This document shows positions 1 through 64,000 of a stretch of 64,000 nt of DNA, piece by piece. How positions within the stretch are numbered: the stretch's first letter is position 1; each line of letters begins with the position of its first letter. Both the position numbers and the translations under genes were made by a program. Source of the DNA: Diplonema japonicum (Eukaryota > Protista > Euglenozoa: Diplonemea); assembly GCA_964019335.1 (NCBI GenBank), contig OZ025697.1, positions 248,001 to 312,000 on the forward strand, read 5' to 3'. A model generated the notes under the pieces. That model did no database searches. It was not told the origin of the DNA and was given only the letters and a program-made list of their open reading frames with translations.

Positions 1-497
1 TTAACTTTAACTTTCTTTTTTTTTTCTTTTTTTTTTCCCTTTTTCTTCAGAAGCTTCTTTTGTGTGAACACGGGGGAGTAACAAAATAAAAGAAATACAA
101 CAACCTCCCCCTTGGTTTCTTTTCTCTACCTTTTAGCGCACCGCCAGCTGACTGTATAAGTGTGTTCCTCTCTTACGAAAGAAAACAGAAAACAACGGGA
201 GAGAAGGGGAACGGAAAAAAAGAATACCAGAGACAGAAAGGAAAGGAGAAAAGGAAAAAAAAAAAAGAAAAAAAAAAGGAAAAACTATTCACAACTAGAC
301 GCTGATTTCTTTTTTTTTTTTTGATAGAGTGGAGGAAGTAGATAAGAAAGAAAAAGAAGAAGAAAAAAAAAACACCAAATCTTATACATGGCTTTTTTTT
401 TCCCCCTCCTCCCCTTCTTTTTTCTCCGAGGGCTTGGCTTGGGTCCGGGTCACCCAAAGGAAGCCTGGGTCTTCAGGCTACTTTGGATCTGAGATTG

Positions 498-546
<49 letters not shown>

Positions 547-1684
547 AAGTGCAAAGTTGGGTTTATAGAGTAGAGGCAGCTTGTCCGTTTACCCCTACTG
601 TAGGTGAAAACGGTTTGCACAAACAAAGGTGGGTATTCTATCGCCCTCACCGGCGTGAGAGGTCACCGGCTGAGACCTCACTGCAGGCTGGCGCCTCCCA
701 TCCGCGTCTCTGTCGACGCCTGCCACGTCTCGAGAGGCTTTTACAACTTCGTTGTAGAAGTGCCGGCTTGCACAAACAATCAGCCGATTTTTTTTTTTTT
801 TTTCTCGTACTATTTTGATAACTGATAAAGGCTGCTAAAGAACTGTCAGACTAGGTACTCGATTTCTTTTTTTTTTTTTTTTTTGTGCAAACTTTAGTAT
901 TTTAGACCCCACCCCTCCCCTTTAGCCTTCCTCTCTCAAGTGTTGTGCACCTGAGACATAGGCCCCACTTACGTTACAAAGGGGGGAATAAAAAAAAAAA
1001 AAAAACCCTTTTTGCTGTAAAGCAGGGCCCCCTGGTTTTTTTTTTTTTCAAAAGGTGCTACTCCTGCTTCGTGGTTGATAAGAGAAGAATTTCTGTTGAG
1101 CTTGACTAGCTTTATCCACCACAAGACTGGTTGCCTAGTTGAGAAGAAGCAGCTCGGCCAACTACTTAGCTGTTTCGGTTCAGTCGTGAGAGTGAAACCC
1201 AAATGAATAATAAAATGGAAGAAAAAACCTGCCGGTCTACCCTACCGAGAGGCCTGTGTAAAGTAAAGTAATGTCACTCATGCGTTGAAATTTTCAAATA
1301 GTAGAGAAAAGGACTGTTCGCACGAATCATCAAAAATAAGGGGGGGTTATAATTATGGTGTATGTGGCTTACTAGTGCCCAACCTTTAATCATCAGCTGT
1401 TTTATTATTATCTCTTATTTCTTCTAACCCAATCGAGAAAAAAAAAAACGGGAAAAAAAAAAAAAAAAAAATAGAAAACTGTAGAATTCAAACTACTTTG
1501 CACTACTTCTTATTTTTTTTTTCTTCTTCTTTTTTTTTTTCTTTTCCCCCTCTTAGTTCAGTGAAGGCACCCTCCCTTTTAAAACTTATACAAAAAAAAA
1601 AAGAGAAAAAAAAAGAGAAAAGGGAATGCCTTTTTGCACTGAAAGCCGCTTCCTGAAGGCAGTTTCAAAGATGCCAACCAAAGG

Positions 1685-1718
<34 letters not shown>

Positions 1719-2002
1719 AGTTTTCTTTTTTTTTTTCTTTTTTTTTTTTTGATTCATTTTCTTCTTGTTGCCATCCTTATCCAATTATTGATAATGGTAC
1801 TCTTTCTTGTTTTTTTTTTTTTCTTTTATATTAGATTTTCGCAAAGGAATAAAAAAAGGGGGGGGTGAAACAAAAAAATATAAGAGTTAAAATCTTTTAT
1901 TTCACTCTTCAGAAATTACTTCACGCACTGGGGGGGCCATTACTTCACGGCCTGTTTTCCGTGAAGTAATAGGGGGTTTCCGTTAAATAATATGCCTCGG
2001 TA

Positions 2003-2144
2003 GGCCAGTTTTTGCCTCGGTTCGGTTCCCAGTGGGGCTACTTTTTCCTCTCAGTTTGTCAATTTCCCCCCAGGTTCAGCTCAATTGGCCAACTTTTGCC
2101 TCGGCTCAGTTCCAAGTTGGACTACTTTTTCCTCCCAATTTGCC
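2003..2144 (+). repeat. Degenerate ~58-bp direct repeat (84-bp period) upstream of the YR ORF
   Basis: ggccagtttttgcctcggttcggttcccagtggggctactttttcctc (2003) vs ggccaacttttgcctcggctcagttccaagttggactactttttcctc (2087). Confidence 0.8.
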
Positions 2145-2182
2145 CATTTTTATGCCTAATTTTTCCACTCTCTAGGTTTCAA

Positions 2183-3020
2183 ATGCCAAAGCAGCAGAAA
2201 GGGAGGCACGACTGGTAGGAAAGACTGCCTGTGAAGAGCCGCGCCAGGTACGAGAAGGCCTGGTCCGAGTTGGTGGAGAAGTCAGGGGTGAAGGCTCCAA
2301 CTGTCCTTCATATAGAGAAGTACGTGAAAAAGTTGAGGGAGGAAATCAGTCCCTCTTCTCTGTGAACCTACTTCAGCATGTTGAAGGCAGTCCACACGGC
2401 GAAGTACAAGACAAGCGAGGACGTTTGATGACCTAAAAAGGTTAATCAAAAGAGCTGAAGAACAACGCCAGAAGCCTGTAAAGAAGGCAAACATCTACAA
2501 GGGGCTCTACAGGTGAACTAAGCCTTCTTTTCATACCCCAGGGACCAGCTCAAGACGCCTTCAACGAGTACTGTGGCCGCCTGCCTGCTGAGGCAGAAGA
2601 GTATCTGTGGCACAAATCCCACCAAAATGGAAAAGGATACGTGCGTCAGAGGGAAGAAGCCAAACCCAAGCACATACACCTCGCACAGTCTGCGAAGGTC
2701 TTCAGTGGAAATCGATTTCTATCGCAGAAAGCTATATAAACAGATCAAAGCTGCTTGTGAAGACCATCGCGAACAAGATCCAGCCGCCAGCTACCGACAA
2801 CACATGCCCAACAATTACCAATGCTCAACCCACTACGTTTGGCTCCGAAGGTGCCACGTATAACATCCAAAACATCGCACCCGGAGTCATCATAAACATC
2901 AATAGCACATGCTCAGTAACCGCACCCAGGCCCCCGGAAGACAGACTCCTGCCTGCAACCCTGACAGCGACAGCTCCTAGTCAAAAAAGAAAAAGAAGAA
3001 AAAAAAGGCTTGTATTGTAA
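2183..3020 (+). pseudogene. Tyrosine recombinase pseudogene (stops, frameshifts, internal deletions)
   Basis: Hand translation across frames: LPVKSRARYEKAWSEL..KLREEISPSSL*TYFSMLKAVH (core-binding domain), FDDLKRLIKR..KPVKKANI, EYCGRLP..HQNGKGYVRQ, PNPSTYTSHSLRRS (HxxR box), QWKSISIAESYINRS (W..Y catalytic tyrosine box). Confidence 0.85.
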
Positions 3021-3989
3021 CCCCATGTAATTCTTGTAACCCTTGGTGTAACCCTTGTCACCCCTCGTTCGTGAAGTAATTTCAGAGTGTCGTGAAATAA
3101 AACAACTTACCTACTGCCAAGTAATGCGTTACCGACCTCGAGGTAACGGTAAAGTCATTACTTGTTGGCAGTAAATAGCTATTAGTAATCGGAGTGCTTA
3201 CAAGAGCACCCCTTAACCCTTAACGATCACTCTGGAGATGAACCGAAGGGAGGCGAGAGAGAGGGGAAAAGGAAACTTAGTCTGGTGCTTGTTCGGGTTG
3301 CAAAAGGACTTTTTTTCTTTTTTTTAGAACTTTCTTTTTTGTTAAGGTATACTATAGAATGAAAAAACGGCTCTGCCTGACCAGTGTGGCCCAGCTATCG
3401 CCTGGTAATCAGGCACTATGTGTTTTCAAAACACCTTCGTTAATAAGAAAATAAAATAAAAAAAAAGAGACCACCCCATATTGTTTTACAAAAAAGAAGA
3501 GGAAGCAAAAAAAAACCCCCCCAGAATGACTACTCTCAAAAAAAATAGAATGATGGGAAAGGGGGGGGGGGGGGGGGAGTGTTTTCCCAGAAGGAATAGG
3601 GAGGGTGGGGGAATAGAAAGGGGAGGGAGAGTGGGGGAGGGGGGAAAAAAAACAAATAAGAATAGAAACGTAGAACATTTCGAATCAATATGGTTCTTTC
3701 ATTCATTCCTTTGATCTTTTTTTTTTTTTTTTTTCCCCTCTCTTTTTTTTTTGTTCTTTCCTTCTCCTGTGTTCATCAGTTTAAATAAATAAATAAATAA
3801 AGTTTACACCTTGACCTGACTTAGCTTGGTTCAAAAACGCAACACTCCATTCGAGAGAAACTCAGCAGAAGTGGTCGATTTTTCAAGAAAGTCAGTAGGG
3901 GCACAGTGGTCTAGAATCTCCTTTATTTTTGTTTCTCCCTTTTTTTCCCTTTCTTTGAATAACTTAGCTGGAACATAGTAGTGTTTTTT

Positions 3990-4021
<32 letters not shown>

Positions 4022-4058
4022 GCTTTCTGTGCCTCGTATCTCTAAAGTGTCCAAAAAG

Positions 4059-4091
<33 letters not shown>

Positions 4092-4159
4092 GATCTTGCA
4101 ATATAATAATCAAGGGGGTAAAACTTTTTTTTTCTTTAATCACGGGGGAAGAACAAAAT

Positions 4160-4696
4160 AATAACTATTTATTTAGTGAATATAAGATCCTATGATTTCA
4201 CGCGTGGTGGCAGTGGTTTTGACGAGTGAGGTAATATCGCGAGCGAAGCGAGTGTTATAACGTTTAACGAGTCAAAACTGCCACCACAAGTGAAATCATC
4301 AATCTTATATTCACAAATACGATATTTTATTTAACGACAGCAAAATTTGAGTGGGTGGGAGGTACAGGTGGTACCAATTACAACAGGTGTCGGATATGTG
4401 CCTCGGTAGTGCACAGAACAGAATCCTCTTCTTTCGGACGGGCCTTTCTTTTCCTTCCGAAAATTATGAAACACACAAAAGCGTGGAAGGGGGTGGACCC
4501 TGCTGCGTCCGCCTCTTGTGCAGTCGGGTTCTTGCCTATCCCAAAGGAACCTTGGTAGGAATTTTTGGAGGGTTTTGCTTAAATTAGGCCCAGGAGTGAA
4601 ATAATATTTCTTATTTTAACGCTAAAGTCAGGAGTGAAATAAGTGAATTCTTATTTTCACTCCCACCCATGAAAATTTTGGTGGAGTTAAATAAAA
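4160..4696 (-). mobile_element. Non-autonomous Crypton-like element (second subfamily, reverse orientation)
   Basis: End motif AATAACTATT at 4160 and a long hairpin 4176-4314 with GCGAGCGAAGCGAG in its loop. Asymmetric IR: TTTTATTTAAC..CAAAATTT..GGGTGGGA (4325-4360) vs 4661-4696. No recognisable ORF. Confidence 0.75.
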
Positions 4697-5427
4697 AAAA
4701 TAAAAAAATAAAAAAAGAATAGACTTTGCAAGAGGATTTTTTTTTTTTTGTACTTCTTTTTAAAAACCAATTGTTTTACGGTGGGGGTGCTATTTTTTTT
4801 TTTCTTTTTTTCTTTTTTTTCCCCTGAAGCGATGATTTTTTTCAAAGCTCATCCAAATGGCCCAAATGTTATGTTTGGGAAAAAGGCAAGTTGTTTTACA
4901 TGCGTTGTTCGTAAATTGTAAAAACAATTGATGATAAAAGTATTGAATTGAGTCACTATTTCCGTGAGTTGTCTCGTAGACACTAGAAAAGGCACTTTTT
5001 TTTTTCTTTCTTTCTTTCTTGAAAATCTTTGTTCTTCTTTTTGTTCTCACGTTAGTTTCCTAAAATTGTGAAGCGATTTTAGAAGAAAAAAATTTTTTTT
5101 TAATATAATTCTCTTTTTTTTTTTTTTTGCGCATTCCTGAAAAAAAAAATTAAGTTCCTTTTTTTTTCTTTCCTCAGCCCTTCCCCCCCTCCCCCCCCCC
5201 CCCCCCCCCTCAAAAAAAAAGCACACGAACATAAAAAAAAAGGTAGCACTCGATAAAGAGGGTGGAGAGGATAAAAAAAAAAATTACTAAACCCCCCTCT
5301 AACCGACCGGGGACTTCCCCCCTTTTTTTTTTTCCCCTAAATTAAAAAAAAAAAAAAAAAAACATATATCAACCCGGGGTCAGCAGAGAAAAGGCTTAAA
5401 AAAAAAAAAAAAATAACATTTTCTTCT

Positions 5428-8400
5428 TCAAACAGGGACAACATTTATAGGAGGTGGTGTTGGGCCGCTACTCGACTGAGATGCCCGTTTACCCCTACCA
5501 GGATTAACGTGCATATTTGGAAGTTTCAAATTCGAAAAATCGGTGGGTGAAGAAACAGCAGGGACAGAGTTGCGGTGTGTGGCTAGACGAGGCGACATAG
5601 CTGAGGCTCGCGGGGCACCTCTACGAGGGTGCGCGTACCACGACTGTGCTTTTCTCTTTGGCGGCATTTCTGACATATCTTCTGATGTCTCGCTCATGTA
5701 CAGCAGACTCGTGTCGCCGTCCTCTAGCAAAGGTTCGTTAAGAGAATTTGAGTTCGACATTGGGTACATAGGCTTCCCGTTCGGTGAGATAGCTGCGTCT
5801 TTGACCAACCCTGCCCAGGACAGATTACCTTCGTTTCTCGAATCGTGAACGTCCTGAACCATCTCCTCCCAGAATCGATCCGGGGAAATGGGTTGTTCCT
5901 CAAGAGAAGCTTCCCCCCCTGTCTCTATCATGGGGGGTTTCTTCCTAGGCGATTTCAACGGGATCTCTATGTCATCGCTGAAAATTTTGTCGATTTCACC
6001 CCATTCCTCGATTTGAAGCTTCCTCCTCCTCCCGGTCCATATTAGGAACATGAAACACGCGGCGTCGATCACAGCCTTAATCACAACCAGCAACACCGCG
6101 ATCATAAGCAAAACAGCACCGATTTGCATGGTGAAGTGTGTAGTCGGTTCACCAACGTGAAATGACACCCCGATGAGACCGAAACCAATGCCTTGCAAGA
6201 TCAGCCTTCCCACTGTAATCCATGTGTCTCTGTACTTCACATACGGCTTTACAATAAGAGTTAAAATTCCAGCTGCGCATGATAGAGCGCCTAATGCGAA
6301 ACGCAGGTTTCCACATCCTGGGAGGGATCTCGGTCGGAACGCTGCCATTAGTGCGAATAGTAAGCACATGACGAAGTCCACAGCCACGAAGTAGATGCAG
6401 GCCTCGGCCCATCCGCGGACCACTATAGAGTATCTCTTTGCGAAGCGAGTGCTTCGTTCCGTGCTGACCCACTCGCCGGCGCCTAAAAAGAAAATCTTGA
6501 TCTTCCCGCTCGAGATGTTGTCGTTGCCGTCCTTCTCGAGCCGGTACCGCGCCTTTTCAGGTATGTTGTTCAATAGCAGCCTTGTGATGTACCCTGTGAA
6601 CACGATTTGAAGAGCAAGAACAACACCGCCTATTACACCATGCGAAACCTTCCCACGAGGGTAGAACATCATCGCGGCACTGCACACAGCGGTGCCTTGA
6701 AACAGAACCATGACAACAAGGATCGACGCGGACGGGAAAAGCAGCAAGGCCTGCGTCACAATGATGGTGTGTGGTGTCTCGATGAACGGTCGCGCGGCAG
6801 CAAGGTGGAGGAGGATCTTCGCGAAGAGAAGTTGTATGAGAAACACACCCAACGCAATAACAGGGTTGAGGACAACGGCCCCCATGCATTCCCTCCCGTC
6901 GATGACGCCCAGTGTAGGGTGGAGCATCCATGTGAGGGGTGGGTCATCTTCATCCCCGCAGTCCAAACCCACTAAGAAGGTGATTGTTTGAGCTTGCATG
7001 GCCGCTGGTCCTCCCAAGAGTGTCGCTGTGCCTGCGGAAAATTTTACCCCCGTTTGCCAGCCGCTCTCCTCCACCTTGACGGTGACCTGGGTTTTCTCCC
7101 CCTCCAGCTGTACTTTTACGTAGTACCCCGTCTTCGCCTTTACTGCGTCCATCGTCATTTCCAGCACTAATATCTCGTTCTTCTTCACATGGTACCCCGC
7201 ATCGCCCCCCACCTTCACCACAAGTGTCGTCGCGTCGTGGCTCACATAGGTGATATGTGCCTCCGTTCCTAGAACCTTGAACGGCGGCGCCCTTGTGCCC
7301 CACGGTTGGAACTCCACGTACTGCGGGTTCATGAGGGTGATGGTGTACACCAGGCCATCTCTCACGTCTGTCTCGTCCACCTTCGCAGGGCCGTGCCATG
7401 ACACCTGTACCACCACATCGAGCACAGCATGCGGCGGCACCGGCGTAGGGGGCGCGGCAGTTGCGGGTGGCATTGTTTGTCCCGCTGGTAGGTCCGTCGG
7501 TGGCGAGGCTGTCATCCATGGAGAAGCTGTTGTCCACGGCGAAGCTGTGGCCCATGGTGAATCTGTGACCGGCGAAACAGGACCCGACGGCGACGCCGTT
7601 TCTTTTGGGGTCCCCGGGGACGCTGTCACGGGCACATTCGGCGGCGACGTAGGAGGTGCCGTTGGCGATGCAGGCGAAGGTGTCGGTGCCGTGGTCTTAG
7701 GGACGAAAGTCGGCGGCACTAGAGGCGCCTTTGTGTCAGGCGGCATGGTAGGAGGCGCTGTTGGGGGCGAGGTGGGGGGCACGGTTTGAGGCGGCAAGGT
7801 AGGCGGCGCTGTGGGGGGCACGGTTTGAGGCGACACAGTAGGCGGCGCTGCTGGCGGTGCCGTGTCAGGCGCCGTGGTGGGCGGCGCGGTTGGCGGTGCC
7901 GTGGGGGGCACGGTTTGAGGCGCATCGGTTGGGGGCGCGGTGGGCGGTGCCGCAGGCACCGCCGTAGCCGGTGCATCCGTAGCTGGCGCTGTCGTAGGAA
8001 CCGCGGTTACCGGCACTGTGGTGGGAGGGGCCGTTGGCTGCGCCGTAGACGGGGCGGTAGTAACTGGTGCCTGCGTAGGGATAGCAGTAAGCGGAACGGC
8101 TGTTTGCGGCGCATCAGTAGCAGGAGGGTTCGTGTCCGGCACATCAGTGGGAAGACAATCTGTCGTCATGCACAAGCAGATCCTCGCCGTCGGATCAGAA
8201 CTGCAGCTCGGGTTGGACCCTGGCGTAGACAATGTATACACGTTGTACCACACATCGTTGTTGCTGTTGGGAAGGAAGTAACACGCAGGGGGGTACAGCC
8301 CTTCGTTGAGCTCTGGAGACACGTTCTTTCCCATGATGAGCTTGCCTGTCGCCTCAGCTGCCTTCTTACAGTCATCCACGCTACGTGCTGTTGTAGGGTT

Positions 8401-8520
8401 TGGAAACTTGGTGCTTGCAGCACAGCTCGATGCGGTAGACTCTAAGAAGTACTGGCACACCGCCTTTGCTGGCTGCGCACAGCATATTGCCAGCAGTATA
8501 ACCAGCGTTTTTCTTTCCAT
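5428..8520 (-). CDS. Cell-surface multi-pass membrane protein: signal peptide, Cys-rich N-domain, Pro/Thr mucin-like (TAPP) stalk, ~10 TM helices
   Basis: 1030-aa ORF from ATG 8520 (MERKTLVILLAICCAQPAKA). TAPPT repeats and many hydrophobic segments in the C-terminal half. Confidence 0.9.
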   Translation of the reverse strand: MERKTLVILLAICCAQPAKAVCQYFLESTASSCAASTKFPNPTTARSVDDCKKAAEATGKLIMGKNVSPELNEGLYPPACYFLPNSNNDVWYNVYTLSTPGSNPSCSSDPTARICLCMTTDCLPTDVPDTNPPATDAPQTAVPLTAIPTQAPVTTAPSTAQPTAPPTTVPVTAVPTTAPATDAPATAVPAAPPTAPPTDAPQTVPPTAPPTAPPTTAPDTAPPAAPPTVSPQTVPPTAPPTLPPQTVPPTSPPTAPPTMPPDTKAPLVPPTFVPKTTAPTPSPASPTAPPTSPPNVPVTASPGTPKETASPSGPVSPVTDSPWATASPWTTASPWMTASPPTDLPAGQTMPPATAAPPTPVPPHAVLDVVVQVSWHGPAKVDETDVRDGLVYTITLMNPQYVEFQPWGTRAPPFKVLGTEAHITYVSHDATTLVVKVGGDAGYHVKKNEILVLEMTMDAVKAKTGYYVKVQLEGEKTQVTVKVEESGWQTGVKFSAGTATLLGGPAAMQAQTITFLVGLDCGDEDDPPLTWMLHPTLGVIDGRECMGAVVLNPVIALGVFLIQLLFAKILLHLAAARPFIETPHTIIVTQALLLFPSASILVVMVLFQGTAVCSAAMMFYPRGKVSHGVIGGVVLALQIVFTGYITRLLLNNIPEKARYRLEKDGNDNISSGKIKIFFLGAGEWVSTERSTRFAKRYSIVVRGWAEACIYFVAVDFVMCLLFALMAAFRPRSLPGCGNLRFALGALSCAAGILTLIVKPYVKYRDTWITVGRLILQGIGFGLIGVSFHVGEPTTHFTMQIGAVLLMIAVLLVVIKAVIDAACFMFLIWTGRRRKLQIEEWGEIDKIFSDDIEIPLKSPRKKPPMIETGGEASLEEQPISPDRFWEEMVQDVHDSRNEGNLSWAGLVKDAAISPNGKPMYPMSNSNSLNEPLLEDGDTSLLYMSETSEDMSEMPPKRKAQSWYAHPRRGAPRASAMSPRLATHRNSVPAVSSPTDFSNLKLPNMHVNPGRGKRASQSSSGPTPPPINVVPV

Positions 8521-8606
8521 TATGTGCAAATAGGTTTGCTCGAATCAAGAGGTGGGGAGGGATTCCGAAATTAACGGTTCAGGATTGGGAACAGGTGTAT
8601 GGAAAT

Positions 8607-8641
<35 letters not shown>

Positions 8642-9548
8642 AATGAGAGGGAGACGTGAAATCCGAATTTATATTTGCTAATATTTATACGTTTGTCATT
8701 TCTTCTCTTTTTTTTTTTTTTTTTTTTGTTCTTCGTTTGTATAGTTGTGTCGGTTTTTTTTTTGGTTTTTTTTTTCTTTTTTGTTTCCCGTCCTATGTGT
8801 GTGTTGTTTATTATTATTATTATTCGCCAAAAGAATGGAGCAATATAGAAATGATATTTTTAGATGTATGGGGGGAAAAAAAGGGGGGGGGAAGAAAATA
8901 AAGGTCGGGGGATAAATAGGAAACCCCGAATAAACTTCCAGGTTTGGAAAAAGAGGGAAATTTATTTCGTACTAGGTTTTCTTTTTTTTTCTTTTTTTGT
9001 TATAATGGCGCGATTCTAGTGGTACATACCCCCCCCCCCCCCCCTCCCCTCCCCCTTAGTTTTTTTTTTTAAATAGCAGGAAAGTTGAGTTCCCATGTGT
9101 TTATGTGTAAAAGAAAGAAAATAAAAAAAAAAATACCGCGATAAAAAGAATCATATTGTATTGGAACTCACTGATGCCCCCCCCGCCCCTCCCTTTTTTT
9201 TCCCCCGAAGAGATGACTCTCTCCTCTATTGGGAAAGTATCGGAAAGAAAACAATCAAAATTACCCCCCCAAAAAAAACACTTTTAAAGCACCCATCATG
9301 TAACATGTGCAACCGCGCGTGATAAAATGCAGTGCGGGGGCCAAGTATGCAGCGAAGAAGGCGGGCTTCCCTTGTTCTGGTCAGGAGCTAGTACCGAACG
9401 AATCGCCCAGTCAAGTATGTCGAAATCGCCTACGCAATACAGGTGTACACAGTGCAATCCCATTTTCCCCCCAAGCCCCGCATCCAAAGTGCGATAAGGG
9501 TTCTGTCAGTATATTTTTTTTTTCCCTTTTTTTTTTTTTTTTTTTAAT

Positions 9549-10316
9549 TCATACCTCTTTACCATATTTTTGCCGGTACGCCTCCTTTGCAGATTCCTCG
9601 GTCAATTGACAAATCTTTTTTTTTTTTTTTTTTTTTTTTTTCCCACACACCTCCAATGGGGGAACAGGGTTGTTCAACCGAAGATGTTCAGCCCGCTCCC
9701 ACACGGCATAAGGCAGCACCCCCATGTCCAGCCCTCGGAACGGGGACTCTCCCAACAAAGAAGACTCGAATTCTATCAATTGATTCAAAAACCCTTTGTT
9801 GGGATGTGCGACAGGCCTCCTGCGCTTCACATGGACGTACGCCTCCTTCAGAGGGATGCGATGATCCGCCATAAGGAAGGCAATGGTGACGCAGGAAACA
9901 CGAGAAACTCCAGCCCGGCAGTGGACAAAAACCTTCCCGCCAGAGGACCGGGCAGCTCTGATGTGATCGAAGGCGGTAGAGAAATTTTGCGAAATGCTCG
10001 TGTGCGGGGTGTCGCTGACCTGGATCTGCTTGCAGTCGAAAGATCTCCGTACATTATCCGGAAGCTTCTCCCTCGTCAGGCTCAGCACATGGGTGATTTT
10101 GTATTTATCAAGAAGTTCCTTCTCTCTAGCAAACGCCAGGTTCCCGTAGAAGTAAAAATCATTCAGTTTGCACGCGCACGGTGATAAATCGATCAGCGCG
10201 TCTGTCTCGATAGGAATCCATATGTCCGGCCACAAAAACTTATGAGGAGGGTATTCCTTCCCCGCTACTCTTTCAACCAGTTTTTCACCCAGTAGTGACC
10301 GTTGCTGAACTTCCAT
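9549..10316 (-). CDS. Dual-specificity protein phosphatase
   Basis: VHCRAGVSR catalytic motif and RRRPVAHPNKGFLNQL. Predicted in-frame intron 9597-9650. Confidence 0.92.
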   Translation of the reverse strand: MEVQQRSLLGEKLVERVAGKEYPPHKFLWPDIWIPIETDALIDLSPCACKLNDFYFYGNLAFAREKELLDKYKITHVLSLTREKLPDNVRRSFDCKQIQVSDTPHTSISQNFSTAFDHIRAARSSGGKVFVHCRAGVSRVSCVTIAFLMADHRIPLKEAYVHVKRRRPVAHPNKGFLNQLIEFESSLLGESPFRGLDMGVLPYAVWERAEHLRLNNPVPPLEVCGKKKKKKKKKICQLTEESAKEAYRQKYGKEV

Positions 10317-10396
10317 GGGGGAAAAATCCGACCCCCCCCCCCCCCCTTCCTGGATAATGGATAAAGGCGGGGGGGGAAAAAAAAAGAAAAAAAACT

Positions 10397-11179
10397 TCAA
10401 GGAAACATTTCGGCTAGGAAATCGTCGAACTCCTCGTCCAAAACACGCTCCTTCTCGACGGGCTCCCTCCACACCTTGTTTGTGTTGTTGTGAGGGCTGG
10501 TTTTTTCCCCCTCGCTTTCTTCATGGTTCTCATCGGGCTCTTCTTTAATAACGGGGTCTTCTCTGCGTTCCGTCTTCGGGTTGATTTCTTCTTCAATCGG
10601 TTCTGTTTTAACGCCGATGCATTGCTTCTTAGCAGGGTGCAGATGCGGCTCGATTTTCTCGTCTTGTTTTACTTCAGGTTCTTCTTGAATCTTCCGTTTT
10701 TTCAACAGCCGTTTGTATTCGAGTTTGTACCTGCAGTTCTTACAGAGACGTAGCTTCACCAGTGCTTCTCTCTTGACACCGCATTCTTTGTATTTGAATG
10801 GGACTTCCAGCGTGCAGAGGCCTTGTTGTTCGTCGCAGGTGGGTAGGCCACCGCAGGAAAACTGGCCTTTACCAGAGACGACTTCGTTCTCAACCCGCCA
10901 CCTCATGCCGAGGAGGCCCTCCTTGTATCGATCCAGGTTAACCAGAGCATACTCTTTGAACAGCTTGTGACAGTACGCTTTAGCGAGCTTCCTCCCCCAC
11001 TGCCTCATCGCCTGTGATCCCTTCGCTTCCTTTTCATTGCCATCATCGATGAACCTGTACTCCTTCCTTAACACCTCGAAATCCGTCACTACCCTTTTGT
11101 CTTGAGACACCTTTCTGTAATCCCTCATCAATTTCACGTGTCTCTCCCACGGTGTGCTATTCTTATTTAGATAGCTCAT
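10397..11179 (-). CDS. FRA10AC1: FRA10AC1 homolog (spliceosome-associated)
   Basis: Motifs TDFEVLRKEYRFI, KLAKAYCHKLFKEYA, MRWRVENEVVSGKGQFSCG, ALVKLRLCKNC. Confidence 0.92.
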   Translation of the reverse strand: MSYLNKNSTPWERHVKLMRDYRKVSQDKRVVTDFEVLRKEYRFIDDGNEKEAKGSQAMRQWGRKLAKAYCHKLFKEYALVNLDRYKEGLLGMRWRVENEVVSGKGQFSCGGLPTCDEQQGLCTLEVPFKYKECGVKREALVKLRLCKNCRYKLEYKRLLKKRKIQEEPEVKQDEKIEPHLHPAKKQCIGVKTEPIEEEINPKTERREDPVIKEEPDENHEESEGEKTSPHNNTNKVWREPVEKERVLDEEFDDFLAEMFP

Positions 11180-11452
11180 TTTTTTTTTTTTACCCCTCTC
11201 TTTCCCCCAACCTTTTTTTTTTTGCTTTAATAGGGAACGAATTTGAAGGGGGGGGGGAGAAGTAACAATGGATATAACAGGACCGACGTGGGGGGGGGGG
11301 GGGGGGGGGGGGTTTAGAGGGAATAAAAAAAGGGGGGATCTAAAACAGAGGAAACGGGACGATTATCTAAATAGAAAAACAATGAAAGGGGGGGATCTAA
11401 AAAAAAAATCTAAAATAAGAAAAAAAAAATAATAAAGCCAATACAAAAGGAT

Positions 11453-12522
11453 CTACTGGGGACACAAACTCTGCAAGGCAGAGACAAGGTAACCCATTGA
11501 GGAACATTCATAATGAGAAAGCGAACAAGGAAGCAACTGCGTGCCGGGAGGAGACACCATCAGGGGAGTGTACAAGTTCTTTTCCGCAGCCACCGAGAGG
11601 TGGTAAGGCGAGGGCACAGTAGGCGAGTTGAACGTAACAGTTTGGAGGCCAGGGTTCGGGTCTGGCTGGCGGGCGGCGAAGCCGCCCGCCAGCCCATACC
11701 CAACCACTGTCACAGACGACCCATTGGAAAGCAACCCAGAGGTCAAAGAAGACAGTTCCGTGTAATGGCTTTTCGATGCGAAGGCTTCAGGGATGGTGTC
11801 AAGCTCTGAAACAAAGCCTTCTCCAAAGAGATTCAAGACCGGTACGACGTACTTAACAACAGAGAAGAAGCCGTAGATGCCCCACGCTTGGAGGTCCCTC
11901 ACGAGGAGCTGCCCTCTGACGTCGGATCTGATGACCAAGATATTGTGCTTATCTTGCGTGAAGTGCAGCCACGCAACCTCTTGTGTGCGATCTTCGTTGA
12001 AATCAGGTGAGAACAAGCGTTCTGCGGTCTGGTCCTGTGGGATCTGCAGCTTGACGTTGTGGAGATTGCTCGTTTGGAACTTTTCAACAAAGGAAGGATA
12101 GTCTTGCTCATGGCTCAGCTGTGCTAGAACTGCCAGGTCGGGCACTGTGAGGTTAGCATTTCGCACTTTCACGGCGCACAGGGGAGGGGGTCTGCTCGAG
12201 ACTAGCTCCCCTGCAGCACCGTCCTGTGTTGTGCTGGCTACCTCGAAAACAACAGCTGACCAAGCGAGCAACCCAAGCATGATCCAAAGAGTGACCCTGC
12301 AGTTCACCAGCAGAACAATGCTCCCTTTAGGGTGTGCTTCCTTGCTGAGCGGTGCAGTTCTGTTGGGCTTGGCGTCTGGTGGGGGTACAGGGGAATGCTT
12401 GCAAGGGAAAGCGAAGAAAGCACGTAGCACACCACCGCACGGCACCCACGAAGCCTTCTGGTACCGTGTAGTGGAGCGAGCAAGGGAGGCCGTCGTGTCG
12501 CTTCGGGGTTCAGATTTGACCT

Positions 12523-12562
<40 letters not shown>

Positions 12563-14491
12563 CTGAGGCAATTTCAAAGGTGTGGCTTCGTCAACATCAA
12601 TTCCTTCTTCGTCCTCATGGCAGCTAAGCTTGGACACCGCTCTGGTGATGTATTCTTCTCGATCCTATTTTTTTTTTTTTTTTTTTATTATTATTATTAT
12701 TTCCTACTAGCAAACCTCTGTTTCATCCACAACATGTTTCAGCATCATCCCTTGCGTGACAACAAACAGCCCTCCGAACAGCAGCAAGGTCTCCCCAGAT
12801 GTGACCGCACACCCTATCAGACCAACGATGAGAAACACCGCTAGCAAGCCCGCCGCAACATAAGGAGTGAAACGATGGTAGGAAGAGTGCCTCCATGTCT
12901 CTCGAAGCCCGAAGAGGGATAAAAGGATAATGAGGGTGATAAGAGTCCAAGAAAGCGACATGACAGGGGTCGATCGCGACGCCAGCCAGAACAAGATGAA
13001 AATGGTGCAGAAAGCGAATGATAATAACAGAACGGAGCGGCGGAGCGAAGGGGTGTCGAGCCCGGTTTCCTTGAGTTTTCTAGACGTCCATTTCCGTTTG
13101 GCCGATACGGTCCAACCGTAGGACCATACTGCCGCGAATAGTGTCAATGAGGCAACGATGTTCCACTGCACACCAACAGAGAGACAACGCAGGAAATCGG
13201 TTCCATTCACAACAGATTCCAAAACCATACGCAGGATCGGGGCGACGACAAAACCAAGAACGGCGCATGTGATGTACTGTTGCTTTCTAACATACCCGCC
13301 TACGGGAAGATTCAAAATGGTCCTCCGCGTGCAAGGCGGTAACGAAGACCTCACATGGGGAGGAACCACATTCTCCCCTCCGCTGTAGTCGATGTCACCG
13401 TAGTATATCTCCTCGGTTTGAAAAACCCATCCTGTCACGGAACGGAACCCCACGGTGAGAAAGGACGATACCGCGTGTAACGACATAACAAAACACACGA
13501 AAAGCCCGATAGACTGCCACCCACCACGATCCGAAGACGGCAAAAACATTTCCATCAACATCATCATCTGCAGGTGAACAAGGTACATGGCAACGAACGC
13601 CAACGAAGCTGCCAACCAGAACCCAACATACGCGACAAACCCTTTCGAAGCCTGTAAATTGTTCAAAAACTCCGTTACAGTACGATTCTCCTTGTAATGC
13701 TTCCTCGCGTGTTTGACATTGGACGCCAACCAAGCTTGCCGGGAAGAAATTGAGTCGTAAGGACCAACCTTGAATTTTTTAAGCAGATAATCGAGAGTAT
13801 CGGGGCTCTTACGGTACTCCTCACTAAGCACTTTTCGGAGCTCTGGTAGGGCACCCTGGTACCCGTTAAGTGTCTCGTCGATGTCAGAAACGGTTTTTGA
13901 GGGATCGAACCTGGCGTAGAAATTTGTTAGAAACTTTCTAGCCGAGTTGGATCCAGGAGCGGAAGGACGTGATGACAACGACCTAGAAGAGCTTCGCTCT
14001 GTGACGGCGACCCAGTCCTGTTCTTCATCCGCTACGTCACTAAGCGCTTCGAGTTTTTGAAGGGCTTCAGGAGAATCTTTGTACTGTTCCGCAAGGATTT
14101 CTAGAAGATCTCTCGTTCTTCCTGTGAATGCGTCGACCTCGTCGACCACCTGATGGACTTTTTCGGGGTCGTGTTCCGTGTAGAATTCTGTCAGGATCCG
14201 GTTGAGGACCGGTTTGTTCAGTTCCTTCGCCATGATGAGCTGTGCAGCGGGGTCGTCGAGGATTTCCGCCGCCTTCTCGCTCGCCTCCTGCTCCCCTAAG
14301 CCTTGTTCCATCAGCTGCATGATAAGGTAGTTTACCAGCTCTTCGACCTGCTCCTTTGGGAACCTCACGATGATATTCTCAACCGTTTCTTCCTCCTCCT
14401 CTTCATCAACCTCCCTCCTCCCCTCTGGAATCGTCGGTTCCGGCTCCAGAACTGGTGGTTTCATTGGCTTGCCGCTGCTTCCTGAGACTGG

Positions 14492-14494
<3 letters not shown>
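11453..14494 (-). CDS. Multi-TM membrane protein with C-terminal class-3-lipase-like fold (degenerate nucleophile), ~982 aa, 3 exons
   Basis: Introns 12665-12715 and 12521-12562 join ORFs 12707-14575 and 11453-12445 in frame. Motifs VTVVGYGLAGGFAA and TVTFNSP. Confidence 0.8.
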
Positions 14495-14524
<30 letters not shown>

Positions 14525-15050
14525 CCCCTCTTCTCCCCCCTCTTTTTTTTTTTTTTTTTTTTTTTGTTCCACCACTCTAGTGAAGTTGCAGGTTGGGGGA
14601 AAATTGAGACGAGGAAAAGAAACAGAGATTTGTAAAAGTCTCTCCCACTTTTTCTTTTTCCTTCTTTTCTCCCCTTTTTTTTTTGATGCCGGTATTTGTT
14701 TTCTTTTTTTCCCCCTTTGCCCTTCCTTTTTTTCTCTTCCTTTGGGAATGATCTAAAATAAAGAAAAAGGGAAGGGAAAGGGAGGGGAAAATTGTTTTTC
14801 CGTTTGGTTTTTTTTAACTTTTTTTTTTTTCCTTCTTCTTCTTTTTCTTTCGTTCCTTTTGCGCGGCGTTCATCTCTTTTTACGAGAGCTTTAAGAGGCA
14901 GGGAAGATGGGAGATATAGAACTAAGTCTAAAGAAAGGCGGGAGAGGGGGGGGGGGGGAAGTGATGTCACCATGCTCCGCACAGTTCTAAGAGGTCAAAG
15001 GGACGAGAGGGAAATAACCGTTCCCAAAAATCCGGGGAGTAGGGCGAAAT

Positions 15051-15771
15051 TTAGCAGCTTCGTAGCGTTTCGATTTTGTCGATCTTATTAATTTTTCTTT
15101 TTTTCCCCATTTTCCCCCTTTTAACATACCAACAAAGGCCACATGGTTTCTGATCCACTTGTGATTTCAATATCGTGAACAGGGAGAACCTTGCGTAACC
15201 GGGGCTCTAGCGTGGCCCAATTTTCTTGGTGTGTGTCGAGCCGAGAGGTGATGGTTTCCAAGTTGTCATCCACACGTGGATGGAGGGATGCCCCACATGT
15301 GCACATTGTCGGGGAAGGGGGCAGTATGGCTGGCATGTAGTATGAGCCTTCTTCAATGTGCTCGAGGTTCCAGTTGGCCCCGCACGATGTGCACTCACGA
15401 CGGCCCAACAGCTTTCTAATGATGAACTCCTTCAACAAAACAAAATGAAGGGCGTAGCTGGGATTAAGCTCTGGAATGTCCCTCGCTGCTGATTCGAAGA
15501 TTTCGACCTGCTCCAAGCTCCTGGGAAACCCGTCCAAGACGAAACCTCTCGAGAACTCCTCCTTCATCCCGAGGTACACTTCATTCACCGCTTCTACAGG
15601 GGCCAGCTTGCCCTCTGCCATCGCTTCTTTCACGTCCTCGGGCATCCTTTCCTTCAACACCTTACCCATGCTTACAAATGGAACATCGAACTTCTTACTA
15701 ATCATCTTCCCATAGAAGGACTTCCCGCTTCCAGGGGAACCCAGGAGGAGGATCTTTGGAGGGGTTCTCAT
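15051..15771 (-). CDS. Adenylate kinase (Cys-containing LID)
   Basis: GSPGSGKS P-loop, GFVLDGFPRS, RRECTSC..CTCG..RVDD. Intron 15084-15129 gives the C-terminus IDKIETLRSC*. Confidence 0.93.
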
Positions 15772-15880
15772 TTCCTTTTTTTTTTTTTTCTTTTTTTTTT
15801 TCCCGGATTGCAAGGGGGAAAAAATAGATAACCATCGAGGTGGAAAAATTAAGGGGGGGAGGGGGGGAGGGGGGGGGATC

Positions 15881-16993
15881 TCAGTGGCACCCTGCATTGT
15901 CCAACGGTTTCAAGTCCTTCTTGTCGGGGTTGTGCTGGTAAGGGAACTCTTTTCTAGTGAAATTGCAGTACTGGTCTTGCTCCAAGATGGCAGTAACGGC
16001 CAGCGTGTGTAAAGGGGCGTCGCCCCACCGGTACCTGAAAATCCCATATGGCTCGTGGCTGTCGATGTAGGTGAAGAAGGATTTATAGATGGGATGGTTT
16101 TTAAGAGCAAAGGTGCCGAGCTCGAAGTTGTTGTAATACATTGGCCCCCAGAAAGATCCTTTTTTGAGGGAAAAGTCGGTGAGCCGGGAGTTGAGCCGAT
16201 GCGTCACAAGTTTTTCCGAGGCAATCCATCTCTTTGTGGTCTCCCAGAGCTGAGTGGTGACGAAAGGATTTTCCCCTTTCAGTCTATTGAACCCATAAGA
16301 GCATTCGTTCCGGGCCATTTTTTTAAAAGGATCCGATGGAACGCGGGCAGGGATGATCGAGTCGGTGTCTAACCGCAAGTAATATTTGTATTTTTTCAAG
16401 GAGTTGAAGCTCCACACAACTCCGGCCCAGAACCGGCACATTTGTCGGTATCCTCGGCCTTGGAATTTTTTCTGCGAACCGTCGGATTTCCATTTCTGAA
16501 CTTTTTCCTCGGAGACGCCTTTGGGAAGGGTGCTGAAGCTGATAAGCTCGAAAGTGACATTTACCATTGGAACTAGGTTTCTCAAACGGACGAGCTCGTC
16601 TTCCTTCACGGTGTCCTCGTGGAAAATGTGCAACGGGTATGGGAAACACCTGAAGAAGTGTGATGCCATCCTCGGTAGGGCAAAGGATGTGAAGTATCCC
16701 CCGCCGAACCGCCCCCCGTACAGAATCAACACCACCCCATTCTCCAGTTCTTTTGTAAGCTGCGGTGCGTCGTGCATTTTTATTGTGACATTTGTTTCCA
16801 TGATATCGGATTTTTCTCGTTTTTCTTCGGTGGTTTGAGCTGGTTTAACATCTGGTTTTGGGGTCGTTTCGCGTGGCTTTCTCGTTGGTATTCTTTCCAC
16901 CCCCTCGACCCCTGGGGACTCCCACCCCCACACCAACCAAACGCTCGCGATTGCACATAGAAGCAATGTCGCTGTTCTCTTTAATACTAGCAT
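15881..16993 (-). CDS. GT15 (Kre2/Mnt1-like) alpha-1,2-mannosyltransferase, type II membrane protein
   Basis: YRQMCRFW, YYLRLDTD, YYNNFELG, GIFRYRWGDAPLH. N-terminal TM after ATG 16993. Confidence 0.9.
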   Translation of the reverse strand: MLVLKRTATLLLCAIASVWLVWGWESPGVEGVERIPTRKPRETTPKPDVKPAQTTEEKREKSDIMETNVTIKMHDAPQLTKELENGVVLILYGGRFGGGYFTSFALPRMASHFFRCFPYPLHIFHEDTVKEDELVRLRNLVPMVNVTFELISFSTLPKGVSEEKVQKWKSDGSQKKFQGRGYRQMCRFWAGVVWSFNSLKKYKYYLRLDTDSIIPARVPSDPFKKMARNECSYGFNRLKGENPFVTTQLWETTKRWIASEKLVTHRLNSRLTDFSLKKGSFWGPMYYNNFELGTFALKNHPIYKSFFTYIDSHEPYGIFRYRWGDAPLHTLAVTAILEQDQYCNFTRKEFPYQHNPDKKDLKPLDNAGCH

Positions 16994-17187
16994 TTTTTTT
17001 TTTTTTGTCAGTTTATTACATGTTCCTCTTTTTCTTTTTTTTTTTTTTTTTTTTCCCGCAACAATTAACCACGTATGAATAAGAAGAGAAAAGGGTGTGT
17101 ATCGCCCCACATGCCAAAAAAAAAGAAGAAAAAAAAGAGACGGGGGGGGGGGGGGGGTATAAATAATAAAGGAATATGGAAGGAATA

Positions 17188-19262
17188 AAGGGGGGGCCCG
17201 AATAATTCCCTCCCAAATAATGTGTTTTTTCCCAAATAATTCTTTTTTTTTTCCGGGGATTTTTCCGCTCCAAATTTCCCAAATAATTCCCGATCTCCTT
17301 TTTTTTTTTTTTTTTTGAGGGGACGGAGGGGGGCTGTAGAGCTGTAGAGCTGTAGACGTGGCTGACGCCCGACCAAGAAGTGGAAGGCAGTTTATTTTAT
17401 TCAGAATGTAATGCCAAGCCCAGGCACTGTTCATCAGACTATCAATCTTAAACCTCTTTAAAATGGCCTTCTTACCCCCTACGGATGAGGACTGGTACGT
17501 GTACGACGGGCAGTTGAACGCAAACCCGTTCGGAGACGGGTTGGCGGGTGAAGAGCCTGAGGAGGAGGAGCAGGAGCAGGAGCAAGAGCAGGAAGAAGTA
17601 CATGAAAACAAGAGGAGACGCCGTGAGTACACCGTGGTGGAGAAGTTGTGGATAATTGCCTTGTGCAAGACGGCGGGTGCGGAGGCGGTGTCGCGGAAGT
17701 ACGCCTTCGCAGGCGTGACCTTGCCAGTATTATGGCAAATGAACAGGCGTACATCGACTTGTTCAATAGCCGCGACGCCAAGGCGAGGGTGAGGAGGAGG
17801 GCCCCAGGAGGCGGGAGGCCCCCACAGTTTCCTGACCAGGAAAAAGAAGCGGGGGACGAGATCCGCAAATTACGGGAAGAAAAAAAGCCCTGCACCAACC
17901 TGCAGGCCCAACAACTTCTCCAAAAGAAAATCCGCCAGTCCGACCCCATCAACAGCAATTGTGTGCTGTCTGACAAGGTCTTCGCCTCCTTCCTCAAGAG
18001 GCAAAACCTTAGTGAGAAGAAGGTCAGCAGGCTGAAGGGGAAACCGGTGGCGGAGAGGAAGCTTGAAGCTGCACGCTTCTTTAAGTTCCTGCACTCCGTC
18101 CACCGACTCTGTCCGACTGCAATAATTTGCAACATGGACGAGTCGCCTATCTGCCCACTCGGCAAACGCCTCCTCCGCATCGTCGGCCCGGTTGGGCAGG
18201 ATGCCGACATAGACGACCCCACGATCGCTGCCGCCGACACCAAAAGGCTCGCCAGTGCGATCATCACCATCATCAACACCACCGACAAGCAACCAGAGCC
18301 CATCGTGTTGCTGAAGAAGGACAGGCTCCCGTCCCAGGGAGAAATAGACAAGTGCAAAGGGGTGCAGGTCGCAGCATGCGAAAGTGGAGTTGTGGGTTCT
18401 GACTTTTTTATTAATGTCTACATCCCATACTTGCGTGCTGCGGTGCCTGAAGATGCGACGGTGCTGCTGATTTTGGACTCAGCCAGAGGCCACATCAGCG
18501 ATGCAAGCAAGGCGGCCATGAAGGCTGCAAAGATTATACCAGCTGTGATCCCTGGTGGGCTTACCACGGATCTACAACTTTTAGACGTTTTTTATTTTTC
18601 GTTATTTAAACTCCATTTTGAGGGGTTAGGAGGGCTGTGGCATGCCAAAGCAACTGAGGCGGGACATGGGTCGATGACTGCAGCAGAGCGCCGTATCAAC
18701 GTGGCACTGTGGGTAGGGCAGGCACATGAGAAGGTCATGCAACTGCTCGACACCTCTACCTGTATGCGGTCTCTCGGCTACCTACCAGGTAGTTCCGTGG
18801 AGACCATACAGCTAAGAGCACTTGGCGAAGTAAGCACTTTGAAGGAGTCGGACCCTTTAGACAGTGCAGCACAGAACGTTGTTGTGGGTGTGACAATGGA
18901 CACTACACCCGAGACTCCAGCCTCCCAAGCCCTTGCAGTTTCTCAAACCCCAACAGACTCCCAAGAAGCTTCTCAAGCCCCAGCGGCCTCTCAGACCCCT
19001 GCAACCTCCCAGCAACCACCTAATGCCAAAACCAGGCGGATTGTCTGCGACGTTTGTGGGTTCTCCACAGCCTGGGAGAAAAACTGGCAAGAACACAAGA
19101 CCAAGAAGTGCTCCAAGCCCCGCTCCCTGTTATCCATGTGGCAGGCCCCCCAGCCCAAATAAGTACAACCCAAATAAGTGTATTCCAAATAATTCTTTTT
19201 TTTTGGAGCCCAAACACCCCCCCTCCACTGCCCAAATAAAGGGATTATTCAGGGGGCCCCTT
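17188..19262 (+). mobile_element. pogo-like (Tc1/mariner/pogo) DNA transposon, ~2.07 kb
   Basis: Imperfect TIRs AAGGGGGGGCCCGAATAATTCCCT (17188-17211) and AGGGATTATTCAGGGGGCCCCTT (19240-19262). TA on both sides (17186-7, 19263-4). Encloses a transposase. Confidence 0.88.
17463..19162 (+). pseudogene. DD35D transposase (HTH + CENP-B-like HTH + DDE_1 + C-terminal C2HC finger), one frameshift near 17730
   Basis: RRREYTVVEKLWII HTH in ORF 17463. GGGRPP, CNMDESP, LILDSARGH, IPGGLTTDLQLLDV (35 residues between D2 and D3) and CDVC..H..C in ORF 17648. Confidence 0.85.
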
Positions 19263-19414
19263 TAGGTTCTTTTTTTTTTCTTTTTTTTTCTCTTTTGTTC
19301 TTTCCAAGGGCCAGAATCGAATTTCTTTATAAAAAGGCAGGCGAAAGGAAATATCAGAGGCGTTTCGCACTAATATTTTCTTATTTTTCTTCTCACTTCC
19401 ATTTTGGATACTCG

Positions 19415-19461
<47 letters not shown>

Positions 19462-19652
19462 GGGGGGAAAGGGACGGCGGCTAATAATAGCACGTCTCTC
19501 TGCTAAATTAAAAAAAAAAAAAATTATCACCATTGCACTTCGTGGTCCTTCTTCTTTTATTGTATTTCAAGGAGGATCGACAAACCGTCTTTTCATTTCC
19601 AACCTCAATAAAAAAAAAAAAAAAAAGAGAGAGAAAAAGAACACGCTTCTCC

Positions 19653-20584
19653 CTAAGCTATTAAACAGCAACACCTGCCCACACCGTCACCGTCAACATT
19701 TTTCGCCTCGTCGCTTTTCTTCAGGAGAGACCGTTGGAGTTCGCGCTCCTCCACCTCGGCAACCTCTGCGGGAGGACTGTGATCAAGCGAATCAATAAAA
19801 GACCGCACAAGCGAAGGCCACGACTGAACTTCAGTGAATGTAGAGGCAACCACGAGCTTGGACCCTGGGAGGAGGGTGTGGAGAGTCTTGGCCGACTCAA
19901 TAGGATGCATCGAGTCGCCTTCCCACGATAAGATAAGAGCAGGAATACTCGAAAGCGACTGCAGCAAAACTTGCGAAGGAAAATCAGATAAAGACGCTCC
20001 AAGCATTGCATGGGCCGCGTGTTCCGCCGAGATGAACGCAGGAGGCTCCCAAGTATGCTTTTTCCCTGCTTCGGCAAAGAGCCCTACCGGACGTGATGCC
20101 CTGTTCACTGCAAGGTATTTCTCATACCCGCCTTCCTTTGTAAAGGACGAAGAGAGAGACTCCATAAACGCTCGTTTTTCATCTCGTTTGTCGTAACAAG
20201 GTGGTGGGATGCATAGTACCAGACCCCTGACTCTTTTTGGGTCCTCCACTGCCGCGTGGAGTGTTGCGGCACACCCCATGCTCGCACCGCCTAGGATGGT
20301 TGGTTCTTCTGCAAAGATTTCCCGTGCCACTCTTACCATGTCCCCGCCGAGAGCTTTGAAAGTGTACCCGATACCGCCTTCGGACCCTTCCGATGACCCG
20401 TGGCCTCGTGAGTCATATTTCACCAGCGCGGCGTACCCTGCGTCGTCCCAGTTGAAATACCCTTCCTTTTCCTCCGAGGCCCTGCAACCGCCCATGCAGT
20501 GCGCCCACACAAAGTTACCTTGCCCGGAACCCTTCCGCGTGGTTGCTTGGAGCTCGCAGTCGTTGGTTTGTATCGTTTTCTCTT

Positions 20585-20588
<4 letters not shown>
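19653..20588 (-). CDS. Alpha/beta-fold hydrolase with C-terminal CaaX
   Basis: YDSRGHGSS, GASMG nucleophile elbow, GDSMHP. Ends RCCCLIA*. Confidence 0.9.
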
Positions 20589-20616
<28 letters not shown>

Positions 20617-20778
20617 CCTGGGTGAGAAATAGTTCGGCGGAGGGGGTAAAGAAAGAAATAAAAAAAAAAAAAAAAAAAGAAAAAAAGGGTACACATAACA
20701 AAGGGGTCGCCACTTAGTTATTGTCATATCGTCATTTCGTGAGGGAAGTGGGGGGGATGAAGAGAAGCCTTATTACAT

Positions 20779-21203
20779 TCACAGTTCTTCAGCCTTGTCA
20801 CCGAGCTTTTCCTGCGAAGGGGGATGAAGAAGAAGGGGGAAGGAGAAAGAAAAAAAAAAAAAAAAAACATACCGTGAGGGAGGCCTTGGCATCCTCGCAA
20901 GGCTTGCCACCTTCCTTGACCTTGATAAGCTCAACATCGAAGATCAGAGGAGAGAACCCAGGGATCTTGGGAGGGCTGCCCCTCTCGCCGTAAGCCATTT
21001 CGTAGGGGATGTACAACTGATTATTATTATTATTTTTTTTCCTTCCTATTTCCCCCCTCTCCCCAAAATACCTGCCATTTATCACCCTCACACATGAGCT
21101 GAAGGGCCTCGGTCCATCCCTTGATAACCTGGTTGGGTGCAAATGCAGTAGGCTGACCCCTGTCGTAGCTCGAATCGAACTTGGTCCCGTCTCTGTTAGA
21201 ATT

Positions 21204-21248
<45 letters not shown>

Positions 21249-21503
21249 CTTTTTTTTTTTCTTTTCTGATTCACACCTCAAAGTCCCGCTGTAGTGCACA
21301 TCGCACTGGTCACCCGCCCCGGGGGACTTGCTCCCGCTGCCCTTGTTCAGCACCTTGAAAAGCATACCAGAGGGCAGCTTATGAACACCTTCTTCTGCCT
21401 CCTTCGCTTTCAAGAACTTCTCACCAGTCCGCTTGTGGTACTTGTCCATGTTTCCGGCAGAGACACAGGCCACTATGCACGCAAGCCCAAGAAACACCCG
21501 CAT
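20779..21503 (-). CDS. ER-type FKBP peptidyl-prolyl isomerase, 174 aa, 4 exons
   Basis: Signal peptide. VHYSGTLR|[35 protein letters not shown]. Introns 21193-21276, 21017-21071, 20812-20872. Ends AEEL*. Confidence 0.95.
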
Positions 21504-21805
21504 CTTGCAACTAATTCTTTTTTTCCTGGAAGAAAAAAAGAGAGAGAAAAAGTACAACAGCTGAAATCGAAAAATTAAAACAAAAAAAAATAGCAGAAGG
21601 AGAGGATGGGAGGGGGGGGCGTGGAAATAGAAAATCTAAAAAAGAGAAAAAAAAAATATATCATCTAAGAAGAATCTTTAAGCTTTTTGAACTTCTAAAA
21701 AAGAATCTTTTAAAACTATCTAAGAAAAAAAGAAAAAGGAAAACCTTTATAAAACGGGAGATAAATAATAATTTATTAAAAAAGAAAAAAAAAAAGAAAA
21801 AAAAA

Positions 21806-21890
21806 CTAGCAAACCCAAGCTGATCGTGGCTTTTTATTTGCGATTAACGAGTGCTTACTACGGGGATTGACTCTGGTATCCTGCCAATCT

Positions 21891-21925
<35 letters not shown>

Positions 21926-22773
21926 CATCGTATCATACCAGAGAAAAGCAATTTAACCTCTCTGTCCAAACCGGCGACGGCTTGCTGTCTCTTAGAGTGG
22001 ATCTCGGCACCCTTTCTGTTGAGGTTTGCAAGGGTGTTGATCTGCTGCTTGACTCCTTTAAGCTTCTGGAGACGGACGTCTTTAGCAACAAGCGCATTAC
22101 GGTACCTGGAATTCTCGGAGGTCAAAGAACACCGTTCCGCTTCAAGCCGGGACTTGTCCGACTGGAGGTGAGTAATCGTACGCTGCAAGCTCTGCATCCT
22201 TCTCTGAAGATGCGCAGAGTCCGCGACAGGAGGATTGGAACGACTCCTTCTAACAACTACATGCTTGCTCGGCTGAGGGGGTTGAGGTGCTGTGGTGTAA
22301 GGTACTCTGACACGTTGATTCACCCTTTCTACAGGTGTTGTCTGGTCCCAATGAGAAAGCGACTCATGCGCACTTGGAGGATTCGGACTGTCGTGTTTTG
22401 GTGGTGTGACAGGGCGGTACACTGACACCACCCGCTTATCAGGTAAGCTATTTGTCTGCATTGTGTTCACGTTCACTATGGCAGGAGCAGCTTTTTGCTG
22501 TCTGGGTCTGGATGGTGACACGATTAGCGGGACGGGTTGCCGTGTTTTAGACTCAGACCATGAGTCCTTCACTGCCTTTACCAGATCTTTCCATCCGGTC
22601 TCGTCTGGGCTGTCAAGTCTGCTTCTTCCAGGCGAAACTCTTTTCCCGTACCCTCTTCGTCCCCCGTACCTTTCTCCGTAATACAACAGGCCTTGCTCTG
22701 CGTCTTCAGCCACGCATCTAGAACACTCTGTGGTGAGAATCGAACTCTCCGACGCTGCTCTGCTGTTCTCCAT
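21806..22773 (-). CDS. Hypothetical coiled-coil protein
   Basis: 282-aa ORF plus predicted intron 21889-21938 and a short last exon. Confidence 0.7.
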
Positions 22774-23664
22774 TTTTTTTTTTTTTTCTTTTTACACACC
22801 CGCCGCCGCCCCTTCCCCTCCTGTACTACAGTTTTTTTTTTTTTTTTTTTTTCTTTTTTCATTTTTTCCCCCCTTCTTTTTTTTGGTCCCTCGTAAGGAG
22901 GAAAGAACAACAAAAAAAAAAAAAAAAAAAAAAAAAGAAGCTAGAAAGAGAGAAGAAAAAGAAGAAAAAGGAAAAACTCGAGGTGGTGAAATACACTGGA
23001 GGTTCGCGGGGGGGGTAAAGAAGAAGAGAAAAAAAAAAGAGAAGAGAGGTAAGAATAGGAACGGGTGATCGTTCTCTTCTTTTTTCACTAGCCCCTCTCC
23101 CCTCTTTTTTTTTCTGTCAGTAAGTAAGAATAAAAGAAAGTGATGGGGAGAGCATAGGTATTCAATAAAATTGGATTGGGGGAGGGGAGAGCTCAAAAAA
23201 AAAGAAAAAAGCTGTCTTCATCCCTGCGTTCCCTAGACAAAAACGTTTTATGAAAGAGTAACGCACTACACCTGCTGCTGTCTCTAAGGGTGTCGAGTCC
23301 TGCGCTCACCTCGTTCCCAGTGTACCTCTCACAAGCAGTTGGAAACCTCTTTGAGTGCGTTGAAACCAGTTGAACATAGCAGAACCCAATCTATAAAGTT
23401 CTGAGAGGGAAAACAAAAAACACAATGGTTTTCGTTTAAGTTCTTTTATATCTACGTTCCAACTGGGGCTTGCTTTTATTTTTTTTTAATTTTTTTTTAT
23501 ATAACTTTTTGTCTTTATAGTGACCTAAGGAGCGTGTAGAGAATAAAAACATTACTTTTAAAAGAACAGAGAGAGAAAAAAAAAAAAGAAGAAAAAAAGA
23601 AGAAACCGCTCACCACTTCGTGTGGGATTTTCCTGCCTTTTTCTTCTTTTCTCGTCCTTTTTGT

Positions 23665-24693
23665 TCACTGCGCAGGATTGGGCTTGGACCTTTTAATGGC
23701 TAAACCAACCGCAGCAGCAAAGGACAGGACAGAGAAAAGGGAAAGAACACCACACGAAGGTAAGGAGGAAGGTTTCTTACCCAAATCGTGGTCTTTGGTG
23801 GTTGCCGTTCGGCGTGAGGTGACATACACTGTGTCGCCCTTGCGGACGATGGTCTCGTGAGACTGAGAGACACAGTTCTGCCCGAAGAGAGCACCGCGAC
23901 CAAAATTGCGGTACTTGTTCAGAAGAGTGAGGGCGTTGCTGGGGGTCATGCGTTGATCCATCTTCTGAGTGTCGGGGTTGATGGTAGTGAGCACACATCT
24001 CTCGCAAGCGGTGACAAAGTGGAAGGTGCCCTTGCCAATCTGCACCTCGTGCCAGTCATCGTCATCGTTAGGAATAACATCACCTTCGATCAATATGTTA
24101 GGTCTGAACCGACGCACGTCCAGCGTGTGGAGGTTGCTGTCGAACGAAGCAGACTCGCTTGCTTTCTTGTTGATTTCATCTAAAGATGACTGAAGAAGTG
24201 CGAGGTATGGGAATCCATCCGCGAACCCTGTTGTATACCCTTCCCCTGGTACATTGACGGCCATGTCCATTTCGACGTCTCTCTTTTCATCTTTAGGGCA
24301 CTGCAACAACTTGTACGTTGGAACCTTTGCCCCCAGAGCTTCATCTAACCAGGTGTTCACGTCTTCCCCACACACCAACGCGTTTTTCATGACGCCACCA
24401 AACACTTCCGCGGTTTGCCTGATGTCCGATTCGTCCTTCTCCCAGACCGTGATCGGCCGCTCGCCGTTCCATGTCAGCTCGACGCCGGTCTGGCCGTCTT
24501 TTTGTACCATCTTGGTCCCGATCGACCCGAGTCTCGTCATCTTCCTCTGTGTCACCATGTCGCCTTTTCCATCTACAATCATCCAGTACCTGTCGTACTT
24601 GAAACCCTTCTTGCTGATTTCAGCCTCATCCACCTGGATTCCCTGACAGGACTTCACAGGGTAGATGAACAAGGCCTTTACTCTGAGCGCCAT
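23665..24693 (-). CDS. MOSC-domain molybdenum-cofactor protein (mARC/YcbX-like) with C-terminal TM
   Basis: LFIYPVKSC, YDRYWMIVD, GFADGFPYL, RRFRPNILI, CERCVLTTINP, FGQN. Confidence 0.93.
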   Translation of the reverse strand: MALRVKALFIYPVKSCQGIQVDEAEISKKGFKYDRYWMIVDGKGDMVTQRKMTRLGSIGTKMVQKDGQTGVELTWNGERPITVWEKDESDIRQTAEVFGGVMKNALVCGEDVNTWLDEALGAKVPTYKLLQCPKDEKRDVEMDMAVNVPGEGYTTGFADGFPYLALLQSSLDEINKKASESASFDSNLHTLDVRRFRPNILIEGDVIPNDDDDWHEVQIGKGTFHFVTACERCVLTTINPDTQKMDQRMTPSNALTLLNKYRNFGRGALFGQNCVSQSHETIVRKGDTVYVTSRRTATTKDHDLGKKPSSLPSCGVLSLFSVLSFAAAVGLAIKRSKPNPAQ

Positions 24694-24704
24694 TTTCCCC
24701 CTTG

Positions 24705-24735
<31 letters not shown>

Positions 24736-25110
24736 GCGTTTTCCGAAAAAAGGGGAGAGAGAAAAAAATATATCTTTTAAGAAGAAGAACGAAGTCAACC
24801 ATATTTTGTACAAATGTAGACAAGAGAAAATTACGGGGAAAAGCAGGGGAGAAGGCCGAAGAATTTTCTTTTCTTTCTTATCTTCCTTTTTCAACAATTT
24901 AGAATCTTATGGAGATCTGGGGGGTGGGTTATGAAGACAGGGTAAAAAGGCTGGGAGAAGGGGAGGGCATACAGAAAGCAAGTCGAAGACTACTTATTTT
25001 CTTCATTTTCCTTTTTTACAACCAGAAAGATACTAGGAGACACAAAACAAGGGGAAAGGTATTGAAGGGGATGGAACCATCTTATGAAGCTATTCCCTGG
25101 AACAAATCCA

Positions 25111-26694
25111 TTACGATAGCTTTGCGTACTGAGGTTGATAGGCACCTGGCCCAGGAGACAGACCACCTCCGGATGTGGAACAAGAGCCCCACTTACCAGT
25201 GACATTGGTATGCAGGGTACCTCTAGAGGACTGGTTAATTTTACATTTATGTACTTTTTCAAAATCATACTGTACTGGTTTTGGGTATGCTTCTCCCCCG
25301 TCGCGTTGCTCTCACGTCACGCTCTACGGCATCAGCTGTGGTTTGAACTTTGGCAATTATACTACCCATTTCATACACAAGAAATAAAACGGTTGGTTGC
25401 TGTCTTTGAACCCTGTGGGGTTTAGGAACCTCTTCTCCCTCCCGAAGCTAGCACATCCCCTGAGATCTTCAGGAAGGAAGTAGCCCGAGGTCAAACTCGT
25501 GTCTGATTTATTCTTGTCCTTCATCCTGGCCTTTTCTGAAATTGATCTCCTCGGGGTTGACGTGATAGTGCTCAGGCTCGGTTCTCTGAGAGACCTGTTT
25601 ACGCTTCTACTCCTTGACTCCTGTTGTGATGGCCGTCTTTTCGGTGCACTTCTGCTCCTTCCTGACGTTGAAGAGATCCCGCTGTCATTGAGCGTGTTCA
25701 ACCGCTTCATGTCTTCATGAAGTGCCGTTCGTTCCCGCTCTACGTGTTGCCGTTCAATCTCCGTGCGTACGGCAGCCTCGTTCAGTTGTTGTTGTTCTTG
25801 CATAAGTATGCGGACGACGTCGAGGTTGAACGGCCCTTTCGCAAGTGCTTGTTGGTCAGCAATAGGCTGTTGGTGTTGGTGTTGTTTCTGGTCTTGCGGA
25901 CTCTGCTGTTGGTATTGCGGTTCGAGGTGGGGCTGTTGTTCTTTTCGTACGATCTGCTGTTGTTGCAGATCGATTAACTTCTGCTGTTGTTGCTGCTTGC
26001 TGAGAAGTTCTTTCAACTGATGTTGCTGCTGCAACTGAATCTGCTGCTGCTGATTGATAACATCTCTTAGCTGTTTTTCATACATTCCCATCGTTTCTGG
26101 TTGCTTGACAGGTTGCTGCTGCTGCTGCTGCTGCTGTTGTTGTTGTTGCTGTTGGTGGTGGTGATATTGCTGTTGTTGGTGTTGCTGTTGTTGTTTCATC
26201 TGGTCTTGCAGATGCTGCAGAACAACTTCCTGCTGCTGTCGTACTGTCTGGTTATGTGCCTGCGTAACACCCACTTGCATCAATATCTGAGCAGCCGTTG
26301 TTTGAATTTCCTTGGATAACCCGTTCCTGTTCAAGGAAGATGGTGTTTCGAACGTGTTTCTTTGCTGTTGGCATGGTGTTGCAGTATGTATCAAAGGTGA
26401 TCCACACCCTGAACAGAATCGATCCGCAGAAGATAGCACACGATGACAAGCATCGCACTGAAGTGTGTTAGAATCTTTAGACACCAGACTCTTGTTATCA
26501 GCCTCATGAAGGTACCTCCCGTATGCTTGAAGCACGGTATCGAACTGCCCCAAGAACGCTTTCATGTCAGCATCATCGCCACTCGAGTTCAAAGACGTGC
26601 TTCTATCGTCCCATGTGTCCCTCAAAGGGGTGCTCGCCGCCGCGTCCGACCTTGCAAGGGAAGGAAGAGGTGCAAATAAACTCTCAGTATCCAT
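25111..26694 (-). CDS. Gln-rich coiled-coil protein with zinc ribbon and C-terminal PGPGAY (SHIPPO/STPG) motif
   Basis: CDAC..FCSGCG and polyQ. Intron 25336-25376 restores the frame to ..SPGPGAYQPQYAKLS*. A second small intron near 25230-25275 is possible. Confidence 0.72.
26114..26196 (-). repeat. CAG/CAA coding microsatellite (polyQ)
   Basis: (ctg/ttg)n run on + strand. Confidence 0.85.
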
Positions 26695-26724
26695 TTCCCC
26701 CCCCGTCCCACTGTTTTCAGTAGG

Positions 26725-26731
26725 AAAAAAA
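26725..26731 (-). terminator. Pol III T7 terminator of the tRNA
   Basis: TTTTTTT one base after the discriminator. Confidence 0.75.
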
Positions 26732-26732
26732 G

Positions 26733-26804
26733 AGGCGACTGAGAGGATCGAACTCTCGACCCTTGGTTTACAGGACCAATGCTCTACCACTGAGCTAAGC
26801 CGCC
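26733..26804 (-). tRNA. tRNA-Thr(TGT), atypical C33
   Basis: GGCGGCT TAGCTCAGTGGTAGAGC A TTGGT CCTGTAA ACCAA GGGTC GAGAG TTCGATC CTCTC AGTCGCC T. Complete cloverleaf with A and B boxes. Confidence 0.93.
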
Positions 26805-26890
26805 GTTCGAAAACCGGCGGCAGTTCGGGTCGAGCATGACTATCATATGCGGTGAATGGGTCAAACCAATGCAAGAAAATTATGTGAAAA

Positions 26891-29800
26891 TTATCTATCT
26901 AACTCTGAATCAGAACCAAGTGAGTCGGTGTCTGAGGTGGTTGTGGAACCGGTCATGTGCTGAAGTTGTGTTCTCGTAGGCATGTTAACGCACCACAAAC
27001 GGTCTCGACGACACATGGACCTGGACCATTCAATAAGAGAGTTGTCGGAGTCATCCAGCACACGACGGTACTTGGGACCGTGGCTGCTAAAGTCTGAGTC
27101 AAAAGAATCAGTGTTGCGGCTGAGAGGTGTGCCGGAGCATTCCGTTAAGTTTGTGTTGTCTGAGTCGTTCATCAACATGAGGATCTTGTCATCAACTGCA
27201 CCGTAAGGATCTACAGGGTGGAATGGCTGAATGGCACTTCCCTCTTCTAACTTTTCGTTGTCCTTCGCTTCGTACGTGCTGTTGTACACCTGTTGCAACT
27301 CTGCAAGGATTCCACGCTGCTCTTCAAGAAAATTGCGTCGTGTCATCTCCACCTCATGTGCATCGACATCAAAATGAGAGTCCCCCGTTGCCGTGGTACA
27401 AATTGCCACCGCCGCTGCAACAGCTTGGCATGTGGTTGGCACATCGGTGTCCACGTCAAGTAATGTCAATGAAGCGAGTGCAAACGAACCAACAATAGCA
27501 GCATCGACAGAGGCAGTCGGATTCAAAGAACTCTCGCTTTGCTGCTCAGAGGGAGGAGGAGGGAGTATATCCGAATCCGGAATCTCAGGAAGCGAGTCGT
27601 ACCCTACATTCATCCTAGGACTGCCCATCCTCATACTGTTCGCAGAAGACTCTGTACTCTTTGTCTCATCCCAACCCCGACCCTCCATATCGGGCACCTC
27701 TGCAAGAGTTGACGTATCTGTGAAGTTCGACTGCACCGACCGCAGCTCAATTTCATTGTTAAGAGGCGATGCAGAGATCTTCGGCTGCACCTGCTGCTGC
27801 TGTCGTTCGAGGGCGCTTAGTCCTGCTTTCACTTTTAGATACTCTTCTTTCCCAAGTAGACCTCTTGCAAAGCAGTCGGAAACTTGTTTGAGTGCGTTGC
27901 TCGCTCCAGTAGAACTGGGCGTTACTAAAGAGAAAGCAGGTGAGACAGCGTCTCCGCCCAGTGGTACCGGTCGCTCAGAGTTTCGTCTTTCAAGTAGAGT
28001 AGTGTTGAGAGGGCTTTCCGCCACGGAGCCCTTGGTGCTGCTAGCTGCAATGACGCTGTCGCGGTATCGTCCCTCGCCAACCCCAACCGCTTCTGCTATG
28101 GCGCTCCACTCGTCGTTTCGGATGACGTTGCCGCGTAGCAAGCCTTCTCGTGTTTCTTTCGCCTCGTCACTTTCCTTGGCCTGTGCCTTGTGCGCGCTCG
28201 TGGGCTTTCTTATCTTCGATGGTTTTTCTTGTTTGCTCTCATCCTCCGAACTGAACAGGTGTACCTTCCATCTCACCTCTTCGCTCCCCTCGTCTCGCAG
28301 AAAATCTTTTACATCATTTGTGTGCTCGTTCAAAGGCACCAGCCCAGCAAGCCTCCACCCCGCTCTGATTTTTCTGTGAAACTTTTTCTTCGTTTGCCGC
28401 CTTGCCCTCCTCAACTTTTCCGAACTAGGGTGCGTGGAGTTCTCGGTTCTGTATCCACTTGAGCTGCCGCTGTTCTCGCGTATGACGTACTGGTTGAGGG
28501 GACCAAGGAAGCCGTCGTCGGGGAGCTCTTCTAGATTTTGCGTGTTGAGGGGTGGGATGAACGGTTTGGCGACATGCTCAGGCGTGGTCGGGGGGCGGGT
28601 TGCCTCGGAGCTTGCAGAGTAAGAACGATCTATAGAAGTGGAAACGCTGGGAAGCAAAGACAAAGAAGAGGGTGTCCGCGACGAAGCAAGCGAGCGGTCA
28701 TCAATTGCTGCGATTTCTTCCGCCTCCCGTTCCAGATCGGACTTTATCTCACGGGTAGATTCAACACTCACAGTGGCGCTATGGCTATGCGACAGTGTGC
28801 TCGACCTTGATGCTGATTCTGTTCGTCCAGACTGCGGAAATTCCGAACGCGATTCTGATTTCGATAATAGTGTAGGTGTGTCAGGTACCCCAGGAACTTC
28901 GCACGAGGTGATGTCTCGGTACTCCTCATGAAGCGTGTCAAGTTTTTGTTGCAGCTCATCGATGAAGTTGTGCTTCTCCAGCTTGACACGGTTCTGCTCC
29001 GCCTGCTTCAAAGATGCAACAGCGCGGGTCAGGATGTTTTGGTACCGCTCGTCAATGCCGTCTTCTTCCTTTAGAGCCTCATGGATGAGATCAGAAAGTG
29101 CATTGTCGGAACGAATCCCATTGGACACGATTTTCTCCAGCTCCGTTTTAATATAAACAGGTGTTTCTTCCCTGGATTCCATGTGGCTCACCACATCGAT
29201 ATCATCTGTTGTCTGGCTTAAGCTGTTCGTGACATAACGACCCAACGAGGATGCTTCACCGAGAGAGTCGGTTTTTATGCTGTGAACATGTATGTCAGAA
29301 GCAATGGTGGAGTCGCTGCTCGAGCTTAGGAAGCTCTGTGATATGTCACTTGAAAAGGAGGATTCTTCTTCTTCTTCTTTTGCAGAAACTTGGCATTTGA
29401 ACCATTTCCCAAGGAACCGCATTGTGGCTTGAAGGATCTTCCATCGTGAACTACGGTGATCTGTGTGAAGCCGCCATTTTATGTGCGACAATAAAATCCG
29501 ATGGGTGCGAGAGAGCAGCTTTGGAAGCGTTCTCACCGAGCCGAGGGAGTACACGTCCCACAGTGTTAAAAGATCGGGCAGTACGAATGCGATCCTATCC
29601 GTGTTTTTTTGAGCGAAGTACGATGTCAAGACCGGTTTGACAGGGGTTTTCGACAGTTTTTTTCTCAGGTCTTTCTTGCTTTTTGAAGGCATCCACCTGT
29701 AGCCACCATCGCTAAATAGAACGTCCTGCCTTCTCGGTGCTGATTTTTTCCGTGTGTACCCTGGGCGTACCATCGTCGCTTTCTTTTCACTGACCCACCT

Positions 29801-29935
29801 GCCACACACATTTTCTATCTTCACTGCAACTCCAGCTAAAGCCCTTCTAAATTCAATCATTTCTCTCACGCTCTGCGGCATCACAAGCCTTTCGACTCCA
29901 AGTTGAATACTGTGCGGTGTAACGACATCTGTCAT
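26891..29935 (-). CDS. Hypothetical Ser/acidic-rich protein, 1014 aa
   Basis: Long uninterrupted ORF. No recognised domain. Confidence 0.85.
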   Translation of the reverse strand: MTDVVTPHSIQLGVERLVMPQSVREMIEFRRALAGVAVKIENVCGRWVSEKKATMVRPGYTRKKSAPRRQDVLFSDGGYRWMPSKSKKDLRKKLSKTPVKPVLTSYFAQKNTDRIAFVLPDLLTLWDVYSLGSVRTLPKLLSRTHRILLSHIKWRLHTDHRSSRWKILQATMRFLGKWFKCQVSAKEEEEESSFSSDISQSFLSSSSDSTIASDIHVHSIKTDSLGEASSLGRYVTNSLSQTTDDIDVVSHMESREETPVYIKTELEKIVSNGIRSDNALSDLIHEALKEEDGIDERYQNILTRAVASLKQAEQNRVKLEKHNFIDELQQKLDTLHEEYRDITSCEVPGVPDTPTLLSKSESRSEFPQSGRTESASRSSTLSHSHSATVSVESTREIKSDLEREAEEIAAIDDRSLASSRTPSSLSLLPSVSTSIDRSYSASSEATRPPTTPEHVAKPFIPPLNTQNLEELPDDGFLGPLNQYVIRENSGSSSGYRTENSTHPSSEKLRRARRQTKKKFHRKIRAGWRLAGLVPLNEHTNDVKDFLRDEGSEEVRWKVHLFSSEDESKQEKPSKIRKPTSAHKAQAKESDEAKETREGLLRGNVIRNDEWSAIAEAVGVGEGRYRDSVIAASSTKGSVAESPLNTTLLERRNSERPVPLGGDAVSPAFSLVTPSSTGASNALKQVSDCFARGLLGKEEYLKVKAGLSALERQQQQVQPKISASPLNNEIELRSVQSNFTDTSTLAEVPDMEGRGWDETKSTESSANSMRMGSPRMNVGYDSLPEIPDSDILPPPPSEQQSESSLNPTASVDAAIVGSFALASLTLLDVDTDVPTTCQAVAAAVAICTTATGDSHFDVDAHEVEMTRRNFLEEQRGILAELQQVYNSTYEAKDNEKLEEGSAIQPFHPVDPYGAVDDKILMLMNDSDNTNLTECSGTPLSRNTDSFDSDFSSHGPKYRRVLDDSDNSLIEWSRSMCRRDRLWCVNMPTRTQLQHMTGSTTTSDTDSLGSDSELDR

Positions 29936-30698
29936 ATGAAACAGATTTTTTTTTTTTTTTTTTTTTTTGCTTTTTCAACCCCTCCTTTTTTATATGTGTC
30001 TGGTTTGTAGCAACAAACGATGGGTTTCTTTTTTTTTTTTTTTTTCTTTGTCAGTGAGTCACAGATTTTTTTTTCTCTTTTTTTTTTTTTTTTTTCGTTC
30101 TCTCTCTTTTTTTTTTTTTTTAAATTCTTCTTTCTTTTTTTTTTTCTCCAGGGGAAAAAAAAATTATGAAAATGGACAGCGTGGATGGAAAATTAAAAGA
30201 AAGAGAAAAAAAAAAACAAAGACACAAAGAAGGTGACTTTAAGGGGGAAATGTGATGTGGATCAAGCAGTAAAGAGGGGGAGGGCGAAAAAAAAAAAAGA
30301 AGACAGGACTTTCAGGGGCCTGTGCAGAGTATCACGGATCCCTCTTCATTTGTTTTTGAATTTCCTGGTCGGTGTCACTTGGCCCATAGTGGATGATTTA
30401 GGTCTGAAGCCGCTGGCGAAGGAAGAAGAAGAATGAGTAAAAGACGAAAATAAAAGGGAAACCCACACAGAGTTATGACGAGAGGGATCATCCCCCACCA
30501 TTCTTCCTCCCCCCCCCCTTTTTTTTAAAAAAAACCCTCCAAAAGGCTAGGTTACCATAATTCCCCGCTATACAAAATTGTTTTTCTCTCTTTTTGGGGG
30601 TGGTGTTTCATAGGGAGCGTACACAAACGAGCCCAACACCCCTCTTTCCTTTTATTTGTTCCTCTCGGGGAAACGTAAACCAAACCACACAAATAATA

Positions 30699-30731
<33 letters not shown>

Positions 30732-31243
30732 AGGGAAGGGAAAAGGTTAGCAAAGATTGAAAAGGGAGCAGGAGAGTTAAAATGAAAAAAAAAAAAATAT
30801 ATGAGTTAAAGGAGGCCGGTGTTGGCGGCGCCCTGCACAAGAACTGTCTACTTGATTACAGGGGGCGCACCGCGGCCGAGTTGTAGCTTCTTCTGCGTTC
30901 CGCGTCGTGTCCTTAATGCGCGCGGTGTACAGCTCAACCCCAGCCGGTGCGTCCCGGGTAACCAAGATTCTGCGCTCGTGCAGCTGCCTGTTCGTCACCC
31001 TGAGCATCTGCATTATGTTCTTCCACTCGGGCGCTACCGGTGATGACCGACGAGGAGGTCAACAGCGAACAACACATCTGATGTACTTCTTATATTTCCA
31101 TGTTATCCCCACCACCTTTGAAAAAAAAAAAAAAAAAAAACACTAAGCAAAAAAGAAAAGAAAAAAAAAATCTCAAAAAAAAAAAAATTCATCTCTTTTT
31201 TTTTTCTTTTTTCTTTCTCACATTTATTTATTCACATCACAGG

Positions 31244-31291
<48 letters not shown>

Positions 31292-31391
31292 ACTTCTTTT
31301 TTTTCTTCTTCTTTCTCCCCTTCCCCCGTCGCCTTCCTGTATGTTTTTTTTTTCCTTTTTTTTTTTCAACACTTTTTCTTCATTTCTCCAT

Positions 31392-34300
31392 TCATGACTG
31401 GGTACTAGATGGGAGGCCAAGCAAAGTAAGGTGTTGCCCCAGAGCGGGGCTGATCTTCACAATAAGGTCGTGGGTGATGGGCCAGAAGTTCGGGATGGCC
31501 TTGAGGTCAGGGGAGGGCAAGGAGGCAAGTACATTGATCATGTTTTTCGTCTGCTCACAAACAGCTTCTTTGACAGCTTCCCCGGCGTCACTCTTGACAC
31601 TCTGCGGGGGGGGCCGTGTGTAGTAAGCAAACAGCAACCCAAGGATCAACCGCCACGCCTTCACAAACTCGTTGGGCGTCGACGCAAGCTTCGCGTTTTC
31701 AGTGAAATGCAAGAACGCCCTGCACATCAACGCAAGCACCCTTGTTTGTAGATCATCGATACCCTTTACGCTGTTCTCCTTCCCGGATTTGTTTGTAGAG
31801 GGTGCTGGGGAATCGGGAAGCGCAGCGCCAAGGATCATTGTTGGGCTGAACCTACCGAACAACCCGCCCTTTTCTTCCACTGGTGCTTTGTTTTCCTGCC
31901 CGCAAAGTCGCTTCACAAGCTCTACCAGCACCTTTGTGATGGCATCGTAACACACATTAACAGGTAGGTTCGCTGTCTCTCCTGCCAGGATCGATCTTTG
32001 CAGTGCGATTAAAGCATCAGACCTCTCCCTTGGCAGTGCGTCTGCTGTCTGCGACAAGCGTGGCGACGTGTGCGATGCTACCACTGCTGCGAAACCATCC
32101 AATATACTAAGCCACGCGTCGGCCCATTTCGGGGACGGGTTTTTCAAAGACGAAGAGCAGCTGATGAGCGTATCCCTAACACGCGTGAGAGTCGAGACTA
32201 CCTTTAGAGTGACTGGCTCGACCACACCACCAGATGGCGATGTTCCTGGTCTGGCAACGTGTTCCCAGTCTGGGTCCTCGGAGCTTGTTGAGAAGAAGTG
32301 GTAAAGATTGATGAGCCCTTGCACTAGGCTGGGCACGTTGTCGGGCCATGCAAAGGAGCTCTTCTCCGCCATGCTCTGAAGGATCTCAAAGCACTGCACT
32401 GTGATGCTTCCGTTCTTTGCGAGCAGCCCGCATTTGTTCGTCAGCATGATGAGGTTTTCCCACGCCTCTGCGTCTCTTACATCGTCCAGCGCGTCGGTTT
32501 TCAGGATGATCGCGAAGGCGGATGCCACATGGCGTGCTACGAGCAACCCGAACACTTTGTTGTGGAACTTCCCGAAGGTCGTCAGCCCGTTGAGGAGCGC
32601 CCTCGTCCTGTCTGCGGTTCTCCCAGGCTCGGAGGCCAGCCTCACAAGGATCCGCATCATCGACACAACCACGTGCTCCCCCACAGCGATCCAATACGCG
32701 ACCTCCTGCAGTGTTGTGTTGCAATGTGTTTTTTCTTCTTTTCTTTTTTCTTCCAATACCTGTTTGTTCGTATTCGCATCCTGCGAGCATGTGTACGAAG
32801 CGGCTGTCACAAGCAAGCGTGTGTAGAAAGCATCGATGTGTTTAGCAGCTACGTGGTACCGATGACCTGTGGTTGTTGGTTTTTTTTTCTCTTGTGTTGC
32901 AATGGCATACCATTTGAAACCAAGAGGTCGGCCAGTAGGTGGACGGAGAAAACAGTAGTGTGAACCGAAGAAGGGTGTGCTGTGAGCCCCACGTCCTTCC
33001 CTGCGTCGCTTTGAGGGATCTCGACACCGCTGTTCTTAATAAGAGCGATGACGACCCACACGATGACCTCGTCGGAGAGCTCGCGCATGCGGTCCTCCAT
33101 GATGGCGGCGATCTTGCACTCGGAGATGATCCTGCATACCCTTGACATGGCTGCCTGGTTCTGCGCCTGCTGCCGTTTCTTCACCTCCTCTGTGTTGCCC
33201 AACGAGAACCACGTCGAGGCGGGCTTCTCCTCCTCCTCGATAATGGGCTTCTCGTAAGGCTTCACAGACATGATGGGCGACACAGGACACTCATAGAACG
33301 ACTGCGTGTGCGGGCCTGCCGCCGTTGGCGACCCGACAGTGCTTGCCGTGGACGCCACCGACTGCGCAACATGAGTGGAAGGGACGTAATTAGGAAAGGT
33401 AGCACTGTTGGTGATGGAGTTGACAGGGGATAACTGTTGCATTTGCTGCTCTGGCAGACAGCCGAGCAGGTAAATTCGCAACACAAGGTCCATGGCTTCA
33501 ACCCATGAATCTCTCATGCACTCACCGTGGTCGTTGACAATGTTGAAAAGAGCACGGATCGCAAGCATGCCCTTGGACGACCTTCCGAGAGTTGTCACCG
33601 CGGCAGGGCCTGCCTTCGGTTCCAAGATCTTCGTGAATTTCCAAAGCGCGATGACCAGCTTGTCCACAACGCCGGTGTTGTTGAAGTGTGCGGCCATTGT
33701 CCCGCAGAGGTAGAAACCGTGCATGGCATCGTTGATGATCACTTCACCGCCCACAGGGCCCGTCGACTTGTCCATGCCGTATGGGAGCTCGCGTCTTGTG
33801 TCTTCGTCGACAGCCTCGGTGACAGCAGACAAGGCGGAGATGGCGTGCCCCACTAGGGTCGTGAAGAGGTGAGCGTCATAGTCACGTACCGCCACGGCAC
33901 TGATAGGACCCACAGTCCCGCCTGTTGCTCTTGACTTGAGGACAGCTTGCTTCCACTGGAAGTCCTCAGATGCAATGTCGGTGACAGCATCCTTCATCTT
34001 GATCTCGTTGTCATTGATGTCATCGAAGACTAGCTCCTGGTACTCGGGGGGGATGTCCTTTCCGCCGTTGGTGCCTCTGTTGTTGCGTTTGAAGCCCGTC
34101 GGTGTCATCTTCTGTTCCACCTGTGCAGAGTGGAGGTCGGTGTTGAGCATGATGACGGAGAAGGCAAACACAAATGCCGCATCGGAGTCGTAGAAAGGGT
34201 TCACAGTTTCATCGCGAATACCGTCAGAGGGTGTGTTGTGCTGGTGCCAACGGGTGGCAAATTCTTCCATCAGCCTGTCAATGCGCTGTGCTTCACCAGG

Positions 34301-34752
34301 AAGGAGGAATGTGCTGAGCACAAGCCTCAACGCCGCTACAAGATGCATTCCCTTGAAGTTGATCTGCGCAATGAAACCTTCCCTTACTTGCGATGAGTAC
34401 AGTACCCTCCCTTCCTTCGTGTCTGCTTCCTCTGCCAACCTCATGCTGAACTCTTCTTTTGTTTCTCCTTCCCTCCCATGCCTCTCGTATTCTGGGTCAA
34501 GACCACCCTCTGATATGTACTCGCCGAGCATCCTCTTGTCGAGAGCCGGGCTGTTTTCGAACAACATTCTTCCAATCTCGTGCCCGTTCGAGTTTGGTTT
34601 CACACCGAAGATATTGCGCCCGTCGGGGCCCACCTCGAGGCTTCTGAGGTGCTTCACAGCATTCTTGGGCTTCTCAAGGAACAGCCTTGCAAAGTGCTGC
34701 AGGCTCTTTTTCTTCTCGATCAACAAGCGCTGCTCTGGTGAAGGAAGCTGTC

Positions 34753-34784
<32 letters not shown>

Positions 34785-36196
34785 CTCCATTATTCTTTAT
34801 TCATACCACCGGCGGAGAAGAACACCTACTCCCAACGCTCCTGATCAACTGCAGCATCGTGTTGAAGGCGCAGAGATTGAAGGACGTAAGTTTCTGTGTG
34901 GATTATTCCCCCTTGATTTTTTTTTTTTTTTTTTTTTCCCCAACATACCGTTGTTCCAGTTTCAGGCACCATCGTCACTGCGGTTGGGTAACACTGCGAC
35001 GCGAGGTATTTGCACAACTTCTCGAAGACATTGGGACAGCCCATGTTCAGGTCGTAGGTGCGCACAAGGAAGACAGGGAAGGAATCGATGCTGCAGAACT
35101 CCATCAAGGTCTCCAAGATGACCTCCTTGATCTCCATGGACTGTATGTCGGTCGGCGTGTCGTCTTTCAGATACGTTCCGAGGAGGAAGGCCAAGAGCTG
35201 AGGCCCGATGTGGTCACCACAGTACATTGCAGCAAGCTGAACAGTGTGGAGCATCTGCGCGATGACGACTACATTGTCCATAGTACTGCTAACAGAGAGA
35301 AGGGCACGGCACAACTGGTTCTGGATCACCGTGAGCAAAGGCTTGCATCTCTCTTCAGTAAGACAGCTTTTGAGCGTGGCAAGACTGTGGTAGACGAGCG
35401 TGAGCCCAGCGTACTTTGTGGCAGCAAGCTGTGTTTTAAAAGGAAGAGCAGACCCATCGCTCGGATCACTGTGCGGTGCATACGCCGGACCCAGCAACCT
35501 TGTGAGCGTCTCTGCCTCCGTCGATATCATACTGACAATGAACTCGAACACCCGTTCAAAACAGTGTGGAGCGGTGCCCCGTACCACGCATTCGTACAAG
35601 TGCGTGATCATGTCGTTGGTGGTGGCGTCGGCGGTGTGGCGAAGAAGTTCTGAGGGTGCACCATGCATGGCGATTGCAAAGCAGCCTTGCAGTATGTTGA
35701 GTATTATGTCTTCAGGTAAGCACACGCCCAGAGGATGGCACACGCATGCCTTCAACACTTGAAGGATTCTCCCCAAGACCGCTTCATGGGATTGCGCGTC
35801 AGCCACTTCGCTTTTCACTTCCAAAGCAGCAGTTGCGATACCTATGATAGTCGGTACGTCCACAAATGAGAGCTTCATTTCAAGAAATGTTGCAAGCCCG
35901 CTCAACGCGACACCTGTGATAGGTCCTGTTGTCTCCTCGGACTTGGAGACCTCGAGGAACGGTTGCAGGATCCTCGAATGGACAAGTGGTTGGTTTGTGT
36001 TCAGAAGGTCCTTACGCAAGGTTTTGATGCTCGTCATCAGCTTGTGGCTGCCCTCTTTCCCGAAGTCGCCAAACCTCTGCTTCGAGCAAAACAGCGAATT
36101 CGTTCTCAGGGCCAGGATCAAGTTGTGCGACTGTGTCACGATAATCGCCTTGTCCCTGTGCCATTCTTCCTGCGCTGACCTCTGCTGATCAGCCAT
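31392..36196 (-). CDS. GBF1: Large Sec7 Arf-GEF, GBF1/GEA/GNOM type, ~1530 aa, 5 exons
   Basis: DCB (PFLEVSKSEETTGPITGVAL), HUS-box-like YDLNMGCPNVFE, Sec7 FLLPGEAQRIDRLME and IMLNTDLHS. Introns 34894-34948, 34748-34806, 32867-32910, 32706-32759 join three ORFs in frame. Confidence 0.92.
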
Positions 36197-36318
36197 GGAG
36201 CCCCTCCCCCTTAGTAGGTTTTTAGGTTTGTGGAAGGGGCAACGGATTTGGGGGGAATTATAAAAAAAGGAGGGGAAAAAAAAAAAAAAAGAAAAAAAAA
36301 AAAAACACTTTTTTTTTC

Positions 36319-36819
36319 TTTATTTCACTCTTCGTCATTTTCTTCACTCACTAGGGGCCTCATTATTTAACGCGAAATGGCCATTATTAACTAGTTAAAT
36401 AATGAGATTTTGCAGTTAAATAATGGCCCTTCAGAGTGAAAAAATGGGTCTTGTCGTGGAAAAAAATGCACCCAACCCCTTGAAAAACTTTTTTGGGGTG
36501 GGGGTATTTTGACTATTTTTGGCCATCTGAGGCCATTCCAGCCCTTAAAAGTGGGAATAAGTGCCTCACTTCCCCTTTAAATGCCACGGCGAAATAGCTA
36601 CCCTTATTACCTTAGGAAAATCCCCAAAAAGCTGACCTGCGTGAAAAAAAAAACAGCAGTGAAAGCAGTGAAGAGTGAGTGACTCAAATGACGAAAAGTG
36701 AAATAAAACGACTTACTTGCCGCCAAATGAGCCATTATTTAACACTCGTTACCGTTTTTAAAAATTCGGGAACTCGAGTTAAATAATGACTCATTATTTG
36801 TTGGCAATAAATAGCTATT
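36319..36819 (+). mobile_element. Non-autonomous Crypton-like element, same family as 1895-3183
   Basis: IR TTTATTTCACTCTTCGTCATTT..TCACTCACT (36319-36352) vs 36674-36707. Linker AAATAAAACGACTTAC, hairpin ~36717-36807 and end TTGTTGGCAATAAATAGCTATT, nearly identical to the 3' end of the 1895-3183 element. Confidence 0.85.
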
Positions 36820-36828
36820 TCTTTTTTG

Positions 36829-37230
36829 TTATGGCTCATCTAGGAGTTGGTCTATTATCTCCCGCAGGGTTGCTATTTCTTCGTCTTTCTTTTGTATTAT
36901 TTGTAGAAGGGTTGCCGGGTCGGTTTCAGGGTCTTTTCGGGGTGTTGTGTTTTCGGTTATTCGGTTCAGCAATGTGGAGGTGAGCTGCGCCTGCCGCTCC
37001 ACCCGGCTGCAGGCTGCTTTGTTGATGAAGCAAATCACTTTTTCGCTGTCTACTTCTTTAGGTATTTTCACCACCTTGCCAGACCCATCGTTTCTTCGGA
37101 GTCCTACTTTGCCCCCTTCTACTCTCTCGGCGAACTCAACTTCAAGTTCCTCATCTCCTAGCCATACTCTCCCCTTTTCTAATTTTAGAGTGGCGCTGCT
37201 GTCTGCAGCTGTGTAGCAGTTTACTTCCAT
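36829..37230 (-). CDS. Hypothetical protein, 133 aa, C-terminal coiled coil
   Basis: ATG 37230 (MEVNCYTAADSS..), protein-like composition. Confidence 0.65.
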   Translation of the reverse strand: MEVNCYTAADSSATLKLEKGRVWLGDEELEVEFAERVEGGKVGLRRNDGSGKVVKIPKEVDSEKVICFINKAACSRVERQAQLTSTLLNRITENTTPRKDPETDPATLLQIIQKKDEEIATLREIIDQLLDEP

Positions 37231-38012
37231 TCCCCGTAGAGGCTGCCCTCTCGCCTTTGAGCTTTGTTTTTTTTTTTTTGTTGCAGATAAGAAAGAAAGA
37301 AAAAAAAAAAAAAAAAAAAAAAAGAGAGAGAAAATAAGTATGAGCTCGTCCGGATTTAAAATGGCAAACACTTTTTTTTTTTGTTTTTGTTTTGATTGTC
37401 CCCTCCTGCGGTTCTTTCCCCCGGGAAGCAAAAAAGAACGGAGGTCCGAAAAAATGGGGGGAAATGTTTAAACTGCAATTTTAAAAACCAAAATACAGAT
37501 TGGTTTTCAAGTGCTTAAAGTTCTTCCGGGGGTTTTCTGCAGAACAGGAGGTTATTTGTTGACATTTCTTTCCGGACGAGCTCATTTAGAAGGGAAAAAA
37601 AAAGAGGAGAGAAAAAAAGAAAGAAAAAGGAGCGGAGGTGAAAAAAAAGGAAGCTTGGTTTCTTTTTTTTTTCACTACCCTTACTTTTCCTCTACCCCCC
37701 CCCCCCCCCCGGGGAAAAGGAGATATTGCGAGAAGAAGAAAAAAAAATAAACAAAACAAAAAACTATCCTGGATTTCTTTTTTTTGCTGCGCACTACTAT
37801 TTTTATAAAAAAAAGGTTTAGGCAAACTGCATCCCCCCCTCCACGAATAGTTTTAAATACCGAAGAAACAATAAAAAAAAAAAGAAAAAAAGAAAAAAAA
37901 AAAAAAAAAAAAAAAAAAAAACGTGTAAATGGTTTTGTTTACATTGGAGGGTTCATCCTCAGAAAGCCAGAAAAATAAATTAAGGAGAGGAGAAAGAAAA
38001 AAAAATGGCATC

Positions 38013-40955
38013 TTAAGTGTTATCTATAGGTTCGATCCTGGCAAGGAGAAAATTTTCCCAGAGCTCAGTATGGCGCTGGTCACTCGACTCACATATTGCA
38101 AGGCCTTCATACGGGGAACAGGGAGGCAGGATGAGCGCAGAATCTAAGTTCAGCGTCACAACATATAGATCCCCGTTCATAGTGTGCCGCACGATGGGGG
38201 TAACCTCGAGACAGTCATAGGGAACAGACACATGCCTCGTGTGGATAGGCAGCACACAATGCACATTGAAACACATCATAGATTCGTGAACGTCGCTGAA
38301 GCTCAAGACCAGCCCCCACCCCATTCGGTACATCATCAACAGCGCCACGAGGAACATTACAATGAAGGGAGAAATCACCACCATCGACACCTCAAGCTGT
38401 GTAAGCATCACTGTACCCAGAAAGAGCGACAAAATCCCGAAGCTTCCTATTATGACTAGTATTGCCTGAGAAGGGGGCTTCTCAACCCGCCACTGTCCTT
38501 CCTTTTCCATCACGACTCCATTGGGGAGAGTGACCTTACGGTGAGTAGTACGTGAGTTCTCAGTCTCACTTTCGTCACGGCTGCCAACCATTACGCCTGT
38601 CAGCGATGTCAAGGAAGACCTGCAACTGCAACTTGATGCTGTCACATCCACCGAACCACTATACTCCCGCTGGTGTTTTCTTGGAAGGTTCTCTTTCGTC
38701 ACAACCGGCATCACCGGGCTGTTGATCGACAGTACATCCAAAGCATTTCTTTCTGTTAGTGTTAAGCCCTGCAAATCGTCTGAGAGGCCCCCCATCGAAG
38801 GGGACGGCATCGAGTCAAACACCAACGCAGAACCCGCCGTCAGCGAGGTGGTGAACCTACTCGCAACACAACTCGTACCGTGCCATGTCGTCGCTGCTGA
38901 GGACGAGCCATCTATCCGAAGAGATGGGACGAGAGACGACTCGACGTGTGACTGCTCCGTCACCACTGTAGCCGCTAGCGAGCGGGCTGACTCAGATGAG
39001 TGCTCAGTGTCGATGGCCGGAGACAGTACGGCATCAGTTAGCATATTAGGAGTGTGGAGCTCCAAACACCTTGAGAGGTCGGTCTGGTTTTCTGGAACCG
39101 GAGCTGTTTTCTGGGAACTGCGAGGCTGCGGGTCGTTGTTCTGTAGCTGCGTCACTTCCACTGTCGACGGGTTTGCTGTTTTCGCTGAATCCAAGACAGG
39201 GGCTAGTGCAACTGGCGTTGAAGTCGAGGTGGTTAATGTAGGGTCTGGGACTGGTACTGTAGGACATGGGGCTGGCACGCTGGGATCTGAGGGAACGGCA
39301 GCTGCAGAACTCGAGGCATCTGGTGCTGGTACTGAAGCAGCCAAGGCCACCACTGTCGTCATCACTGACGATTGCACATTGAGTTCTGGCATCGGTGCAG
39401 GTAGCGCTGGTTGGCATGCCGGCTCCGGTGAACTGGCCTGGTCTGGAGCCACCTGCGATGCTTGGTAAATGCTTGGTAGATCAAGCGCAGGTTGTAAGTA
39501 TGGTGCCTTCTGTGGTACTTCTGTAGCCTGTATCCCAGCTCCAGTAGATGAACAGCGTAACGCTTCTTGCACTTCCTGTAGCTCTTCTGTGGACTCACCT
39601 GAGATTAGCGTCTGCGACACTACCTGCGATGAAGGCTGTGAAGGCGCTGCTTGCGTTGCTAAGATCTCTGAAGGAGGACCCATAGGTTCTTCCTGTTCTG
39701 CCTGTTCGCCCTGTTGGCTGATGCTGTCTGCTTTCGAATCTGTTCTCCCTTTTTCATGCATTTCACACACTGAACTCACAACACTCTCACTACTGTCACA
39801 CCTTGCGGTTAGTGGTTGTTCCAGCTTGATGAGCGCTTCCTGCACGACAATAGCACTGTCATGTGGGGCTCCTTTGTCCAAGGATCGTGACCTTGATGAT
39901 ATCAAGGCACGGGGGGGTCTGAATAACACACATGTGGACGGGTCCCTGGCCGACAGTACGGGGCTGGTGAAGACACGAGTTGGTCGGAGGCACTCATTCC
40001 CGCTACAGTCACGCGCCGTATAGAAGGACTCCACAGGGCTCCACATGGAAATCTCGAGCCCCCTCTCTCTGTTTGTTTTGACAACTAATTCTTGCTCAAG
40101 CGCCATCCGGCAGTTGGCAACCTTCATCTTCGCTGACATGACGCGAGCAGCGCGCTGCATTACTTCTGAAGCCAACACGCAAAGATCCTGCATCTGCCCC
40201 TCCTTCATAGATGCAAGGCCCGAGAGACACCACAAAAGCAAGGACTTTCGCTCGTGGACAAATTCGTTGAAGAGTTCGAGAACATTAGTGAGAGAGGCAC
40301 GGGTGTGCCGTTCCAACCCGTCTATATAGTATCTAGAATGTGTTTCTCTCCCCGAGAGTTGAGAGATGGCGGTTTCGAGGTGGAACAGGGGGGGAACGTC
40401 GTCCACTGAAAGCGGGCTAGCGACGGGCAGTCTTCTGACTCGTGTTGAGCGGGCCAGCTGTCTGCGGACGATTTCCCTGCATGCAAGCCACCTCCGGGCG
40501 ACACGCTGCATTGTAAGGCACGCGGTGCCCTCCTTGTTGACAGGGATGAGCGAAGAGACCTGTCGCTGGAGGTAGTTCACTCTCTCCAAGATGAGGTTCT
40601 CCCTCTCCGTCACACTTGTTTGGTTCAACCGCAACTCGTTCTTAATCTCTTCAAGGCCTGAGATGAGGTTCCTGTCAAGAGCCAGCGGGGGCGGGGTGGG
40701 CATGAAACTAAGTTCGCTCACAGGGGTTCTCAACTGTCTCATGACGTCTCTTCTATTTATGCCGGGTGACCCGAAAGCCCGACTTGAAGGGCGTGTGCGA
40801 AGTTCTGGTGAAGTGCCCGGTGTGTAGTACACTGTGCTGCTTGACTGGGGTCGTAGGTCGGGTGTCATGGGTGTTCTTTGCAGTCTTCGGAAGGCATACG
40901 CCTCAGGGTCCAGAGGCATTTCATTTATCCAGTCGCTTATGGGGCTGCGGTTCAT
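38013..40955 (-). CDS. Hypothetical 980-aa protein with IQ-like motifs, Pro/Ser/Thr linker and two C-terminal TM helices
   Basis: Long ORF. MQRVARRWLACR and MQRAARVMSAK IQ-like motifs. Confidence 0.85.
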   Translation of the reverse strand: MNRSPISDWINEMPLDPEAYAFRRLQRTPMTPDLRPQSSSTVYYTPGTSPELRTRPSSRAFGSPGINRRDVMRQLRTPVSELSFMPTPPPLALDRNLISGLEEIKNELRLNQTSVTERENLILERVNYLQRQVSSLIPVNKEGTACLTMQRVARRWLACREIVRRQLARSTRVRRLPVASPLSVDDVPPLFHLETAISQLSGRETHSRYYIDGLERHTRASLTNVLELFNEFVHERKSLLLWCLSGLASMKEGQMQDLCVLASEVMQRAARVMSAKMKVANCRMALEQELVVKTNRERGLEISMWSPVESFYTARDCSGNECLRPTRVFTSPVLSARDPSTCVLFRPPRALISSRSRSLDKGAPHDSAIVVQEALIKLEQPLTARCDSSESVVSSVCEMHEKGRTDSKADSISQQGEQAEQEEPMGPPSEILATQAAPSQPSSQVVSQTLISGESTEELQEVQEALRCSSTGAGIQATEVPQKAPYLQPALDLPSIYQASQVAPDQASSPEPACQPALPAPMPELNVQSSVMTTVVALAASVPAPDASSSAAAVPSDPSVPAPCPTVPVPDPTLTTSTSTPVALAPVLDSAKTANPSTVEVTQLQNNDPQPRSSQKTAPVPENQTDLSRCLELHTPNMLTDAVLSPAIDTEHSSESARSLAATVVTEQSHVESSLVPSLRIDGSSSAATTWHGTSCVASRFTTSLTAGSALVFDSMPSPSMGGLSDDLQGLTLTERNALDVLSINSPVMPVVTKENLPRKHQREYSGSVDVTASSCSCRSSLTSLTGVMVGSRDESETENSRTTHRKVTLPNGVVMEKEGQWRVEKPPSQAILVIIGSFGILSLFLGTVMLTQLEVSMVVISPFIVMFLVALLMMYRMGWGLVLSFSDVHESMMCFNVHCVLPIHTRHVSVPYDCLEVTPIVRHTMNGDLYVVTLNLDSALILPPCSPYEGLAICESSDQRHTELWENFLLARIEPIDNT

Positions 40956-41002
40956 TTGAACTTAGAATGCGTCGCCGCAGTCACCATTGTAAGCACCCTG
41001 TG

Positions 41003-41065
41003 CTGCGTTTTAGAAAGAAAGTTACCGGGAAAGGGTGGGAAAGAAAAAAAAGAGAAAAAAAAAAG
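41003..41065 (-). promoter_or_regulatory. Putative SL trans-splice acceptor (polypyrimidine tract + CTAAAACGCAG)
   Basis: Pyrimidine run starting just after the upstream stop and ending in CAG ~48 nt before ATG 40955. Confidence 0.5.
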
Positions 41066-41070
41066 TCCCT

Positions 41071-41615
41071 TCACCTGACGGTATGCGGAAGCTTCCGTCC
41101 CTTGTTCCGAAACATTCTGTCCCTTCCACAAAAGCTGTGGTCGTCGAGGCGGCGAAAATAGCTGCCTGGGCCCTTTTTTTTTTGTTTTGTTTTGTTTGTT
41201 TGAAGTGCAATACCAAGCCATTCCAAGAGGTGAACAAGTTCACCATCCCGCAGTGAGTTTCAATTTTCCTGCTTTCCTTCCCGATCTTCCCACCACTTTT
41301 CTTGGGAGGTGCCGGCACGTTGTAGTGCCCCGGCCCAGGGGTGTGTAGGTTGCTCTCATAAACATTATTGATGCCGCCAGAGGTTTGTACCAAAGACTGC
41401 ACGGATGGACTGATCGCGGTCAGCGAGGCGTTGGCCACCCCTGGAGGGGGGATGTAACCACCCAAGGTTTTGGCAAACTTCGGTTTTGCAGTCGCCTTTG
41501 TTGCTAGTACAGGTAACCCAATGCCCGACTCTTCCTGCGGTGACACAACTGTCCTTGCAGGCTGCAGAGCACTACCGGTACTGTACAGTCGGAGCTCACG
41601 TCCGTGAGGTGACAT
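41071..41615 (-). CDS. Small SHIPPO/STPG-repeat protein (likely flagellar), 2 exons
   Basis: TPGPGHY in exon 1. Intron 41173-41213 (AAG acceptor) yields a second motif L|GPGSY. Confidence 0.75.
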
Positions 41616-41790
41616 GTCTGTGTCGGTACACAAGCACGGGAAAAATGTTTCTTTGCCCCCCCCCCCCCCCCCCTCCCCCGAGAGGTTTCTTATTTTTTTA
41701 AAAGATTTTTATTTCTCCTTTTGGTGGAATGAGCCAAAAAAAAAAAAAAAATACGAAAGGGAAAAAAAAGGGGGGGGAGGAAAACTCTTC

Positions 41791-41929
41791 TCACGCTTTT
41801 TTTGCGTATTTTCGCTCGAAATCCCTGCCAGCAGAACTGAGCAACCATCGGTTTCTGTGCTTCACGTACGTGCGGTAGAAAAGCCCATAGTTGGACGCAT
41901 CGGGGAAGAATTGCGAGGTGGAAGAAGTG

Positions 41930-41969
<40 letters not shown>

Positions 41970-42681
41970 CCCACATACATAGTGCAGCCTCAGCGTACAG
42001 TACCCATTGCCAGGGGACACACTGAGCACGTAAGTTCGTTCCTCCCACGGGTCGGGTGAGAGGACAAGAGATCGACCGCAGATCTGGTTTGCATCCGCCC
42101 CTCCAAGCTGCTTCCTTGCATTGTTGTTCACCAAGCCCTCCCTTCGGTGAGCGAAATACCCCCCAATGGTGTCACCAATGAACTCCCCTTCGGAAGGCGC
42201 TGCTACCTTTTCCGTCTCCTTAAAACCCAATATTTTCTTCCACCAAGGGAATTCCCTCTGCTCAGCCGACCCCATTTTGATGTTGTCAAAACCTGAAGGC
42301 GGCCGGAACATGCACGATGCGAGATCGGCATCGGAGTATACGTCTAGTGGTTCATCCAGACCCCGTTCCCTTTTCTCGAGGGTTCGTACCCACGAGCCCA
42401 TCACTGACCGCGCGAACTCCTTTTTTTTTTTTTTTTTTTCTTTTGTCGGCATACTGTCAGGACTTCATCGTCGTCATATTCCTTCCCAGGAGGAATCGCT
42501 GCTTGGTACTGAAAGCTTGTCAGAAAACCGGTCCCCTCTTTTTTTAAGAGGTGGAAGTACCAGTCGGTCAACCTGTGGTCCTGTGAAAGGTGCACCGCGT
42601 CATGTCTTGAAAATATCCCTCCTTCCATCATCGAGCTGTGGAGGGGGGGGGGGGGGGGAGAAGGGGGTGAAAATTAAGAGG

Positions 42682-42712
<31 letters not shown>

Positions 42713-42857
42713 CGTACCTTCTACAGTACCCCGCATACAACACCAGGTATAACGCAGAACCTTGCAGCCCCCTCGCTGCAAGCCACCATCCCCACCCACC
42801 GCTTGACTTTCCCAACCTTATCCTCGCCAATGGGTGCAACGGCACTGATCCTGACAT
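41791..42857 (-). CDS. Hypothetical 300-aa protein, 4 exons
   Basis: Introns 42636-42717, 42420-42454, 41932-41978 join four ORF pieces with consistent phases. Confidence 0.78.
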
Positions 42858-43363
42858 TTTTTTTTTCTTTCTCCCGCTCCTCCTTTTTTTTTTTCTTCTT
42901 CTTTTTTGACCAAATAACTTTTTTCCACCCAAGTCTGTACCACTTTTTTACGGTAACCCATAACTTTTTTTTAATTGTAAAATTTCCACTTATCTTTATT
43001 TTCACTAAACCATGTAAGCAGGAACTTTTTTTTTTCCCACCGTCCACTACGGAGTCCTTGTGCATTTCAAAGAAGCTATCGGTGCGATGGCCTCCTTATG
43101 CTCACTTTTGCTCTTTCCTGTAGAAACTAAAAAAAAAAAAGTGGAAGGAGTACTCAGAAGGACAAAGCTCTGCTAAAGTACCTTTCTACATCAAATGTTG
43201 TTTGCCCCCTCCTTGCTACATTTCATAAGAGGGTACTGTTGGACGGTGGGATTTCTTTTTTTTTTTTTTTCTTTTTTTTTATTTGGTTACTATTTCTTTA
43301 TTTTGAAAACTCCGCTCAGGAAAAAAAAAGAAAAAAAAATACAATATCGGAAGGAGAGAGAAA

Positions 43364-43409
<46 letters not shown>

Positions 43410-43412
43410 TAG

Positions 43413-43877
43413 TCACACGAATATGACTCCTATAGATTCTGAAAGGACACCTCTCTCGGGGCACCCAACTGGGTACTCCCACACAGCGCTGTACTTCACT
43501 GGCCGAGTGTTCATTTTAGCAGGCCTTGTCGGTGGTTTAAAGGACAAGTCATGAAGTGTGCAGGGATCGTCCTCTTTTAAGATGCTTCTAGTTTTGCGTG
43601 TAGGTTGGGTGGAGTGCAATGTAATATCATTCTGGTGAAGGTGTCCTCTCCTCCTTGGTTTGTCCATTGGTGTGTATTTGCTGCCCTCTGCAATTGCTTT
43701 CTGCAGCCGGGGTCCTCTTGTGGTTACCAAAGAGTTGTAGTAAGTGCTGTGGCCGTCCCCATATTCACCTTCGCTCTGGCTGTCACAGAGACCACGTGAT
43801 TTCAGGATACTTTTCAACCCTTCAGTTTTGCGCATCTCTCGTACTTTGAACCTTCGGTTTCCCGAGTAGTGTATCAT
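43413..43877 (-). CDS. Hypothetical basic protein, 154 aa
   Basis: ORF of normal complexity between homopolymer spacers. Confidence 0.65.
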   Translation of the reverse strand: MIHYSGNRRFKVREMRKTEGLKSILKSRGLCDSQSEGEYGDGHSTYYNSLVTTRGPRLQKAIAEGSKYTPMDKPRRRGHLHQNDITLHSTQPTRKTRSILKEDDPCTLHDLSFKPPTRPAKMNTRPVKYSAVWEYPVGCPERGVLSESIGVIFV

Positions 43878-44556
43878 CTTTTTTTGTTTGTTTTTTTTTC
43901 CGCCCTTTTTTTTTTTGTTTCGACATATGGAGAAAAAAAAAAAAGGAAAAAAAGGAACGTGGGTTGGTTAACAATGTGGGTGGGGGGGGAGGGGAATGGA
44001 GGGAAAAAAAAAAAAAGAAAAAAAGAAAAATGGTGGAGAAAAAAAGGAAAGGGAGGGACAACAAAAATAAAAATAAAAAGGGAGGAAAAACAGGAGGCGG
44101 GGGGATTTAAAAAAAAAAGAAAAAAAAAAGGGGTAAAAATAAAAAATAAATCGCTGTTGCTCTTTTTTTTTTTTTTTCTCTTTTTTTTTTTGTCTCTCCC
44201 TCATATCCACAAGTACCATTCCTGGTACATTGAACACGTAGGGGTGTGTGTTGTGGGTGCTGGGTAGCAAGGCGTGCCCTACATTGGATGGCGACTGAAT
44301 ACCCCCTGTCAATAAAAAAAAAAGAAGAAAAAAAAAAGAGAAAGGTTAGAAGGAAGAGAGTCAGAGAGAGAGAGAGAGAAGACAAACAAAAAAAGCGTTT
44401 TTTTTTTTTTTTTCTCTTTTTCCCTTTACTTTTTTCTTCTTCTTATAGCACACGACCCACCAAAACAAAACTATCTAACTTTTGGGGAAATGCTTTCTTT
44501 TTCATTTTTTTTTTTCCAGTTTTTTTTTTCTTCCTCTTCTTTCCTTTGAGAAGTGG

Positions 44557-44608
<52 letters not shown>

Positions 44609-45925
44609 TGCTCTTGGCGTGTGTGGATTTTTTCTTTCTTCTCTTCTTTTTTTTTTCTTTCCATCATTCATCTTTCTTTCTGTTCTCTCTTCCCTTTTCT
44701 CAAAGTAATGCTATCACCCCATCTTCTTCTTATTCAAAATGTTGGTCTCCAAGGGAACTCAGCCCGCCGGAGAGAGCAGCACGAAATTCTTTTGTTTTTC
44801 AGGTGCATTTTGCCCGGAGATCTAATTGTGAAGGAGGGGGTGGGATGGTGGGGGGGGGGGGGGGGGTGGGATCATCGCACTTACGTCCGTCTCTCAAACG
44901 TTTCTAGTTGTGTGTGAAAGAATAAGGGCTTTCTTTTAGGAAAAGAAGGACAGAGCCTTCTCTATGTAAGCGCCGACTCTCCTGCGCTTTGGCATAACAA
45001 CGGGGATAATGGAAGAGAAGGGACATAAAAAAAAGTAAAAAAAAAAAAAAAAAAGTGTCTGTAGGGAGGTGCTAAAGGAAAAGAGTAACAGGGGGGGGGT
45101 AGAAAAAAAAGAGGGGGTAAAAACTCTAATTTCTTTTTTTTTTTTTTTTTCCTGTATCTTTTTTTTTTTTTTTTTTTTTTTTGATCGCTCTTATTTTTGC
45201 CCCCTCTTTCCCCCCGTCACTTTTCCCCCATTCATTGAGAGCTCATGCTTCGGGTTTTGGGGAAATAAGAAAAAAAAAAAAAAAAAAAAAGAACAAGCAC
45301 AATGCTTGGAGCTGTCGAGCTCTATCGCAGATAGGTGGAAAGGGTACAAGAGGAAAGAGAGGGCATAAAAAAGAGTCGAAAAAACCCAAAAAAAATAAAG
45401 ATAAAAAGGGGAGAAGGAAAAAAAGGGGGGGAGGGGGAGTGAAAGAAGTGTGTTCGGATACTTGAACAAAGGTATGGAAAATGCTATAAGAAAGGGGAGA
45501 GGAGAGGGTTTTTTTTTTTTTTTTTTTTTTTGCTGAGCAGGAAAGATTGTTAAAGAAAACTATTTTGTGGAAAAAAAAGGGGGGGTGGTGGGGGGGAAAA
45601 GGAGCAAAAAGGAAACAAATAAGGAAATGTGTATAAGACAAGAAGTAAAAAAAAAAAAAAAAAAAAAAATAATTAGAAGCAGTCATGTCAACTTCTTCAG
45701 GTTCTTTTTTTTTTCAATGGAAAGGGGAAGGTGCCCCCCTTTTTTTTTTCTTTCCCTCTTTCGTTCTTCTTCTTTCACAGTCTTCTAATCCCAACACAGG
45801 GGAACTAAGAGAAAAGCTTTTTTTTTCTTTCACATTTTTTCTTCACTCAGTAATTTCTCCCCCTCCCCCCCATTTTTCCTCGTCACGAGATGCTATAAAA
45901 AAAACTTTTTTGGGAATGGAGATTC

Positions 45926-45968
<43 letters not shown>

Positions 45969-46913
45969 GGGAAGGGGAGATTGGGATTTGGGAGAAGGAG
46001 ATAGTCCTTGTATTGGTAGCTATCTCAAGAACTAATGCACAATAAATGAAAAGAAAATAAGAACTATCATATATATAAAAAAAAAAAAAAAAAAAAAAAA
46101 AAGGGATCACCATACCTCTATTGATCAGGCAGCATAAAGGAGGTGTTACGAGTTTTAGGTAACTCGAACCCAGCAGGTGCCTCGCTCTGATAATAGGGCC
46201 TTTGTTTCCTCCCCCCCCCCCCCTACATTTTCTTCGTTTCTTTCATATTCAAATTTTTATTCTTTTTTTTAAAATGTTTCATTCCTTTAGGATACATTCC
46301 CTCCCCCCCCCCCCCCCCCCCCAACTTAGAAAGAAGACGGGGGAAAAAAATGGATTTCATTTTTTTTTAGTGGATTGCAGTAGAGGGGGGGTGGGGGTTT
46401 TTTTTTTTTGTATTTACCAAGTTTACTTTTTCTTCTTTCTCTTTATTGCCTCCTTCGGTCAATTTATTTTTTTCGTTTTTTTTTTTATTCACCCCTCTCT
46501 TCTTTGTCCTTTTTTTCCCCCTTCTTTTTATCATTCTTTTTTTTTCTTTTCTTTTGTTCAAGCCCACTTTTACAACAAATAAAATAAAACAAAAAAAAAA
46601 AAATTGTATCGACAGAATTTACTTCTTTCTTTTTTTTACCCTCGTTTCTATTTTTATATTTGTTTCTTTGTCTTTATATTTCATTGGGCCGAACAAAATG
46701 AAGAAGAAAATAAAAAGAAATAAAAAGAAAGGAGAAATAAATAAAAAAAATAACAGAAGAAAAGGTGCAGAAGGGAACAATAAAAAAAAAAATATGGAGG
46801 AAGCAATAATCACAGAATAAAAATCACAAGTCGGATATGAAGATTTTTTTTTTTTCTTTCTCATTTTCTTTCCACCACAAAGGGTGTTTATACATTAGTC
46901 CGCCTCCCTCTTT

Positions 46914-47482
46914 TCACGCACAGACAGAAGGCGAAAGCGTTTCTGCAGCGGCATGTTGCTGTGGTTATTATTTTTTTTTTTTTTTTTGTTTTGTTTCAAT
47001 ACCTTCCTCATCTTCCTGTCTTTGTTCATGGCCTTCATGAAGGAAAGGGAGGTCCTCGGGGGAGGGGGGAGGGGCTCTGTTCCAGGCTCGGAACTTGCTT
47101 CCTCCGACTCACTGGAGTACTTGGTAAGGGGTCTGCAGGCGTCGGAAAGCCAGGACGAAGAGCAAGAGGAGAGGACCTCAGACGGGACATCAACAGGGAA
47201 GTGGACCTCAGAGGGAGAGGTCCTGAGGTTCAGCATCTGGTGGATGGGCATCCCGCCCTTGTCGTCCACACGGCCGGGCAGCATCAGCCCTTGGGAGGCG
47301 GGGAGGAATGGCTTTGCACTGGGGTTGCATCCAGGGGTGCTCAAGCATGGCGACCCTTGCACCTGCTTCGGTGTGCTGTGCGTGCTGTCTGACCCGCTCA
47401 GCCCGTCAAGGCTCTGCAGCACAGGCGACGGCACATACGGGGCAGCGTCAGGGGAGAAGTTGTACCTGCGTGCGTTCACCAT
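46914..47482 (-). CDS. PAM2-motif (PABP-interacting) low-complexity protein, copy 1
   Basis: NFSPDAAPYVP and CNPSAKPFLP resemble PAM2 (LNPxAxxFxP). Intron 46959-47002 and last exon QHAAAETLSPSVCA*. Confidence 0.75.
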
Positions 47483-47558
47483 TTTCTTTTTTATTTTTTT
47501 CTTCCTTCTTTTTCCCTCTCTTTTTTTTCTTGTTGTTGTTGTGAACGAAGAACAACAA

Positions 47559-47613
<55 letters not shown>

Positions 47614-48726
47614 ATAAAACCGCAAAATCAAGGGAAAGGCACAGCCAGTGGGCAACATCCCTTCCTTCAAGAGGTGAGGGGTGGCAGCATTGATTGCGGT
47701 TCTGAATGTTCTTTTTTTTTTTTTTAAAGGGGTGGGGCAAAAAAAAAACATTTTTAGAAAGAAAAAAAAGGGGGTGGGGGGAAAAGTGTAGTAGGGTATA
47801 TAATTTATAAAAAAAAAAAAAAAAAAAAAAAAGTGCGTGTATAAATAAAGGGGGAGGGAAAAGAAAGAAAAAATAAAGACAAAGCTTTGCACGCTGAACT
47901 GGGAGGGCGTTAGGAAAAAAGGGGATAAACACAATTAGCAGCAAAAAATAAAGGGTTTTTTTTTATTTAGTTGTTTTCCCTCTTCCAGCAGAAGGACAGA
48001 GGGGCGTACGCAGAGTAAGGGGAAAAAACAAAAAACCTTTTTCATTGAAGCTTGGAGGGGGAAAAAAAAGGGGGGGGGAATCAAAAAAAGGCAGTTGTAA
48101 CTGGGTACGGGGGGGGGGGGGGGGGGGGCGAGATAACAAGAATTAGAAGGATGCTATTGTTTTTTTTGCTGTTGTTTTTATTTTATTTTATTTATTTTTT
48201 TTTAAAGTTTTTCTGTGTTTCTCTTAGTTTCTGTCTACGTCTCGCACACCCCCTTCTTTGACACTTGGAGAAAAAAGGGGGAGGAAAAAAAAATAATAAA
48301 AAAAGCAATCCGATCACTGAAAGACCCACACAAACAAAAAGGGTGCATTTTTTTTTTTTTTTGCCTTCCCATGTGCCCTCCCTTCTTTCGAAGAAGATGC
48401 TATAGTCAACGAATGGAAAAAAAAAAAAAAAAAAAAAAAAAACAAGTGAATACTGTGCTGAGAAATAAAAGAGGGTAAAAAACAGGTTTTATTTTTACCT
48501 CACAATCCTTTTTTTTTCTTTTTTTTTTTTTTTTTTTTTATTTCTCAGGTTTTTCTCAAGCAGGATTCAACTTGGGTCAAAAAAAAAAAAAAAAAAAAAA
48601 AAAAAGTGTTCTTTTGCCTCCCCAGGCCAAGGTAAGGGAAAGAACCGGGGGGAAAAAAGGGGGTAAAAAAGAAAGAGGGAGGGTAATTGCACTTGAATCG
48701 ATCATTGGTGGATTTGTGTAAGTAAG

Positions 48727-48757
<31 letters not shown>

Positions 48758-49590
48758 CAAAGCAAATACCTATGAGAAATAGCACTCTTGTGGTGGCGCA
48801 GGACGCATTCAAAGAAGAAAGAAGAAGGGAAAAAAAAAGGGGGGCTGTTGCGGCATAATCCCACTGCTGGACGACCCCCTTTTTTTTTAATTCTTCCTTC
48901 ACAGCACGCATCGTCCCATATAGGTGGAAAGCCAACATCCTTCCATGAAAGGACATGGTAAAGAAAAAAAAAAAGGGAAAAAAAGAGAAAAAGAAAAAAA
49001 AAGGGGGGAGGTGGGAAAGGGAAGGTTTAGTTTTTTTTTCTTCTTCTTTCTCTTATTTTGTGTTTTTCATTGTTCGTTTTGTTTGAAAGAAGACTTAATT
49101 TTTCCTCATCTTCCTGTCTTTGTTCATGGCCTTCATGAAGGAAAGGGAGGTCCTCGGGGGAGGGGGGAGGGGCTCTGTTCCAGGCTCGGAACTTGCTTCC
49201 TCCGACTCACTGGAGTACTTGGTAAGGGGTCTGCAGGCGTCGGAAAGCCAGGACGAAGAGCAAGAGGAGAGGACCTCAGACGGGACATCAACAGGGAAGT
49301 GGACCTCAGAGGGAGAGGTCCTGAGGTTCAGCATCTGGTGGATGGGCATCCCGCCCTTGTCGTCCACACGGCCGGGCAGCATCAGCCCTTGGGAGGCGGG
49401 GAGGAATGGCTTTGCACTGGGGTTGCATCCAGGGGTGCTCAAGCATGGCGACCCTTGCACCTGCTTCGGTGTGCTGTGCGTGCTGTCTGACCCGCTCAGC
49501 CCGTCAAGGCTCTGCAGCACAGGCGACGGCACATACGGGGCAGCGTCAGGGGAGAAGTTGTACCTGCGTGCGTTCACCATTTTCTTTTTT
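47004..49590. repeat. ~489-bp direct repeat (47004-47492 and 49102-49590)
   Basis: Identical by eye, offset 2098 bp, flanks unrelated. Confidence 0.95.
49095..49580 (-). CDS. PAM2-motif protein, copy 2 (intronless, 161 aa)
   Basis: Identical to exon 1 of copy 1, ends MRKN*. Confidence 0.75.
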   Translation of the reverse strand: MVNARRYNFSPDAAPYVPSPVLQSLDGLSGSDSTHSTPKQVQGSPCLSTPGCNPSAKPFLPASQGLMLPGRVDDKGGMPIHQMLNLRTSPSEVHFPVDVPSEVLSSCSSSWLSDACRPLTKYSSESEEASSEPGTEPLPPPPRTSLSFMKAMNKDRKMRKN

Positions 49591-49814
49591 TTTCAAATTA
49601 TTATCCGCCCCCGTACAGCTCCCCCCTGTTGTTTTATGTTACATCGCAAGGTGGTTGCAGAAGGTGCTGAAGACACACAGTTCCCGCAAAAAAAATGGTA
49701 AAAAAAAAAAAAATAATAATAATAATAACAATAATAATACACAACAAAGGGGGGGACTCTAACCAATAAGATCTACAATAAAAAAAAAAAAAAAAGAAGA
49801 AAAAAAAAAAAGTT

Positions 49815-50714
49815 TCACCCTTTTCCAGCTCCAACACTTCCCAAAATCAGTGCGGCGAACCAGGCCCAGTGCCACAGGAGATGGTACTTTTCATAGGAAA
49901 AAGTCCCCGGGTGCCCCGTGGCCTTGTGCAGCCAGATGGAGGACAAAAAAGGAAACAGATAAAGCACCTGAATGAGAAACGGACAGTGCGAGAACAGGTA
50001 GAGGAGCAGGGGCAATGACGCTGTACATGGGCAGATGAAGGGTGACTGGAAGAAGGCTTTCGTCTCACCATCAAGGTGGTGAAGTGACGAAGATACAAGG
50101 ATGGTGAAGAGGTAAGCAGCGGCAAAGGTACGATTTCTGAAATAGAGAAACATACAAGGAAAGAGCGCAAAGTAAAGGCTGAGAAGCATAGGCTCAGACG
50201 GCCTTCGTTTCCCCCATCTAACCAGTTTAGGGTGAGCCTTGTGGATAACTGAGAATCTCTCGATGTGACTGTTCAGAAAACGCAGAACGTGCCGTAGAGC
50301 TCTGCGTACACCAGAGCCCAGCTGTTTCTCTTCTCCTTTTAGCCAAAACAGAACCGGGCGTTCGAGAATGTAATTTATAAAATCTTTTATAAGTGCGATG
50401 AACATTCCCTTTGAGTTTTGAACACCGACACCTCCTATCATCCCGTGGCCCTTTTTCACATTGCTCGGGGTTCCCACCGGGGTCCGTCCGCTTCTCCCCC
50501 TCATGATGATCCCAACCACACCAATGTCGTCTCTGAGCTTCCTCCATAGTTCCTTCCCCCTGCCAGAGGTGCCCATGCCTCGTTGGCGTATCAACCTGGC
50601 TCCTATTCTGCGAAGGAGGCCCCAGAGTTCTTTCCCCCCACGAAGCTGCCTGACAGTCGCTTCAAGCCCAACAGGTGTGATCGAGATGGTGGGGGGTGCA
50701 AGGCGGAACGACAT
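49815..50714 (-). CDS. Membrane protein with CREST-superfamily-like motifs
   Basis: C-terminal TM helices with SSSLHH (SxxxH) and YHLLWH (HxxWH). Confidence 0.6.
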   Translation of the reverse strand: MSFRLAPPTISITPVGLEATVRQLRGGKELWGLLRRIGARLIRQRGMGTSGRGKELWRKLRDDIGVVGIIMRGRSGRTPVGTPSNVKKGHGMIGGVGVQNSKGMFIALIKDFINYILERPVLFWLKGEEKQLGSGVRRALRHVLRFLNSHIERFSVIHKAHPKLVRWGKRRPSEPMLLSLYFALFPCMFLYFRNRTFAAAYLFTILVSSSLHHLDGETKAFFQSPFICPCTASLPLLLYLFSHCPFLIQVLYLFPFLSSIWLHKATGHPGTFSYEKYHLLWHWAWFAALILGSVGAGKG

Positions 50715-50890
50715 ATTTTTTTTTTTTTTTTTTTTTTTTCCACGCCTGGTTTTAATTTTTTTTTTTTTGAAAACCACCTTGTTTGGTGGGGAAAAACAAA
50801 AAAAAACAAAAAAAACCGAACTAATGAACACTCTTTCACACTTTTTTTTTTTTTTTTTTTTTCTTTCGTTCTCGCTTCCCTGCTCTGATC

Positions 50891-53800
50891 TCATTGTTGT
50901 CCTTTCTCACTTTCCGCAAGCGCAGCCACACTGAGGATCCTGCTCTCCTCGTCGGCCCCAGGAGTGTACTCCACAGAGGGAAGGTTCTCTGCCACGTCAT
51001 AGCCGTGCGGCTGGGCGAGGAAAGAGGTTGCGAGACTGTTTTTTTTTTTCTTTTTTTTTCTCTTTTTTTTTTCCCCCTCCACGAAATACCTTTTAACGTC
51101 AGTGATTTCAGACTTCGCTGTGTCCTTTAGTTTCTCGGGAGGGTTTTCGCAGTTCGGGTCCCACTCCAGTATTTTAATAACAGCATCCTTGTAAGGGTCT
51201 ACAAAGCGCACAAAATAAGAATCGATCGCAGTTTGTATTGCGGAGATCACACCGCCTTGCGAGAGCTTCGGAAGCTCACTCCAGTCCCCGGTGCTGAAAC
51301 TCCGGCCCACCTTGGTCTCGTGCGCCTTTTGGAAACGCTGCAGGATGGACGAAAGGAGGCTTTTCTTCGTGGTGTTCAGAGTCGACCTTTTTATTTTATT
51401 TTTATTTTTTTTAATTTTTCTCTCTTGCATACGTTGCGTAGATTTTAATCTCCGCCGCTTCCATTTTCGCTATTTTGGGAACGGCGTATTTCCTGATGGA
51501 CTTCTCTATGAGCTGTCCCAGGCGGAGAATGTAGCTGTTCTTGATCGCTTCTTCGGTTTGTTCTTTCGTCTGCCGTGTGTTGCTCCTGTGGAGGGAAGAT
51601 GATAGGGAGAAGAGTTCATACTTGTAGAACGAAGTCGCGAACTCCCGTCCCCTGTTCTCGACCTTGGAGGGGTTCTGGTAGTACCACGTGGGCAGCGCGT
51701 CATCGACTGCGTTGCTCGCGTTGTACATCCTGGGGTCGGGTTTCTTCGCCGTCATCGATGCGCTTTGTCGCGACTGTGTATTGAGATTAGGGGGAAAGAG
51801 GGGAACCATACCGCAACCTCCTTAGCCAACTCTCTCTGCCTCAATTGTTTGGCTTCGTGCCACCTAAGCTCCGTTTGCCGCTCAAGCTTCACAAGAGACT
51901 GCTGATTGGCCGCGGAAGCTTTTGCCGCCCTTTTTTTGTTTTTTTTCTATTTTTTTTTTTTTTTTTTTGTCGGCATACTGGACGTTCATGTACGACTGGC
52001 CAATCTTGCTGGTGCTCTCGTCGTTCGGTTTGACGGTCGCGTTGAACAGGTTGCGCTGCATGGTGGGCATCACGTCTGTTTTCGCGTACTTCGCAGCGAG
52101 GTTTCGTGAGGAGCCCCTGCTGTGCTGGAGGCCAGGGTCATCGGATTTAACCTGTCTCGCCACTGGCGCACCAGCACCCAGTTTGGCGGCTGCGCCGTTC
52201 ATTGACAACTCGATGAACCTGTCTGCAGGCGTTGGGATGGGCTTGCGGATCTTCCCGGACTTCAGGTTTTTCTTATAAAACTGAACAACCTGCCGCGAGG
52301 CGCGGAGTGCTGACCCTGCAGCCCCGATGATAAGACCGTAGTTTGTAGAGTCGGTGGCGTCACCAGCGAAGAACAAGGGACCCTCACCATTGTTCCCAAG
52401 AGGTTTTGCAAGGCTCTCGAAGTGACGCGGGTGTGTGGTGGGTGCGAGGAAAGGACTGCTCCCCCGAGTGAGGGCGTCCTTGCCCCACCGTGACACACGG
52501 ACATCGATGGGCTCAGGGACCTCGACAGCCGTGAAAATACGTCGGAAGTGCGCCATCGCCTCATCAACAACTGCTTGGGTGCCGCCCTCTTCAGCAAGAG
52601 TGGCAGCGTCGCCGGAGAGAGAGATGGTGGCATGGGGATGGGGTAGTCCGTGCAACGACCCTCGTGCACCCACCCCACGCAGTTGTGTGTTGGCATCTTT
52701 GTAAAGCACGAAGTCCATGTTCTGGATCCTTGCCGGTTCAGCGCCTTCTTCGGGAACAAATTTCTGCTCGATCCAGAACGGCTTGTCGAAAGCGAGCACG
52801 AGGGTGTTCTTCACACCACAGCCAATGTGCTTAAGGGCTTCCAGTTTCTCCTCCCCGAGGCCGGGTGTGAACGTGATGGCGCCATCGTTTCCTTCCTTCC
52901 CCGGCTTCGCCTTCAGTACGCCTAGAGGAACCGTCACCACGCAGTAGTCGCATGGGTCTTGTTGCTTCTTTTCCGTGGTAATGGTGACGTTGTCGTTCGT
53001 GTAGGCAACGTCCGTGACCGGTTCACCGTACTTGATGGTGAGGCCTTTGGCGAGCTTGTCGCATATCTTGTCCCACGACACGTCCAGCACGTAGGCGTTC
53101 CCTACCCTGAACTGCTGCCCGTTCTTCCCGAGGCTGTCGATCTTGGCGTGCGCCTGCTCCTCCCATCCGTTCACGATTGACATGCACTTGTTCCTCAGCG
53201 CCTCATCCTCTAGTTTTTGGATGAAGTCCACGACGGGGCCGAGGGTACCGCCTTCCGGGATCTCGTTTTCGATGAATGGGTACAGCACGGCTTCAGCGTC
53301 ACCGATCTCTTCTTCGGGGTTCAAAATGTGTGTCCCGTTGTGGCCGAACACGAAGAAACTGGCAAGTTTCTTTTCGGGGTCGTCCCAGTCGCTCACGCCC
53401 GCTTGTCGGAGGAGATTGTGGACGACAGCACGGGGCGGCTCGACGGGGTCGCGCGCAAGGCCCGCGGCGGCTCGTTCTTGCGAGTCGATCGATGCAATGC
53501 TCGCGGACCGTTCACCGATAGTATCAAGCGCTTCATTAATACCAAGGAGCTCCACACCGGACCGCTGCGAACGGGTGTCGTCGTTGTCAGCTTCGTCTTC
53601 CCTCTCAGTCATCATCTCAGGGAGGTCGTACCTGCTAGGAGGCCCCACGGGCACAGTGAAGTTCTCCGCTTCATCATCCGACTCCGACTCGTCTTGCTTC
53701 TTACTACTCATGGTGATGGATTTGCACCGTCCACCAGGTGCATGGCCACCTTCGAACACTTGAACGTCAAACCCTGCACGGACTAGTTGCTGAGCTGTGA

Positions 53801-54512
53801 GTAACCCGGAGATCCCTGCACCGATGACGTGGGCAGTTCGGCCATTTTTTATAACAGGGTATTTGTTTTTAGGAACTCCATAGTTGATCAAACCGAGCTC
53901 CTCACAGTAGGAAAACACGGAATGTGCTGCTTGGATGTGTGCGGAGTCGATCAGCCGACGGACCTGCGAGAGGTACACACGGTTTTTAGGATTTTTGTCC
54001 CATTCTCGAAGGATCATGTTACGGGTATAGAGGTGCTTCTTTTGTTGAACGTCAGTTTTGGTCGTTCGGAAAGTGGCTTGTTCGTCGGGGGTGAAGAATT
54101 TACCGGGCATTCCGTTTCGTAAGGAAACGAGAACCAACTCCTTCGCCGGGATTACTTTGATACGGTCGTTGTCTTCGGGGATTTCGATTTTTACGGCGTC
54201 GCTTGAGATCTCTGATTTGATTTCGTCGCTGTCGCTGTCGGGGTTTTCGATCTTGACGCCGATTTCTATTTTCACCCCATCTTCTTTTGCGGAGTCGTCG
54301 TCTTCTGAGTCGGCTATCGGTGCTTTTCTCTTTTTGGGTTTGGGTTTTGGTTGTTCTTTTCTCTTTTTTTTGTTTTTTTTGTCCTTTTTGTCCCGCTTTC
54401 TCTTTTTCGTCACAACGACCTCGTCGTCGTCTTCTTCTTCGACATCTGTCTCTTCTTTCACATCCTCGCCCCCTTCAAAAAACGCTAGATCGGATTCATC
54501 GAAGTCCTCCAT
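50891..54512 (-). CDS. LSD1/KDM1-like SWIRM + flavin amine-oxidase protein, ~1144 aa, 5 exons
   Basis: SWIRM (YTRNMILREW..GLINYGV), GAGISGL, VTVPLGVLK, RWGKD..RGS, LFFAGDAT. Introns 51930-51978, 51774-51811, 51387-51432, 51036-51089 add a C-terminal extension. Confidence 0.88.
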
Positions 54513-54814
54513 CCCCTCTTCCTTTTTTTTTTTTTTTTTGCTACGATTTAAAAAAAAGAAAAAAAAAACAATGGAGGAGAAGAAAATCGCGGCAGGGGGG
54601 GGGTTTTTTTTCTTCCCCCCTTCCTTTTCCCCGTTTTATATTATCTTTTTTTTCTTTTGAAACGTGAGGGGTGGAAGAGGGTGGGGGGGGTGAGCAACGA
54701 CTCGCTGAAATAATAGTTAAAAAAACAATTTTGAAATCTCAAAAAGAGAAAAGGGGGGGGAGCGGGCCGTTTATTAATCGTGCCTTTTGGAAAGGGAAAT
54801 GGAACACAAAGGGG

Positions 54815-54846
<32 letters not shown>

Positions 54847-55174
54847 AGAGAGAGAGAGAGAAGGGGAAAACAATTTTTTAAAAAAAAAAAAAGAAGGAGA
54901 AACCTGCAACGTATCTGTACATTATGCCGAGGCCAGAGTACCCCCAGACTTTGCCAACGTCCCAAAGAAAAAAAAAAGCCATTTATCACACGCACAATAA
55001 AAAAAAAAAAAAAAAAAGCTCAGCAACAAGGAAAAAACAAAAAAAAAAGAGCAAAAACCCCTAGCGAGCTATTTAAAAAAAAAAAAAAAATAATAATAAT
55101 AATAATAATAATATAACGCTTACCCGTCTCCTTATTTTTTCCCCCCCCTTCTTTTTATTTCTAGTGGTAACTGC

Positions 55175-56959
55175 TCACGCATCCGTGACACAGCCAGTGG
55201 AGGCACTGCCTACAAGACGGGAGTACTTAAGGAGGGTTCCTGATGTAGCCTCGAGAGGGGGAGCCGTCCACTTGGCCCTCCTCTTCGCGAGTTCTTCATC
55301 AGAAACATTGAAAGAGATTTCACAAGTGACAGAGTTGATGGTGACAATGTCACCATTCTGAACAAGGGCAATGGGTCCGCCCTCCTGCGCCTCCGGGCAG
55401 ATGTGGCCAATGATGAATCCGTGCGAACCGCCTGAGAACCTACCGTCTGTCAGCATAGCCACAGAGTCCCCTAGCCCAGCACCGATGATCGCTGATGTTG
55501 GAGTCAGCATCTCGGGCATCCCTGGCCCACCCTTTGGCCCCTCGTATCTGATGATGATCACTGCACCCTTTGTAATCTCACCCTTTTCCAGCCCATCTAA
55601 CATCTCCTCCTCGCAGTCGTACACCAGTGCAGGACCTTCAAATTCTAATCCCTCCTTCCCTGTGATTTTCGCAACGGACCCCTCAGGGGCAAGGTTTCCG
55701 GATAAAACTCTAATATGCGCGGTTTCTTTGATCGGTTCCGTGACGCTGGTGATGATCTTCTGACCTTCCTTCAGACCCGCTTCTTTAGCCAGGTTCTCCG
55801 CCATGGTCTTTCCGGTCACTGTCATACAGCTGCCTTCAATCAGGTTATGTTCCAAGAGCAGCTTCATGACAGCAGGTGTGCCACCGACGACATGCAGGTC
55901 CTCCATGACGTACTGCCCTGAGGGCTTGAGGTCTGCGATGTACGGTGTGGTGTCGGACGCCCTCTGCACGTCGTCGAGGGTGAGCGTGATACCGAAGGAG
56001 TGCGCCATCGCCAAAAGGTGCAGAACCGCGTTGGTTGACCCGCCCAGCGCCATCACAACGGCAAGCGCGTTGTTAAAGGACGCCTTTGTGACGATATCCC
56101 GCGGCTTCAAATCAAGCTCAAGAAGGTTCTTAATGGCCTCGCCAGCTTTTCGACATTCCGCTTCCTTGAGCGGATCGGTGGCAGGGATGCTACTAGAATG
56201 AGGGAGAGAAAGCCCCAAGGCCTCAATAGCACTTGCCATGGTGTTCGCAGTGTACATCCCACCGCAAGCTCCTGCTCCCGGACACGCTTTTTCCACAACA
56301 TTCATTCTTTCGCTTTCCGTAATGGACTTGTTCAGGTAGGCGCCGTATGATTGGAAGGCGGAGATGATGTCAAGTGTCTCGTTTTTAGGACCCCTGCCAG
56401 CACGGATGGTGCCACCGTACACCATTATGGAAGGGCGGTTAAGACGGCCCATTGCCATGACGCAGCCGGGCATGTTCTTATCGCAGCCGGGGATGGAGAT
56501 GTTCGAGTCGTACCACTGAGCTTGCATGACGGTTTCGATAGAGTCGGCAATGAGGTCGCGTGACTGGAGGGAGTAGCACATGCCGGGGGTACCGTTGGAG
56601 ATACCGTCCGAGACGCCAATGGTGTTGAACCGCATTCCCTTAAGGCCGACTTCCTCGACGCCTGCCTTGACATGTGTGGCAAGATCGCCAAGGTGCATGT
56701 TGCATGTGTTACCGTCATACCACATAGATGCGATCCCTACTTGTGGTTTGCCCATTGCTTGGAAGTCCATGCCTGTGCCGTAGAGCATGGCTTGGGAGGC
56801 GCCGCAGCTGCGTCTTTGGGTGATCCTCCTGCTGTATTTGTTGAGAGGCTCGCCCTTTATATTGGACGGGGTGTCTTTATTCAAAAGTTCCTTGGTTTGC
56901 AAATCCGGCTTCGGTAGTCCTGGATTCACAAACTTCAACGCGATGCTGGTTTTTTTCAT
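55175..56959 (-). CDS. ilvD: Dihydroxy-acid dehydratase
   Basis: [50 protein letters not shown]. Confidence 0.98.
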
Positions 56960-57539
56960 TTTTTTTTTTATTTATTAGAACACCCCTCCTTTTTTTTTTT
57001 ATTTTAAGATTAATGAAAGAAGGGGTAAAAAAAAAAAAAAAAAAAAAAAAAAGAAATATGGAATAACGCAAGGTTGAGAAGGAGATATACAGGCCGAAGA
57101 GAGGGGAGGGGGAAACACTGGAAAGGGGGTAAAAAAAAAAATTCAGGGGGTAAAAAAAAAAAAAAAAATGGGGGTAAATGGGGAGGGGAGTAATAAGACC
57201 CTAATAAAACACTTCTCCGAAGCCCTCTCCTCCTTTTTTTTTTTTCTTCCTTGTTGGTAACATTTTCTTCAAAAAAGAGAAAGAAAAAAAAACACATTAG
57301 AAAAAAAAAGGGGGGTTCTTATCAATGATACAAACGGGAAGGCTACCTCTTTTTTTTTTTTTTTTTTCTTACCCCACATGAAGAGAAAAAAAAATTGACA
57401 CTCCAAGAAGGAAAAAAAAAAAAAAAAAAAAATAGAAAACGGGTGGAGGGGGAAAATCAAATATGAACAGAAAAAAAATAAAAAAAAAGCGATCTATGCC
57501 GCGCATCGTGGTTGTGTTGCTTTAAAAAAAAAAAAAAAG

Positions 57540-57570
<31 letters not shown>

Positions 57571-57583
57571 CCTCACACTATAT

Positions 57584-57624
57584 TTAGAACGCCTGACCTT
57601 CCTTTTCTCTCGCAGCAGCCGTCT

Positions 57625-57690
<66 letters not shown>

Positions 57691-58973
57691 CACACCTGTA
57701 TGTCAGCCGGTTTCAAACCAAGTTCTTCCCAATCCCACGCATAGGGGTTCAGCTCTTTAGGCCTTGCAGTTTGATCCATTTCCATCTCGCAAAGCATGGA
57801 TCTGTTGAACATGGGGCGCGGTGTGAGGAACTCGTTGACAAACGCACACGCATCACCAAGCCACATCTGTGCACGTGAGGTACATTGTGATATGTCATAT
57901 CATACCGGGCAAGGGAAGGGCTTCGGACCCTTCATGTGAGCCGCCCTTTCAGCCGCGAATTGCATATGCGTCATGATCTTGGGCCCACCCAAATCGATGA
58001 TCTGTATATATATATATATATTTTTTTTTTTTTAAAGCTTTTTTACACCCAAGAACATACCTTCTTCACAATTTCAGGGGTTTGAAGAACTTTGTGCGTC
58101 GCGTCAGCAAGGTCATTGACCCAAGTGGGTTGGAGTTTCGTGTCTTTGTGGAAGAATTTAAAAATGCTTATAAAAATATATACCGGGAAACACAGTTGGG
58201 TACCACTGTTTGCCGAAATTGCTGTAGCGGTAGCCAGAGCCGTAGAGATGGCCGGGTTTAAGGACCACCGCGAAGAACGACTCGGCGAGTGCCATTTCCT
58301 CGGCCTTTGCTCGGAAGTCGGACCGGTCGGAGTCGTTCCCCCAGATGGCGTCGAGACCAGAAATATAGATATACCTCTTGATGCCCCGAAGACGGGCTTG
58401 GTACGCGATATTGCTGCTTCCCTTCACATGAACGTCAACATGAAGGTTGTAGAAGTCATCATTTCGCATGTCAATCGCGTTGACGATACTGTCAACTCCT
58501 TCGAGGGCTCTGTTTATACTGGGTTTGTCAAGGACGTTGGTGGCTTCGAGGAAGCATTTTTCGGGGTTGATGTTGATGATCTTCTGGAGGTCCTCCGGAA
58601 TCTGGTCGGGGTACCTCGTGCACAGTCGTACTTCGTCGTATTCCGGTGATTCTACTAATTTCTTTGCGATCCTGCTGCCTTGAAAGCTTGTGCACCCAAA
58701 CACTGCCACCCGCTTAGCCGGGCTTGGTAAAATTTTTTTTGGTTCGTGCGCCATTCGAACTGCCTTGGTTGTGGTGGTGTACACACTTGCGTATGCGTCA
58801 GTGTTCGCGTAGTTCGCTTGCGACATTTTAGGTAACGGACGGTACCCATGCTTCCCGAACATGGGTTCCTCCGAGGCAATATTCACCCCACTCCCCGCCC
58901 TTTTCGTCAACGGACCATCTTGTTCATTATGCGGCATCTGCAGCATCCTCCTTTGCACGGCTCTTTTTAGCAT
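57584..58973 (-). CDS. NDUFA9-like NAD(P)-binding SDR (complex I 39-kDa subunit family), 392 aa, 5 exons
   Basis: Mitochondrial-type presequence MLKRAVQRR, VAVFGCTSFQG, KLQPTWVNDLA, DLGGP. Introns 58144-58183, 58002-58060, 57867-57905, 57623-57695. Confidence 0.8.
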
Positions 58974-59312
58974 TTTTTTTTTTTTTTTGCCCCTCAACTG
59001 GTTTTTTTTTTTTTTTGCCATGAGTTTTTTTTTTGGGGGGGGATATATGTATACATTTTGAACTTTTTTTTCTCCTTTTTCTTTTTTTTTTTTCTTTTCC
59101 CCGTGGAGGATAAAAATATAGGAAGGGGGGGACGGGGGCAGGAAAGAGAAAAGTGGGTAAAGGTGGAAAGAGAAGGGGACAGTGGATGGAAGAAAAAAAA
59201 ATTGAACCTTGTACGGGATACGAAGGGATGCCTTCTTTTTTTTTTTTTTTTTTTTTTTGTATGTGCGTGTGAAGAAAAGGGAGAAAGGGTGGGGCTGTGG
59301 TGGGAGTAAAAA

Positions 59313-59346
<34 letters not shown>

Positions 59347-59886
59347 GTTCTGGGTTTTCATGGCGCGGGGGAAAGGGGCGAAAAAAAAAAAAAACAAAAA
59401 AAGTAAAAAGAGGATCTTTTTGTTGGGAAAGAAGATAGAAAACAAAAGAGAAAAAAAAAAAAACACTTTTTTTTTTTTAACCTGATGCACCGCGGCCAAG
59501 AACCCCTTCTCAATGCAAAGAAAAGCTCGAGATTCTAGTACTATTGATTTCAGAACGAGTTTGCTGGAACAAAAGGGAATCTGCGACAGGTTTCAAAAAC
59601 ATCCATCACCCCACACTTTCCACTAGAGACCTTCTTTTATTTTAAAAATCCTCCCTTTTTTCAAAGGTCCTGAATAACTCCAAAATCTGGTTTTTAAAAA
59701 ACGAAAGTTTTTTTTTTTCTTGGATTCCTTTGAAGACTTAGAAGATTTTTTCAAAATACACTTTAATGAGCCTTTGGGTGTGCTACGGGTTCAAAAAAAA
59801 AAAAAAAAAAAAAAGAAGGAAAAAAACCCCACTCACCACCGCACACTCCCGTTTTTTTTTTTTTTTTTTTTTTTCTCCTTCCTTTC

Positions 59887-60001
59887 TCAGCACCAATCAT
59901 TAAGGTCGTCACCATCCCCTTCGACAACAGGGTCCGCAAGGCCACCGTCGGCAGCGGGCTGGGCAGACTTTTTGGGGCCATCGCCGGTCATGGTTTTCGC
60001 A

Positions 60002-60054
<53 letters not shown>

Positions 60055-60939
60055 CTCTCTCTCCCCTGATGAATACCTTTTTTGTCAGCCTCGCGATATC
60101 AGGGTGCAGGAAGGTAAAAATCTGTCTACCGAGCACTTCTGAAAGCATCTCGGAGTCATTGCTCTGCACTGCTGAGACAAGGTCCCGGCACGTGTGGAAC
60201 TCCTCACCCGTCACTTCAAACAAATCAGAGGTATCTTTAAAATCCCGCTCTGCCATCACAGCGTCCTGCCTGGCAATGTGCAGCACCACCACCTCTACAC
60301 AACCCTTATCGATGTTATGCTGTTGCTTCAGCTCTTTGAAGTGTTTCATATTAGTTTTGATGGCCTTCACCGCCTCAAGGTAGTTCCCTGCTTTGACGTG
60401 GATTGCAACAAGTAGCCTGCCTGGTTCGGGCATGAGGTGGTACTGCTCTTCTTCGGCGAGGGTTGCCATAGCTTCTTCAACAAGTTTCGCTGCTTCGATC
60501 GGCTGGGTTTCTCGCAAAATACGAGAAGCCCTCACTAGAGCCTCAGAATATTTGTCAGGTTTCCCGTCAGCAAGATAGCATTTTCCCGCCATTTGCGTAT
60601 ACCTCGCCATGTCGTTCATGTTTTTGTTTTCCTGTGTTTTGTTGTTTGTGGGTAAAAAATCTTGTGTACCTTATGTATTGTTGCGATGGCATCGTAGGCT
60701 CTTCCTTTGCAAAAGTCGTTTGCCGCCTTTCCGTGGTTTTCTGCGGCGTTCTCCCAGGCGTCGAAGGCCTCGGTCCACTTTTTTAGGTGTTGATATATTT
60801 TCGCCGCCGCCTCGTACTCCAGGGCCGCCACATCGTAGTCCGACTGGCTCACCGACCATTTCGTGAAGCTTTTCTTCAGTTTTTTTTGTGCGGATTTGAT
60901 GTGCTTCGCCGCCTCCTCCAACCGTATCGCCGCTGACAT
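59887..60939 (-). CDS. NAPG: Gamma-SNAP (soluble NSF attachment protein gamma), 313 aa, 3 exons
   Basis: KKLKKSFTKW..DYDVAALEYEAAA and acidic tail DDLNDWC*. Introns 60632-60669 and 60004-60076. Confidence 0.88.
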
Positions 60940-61119
60940 TTTCGACCCCTCTATTTTCCTTTTTTTTTTTTTTTTTATTCCCCCCCTTTTTTTTTCCTCC
61001 AAAAAAAAAAAAAAAAAGAAAAAAAAAAGAAGAAACTACAAAAAAAAAAAAGAATTATATTACAACACGAGCATAGTTGGGGTGTTATACTATTTAAAGT
61101 ACTCGTATGAATCGCTCGA

Positions 61120-61149
<30 letters not shown>

Positions 61150-61151
<2 letters not shown>

Positions 61152-62127
61152 AAAAGACACGGGCGGGTGAAGGCGATCCGGGGGGTCTATTATGTGTCTT
61201 AACAAAGTCGGTCCGCTGCCGCTCAAGGATGTGCTCTTGGGTGTCGAGGTTTCGGTGCATTTGGGACAACCGGGCCTGCCTCTCGATCAATATCTTCTCC
61301 TGCTCGTGTTCCACGTATGTGCGCGACTGCGATGCTGCTCGCTGATTGGCCACATAGTCCTCAAGAACAGTAATCTCCTGCTGAGCACGCTGGAGAGCTT
61401 GACGTGCTTGATCTTCCTTAGTCCGGTGGTAGTCAAGGAGCTCAGCTACTTCGTTCGACTCCTTACGGCTCTGCATGTCGTTCCAGTAGGATCTGGTTCT
61501 GTAGTACAGAGAGCCCATGAGCTTTGGATGCTCCTCGTAAAAAGGTACGAACTCCTCCCACGAGATGACCCCGTCCTTGTCGTGATCCGCACCATGGAAC
61601 AGATCGTAGATTACAGCAGAACCAAGCCCCATGTCGTTCATGTTGAAGACGCGCAAGAAATCGTCGTGAGTGATAAAGCTCTTCCTGGCAGCGTCGAACT
61701 CTTCAAAGATAGTTTTTGCCTTGGCGTCTTCGCCTTTCGACGTCACCCATTTCGGGATAGAAGGCAGGCCTGAAGAGCTCCATGCTGTAGGGTCCTTGGG
61801 AAGCCTGCTAGAAAGCTTCACTGCACTCGGAACAGAACTCATATCGGGTGCGCCGTGATCCGCTTCTACATAAAGCTGTGCCCATTCGTAAAGTTGTGTG
61901 GGGCTCACAAAGTGTACCCACCTGCCTTTCACCTCGTCGTAGATATTCAGCTTTCTCACTATAAATGGTTCTACTCTGTGCCCTGTCGCTCTCGACATCT
62001 TCCGTTCCACCGTGAAGGCGTCGCCTATCTTTTTATGCAGCTCGTCCATTGCTGGTAACATTGTGAAGGCCAGCTCTATGTTCTTCTTTGTGCCGTGTAC
62101 ATCGGCTGCTACTAGGAGCACGTACAT
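61150..62127 (-). CDS. BILBO1-family protein (NTD + 2 EF-hands + coiled coil)
   Basis: LVAADVHGTKKNIELAF..IYDEVKGRWV..QLYEWAQLYV resembles the trypanosome BILBO1 N-terminal domain. EF-hand ADHDKDGVISWEEF. Confidence 0.85.
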
Positions 62128-62135
62128 TTGAAACA

Positions 62136-62181
62136 CTGTTGAAGTGGTGGTGCGGTGTGTGACAAAAAAAGAGGGGATAAA
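62136..62181 (-). promoter_or_regulatory. Putative SL trans-splice acceptor for the BILBO1-like gene
   Basis: TTTATCCCCTCTTTTTTTGTC..CTTCAACAG 8 nt before the ATG, in an 80-bp intergenic gap. Confidence 0.5.
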
Positions 62182-62207
62182 TTCTAACTGAGAAACCCCC
62201 CTAAAAT

Positions 62208-64000
62208 CTAGATGTAATATTTTCTACCTGTTGCTGTTCGGAAATGTGTGCTTCCCTGTTTTTTTTTTTTTTTTTTTTTTTCTTTTCAATCCATTACCTG
62301 CATTGTTCTTGCCTGTGCTTTTCGGACAATGCGAAGCCTCTCCCGAACCGCCTTCATGAAGGCGAAGAAGTCCCATTTTCGTTCCCCCCATTTTCCCGAG
62401 ACTGCCTCTTCTTGCATACAAGCTATCGAATCAAGAGCCGCACTGTATTTGTTTTTTTTTTGCCCCCCCTCTTTTCTTTTTGCCGCCGTTATTGATGCAT
62501 ACCCATGCCACACCACGAAGTTCGGTGCGTCCAAAGGGGCCAGCGCCCTGTATTCATCGAGGGTAAGGATTTTACCCTTATCCCTTCGTTTTGTCATATG
62601 TTTGTACATTGCTTGTGGGTCCTTTAGATGGGCGAACAGCAGAGCAGGATGCGTGGCGTACGGGCATCCCCCGAGCACAGTGGGTTCTGAACATGTTCCT
62701 TCACTTTCAAAGTTACTAGCGTTCTTGGTGAACACGTTTTGCGTGAGGATGCTCGCTCGTTTCAAGAGATCCCATTTCAACCCCACTGCCTCCTGTTCAT
62801 TGGTAGCCCTCGACACAGGGGGCGACAGGGATCTTGCATGTACTTCCGATCCTCCAAACCGCGAATTCGTTTGCATGTAACTACTCTCCGTTACTTTCGA
62901 CCGCCCAGACACAGATGACCTCCTGCTGGGTACAAGCCCCTCGGACGCTGCCAGGTTCGCCTTGATATGCCCTCGCAGACTCGTTTTCATGGACAAAGGT
63001 CTCTGCGGGAAGGTTGTCATGAACGATGAACTAACCGGCAGGCTCCCTATTTCGTCCTCCGGGAAGGCAGGGACAGGTGTCGACTTCGAACGCTTCTTGA
63101 AGTGCGGGATGTCTGGCTTCCTCTCCGTTCTTTCCATCACCGGCTTCCTGATGTGCTGCACCTTTTGCTTCTCGGGAACTGGTTTGCTCGGTTTCGGAGG
63201 AGCGCTTCGTGTCCGCACACGTTGGCTAACTTGTTGTGGCTCCCTGTGTACTTGTTTCGGTTCCCGTTCAACTTGTTTCTCTCGTGACACATTTACCTTT
63301 CGCTCCTCTGACTTTCCCCCGTCAAGTCGTGTTGAGGAGTTCCATCCCTGTGAGGCAGGCGACGTGCTGGAGGATCTTGCAGGGGACACACTGTGTGCGC
63401 TCAGTTTGCTCACGTCACCACTTCTCAGCTGCGGTGAGGTGCTGCGGCGTGCAATCCTTGTCGAACCCGTTTCTTCACCACCTGTCTCACTTTTCCTCCC
63501 ACCCACCCTGCGTGGAAGCGTTGTGCCACGGTCCCGCGCCCTCTCGGGCCACACATTCAACGGGCTGTATGACGGCTTCCTCCTCTCCTTCTCCCTCTCC
63601 TTTTCCTTCTCCTTCTCTCTTGCTTTCTCCCTTTCTCTTGCCTTCTCCTTCTCTCTTGCCTTCTCCCTCTCTCTCGCCTTCTCCTTCTCCCTCTCCTTCT
63701 CTCTCTCTCTTTCTTTTTCTTTTTCCTTCGCTTTCTTCTGACTAATCGAATTACCGCGTGCACCATCCCTGGTACTGTATATCGGCGACACGCTAGGCTC
63801 CCTTACAAAAGCGCGGCTGCCTTTCAGAGTTGCTTGCGACGATGTGCTGTGTTTCCTCTCGGCAGGGTTCGCTCTGTTGGGGGAGATTGACGTGCCGGTA
63901 CTTCGAGTGAGCCGCTCCGGCGATGGCTTGGACTCTTTCGTGGGCGAGGTGAAGTGCCGTCTTGGGGGCGAACTGCGGGCAGGCTCCGCACGCGCTGGGA
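62208..64000 (-). CDS. Hypothetical Arg/Ser/Lys/Glu-rich protein, 5' end outside window
   Basis: The frame stays open upstream of 63791 toward the window edge. EKAR/EKER repeat at ~63580-63737. Introns 62443-62502 and 62256-62297. Confidence 0.8.

What the first reader, a model, noticed from the sequence alone, without database searches (positions are those of the whole stretch)
9597..62502. Poly(A)-filled mini-introns with no polypyrimidine tract: a possible A-tract vs Y-tract code separating cis- from trans-splicing
Seen: about 30 GT-AG introns of 35-84 nt restore conserved proteins in phase (FKBP, GBF1, gamma-SNAP, NDUFA9-like, ADK). Most are A-rich, and several are just donor + poly(A) + acceptor: GTAATTT(A)nCAG (12521-12562), GTATGTGGGGC(A)nG (41932-41978), GTGTGGATTT(A)nCCAG (57623-57695), and 60004-60076. 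Only a few are pyrimidine-rich (20812, 42636, 51774). Intergenic AG sites before ATGs do carry pyrimidine tracts (41003-41065, 62136-62181, 26712-26731). Known: U2AF normally needs a Y-tract, and euglenozoan SL trans-splicing uses Y-tract/AG. Inference: cis-introns avoid pyrimidines so they are not trans-spliced, which implies a different mode of 3' site and branch-point recognition.
Basis: partly seen in the sequence, partly recalled or inferred. Interest (0 to 1): 0.8.

Follow-up and report, generated by a model that had tools for sequence, protein, structure and literature searches.

The report
Diplonema poly(A)-filled mini-introns
These are real, very short introns of the marine protist Diplonema japonicum, most filled with runs of A where a pyrimidine tract normally sits (already reported for this species), and their lack of U-runs likely helps keep them from being mistaken for spliced-leader trans-splicing sites, although some spliced introns are pyrimidine-rich and the trans-splicing sites are not yet mapped.

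Summary
The window is Diplonema japonicum. I curated 33 minus-strand GT-AG introns of 35-84 nt. Nine are backed by spliced contigs or a transcript-derived protein, including poly(A) intron 57623-57695, and eight by homologues. A-runs of 8 or more occur in 22 of 33 and T-runs in 2 of 33, while intergenic DNA has 94 A-runs and 99 T-runs. A poly(A) tract in place of the pyrimidine tract is already published for this species (PMC12621601). A weaker form survives. U-runs are missing from introns and from the 40 nt before start codons, while pyrimidine tracts sit 40-160 nt upstream. In 31 of 33 introns the acceptor is the first AG at least 35 nt from the donor. Best reading: donor-anchored, ruler-like intron definition with slippage-grown A filler and selection against U-tracts (inferred). 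The feature is known; the mechanism is open and cheap to test.

The parts
57623..57695 (-). 73-nt intron, donor GTGTG, A59 run, CCAG; last intron of the NDUFA9-like gene
   Evidence: four-intron model identical to D. japonicum transcript protein P0131; no direct joint displayed
57867..57905 (-). 39-nt intron, mixed composition, no A-run
   Evidence: CT..AC joint in X5, X9, X11 and not in X1; P0131
58002..58060 (-). 59-nt intron, A13 run plus TA repeat
   Evidence: record-length arithmetic for X9 and X11 matches depth only if spliced; P0131
58144..58183 (-). 40-nt pyrimidine-rich intron (last-20 Y 0.70)
   Evidence: CT..AC joint in 3 of 4 runs; retained form is P0121; genome-derived ORFs P0125 and P0127 of other diplonemids break at the same codon
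51930..51978 (-). 49-nt poly(A) intron in the SWIRM/amine-oxidase (LSD1-like) gene
   Evidence: skipped in contig pieces of X5, X9, X11 (table 8)
51774..51811 (-). 38-nt pyrimidine-rich intron (17-nt Y-run)
   Evidence: CT..AC joint in 3 of 4 runs
51586..51621 (-).
   Evidence: CT..AC joint in 3 of 4 runs
51387..51432 (-). 46-nt A-rich intron
   Evidence: skipped in X9 record 20 (table 8)
51036..51089 (-). 54-nt A/G-rich intron
   Evidence: same contig depth on both sides in X5, X9, X11 but two contigs in X1 (table 3); inferred bridge
60004..60076 (-). 73-nt poly(A) intron, gamma-SNAP
   Evidence: best of 4 acceptor combinations against P0145, 85% identical homologue
60632..60669 (-). 38-nt A/C-rich intron, gamma-SNAP
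   Evidence: fits P0145 without gaps
34894..34948 (-). 55-nt intron with A21, GBF1-like Sec7 gene
   Evidence: fits P0132
34748..34806 (-). 59-nt intron with A31, GBF1-like
   Evidence: fits P0132
32867..32910 (-). 44-nt A/C-rich intron, GBF1-like
   Evidence: this acceptor closes a 6-aa gap against P0132
32706..32759 (-). 54-nt A-rich intron, GBF1-like
   Evidence: fits P0132
21193..21276 (-). 84-nt intron with A43, FKBP
   Evidence: flanking exons match FKBP_N 67-97 and FKBP_C 21-62
21017..21071 (-). 55-nt G/A-rich intron, FKBP
   Evidence: flanking exons match FKBP_C 21-62 and 64-94
20812..20872 (-). 61-nt predicted last FKBP intron with T17 and a 41-nt Y-run (counter-example if cis)
   Evidence: ORF only: removal gives an ER-retention-like C-terminus on a signal-peptide protein; not transcript-tested
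12521..12562 (-). 42-nt predicted intron: 7-nt donor, A32, CAG
   Evidence: sequence; restores a 982-aa ORF; not transcript-tested
12665..12715 (-). 51-nt predicted A-rich intron
   Evidence: ORF only
41932..41978 (-). 47-nt predicted intron, donor GTATG, GGGG, A33, G
   Evidence: sequence; ORF only
42420..42454 (-). 35-nt predicted poly(A) intron (shortest)
   Evidence: ORF only
42636..42717 (-). 82-nt T24/C-rich segment: predicted cis intron or an SL acceptor (ATG 4 nt after the AG)
   Evidence: ORF only; ambiguous
41173..41213 (-). 41-nt predicted A/C-rich intron, SHIPPO-repeat-like gene; alternative acceptor at 41166
   Evidence: ORF only
46959..47002 (-). 44-nt predicted A-rich intron
   Evidence: ORF only
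62443..62502 (-). 60-nt predicted A/G-rich intron
   Evidence: ORF only
62256..62297 (-). 42-nt predicted poly(A) intron
   Evidence: ORF only
25336..25376 (-). 41-nt predicted mixed intron
   Evidence: ORF only; leads to a SHIPPO-like last exon
25231..25270 (-). 40-nt predicted mixed intron
   Evidence: ORF only
21889..21938 (-). 50-nt predicted intron with A34
   Evidence: ORF only
15084..15129 (-). 46-nt predicted A/G-rich intron, adenylate kinase
   Evidence: ORF only; ADK domain upstream
9615..9650 (-). 36-nt predicted intron with A24, dual-specificity phosphatase
   Evidence: ORF only
9503..9554 (-). 52-nt predicted A-rich intron
   Evidence: ORF only
62136..62181 (-). candidate SL acceptor (Y-tract, C/A spacer, ACAG) 8 nt before the ATG of an EF-hand/BILBO1-like gene
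   Evidence: sequence; weak BILBO1_N match near the N-terminus (E 0.048) suggests a separate gene; SL addition untested
41003..41065 (-). Y-tract AG: candidate SL acceptor for the 980-aa gene, or 3' end of a 72-nt cis intron from 41074
   Evidence: both readings open
26712..26731 (-). T7 plus AG before ATG 26694; the T-run likely doubles as the Pol III terminator of the tRNA
   Evidence: tRNA-Thr(TGT) 26732-26804 ends at it

Best explanation
These are short GT-AG cis-introns of Diplonema japonicum, mostly A-filled and spliced without a pyrimidine tract; they are likely defined across the intron from a strong donor, and U-runs are likely selected out of them because a U-tract would attract spliced-leader trans-splicing and coupled polyadenylation inside a gene. 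Shown: splicing of nine introns; donor GTATG in 18 of 33; A at -4 in 27 of 33; a floor of 35 nt; use of the first AG at least 35 nt from the donor in 31 of 33; G and AG excluded from the 3' part; A-runs common and T-runs rare. Inferred: U1 binds the donor and the spliceosome assembles over a fixed short span, branching at one of many unpaired A residues without a consensus, then taking the first AG. Also inferred: replication slippage, which fills all non-coding DNA here with homopolymers of both kinds, lengthens the introns, and selection removes T-runs and new AGs, so A-runs remain. The same filter would act on 5' leaders. On this reading A is tolerated filler rather than a positive 'cis' signal, and a nearby donor can override a pyrimidine tract.
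For: Species and splicing. Composition: A-run in 22 of 33 and T-run in 2 of 33; in the 17 externally supported introns 11 and 0; intergenic DNA has 94 A-runs and 99 T-runs, Fisher p 3.6e-6. First-AG rule: 31 of 33, and 15 of 17 externally supported; 2 introns skip an AG against 14.2 in shuffles, 0 of 5000 as low. G content: 83 of 495 near the donor against 17 of 495 near the acceptor. Seven AGs at 32-34 nt or with short spans are passed over, for example the TAG at 32 nt in 51930-51978. YTRAY occurs in 2 of 33 at -50..-5. Polarity of intergenic DNA: Y about 0.66 at -100..-61 and 0.20 at -20..-1 before ATG. [quoted passage not shown]
Against: No SL junction, lariat or U2AF binding was observed, so the selective cause is untested. 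The C/U-mixed tracts in spliced introns 51586-51621 and 51774-51811 should be trans-competent under trypanosome rules, where C/U mixtures work as well as U (PMC9639853 Introduction). Euglena and most other diplonemids keep C-rich tracts in cis introns alongside SL trans-splicing (PMC11170887 passages; PMC12621601), so avoidance is not required in the group. Sixteen of 33 introns rest on ORF restoration only and were partly found by eye, which favours conspicuous A-runs and, in a few cases, the first AG. All statistics come from one 64-kb window.
Confidence: 0.55

Rival explanations
1. Strict two-letter code: an A-tract is positively read by a dedicated factor (a poly(A)-binding protein or an altered U2AF) as 'cis', and a Y-tract as 'trans'.
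For: 24 of 33 introns have A of 0.5 or more in the last 20 nt; several are only donor, poly(A) and AG; PMC12621601 calls the A in the PPT conserved across about 10,000 introns.
Against: 3 of 9 transcript-backed introns are Y-rich and a fourth is mixed. A-runs are as common in the 40 nt before ATG (15 of 22). 6 of 20 candidate trans AGs follow A-rich sequence. U2AF1/2 are present (PMC12621601). As a weak hint only, contigs of two runs stop at the same place upstream of the DHAD gene, where X1 goes on; this fits SL addition at an A-preceded AG.
Confidence: 0.15
2. A nearby donor alone decides cis versus trans. The A-bias has another cause, such as keeping tiny introns and 5' leaders unstructured, or a lineage-specific slippage bias, and is unrelated to trans-splicing.
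For: Y-rich cis introns are spliced. 21 of 33 introns fold weaker than -1 kcal/mol. In Schistosoma, cis and SL splicing compete for the same acceptors, and the classical view is that a missing donor makes an SL site (PMC5832876 passages). Other diplonemids manage with C-rich tracts (PMC12621601).
Against: Same-strand intergenic DNA has equal numbers of A- and T-runs (94 and 99), so a simple strand bias fails. Poly(U) would be as unstructured as poly(A), yet T-runs are depleted. The only two T-run cases lie at gene ends (20812, 42636).
Confidence: 0.25
3. The A-runs are assembly or cDNA artefacts, or frameshift errors rather than introns.
For: The laying tool skips the repeats, so run lengths are unverified.
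Against: Run X1 matches the unique flanks with 0 differences and its contigs extend into the runs. Removal at GT-AG gives a protein identical to a transcript product. The same feature is published from independent data (PMC12621601).
Confidence: 0.02

Closest known systems
Diplonema japonicum canonical introns with poly(A) in the PPT (Thakur et al. 2025, PMC12621601)
   Same: Same species by 100% identical transcript proteins; GT-AG ends, GTATG donor, CAG acceptor, short length (median 41 there, 47 here), A dominant before the AG, weak YTRAY
   Different: The paper reports a pooled logo and notes that U2AF1/2 are present. In the parts read it does not compare with SL acceptors ('spliced leader' 0 hits), and it does not describe the first-AG/35-nt rule, the Y-rich minority or the shared A-bias of 5' leaders. 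Its supplements could not be read.
Trypanosomatid SL trans-splicing acceptor (PPT, no branch consensus, first AG, coupled polyadenylation; PMC9639853, PMC6597758, PMC13601561)
   Same: Pyrimidine tracts upstream of start codons in unidirectional gene arrays; no branch consensus; first-AG use
   Different: Trypanosomatids have only 2-3 cis introns, and these keep pyrimidine tracts (PMC11613528 passages); here cis introns are abundant and mostly lack a tract. SL sites are not mapped here.
Euglena gracilis conventional introns and outrons (PMC11170887)
   Same: GT-AG introns with CAG coexisting with SL trans-splicing
   Different: There, cis introns and outrons share one C-rich tract and introns average about 500 nt; here most cis introns are about 50 nt and A-filled.
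Euglenozoan non-canonical introns (hemistasiids, euglenids)
   Same: Short introns in the same phylum
   Different: Those lack GT-AG and pair their ends; these are GT-AG and largely unstructured.

Membership tests
U2-type spliceosomal cis-intron | GT-AG ends | tested here: met
   4 of 4 genuine short joints read CT..AC; the other 29 were chosen as GT-AG
U2-type spliceosomal cis-intron | Removed from mature transcripts, present in DNA | tested here: met
   9 introns; run kinds are unrecorded or guessed
U2-type spliceosomal cis-intron | Donor consensus able to pair with U1 | tested here: inconclusive
   GTATG in 18 and GTATT in 6 of 33; pairing with this species' U1 not computed; U1 genes reported in PMC12621601
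U2-type spliceosomal cis-intron | Polypyrimidine tract before the AG (typical, not universal) | tested here: not met
   last-20 Y of 0.6 or more in only 5 of 33
U2-type spliceosomal cis-intron | Branch-point consensus YTRAY | tested here: not met
   2 of 33 at -50..-5; 13.9% genome-wide in PMC12621601
U2-type spliceosomal cis-intron | Lariat intermediate and spliceosome dependence | not testable with these tools
   no raw reads; no genome held
D. japonicum poly(A)-PPT introns (PMC12621601) | Species, short GT-AG, GTATG donor, CAG, A most abundant upstream of AG | tested here: met
Euglenozoan non-canonical introns | Non-GT-AG ends with paired termini | tested here: not met
   (median MFE 0.0)
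SL trans-splice acceptor (for the intergenic AGs) | SL exon joined at the AG | tested here: inconclusive
   no SL-like loose end among those displayed; 88 rows were cut, and contigs cannot show starts
SL trans-splice acceptor (for the intergenic AGs) | Pyrimidine tract upstream of an AG before the start codon | tested here: met
   Y-window within 200 nt of ATG in 20 of 22 genes; strand-polar

The most novel reading that the evidence does not exclude
D. japonicum has split 3' splice-site recognition within one spliceosome. U2AF65/PPT-dependent recognition serves SL trans-splicing and polyadenylation. Thousands of cis introns are removed by a PPT-free, branch-consensus-free route that needs only a donor, a 35-nt span and an AG, as in 12521-12562, which has just 10 bases outside its A-run. 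Swapping A for U would then turn an intron into an mRNA boundary.
Probability: 0.3. Interest if true: 0.75.

Novelty: already known. Interest (0 to 1): 0.42.

Why it matters
The sequence feature itself is in print for this species. What remains open is how an organism with polycistronic transcripts, near-universal SL addition and about 10,000 cis introns avoids cutting genes at intron acceptors. These near-pure poly(A) introns are natural minimal substrates, with no pyrimidine tract and no branch consensus, and existing RNA-seq could test the cis/trans idea directly. A positive result would show U2AF-tract recognition being reserved for trans-splicing. It might also bear on why the sister kinetoplastids lost nearly all cis introns.

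Tried and rejected
No whole genome is held, so nothing is genome-wide. No listed run is on record as RNA; three behaved as spliced when laid. Only 8,900 of 64,000 bases and 4 of 15 listed runs were laid; all are contigs, and the joined-form check in other runs was not given. Three long joints in X1 lie in repeats and were dropped. Record length for X5 cannot separate spliced from retained at 57623-57695, so that intron rests on P0131. SL junctions were sought in loose ends and none was displayed. Contig-end arithmetic gave weak hints only: X5 and X9 both carry 63 letters beyond 56947 against 97 in X1, and X9 ends on the G of an AG upstream of two other genes, while X5 does not. The cis-versus-'putative trans' comparison is circular, because the AGs were chosen after Y-windows, so its p-values are not used. 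The ab initio HMM over-joined genes and invented plus-strand models, and was used only as a candidate list. Dropped from it: 42516-42560 (in frame, unsupported), 54330-54413, 62136-62227, 41003-41074 and all gene-joining introns. Three intergenic regions holding other elements were left out of the 22. Exact look-up of 10 unspliced ORFs found 4 in the collection from EukProt, so they are intronless, and 6 absent, which is uninformative. A metagenome scan for related loci found none among 327 pattern matches. Earlier scan notes gave nothing relevant. Literature searches for a cis/trans A-versus-Y comparison in diplonemids found none. The supplements of PMC12621601 and the main PDF supplement of PMC10161547 (introns, UTRs) could not be read and may bear on this.

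Full report
Identity. The window encodes a unidirectional minus-strand gene array. Its dihydroxy-acid dehydratase is 84% identical to a Diplonema ambulator protein and 71% to D. papillatum. The first exon of the NDUFA9-like gene is 100% identical to EukProt proteins of Diplonema japonicum. No whole genome was available.

Are the introns real? The four named poly(A) introns are at the stated places. Laying four runs on 50001-58900 gave short CT..AC joints at 51586-51621, 51774-51811, 57867-57905 and 58144-58183 in X5, X9 and X11. X1 contigs read through the same places with no differences. Contig pieces also skip 51930-51978 (three runs) and 51387-51432 (X9), and single contigs appear to bridge 51036-51089. 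Record lengths of X9 and X11 match their depth only if 58002-58060 is removed. Removing all four introns of the NDUFA9-like gene, including the 73-nt one with A59, yields a 392-aa protein identical to transcript product P0131. Four GBF1 introns fit P0132, two gamma-SNAP introns fit P0145, and two FKBP introns join consecutive profile segments. Sixteen more rest on ORF restoration only. Run kinds are unrecorded or guessed, and homopolymer lengths are unverified.

Composition. In 33 introns (35-84 nt, median 47) the core is 63% A. A-runs of 8 or more occur in 22 and T-runs in 2; in the 17 externally supported introns the counts are 11 and 0. Twenty-two intergenic regions on the same strand hold 94 A-runs and 99 T-runs, so the genome makes both kinds and introns keep one (Fisher p 3.6e-6). 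Length-matched intergenic draws expect 7.2 A-run, 8.7 T-run and 15.3 Y-window hits per 33, against 22, 2 and 4 observed. The set is nonetheless mixed. Introns without any run are the shorter ones (p 0.006), as expected if runs are later growth. The position of 58144-58183 appears to be shared with two other diplonemid genomes, whose ORFs break at the same codon (P0125, P0127).

Signals. Donors are GTATG in 18 and GTATT in 6; acceptors are ACAG in 18 and AAAG in 8; A is at -4 in 27; YTRAY occurs in 2 of 33. The acceptor is the first AG at least 35 nt from the donor in 31 of 33, and in 15 of 17 externally supported introns. Shuffling the cores predicts 14.2 introns with a skipped AG against 2 seen (0 of 5000 shuffles as low), and G is concentrated near the donor (83 against 17 of 495). 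Nearer AGs are passed over, for example the TAG at 32 nt in a transcript-backed intron. Most introns are unstructured. This fits definition across the intron with a minimum span and first-AG choice, which is an inference.

The trans side. No SL junction could be seen. Without choosing acceptors, intergenic DNA is polar: Y is about 0.66 at 61-100 nt before ATG and 0.20 in the last 20 nt. Y-windows occur in 14 of 22 genes at -100..-41 and in 1 of 22 in the last 40 nt, where purine windows occur in 18 of 22. The last 40 nt carry A-runs in 15 of 22 and T-runs in none. A-richness therefore marks 5' leaders as well as introns. The first AG after the Y-window is itself preceded by A-rich sequence in 6 of 20 genes.

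Literature. PMC12621601 (parts 1-4 of 8 of the text read, plus term look-ups; supplements unavailable) analysed 10,131 D. japonicum introns. [quoted passage not shown] It has no SL comparison. PMC10161547 (passages, section 9, seven supplement files searched; main PDF supplement unreadable) supports polycistronic transcription and near-universal SL addition in D. papillatum. PMC9639853 (abstract, Introduction), PMC6597758 and PMC13601561 (passages) give the trypanosome rules: U-tract of 9 nt or more, no branch consensus, first AG, coupled polyadenylation, and a U2 without the branch-recognition motif. PMC11170887 (passages) shows Euglena cis introns and outrons sharing one C-rich tract. PMC11613528 (passages) shows kinetoplastid cis introns keeping pyrimidine tracts. 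PMC5832876 (passages) shows cis and SL splicing competing at the same acceptors in Schistosoma. PMC13598402 and PMC10158995 (passages) added nothing on this point. Seven searches found no diplonemid cis/trans acceptor comparison; the library lacks most subscription papers.

Verdict. The introns are real and unusual, but the A-tract feature is already known for this species. The strict code fails on spliced Y-rich introns and A-rich leaders. A weaker version is the best reading (0.55): PPT-free, donor-anchored splicing with A filler and selection against U-tracts inside mRNA units. Donor-only discrimination (0.25) and the strict code (0.15) are the rivals. The bold case, a split of 3' site recognition between cis and trans, has probability about 0.3 and would rate 0.75. 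Overall interest is 0.42.

Noticed in passing
window 58998-59054 (-): Possible 57-nt 5'-UTR intron (GTATA donor, A-runs, CCAG) that would remove an in-frame upstream ATG of the NDUFA9-like gene; alternatively its AG is an A-tract SL acceptor.
   Followed up: partly
window 40955-41074 (-): Very tight junction between a SHIPPO-repeat-like gene and a 980-aa intronless gene; the Y-tract AG at 41003 may serve as both a cis and an SL acceptor.
   Followed up: partly
window 26732-26804 (-): A tRNA-Thr(TGT) gene sits co-oriented within a 196-nt gap between two protein genes.
   Followed up: partly
window 17732-19159 (+): Plus-strand ORF with a DDE_1 endonuclease match (E 3e-5), a probable DNA transposon inserted against the gene array.
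   Followed up: no
window 36300-37250: A GC-poor segment with a 134-aa ORF (36829-37230, -) and flanks unlike the surrounding homopolymer DNA; possibly a transposon remnant.
   Followed up: no
window 47000-47482 and 49098-49580 (-): Near-identical duplicated ORF of about 160 aa with different 3' ends; one copy has a predicted A-rich intron.
   Followed up: no
window, 40 nt before start codons: Poly(A) leaders directly before ATG in 15 of 22 genes, some about 30 A long; contigs of spliced runs extend into several of them.
   Followed up: partly
window 58144-58183 (-): Both the spliced (P0131) and the intron-retained (P0121) forms are in the species' transcript set, so this Y-rich intron is at least partly retained.
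   Followed up: partly
introns, first 30 nt: G-runs of 3 or more follow the donor in 9 of 33 introns; a possible splicing enhancer, by recalled analogy with G-triplets.
   Followed up: no
run X11 on 50001-58900: Differs from the window at about 2-4% of sites yet splices the same four joints: a different strain or close relative.
   Followed up: no
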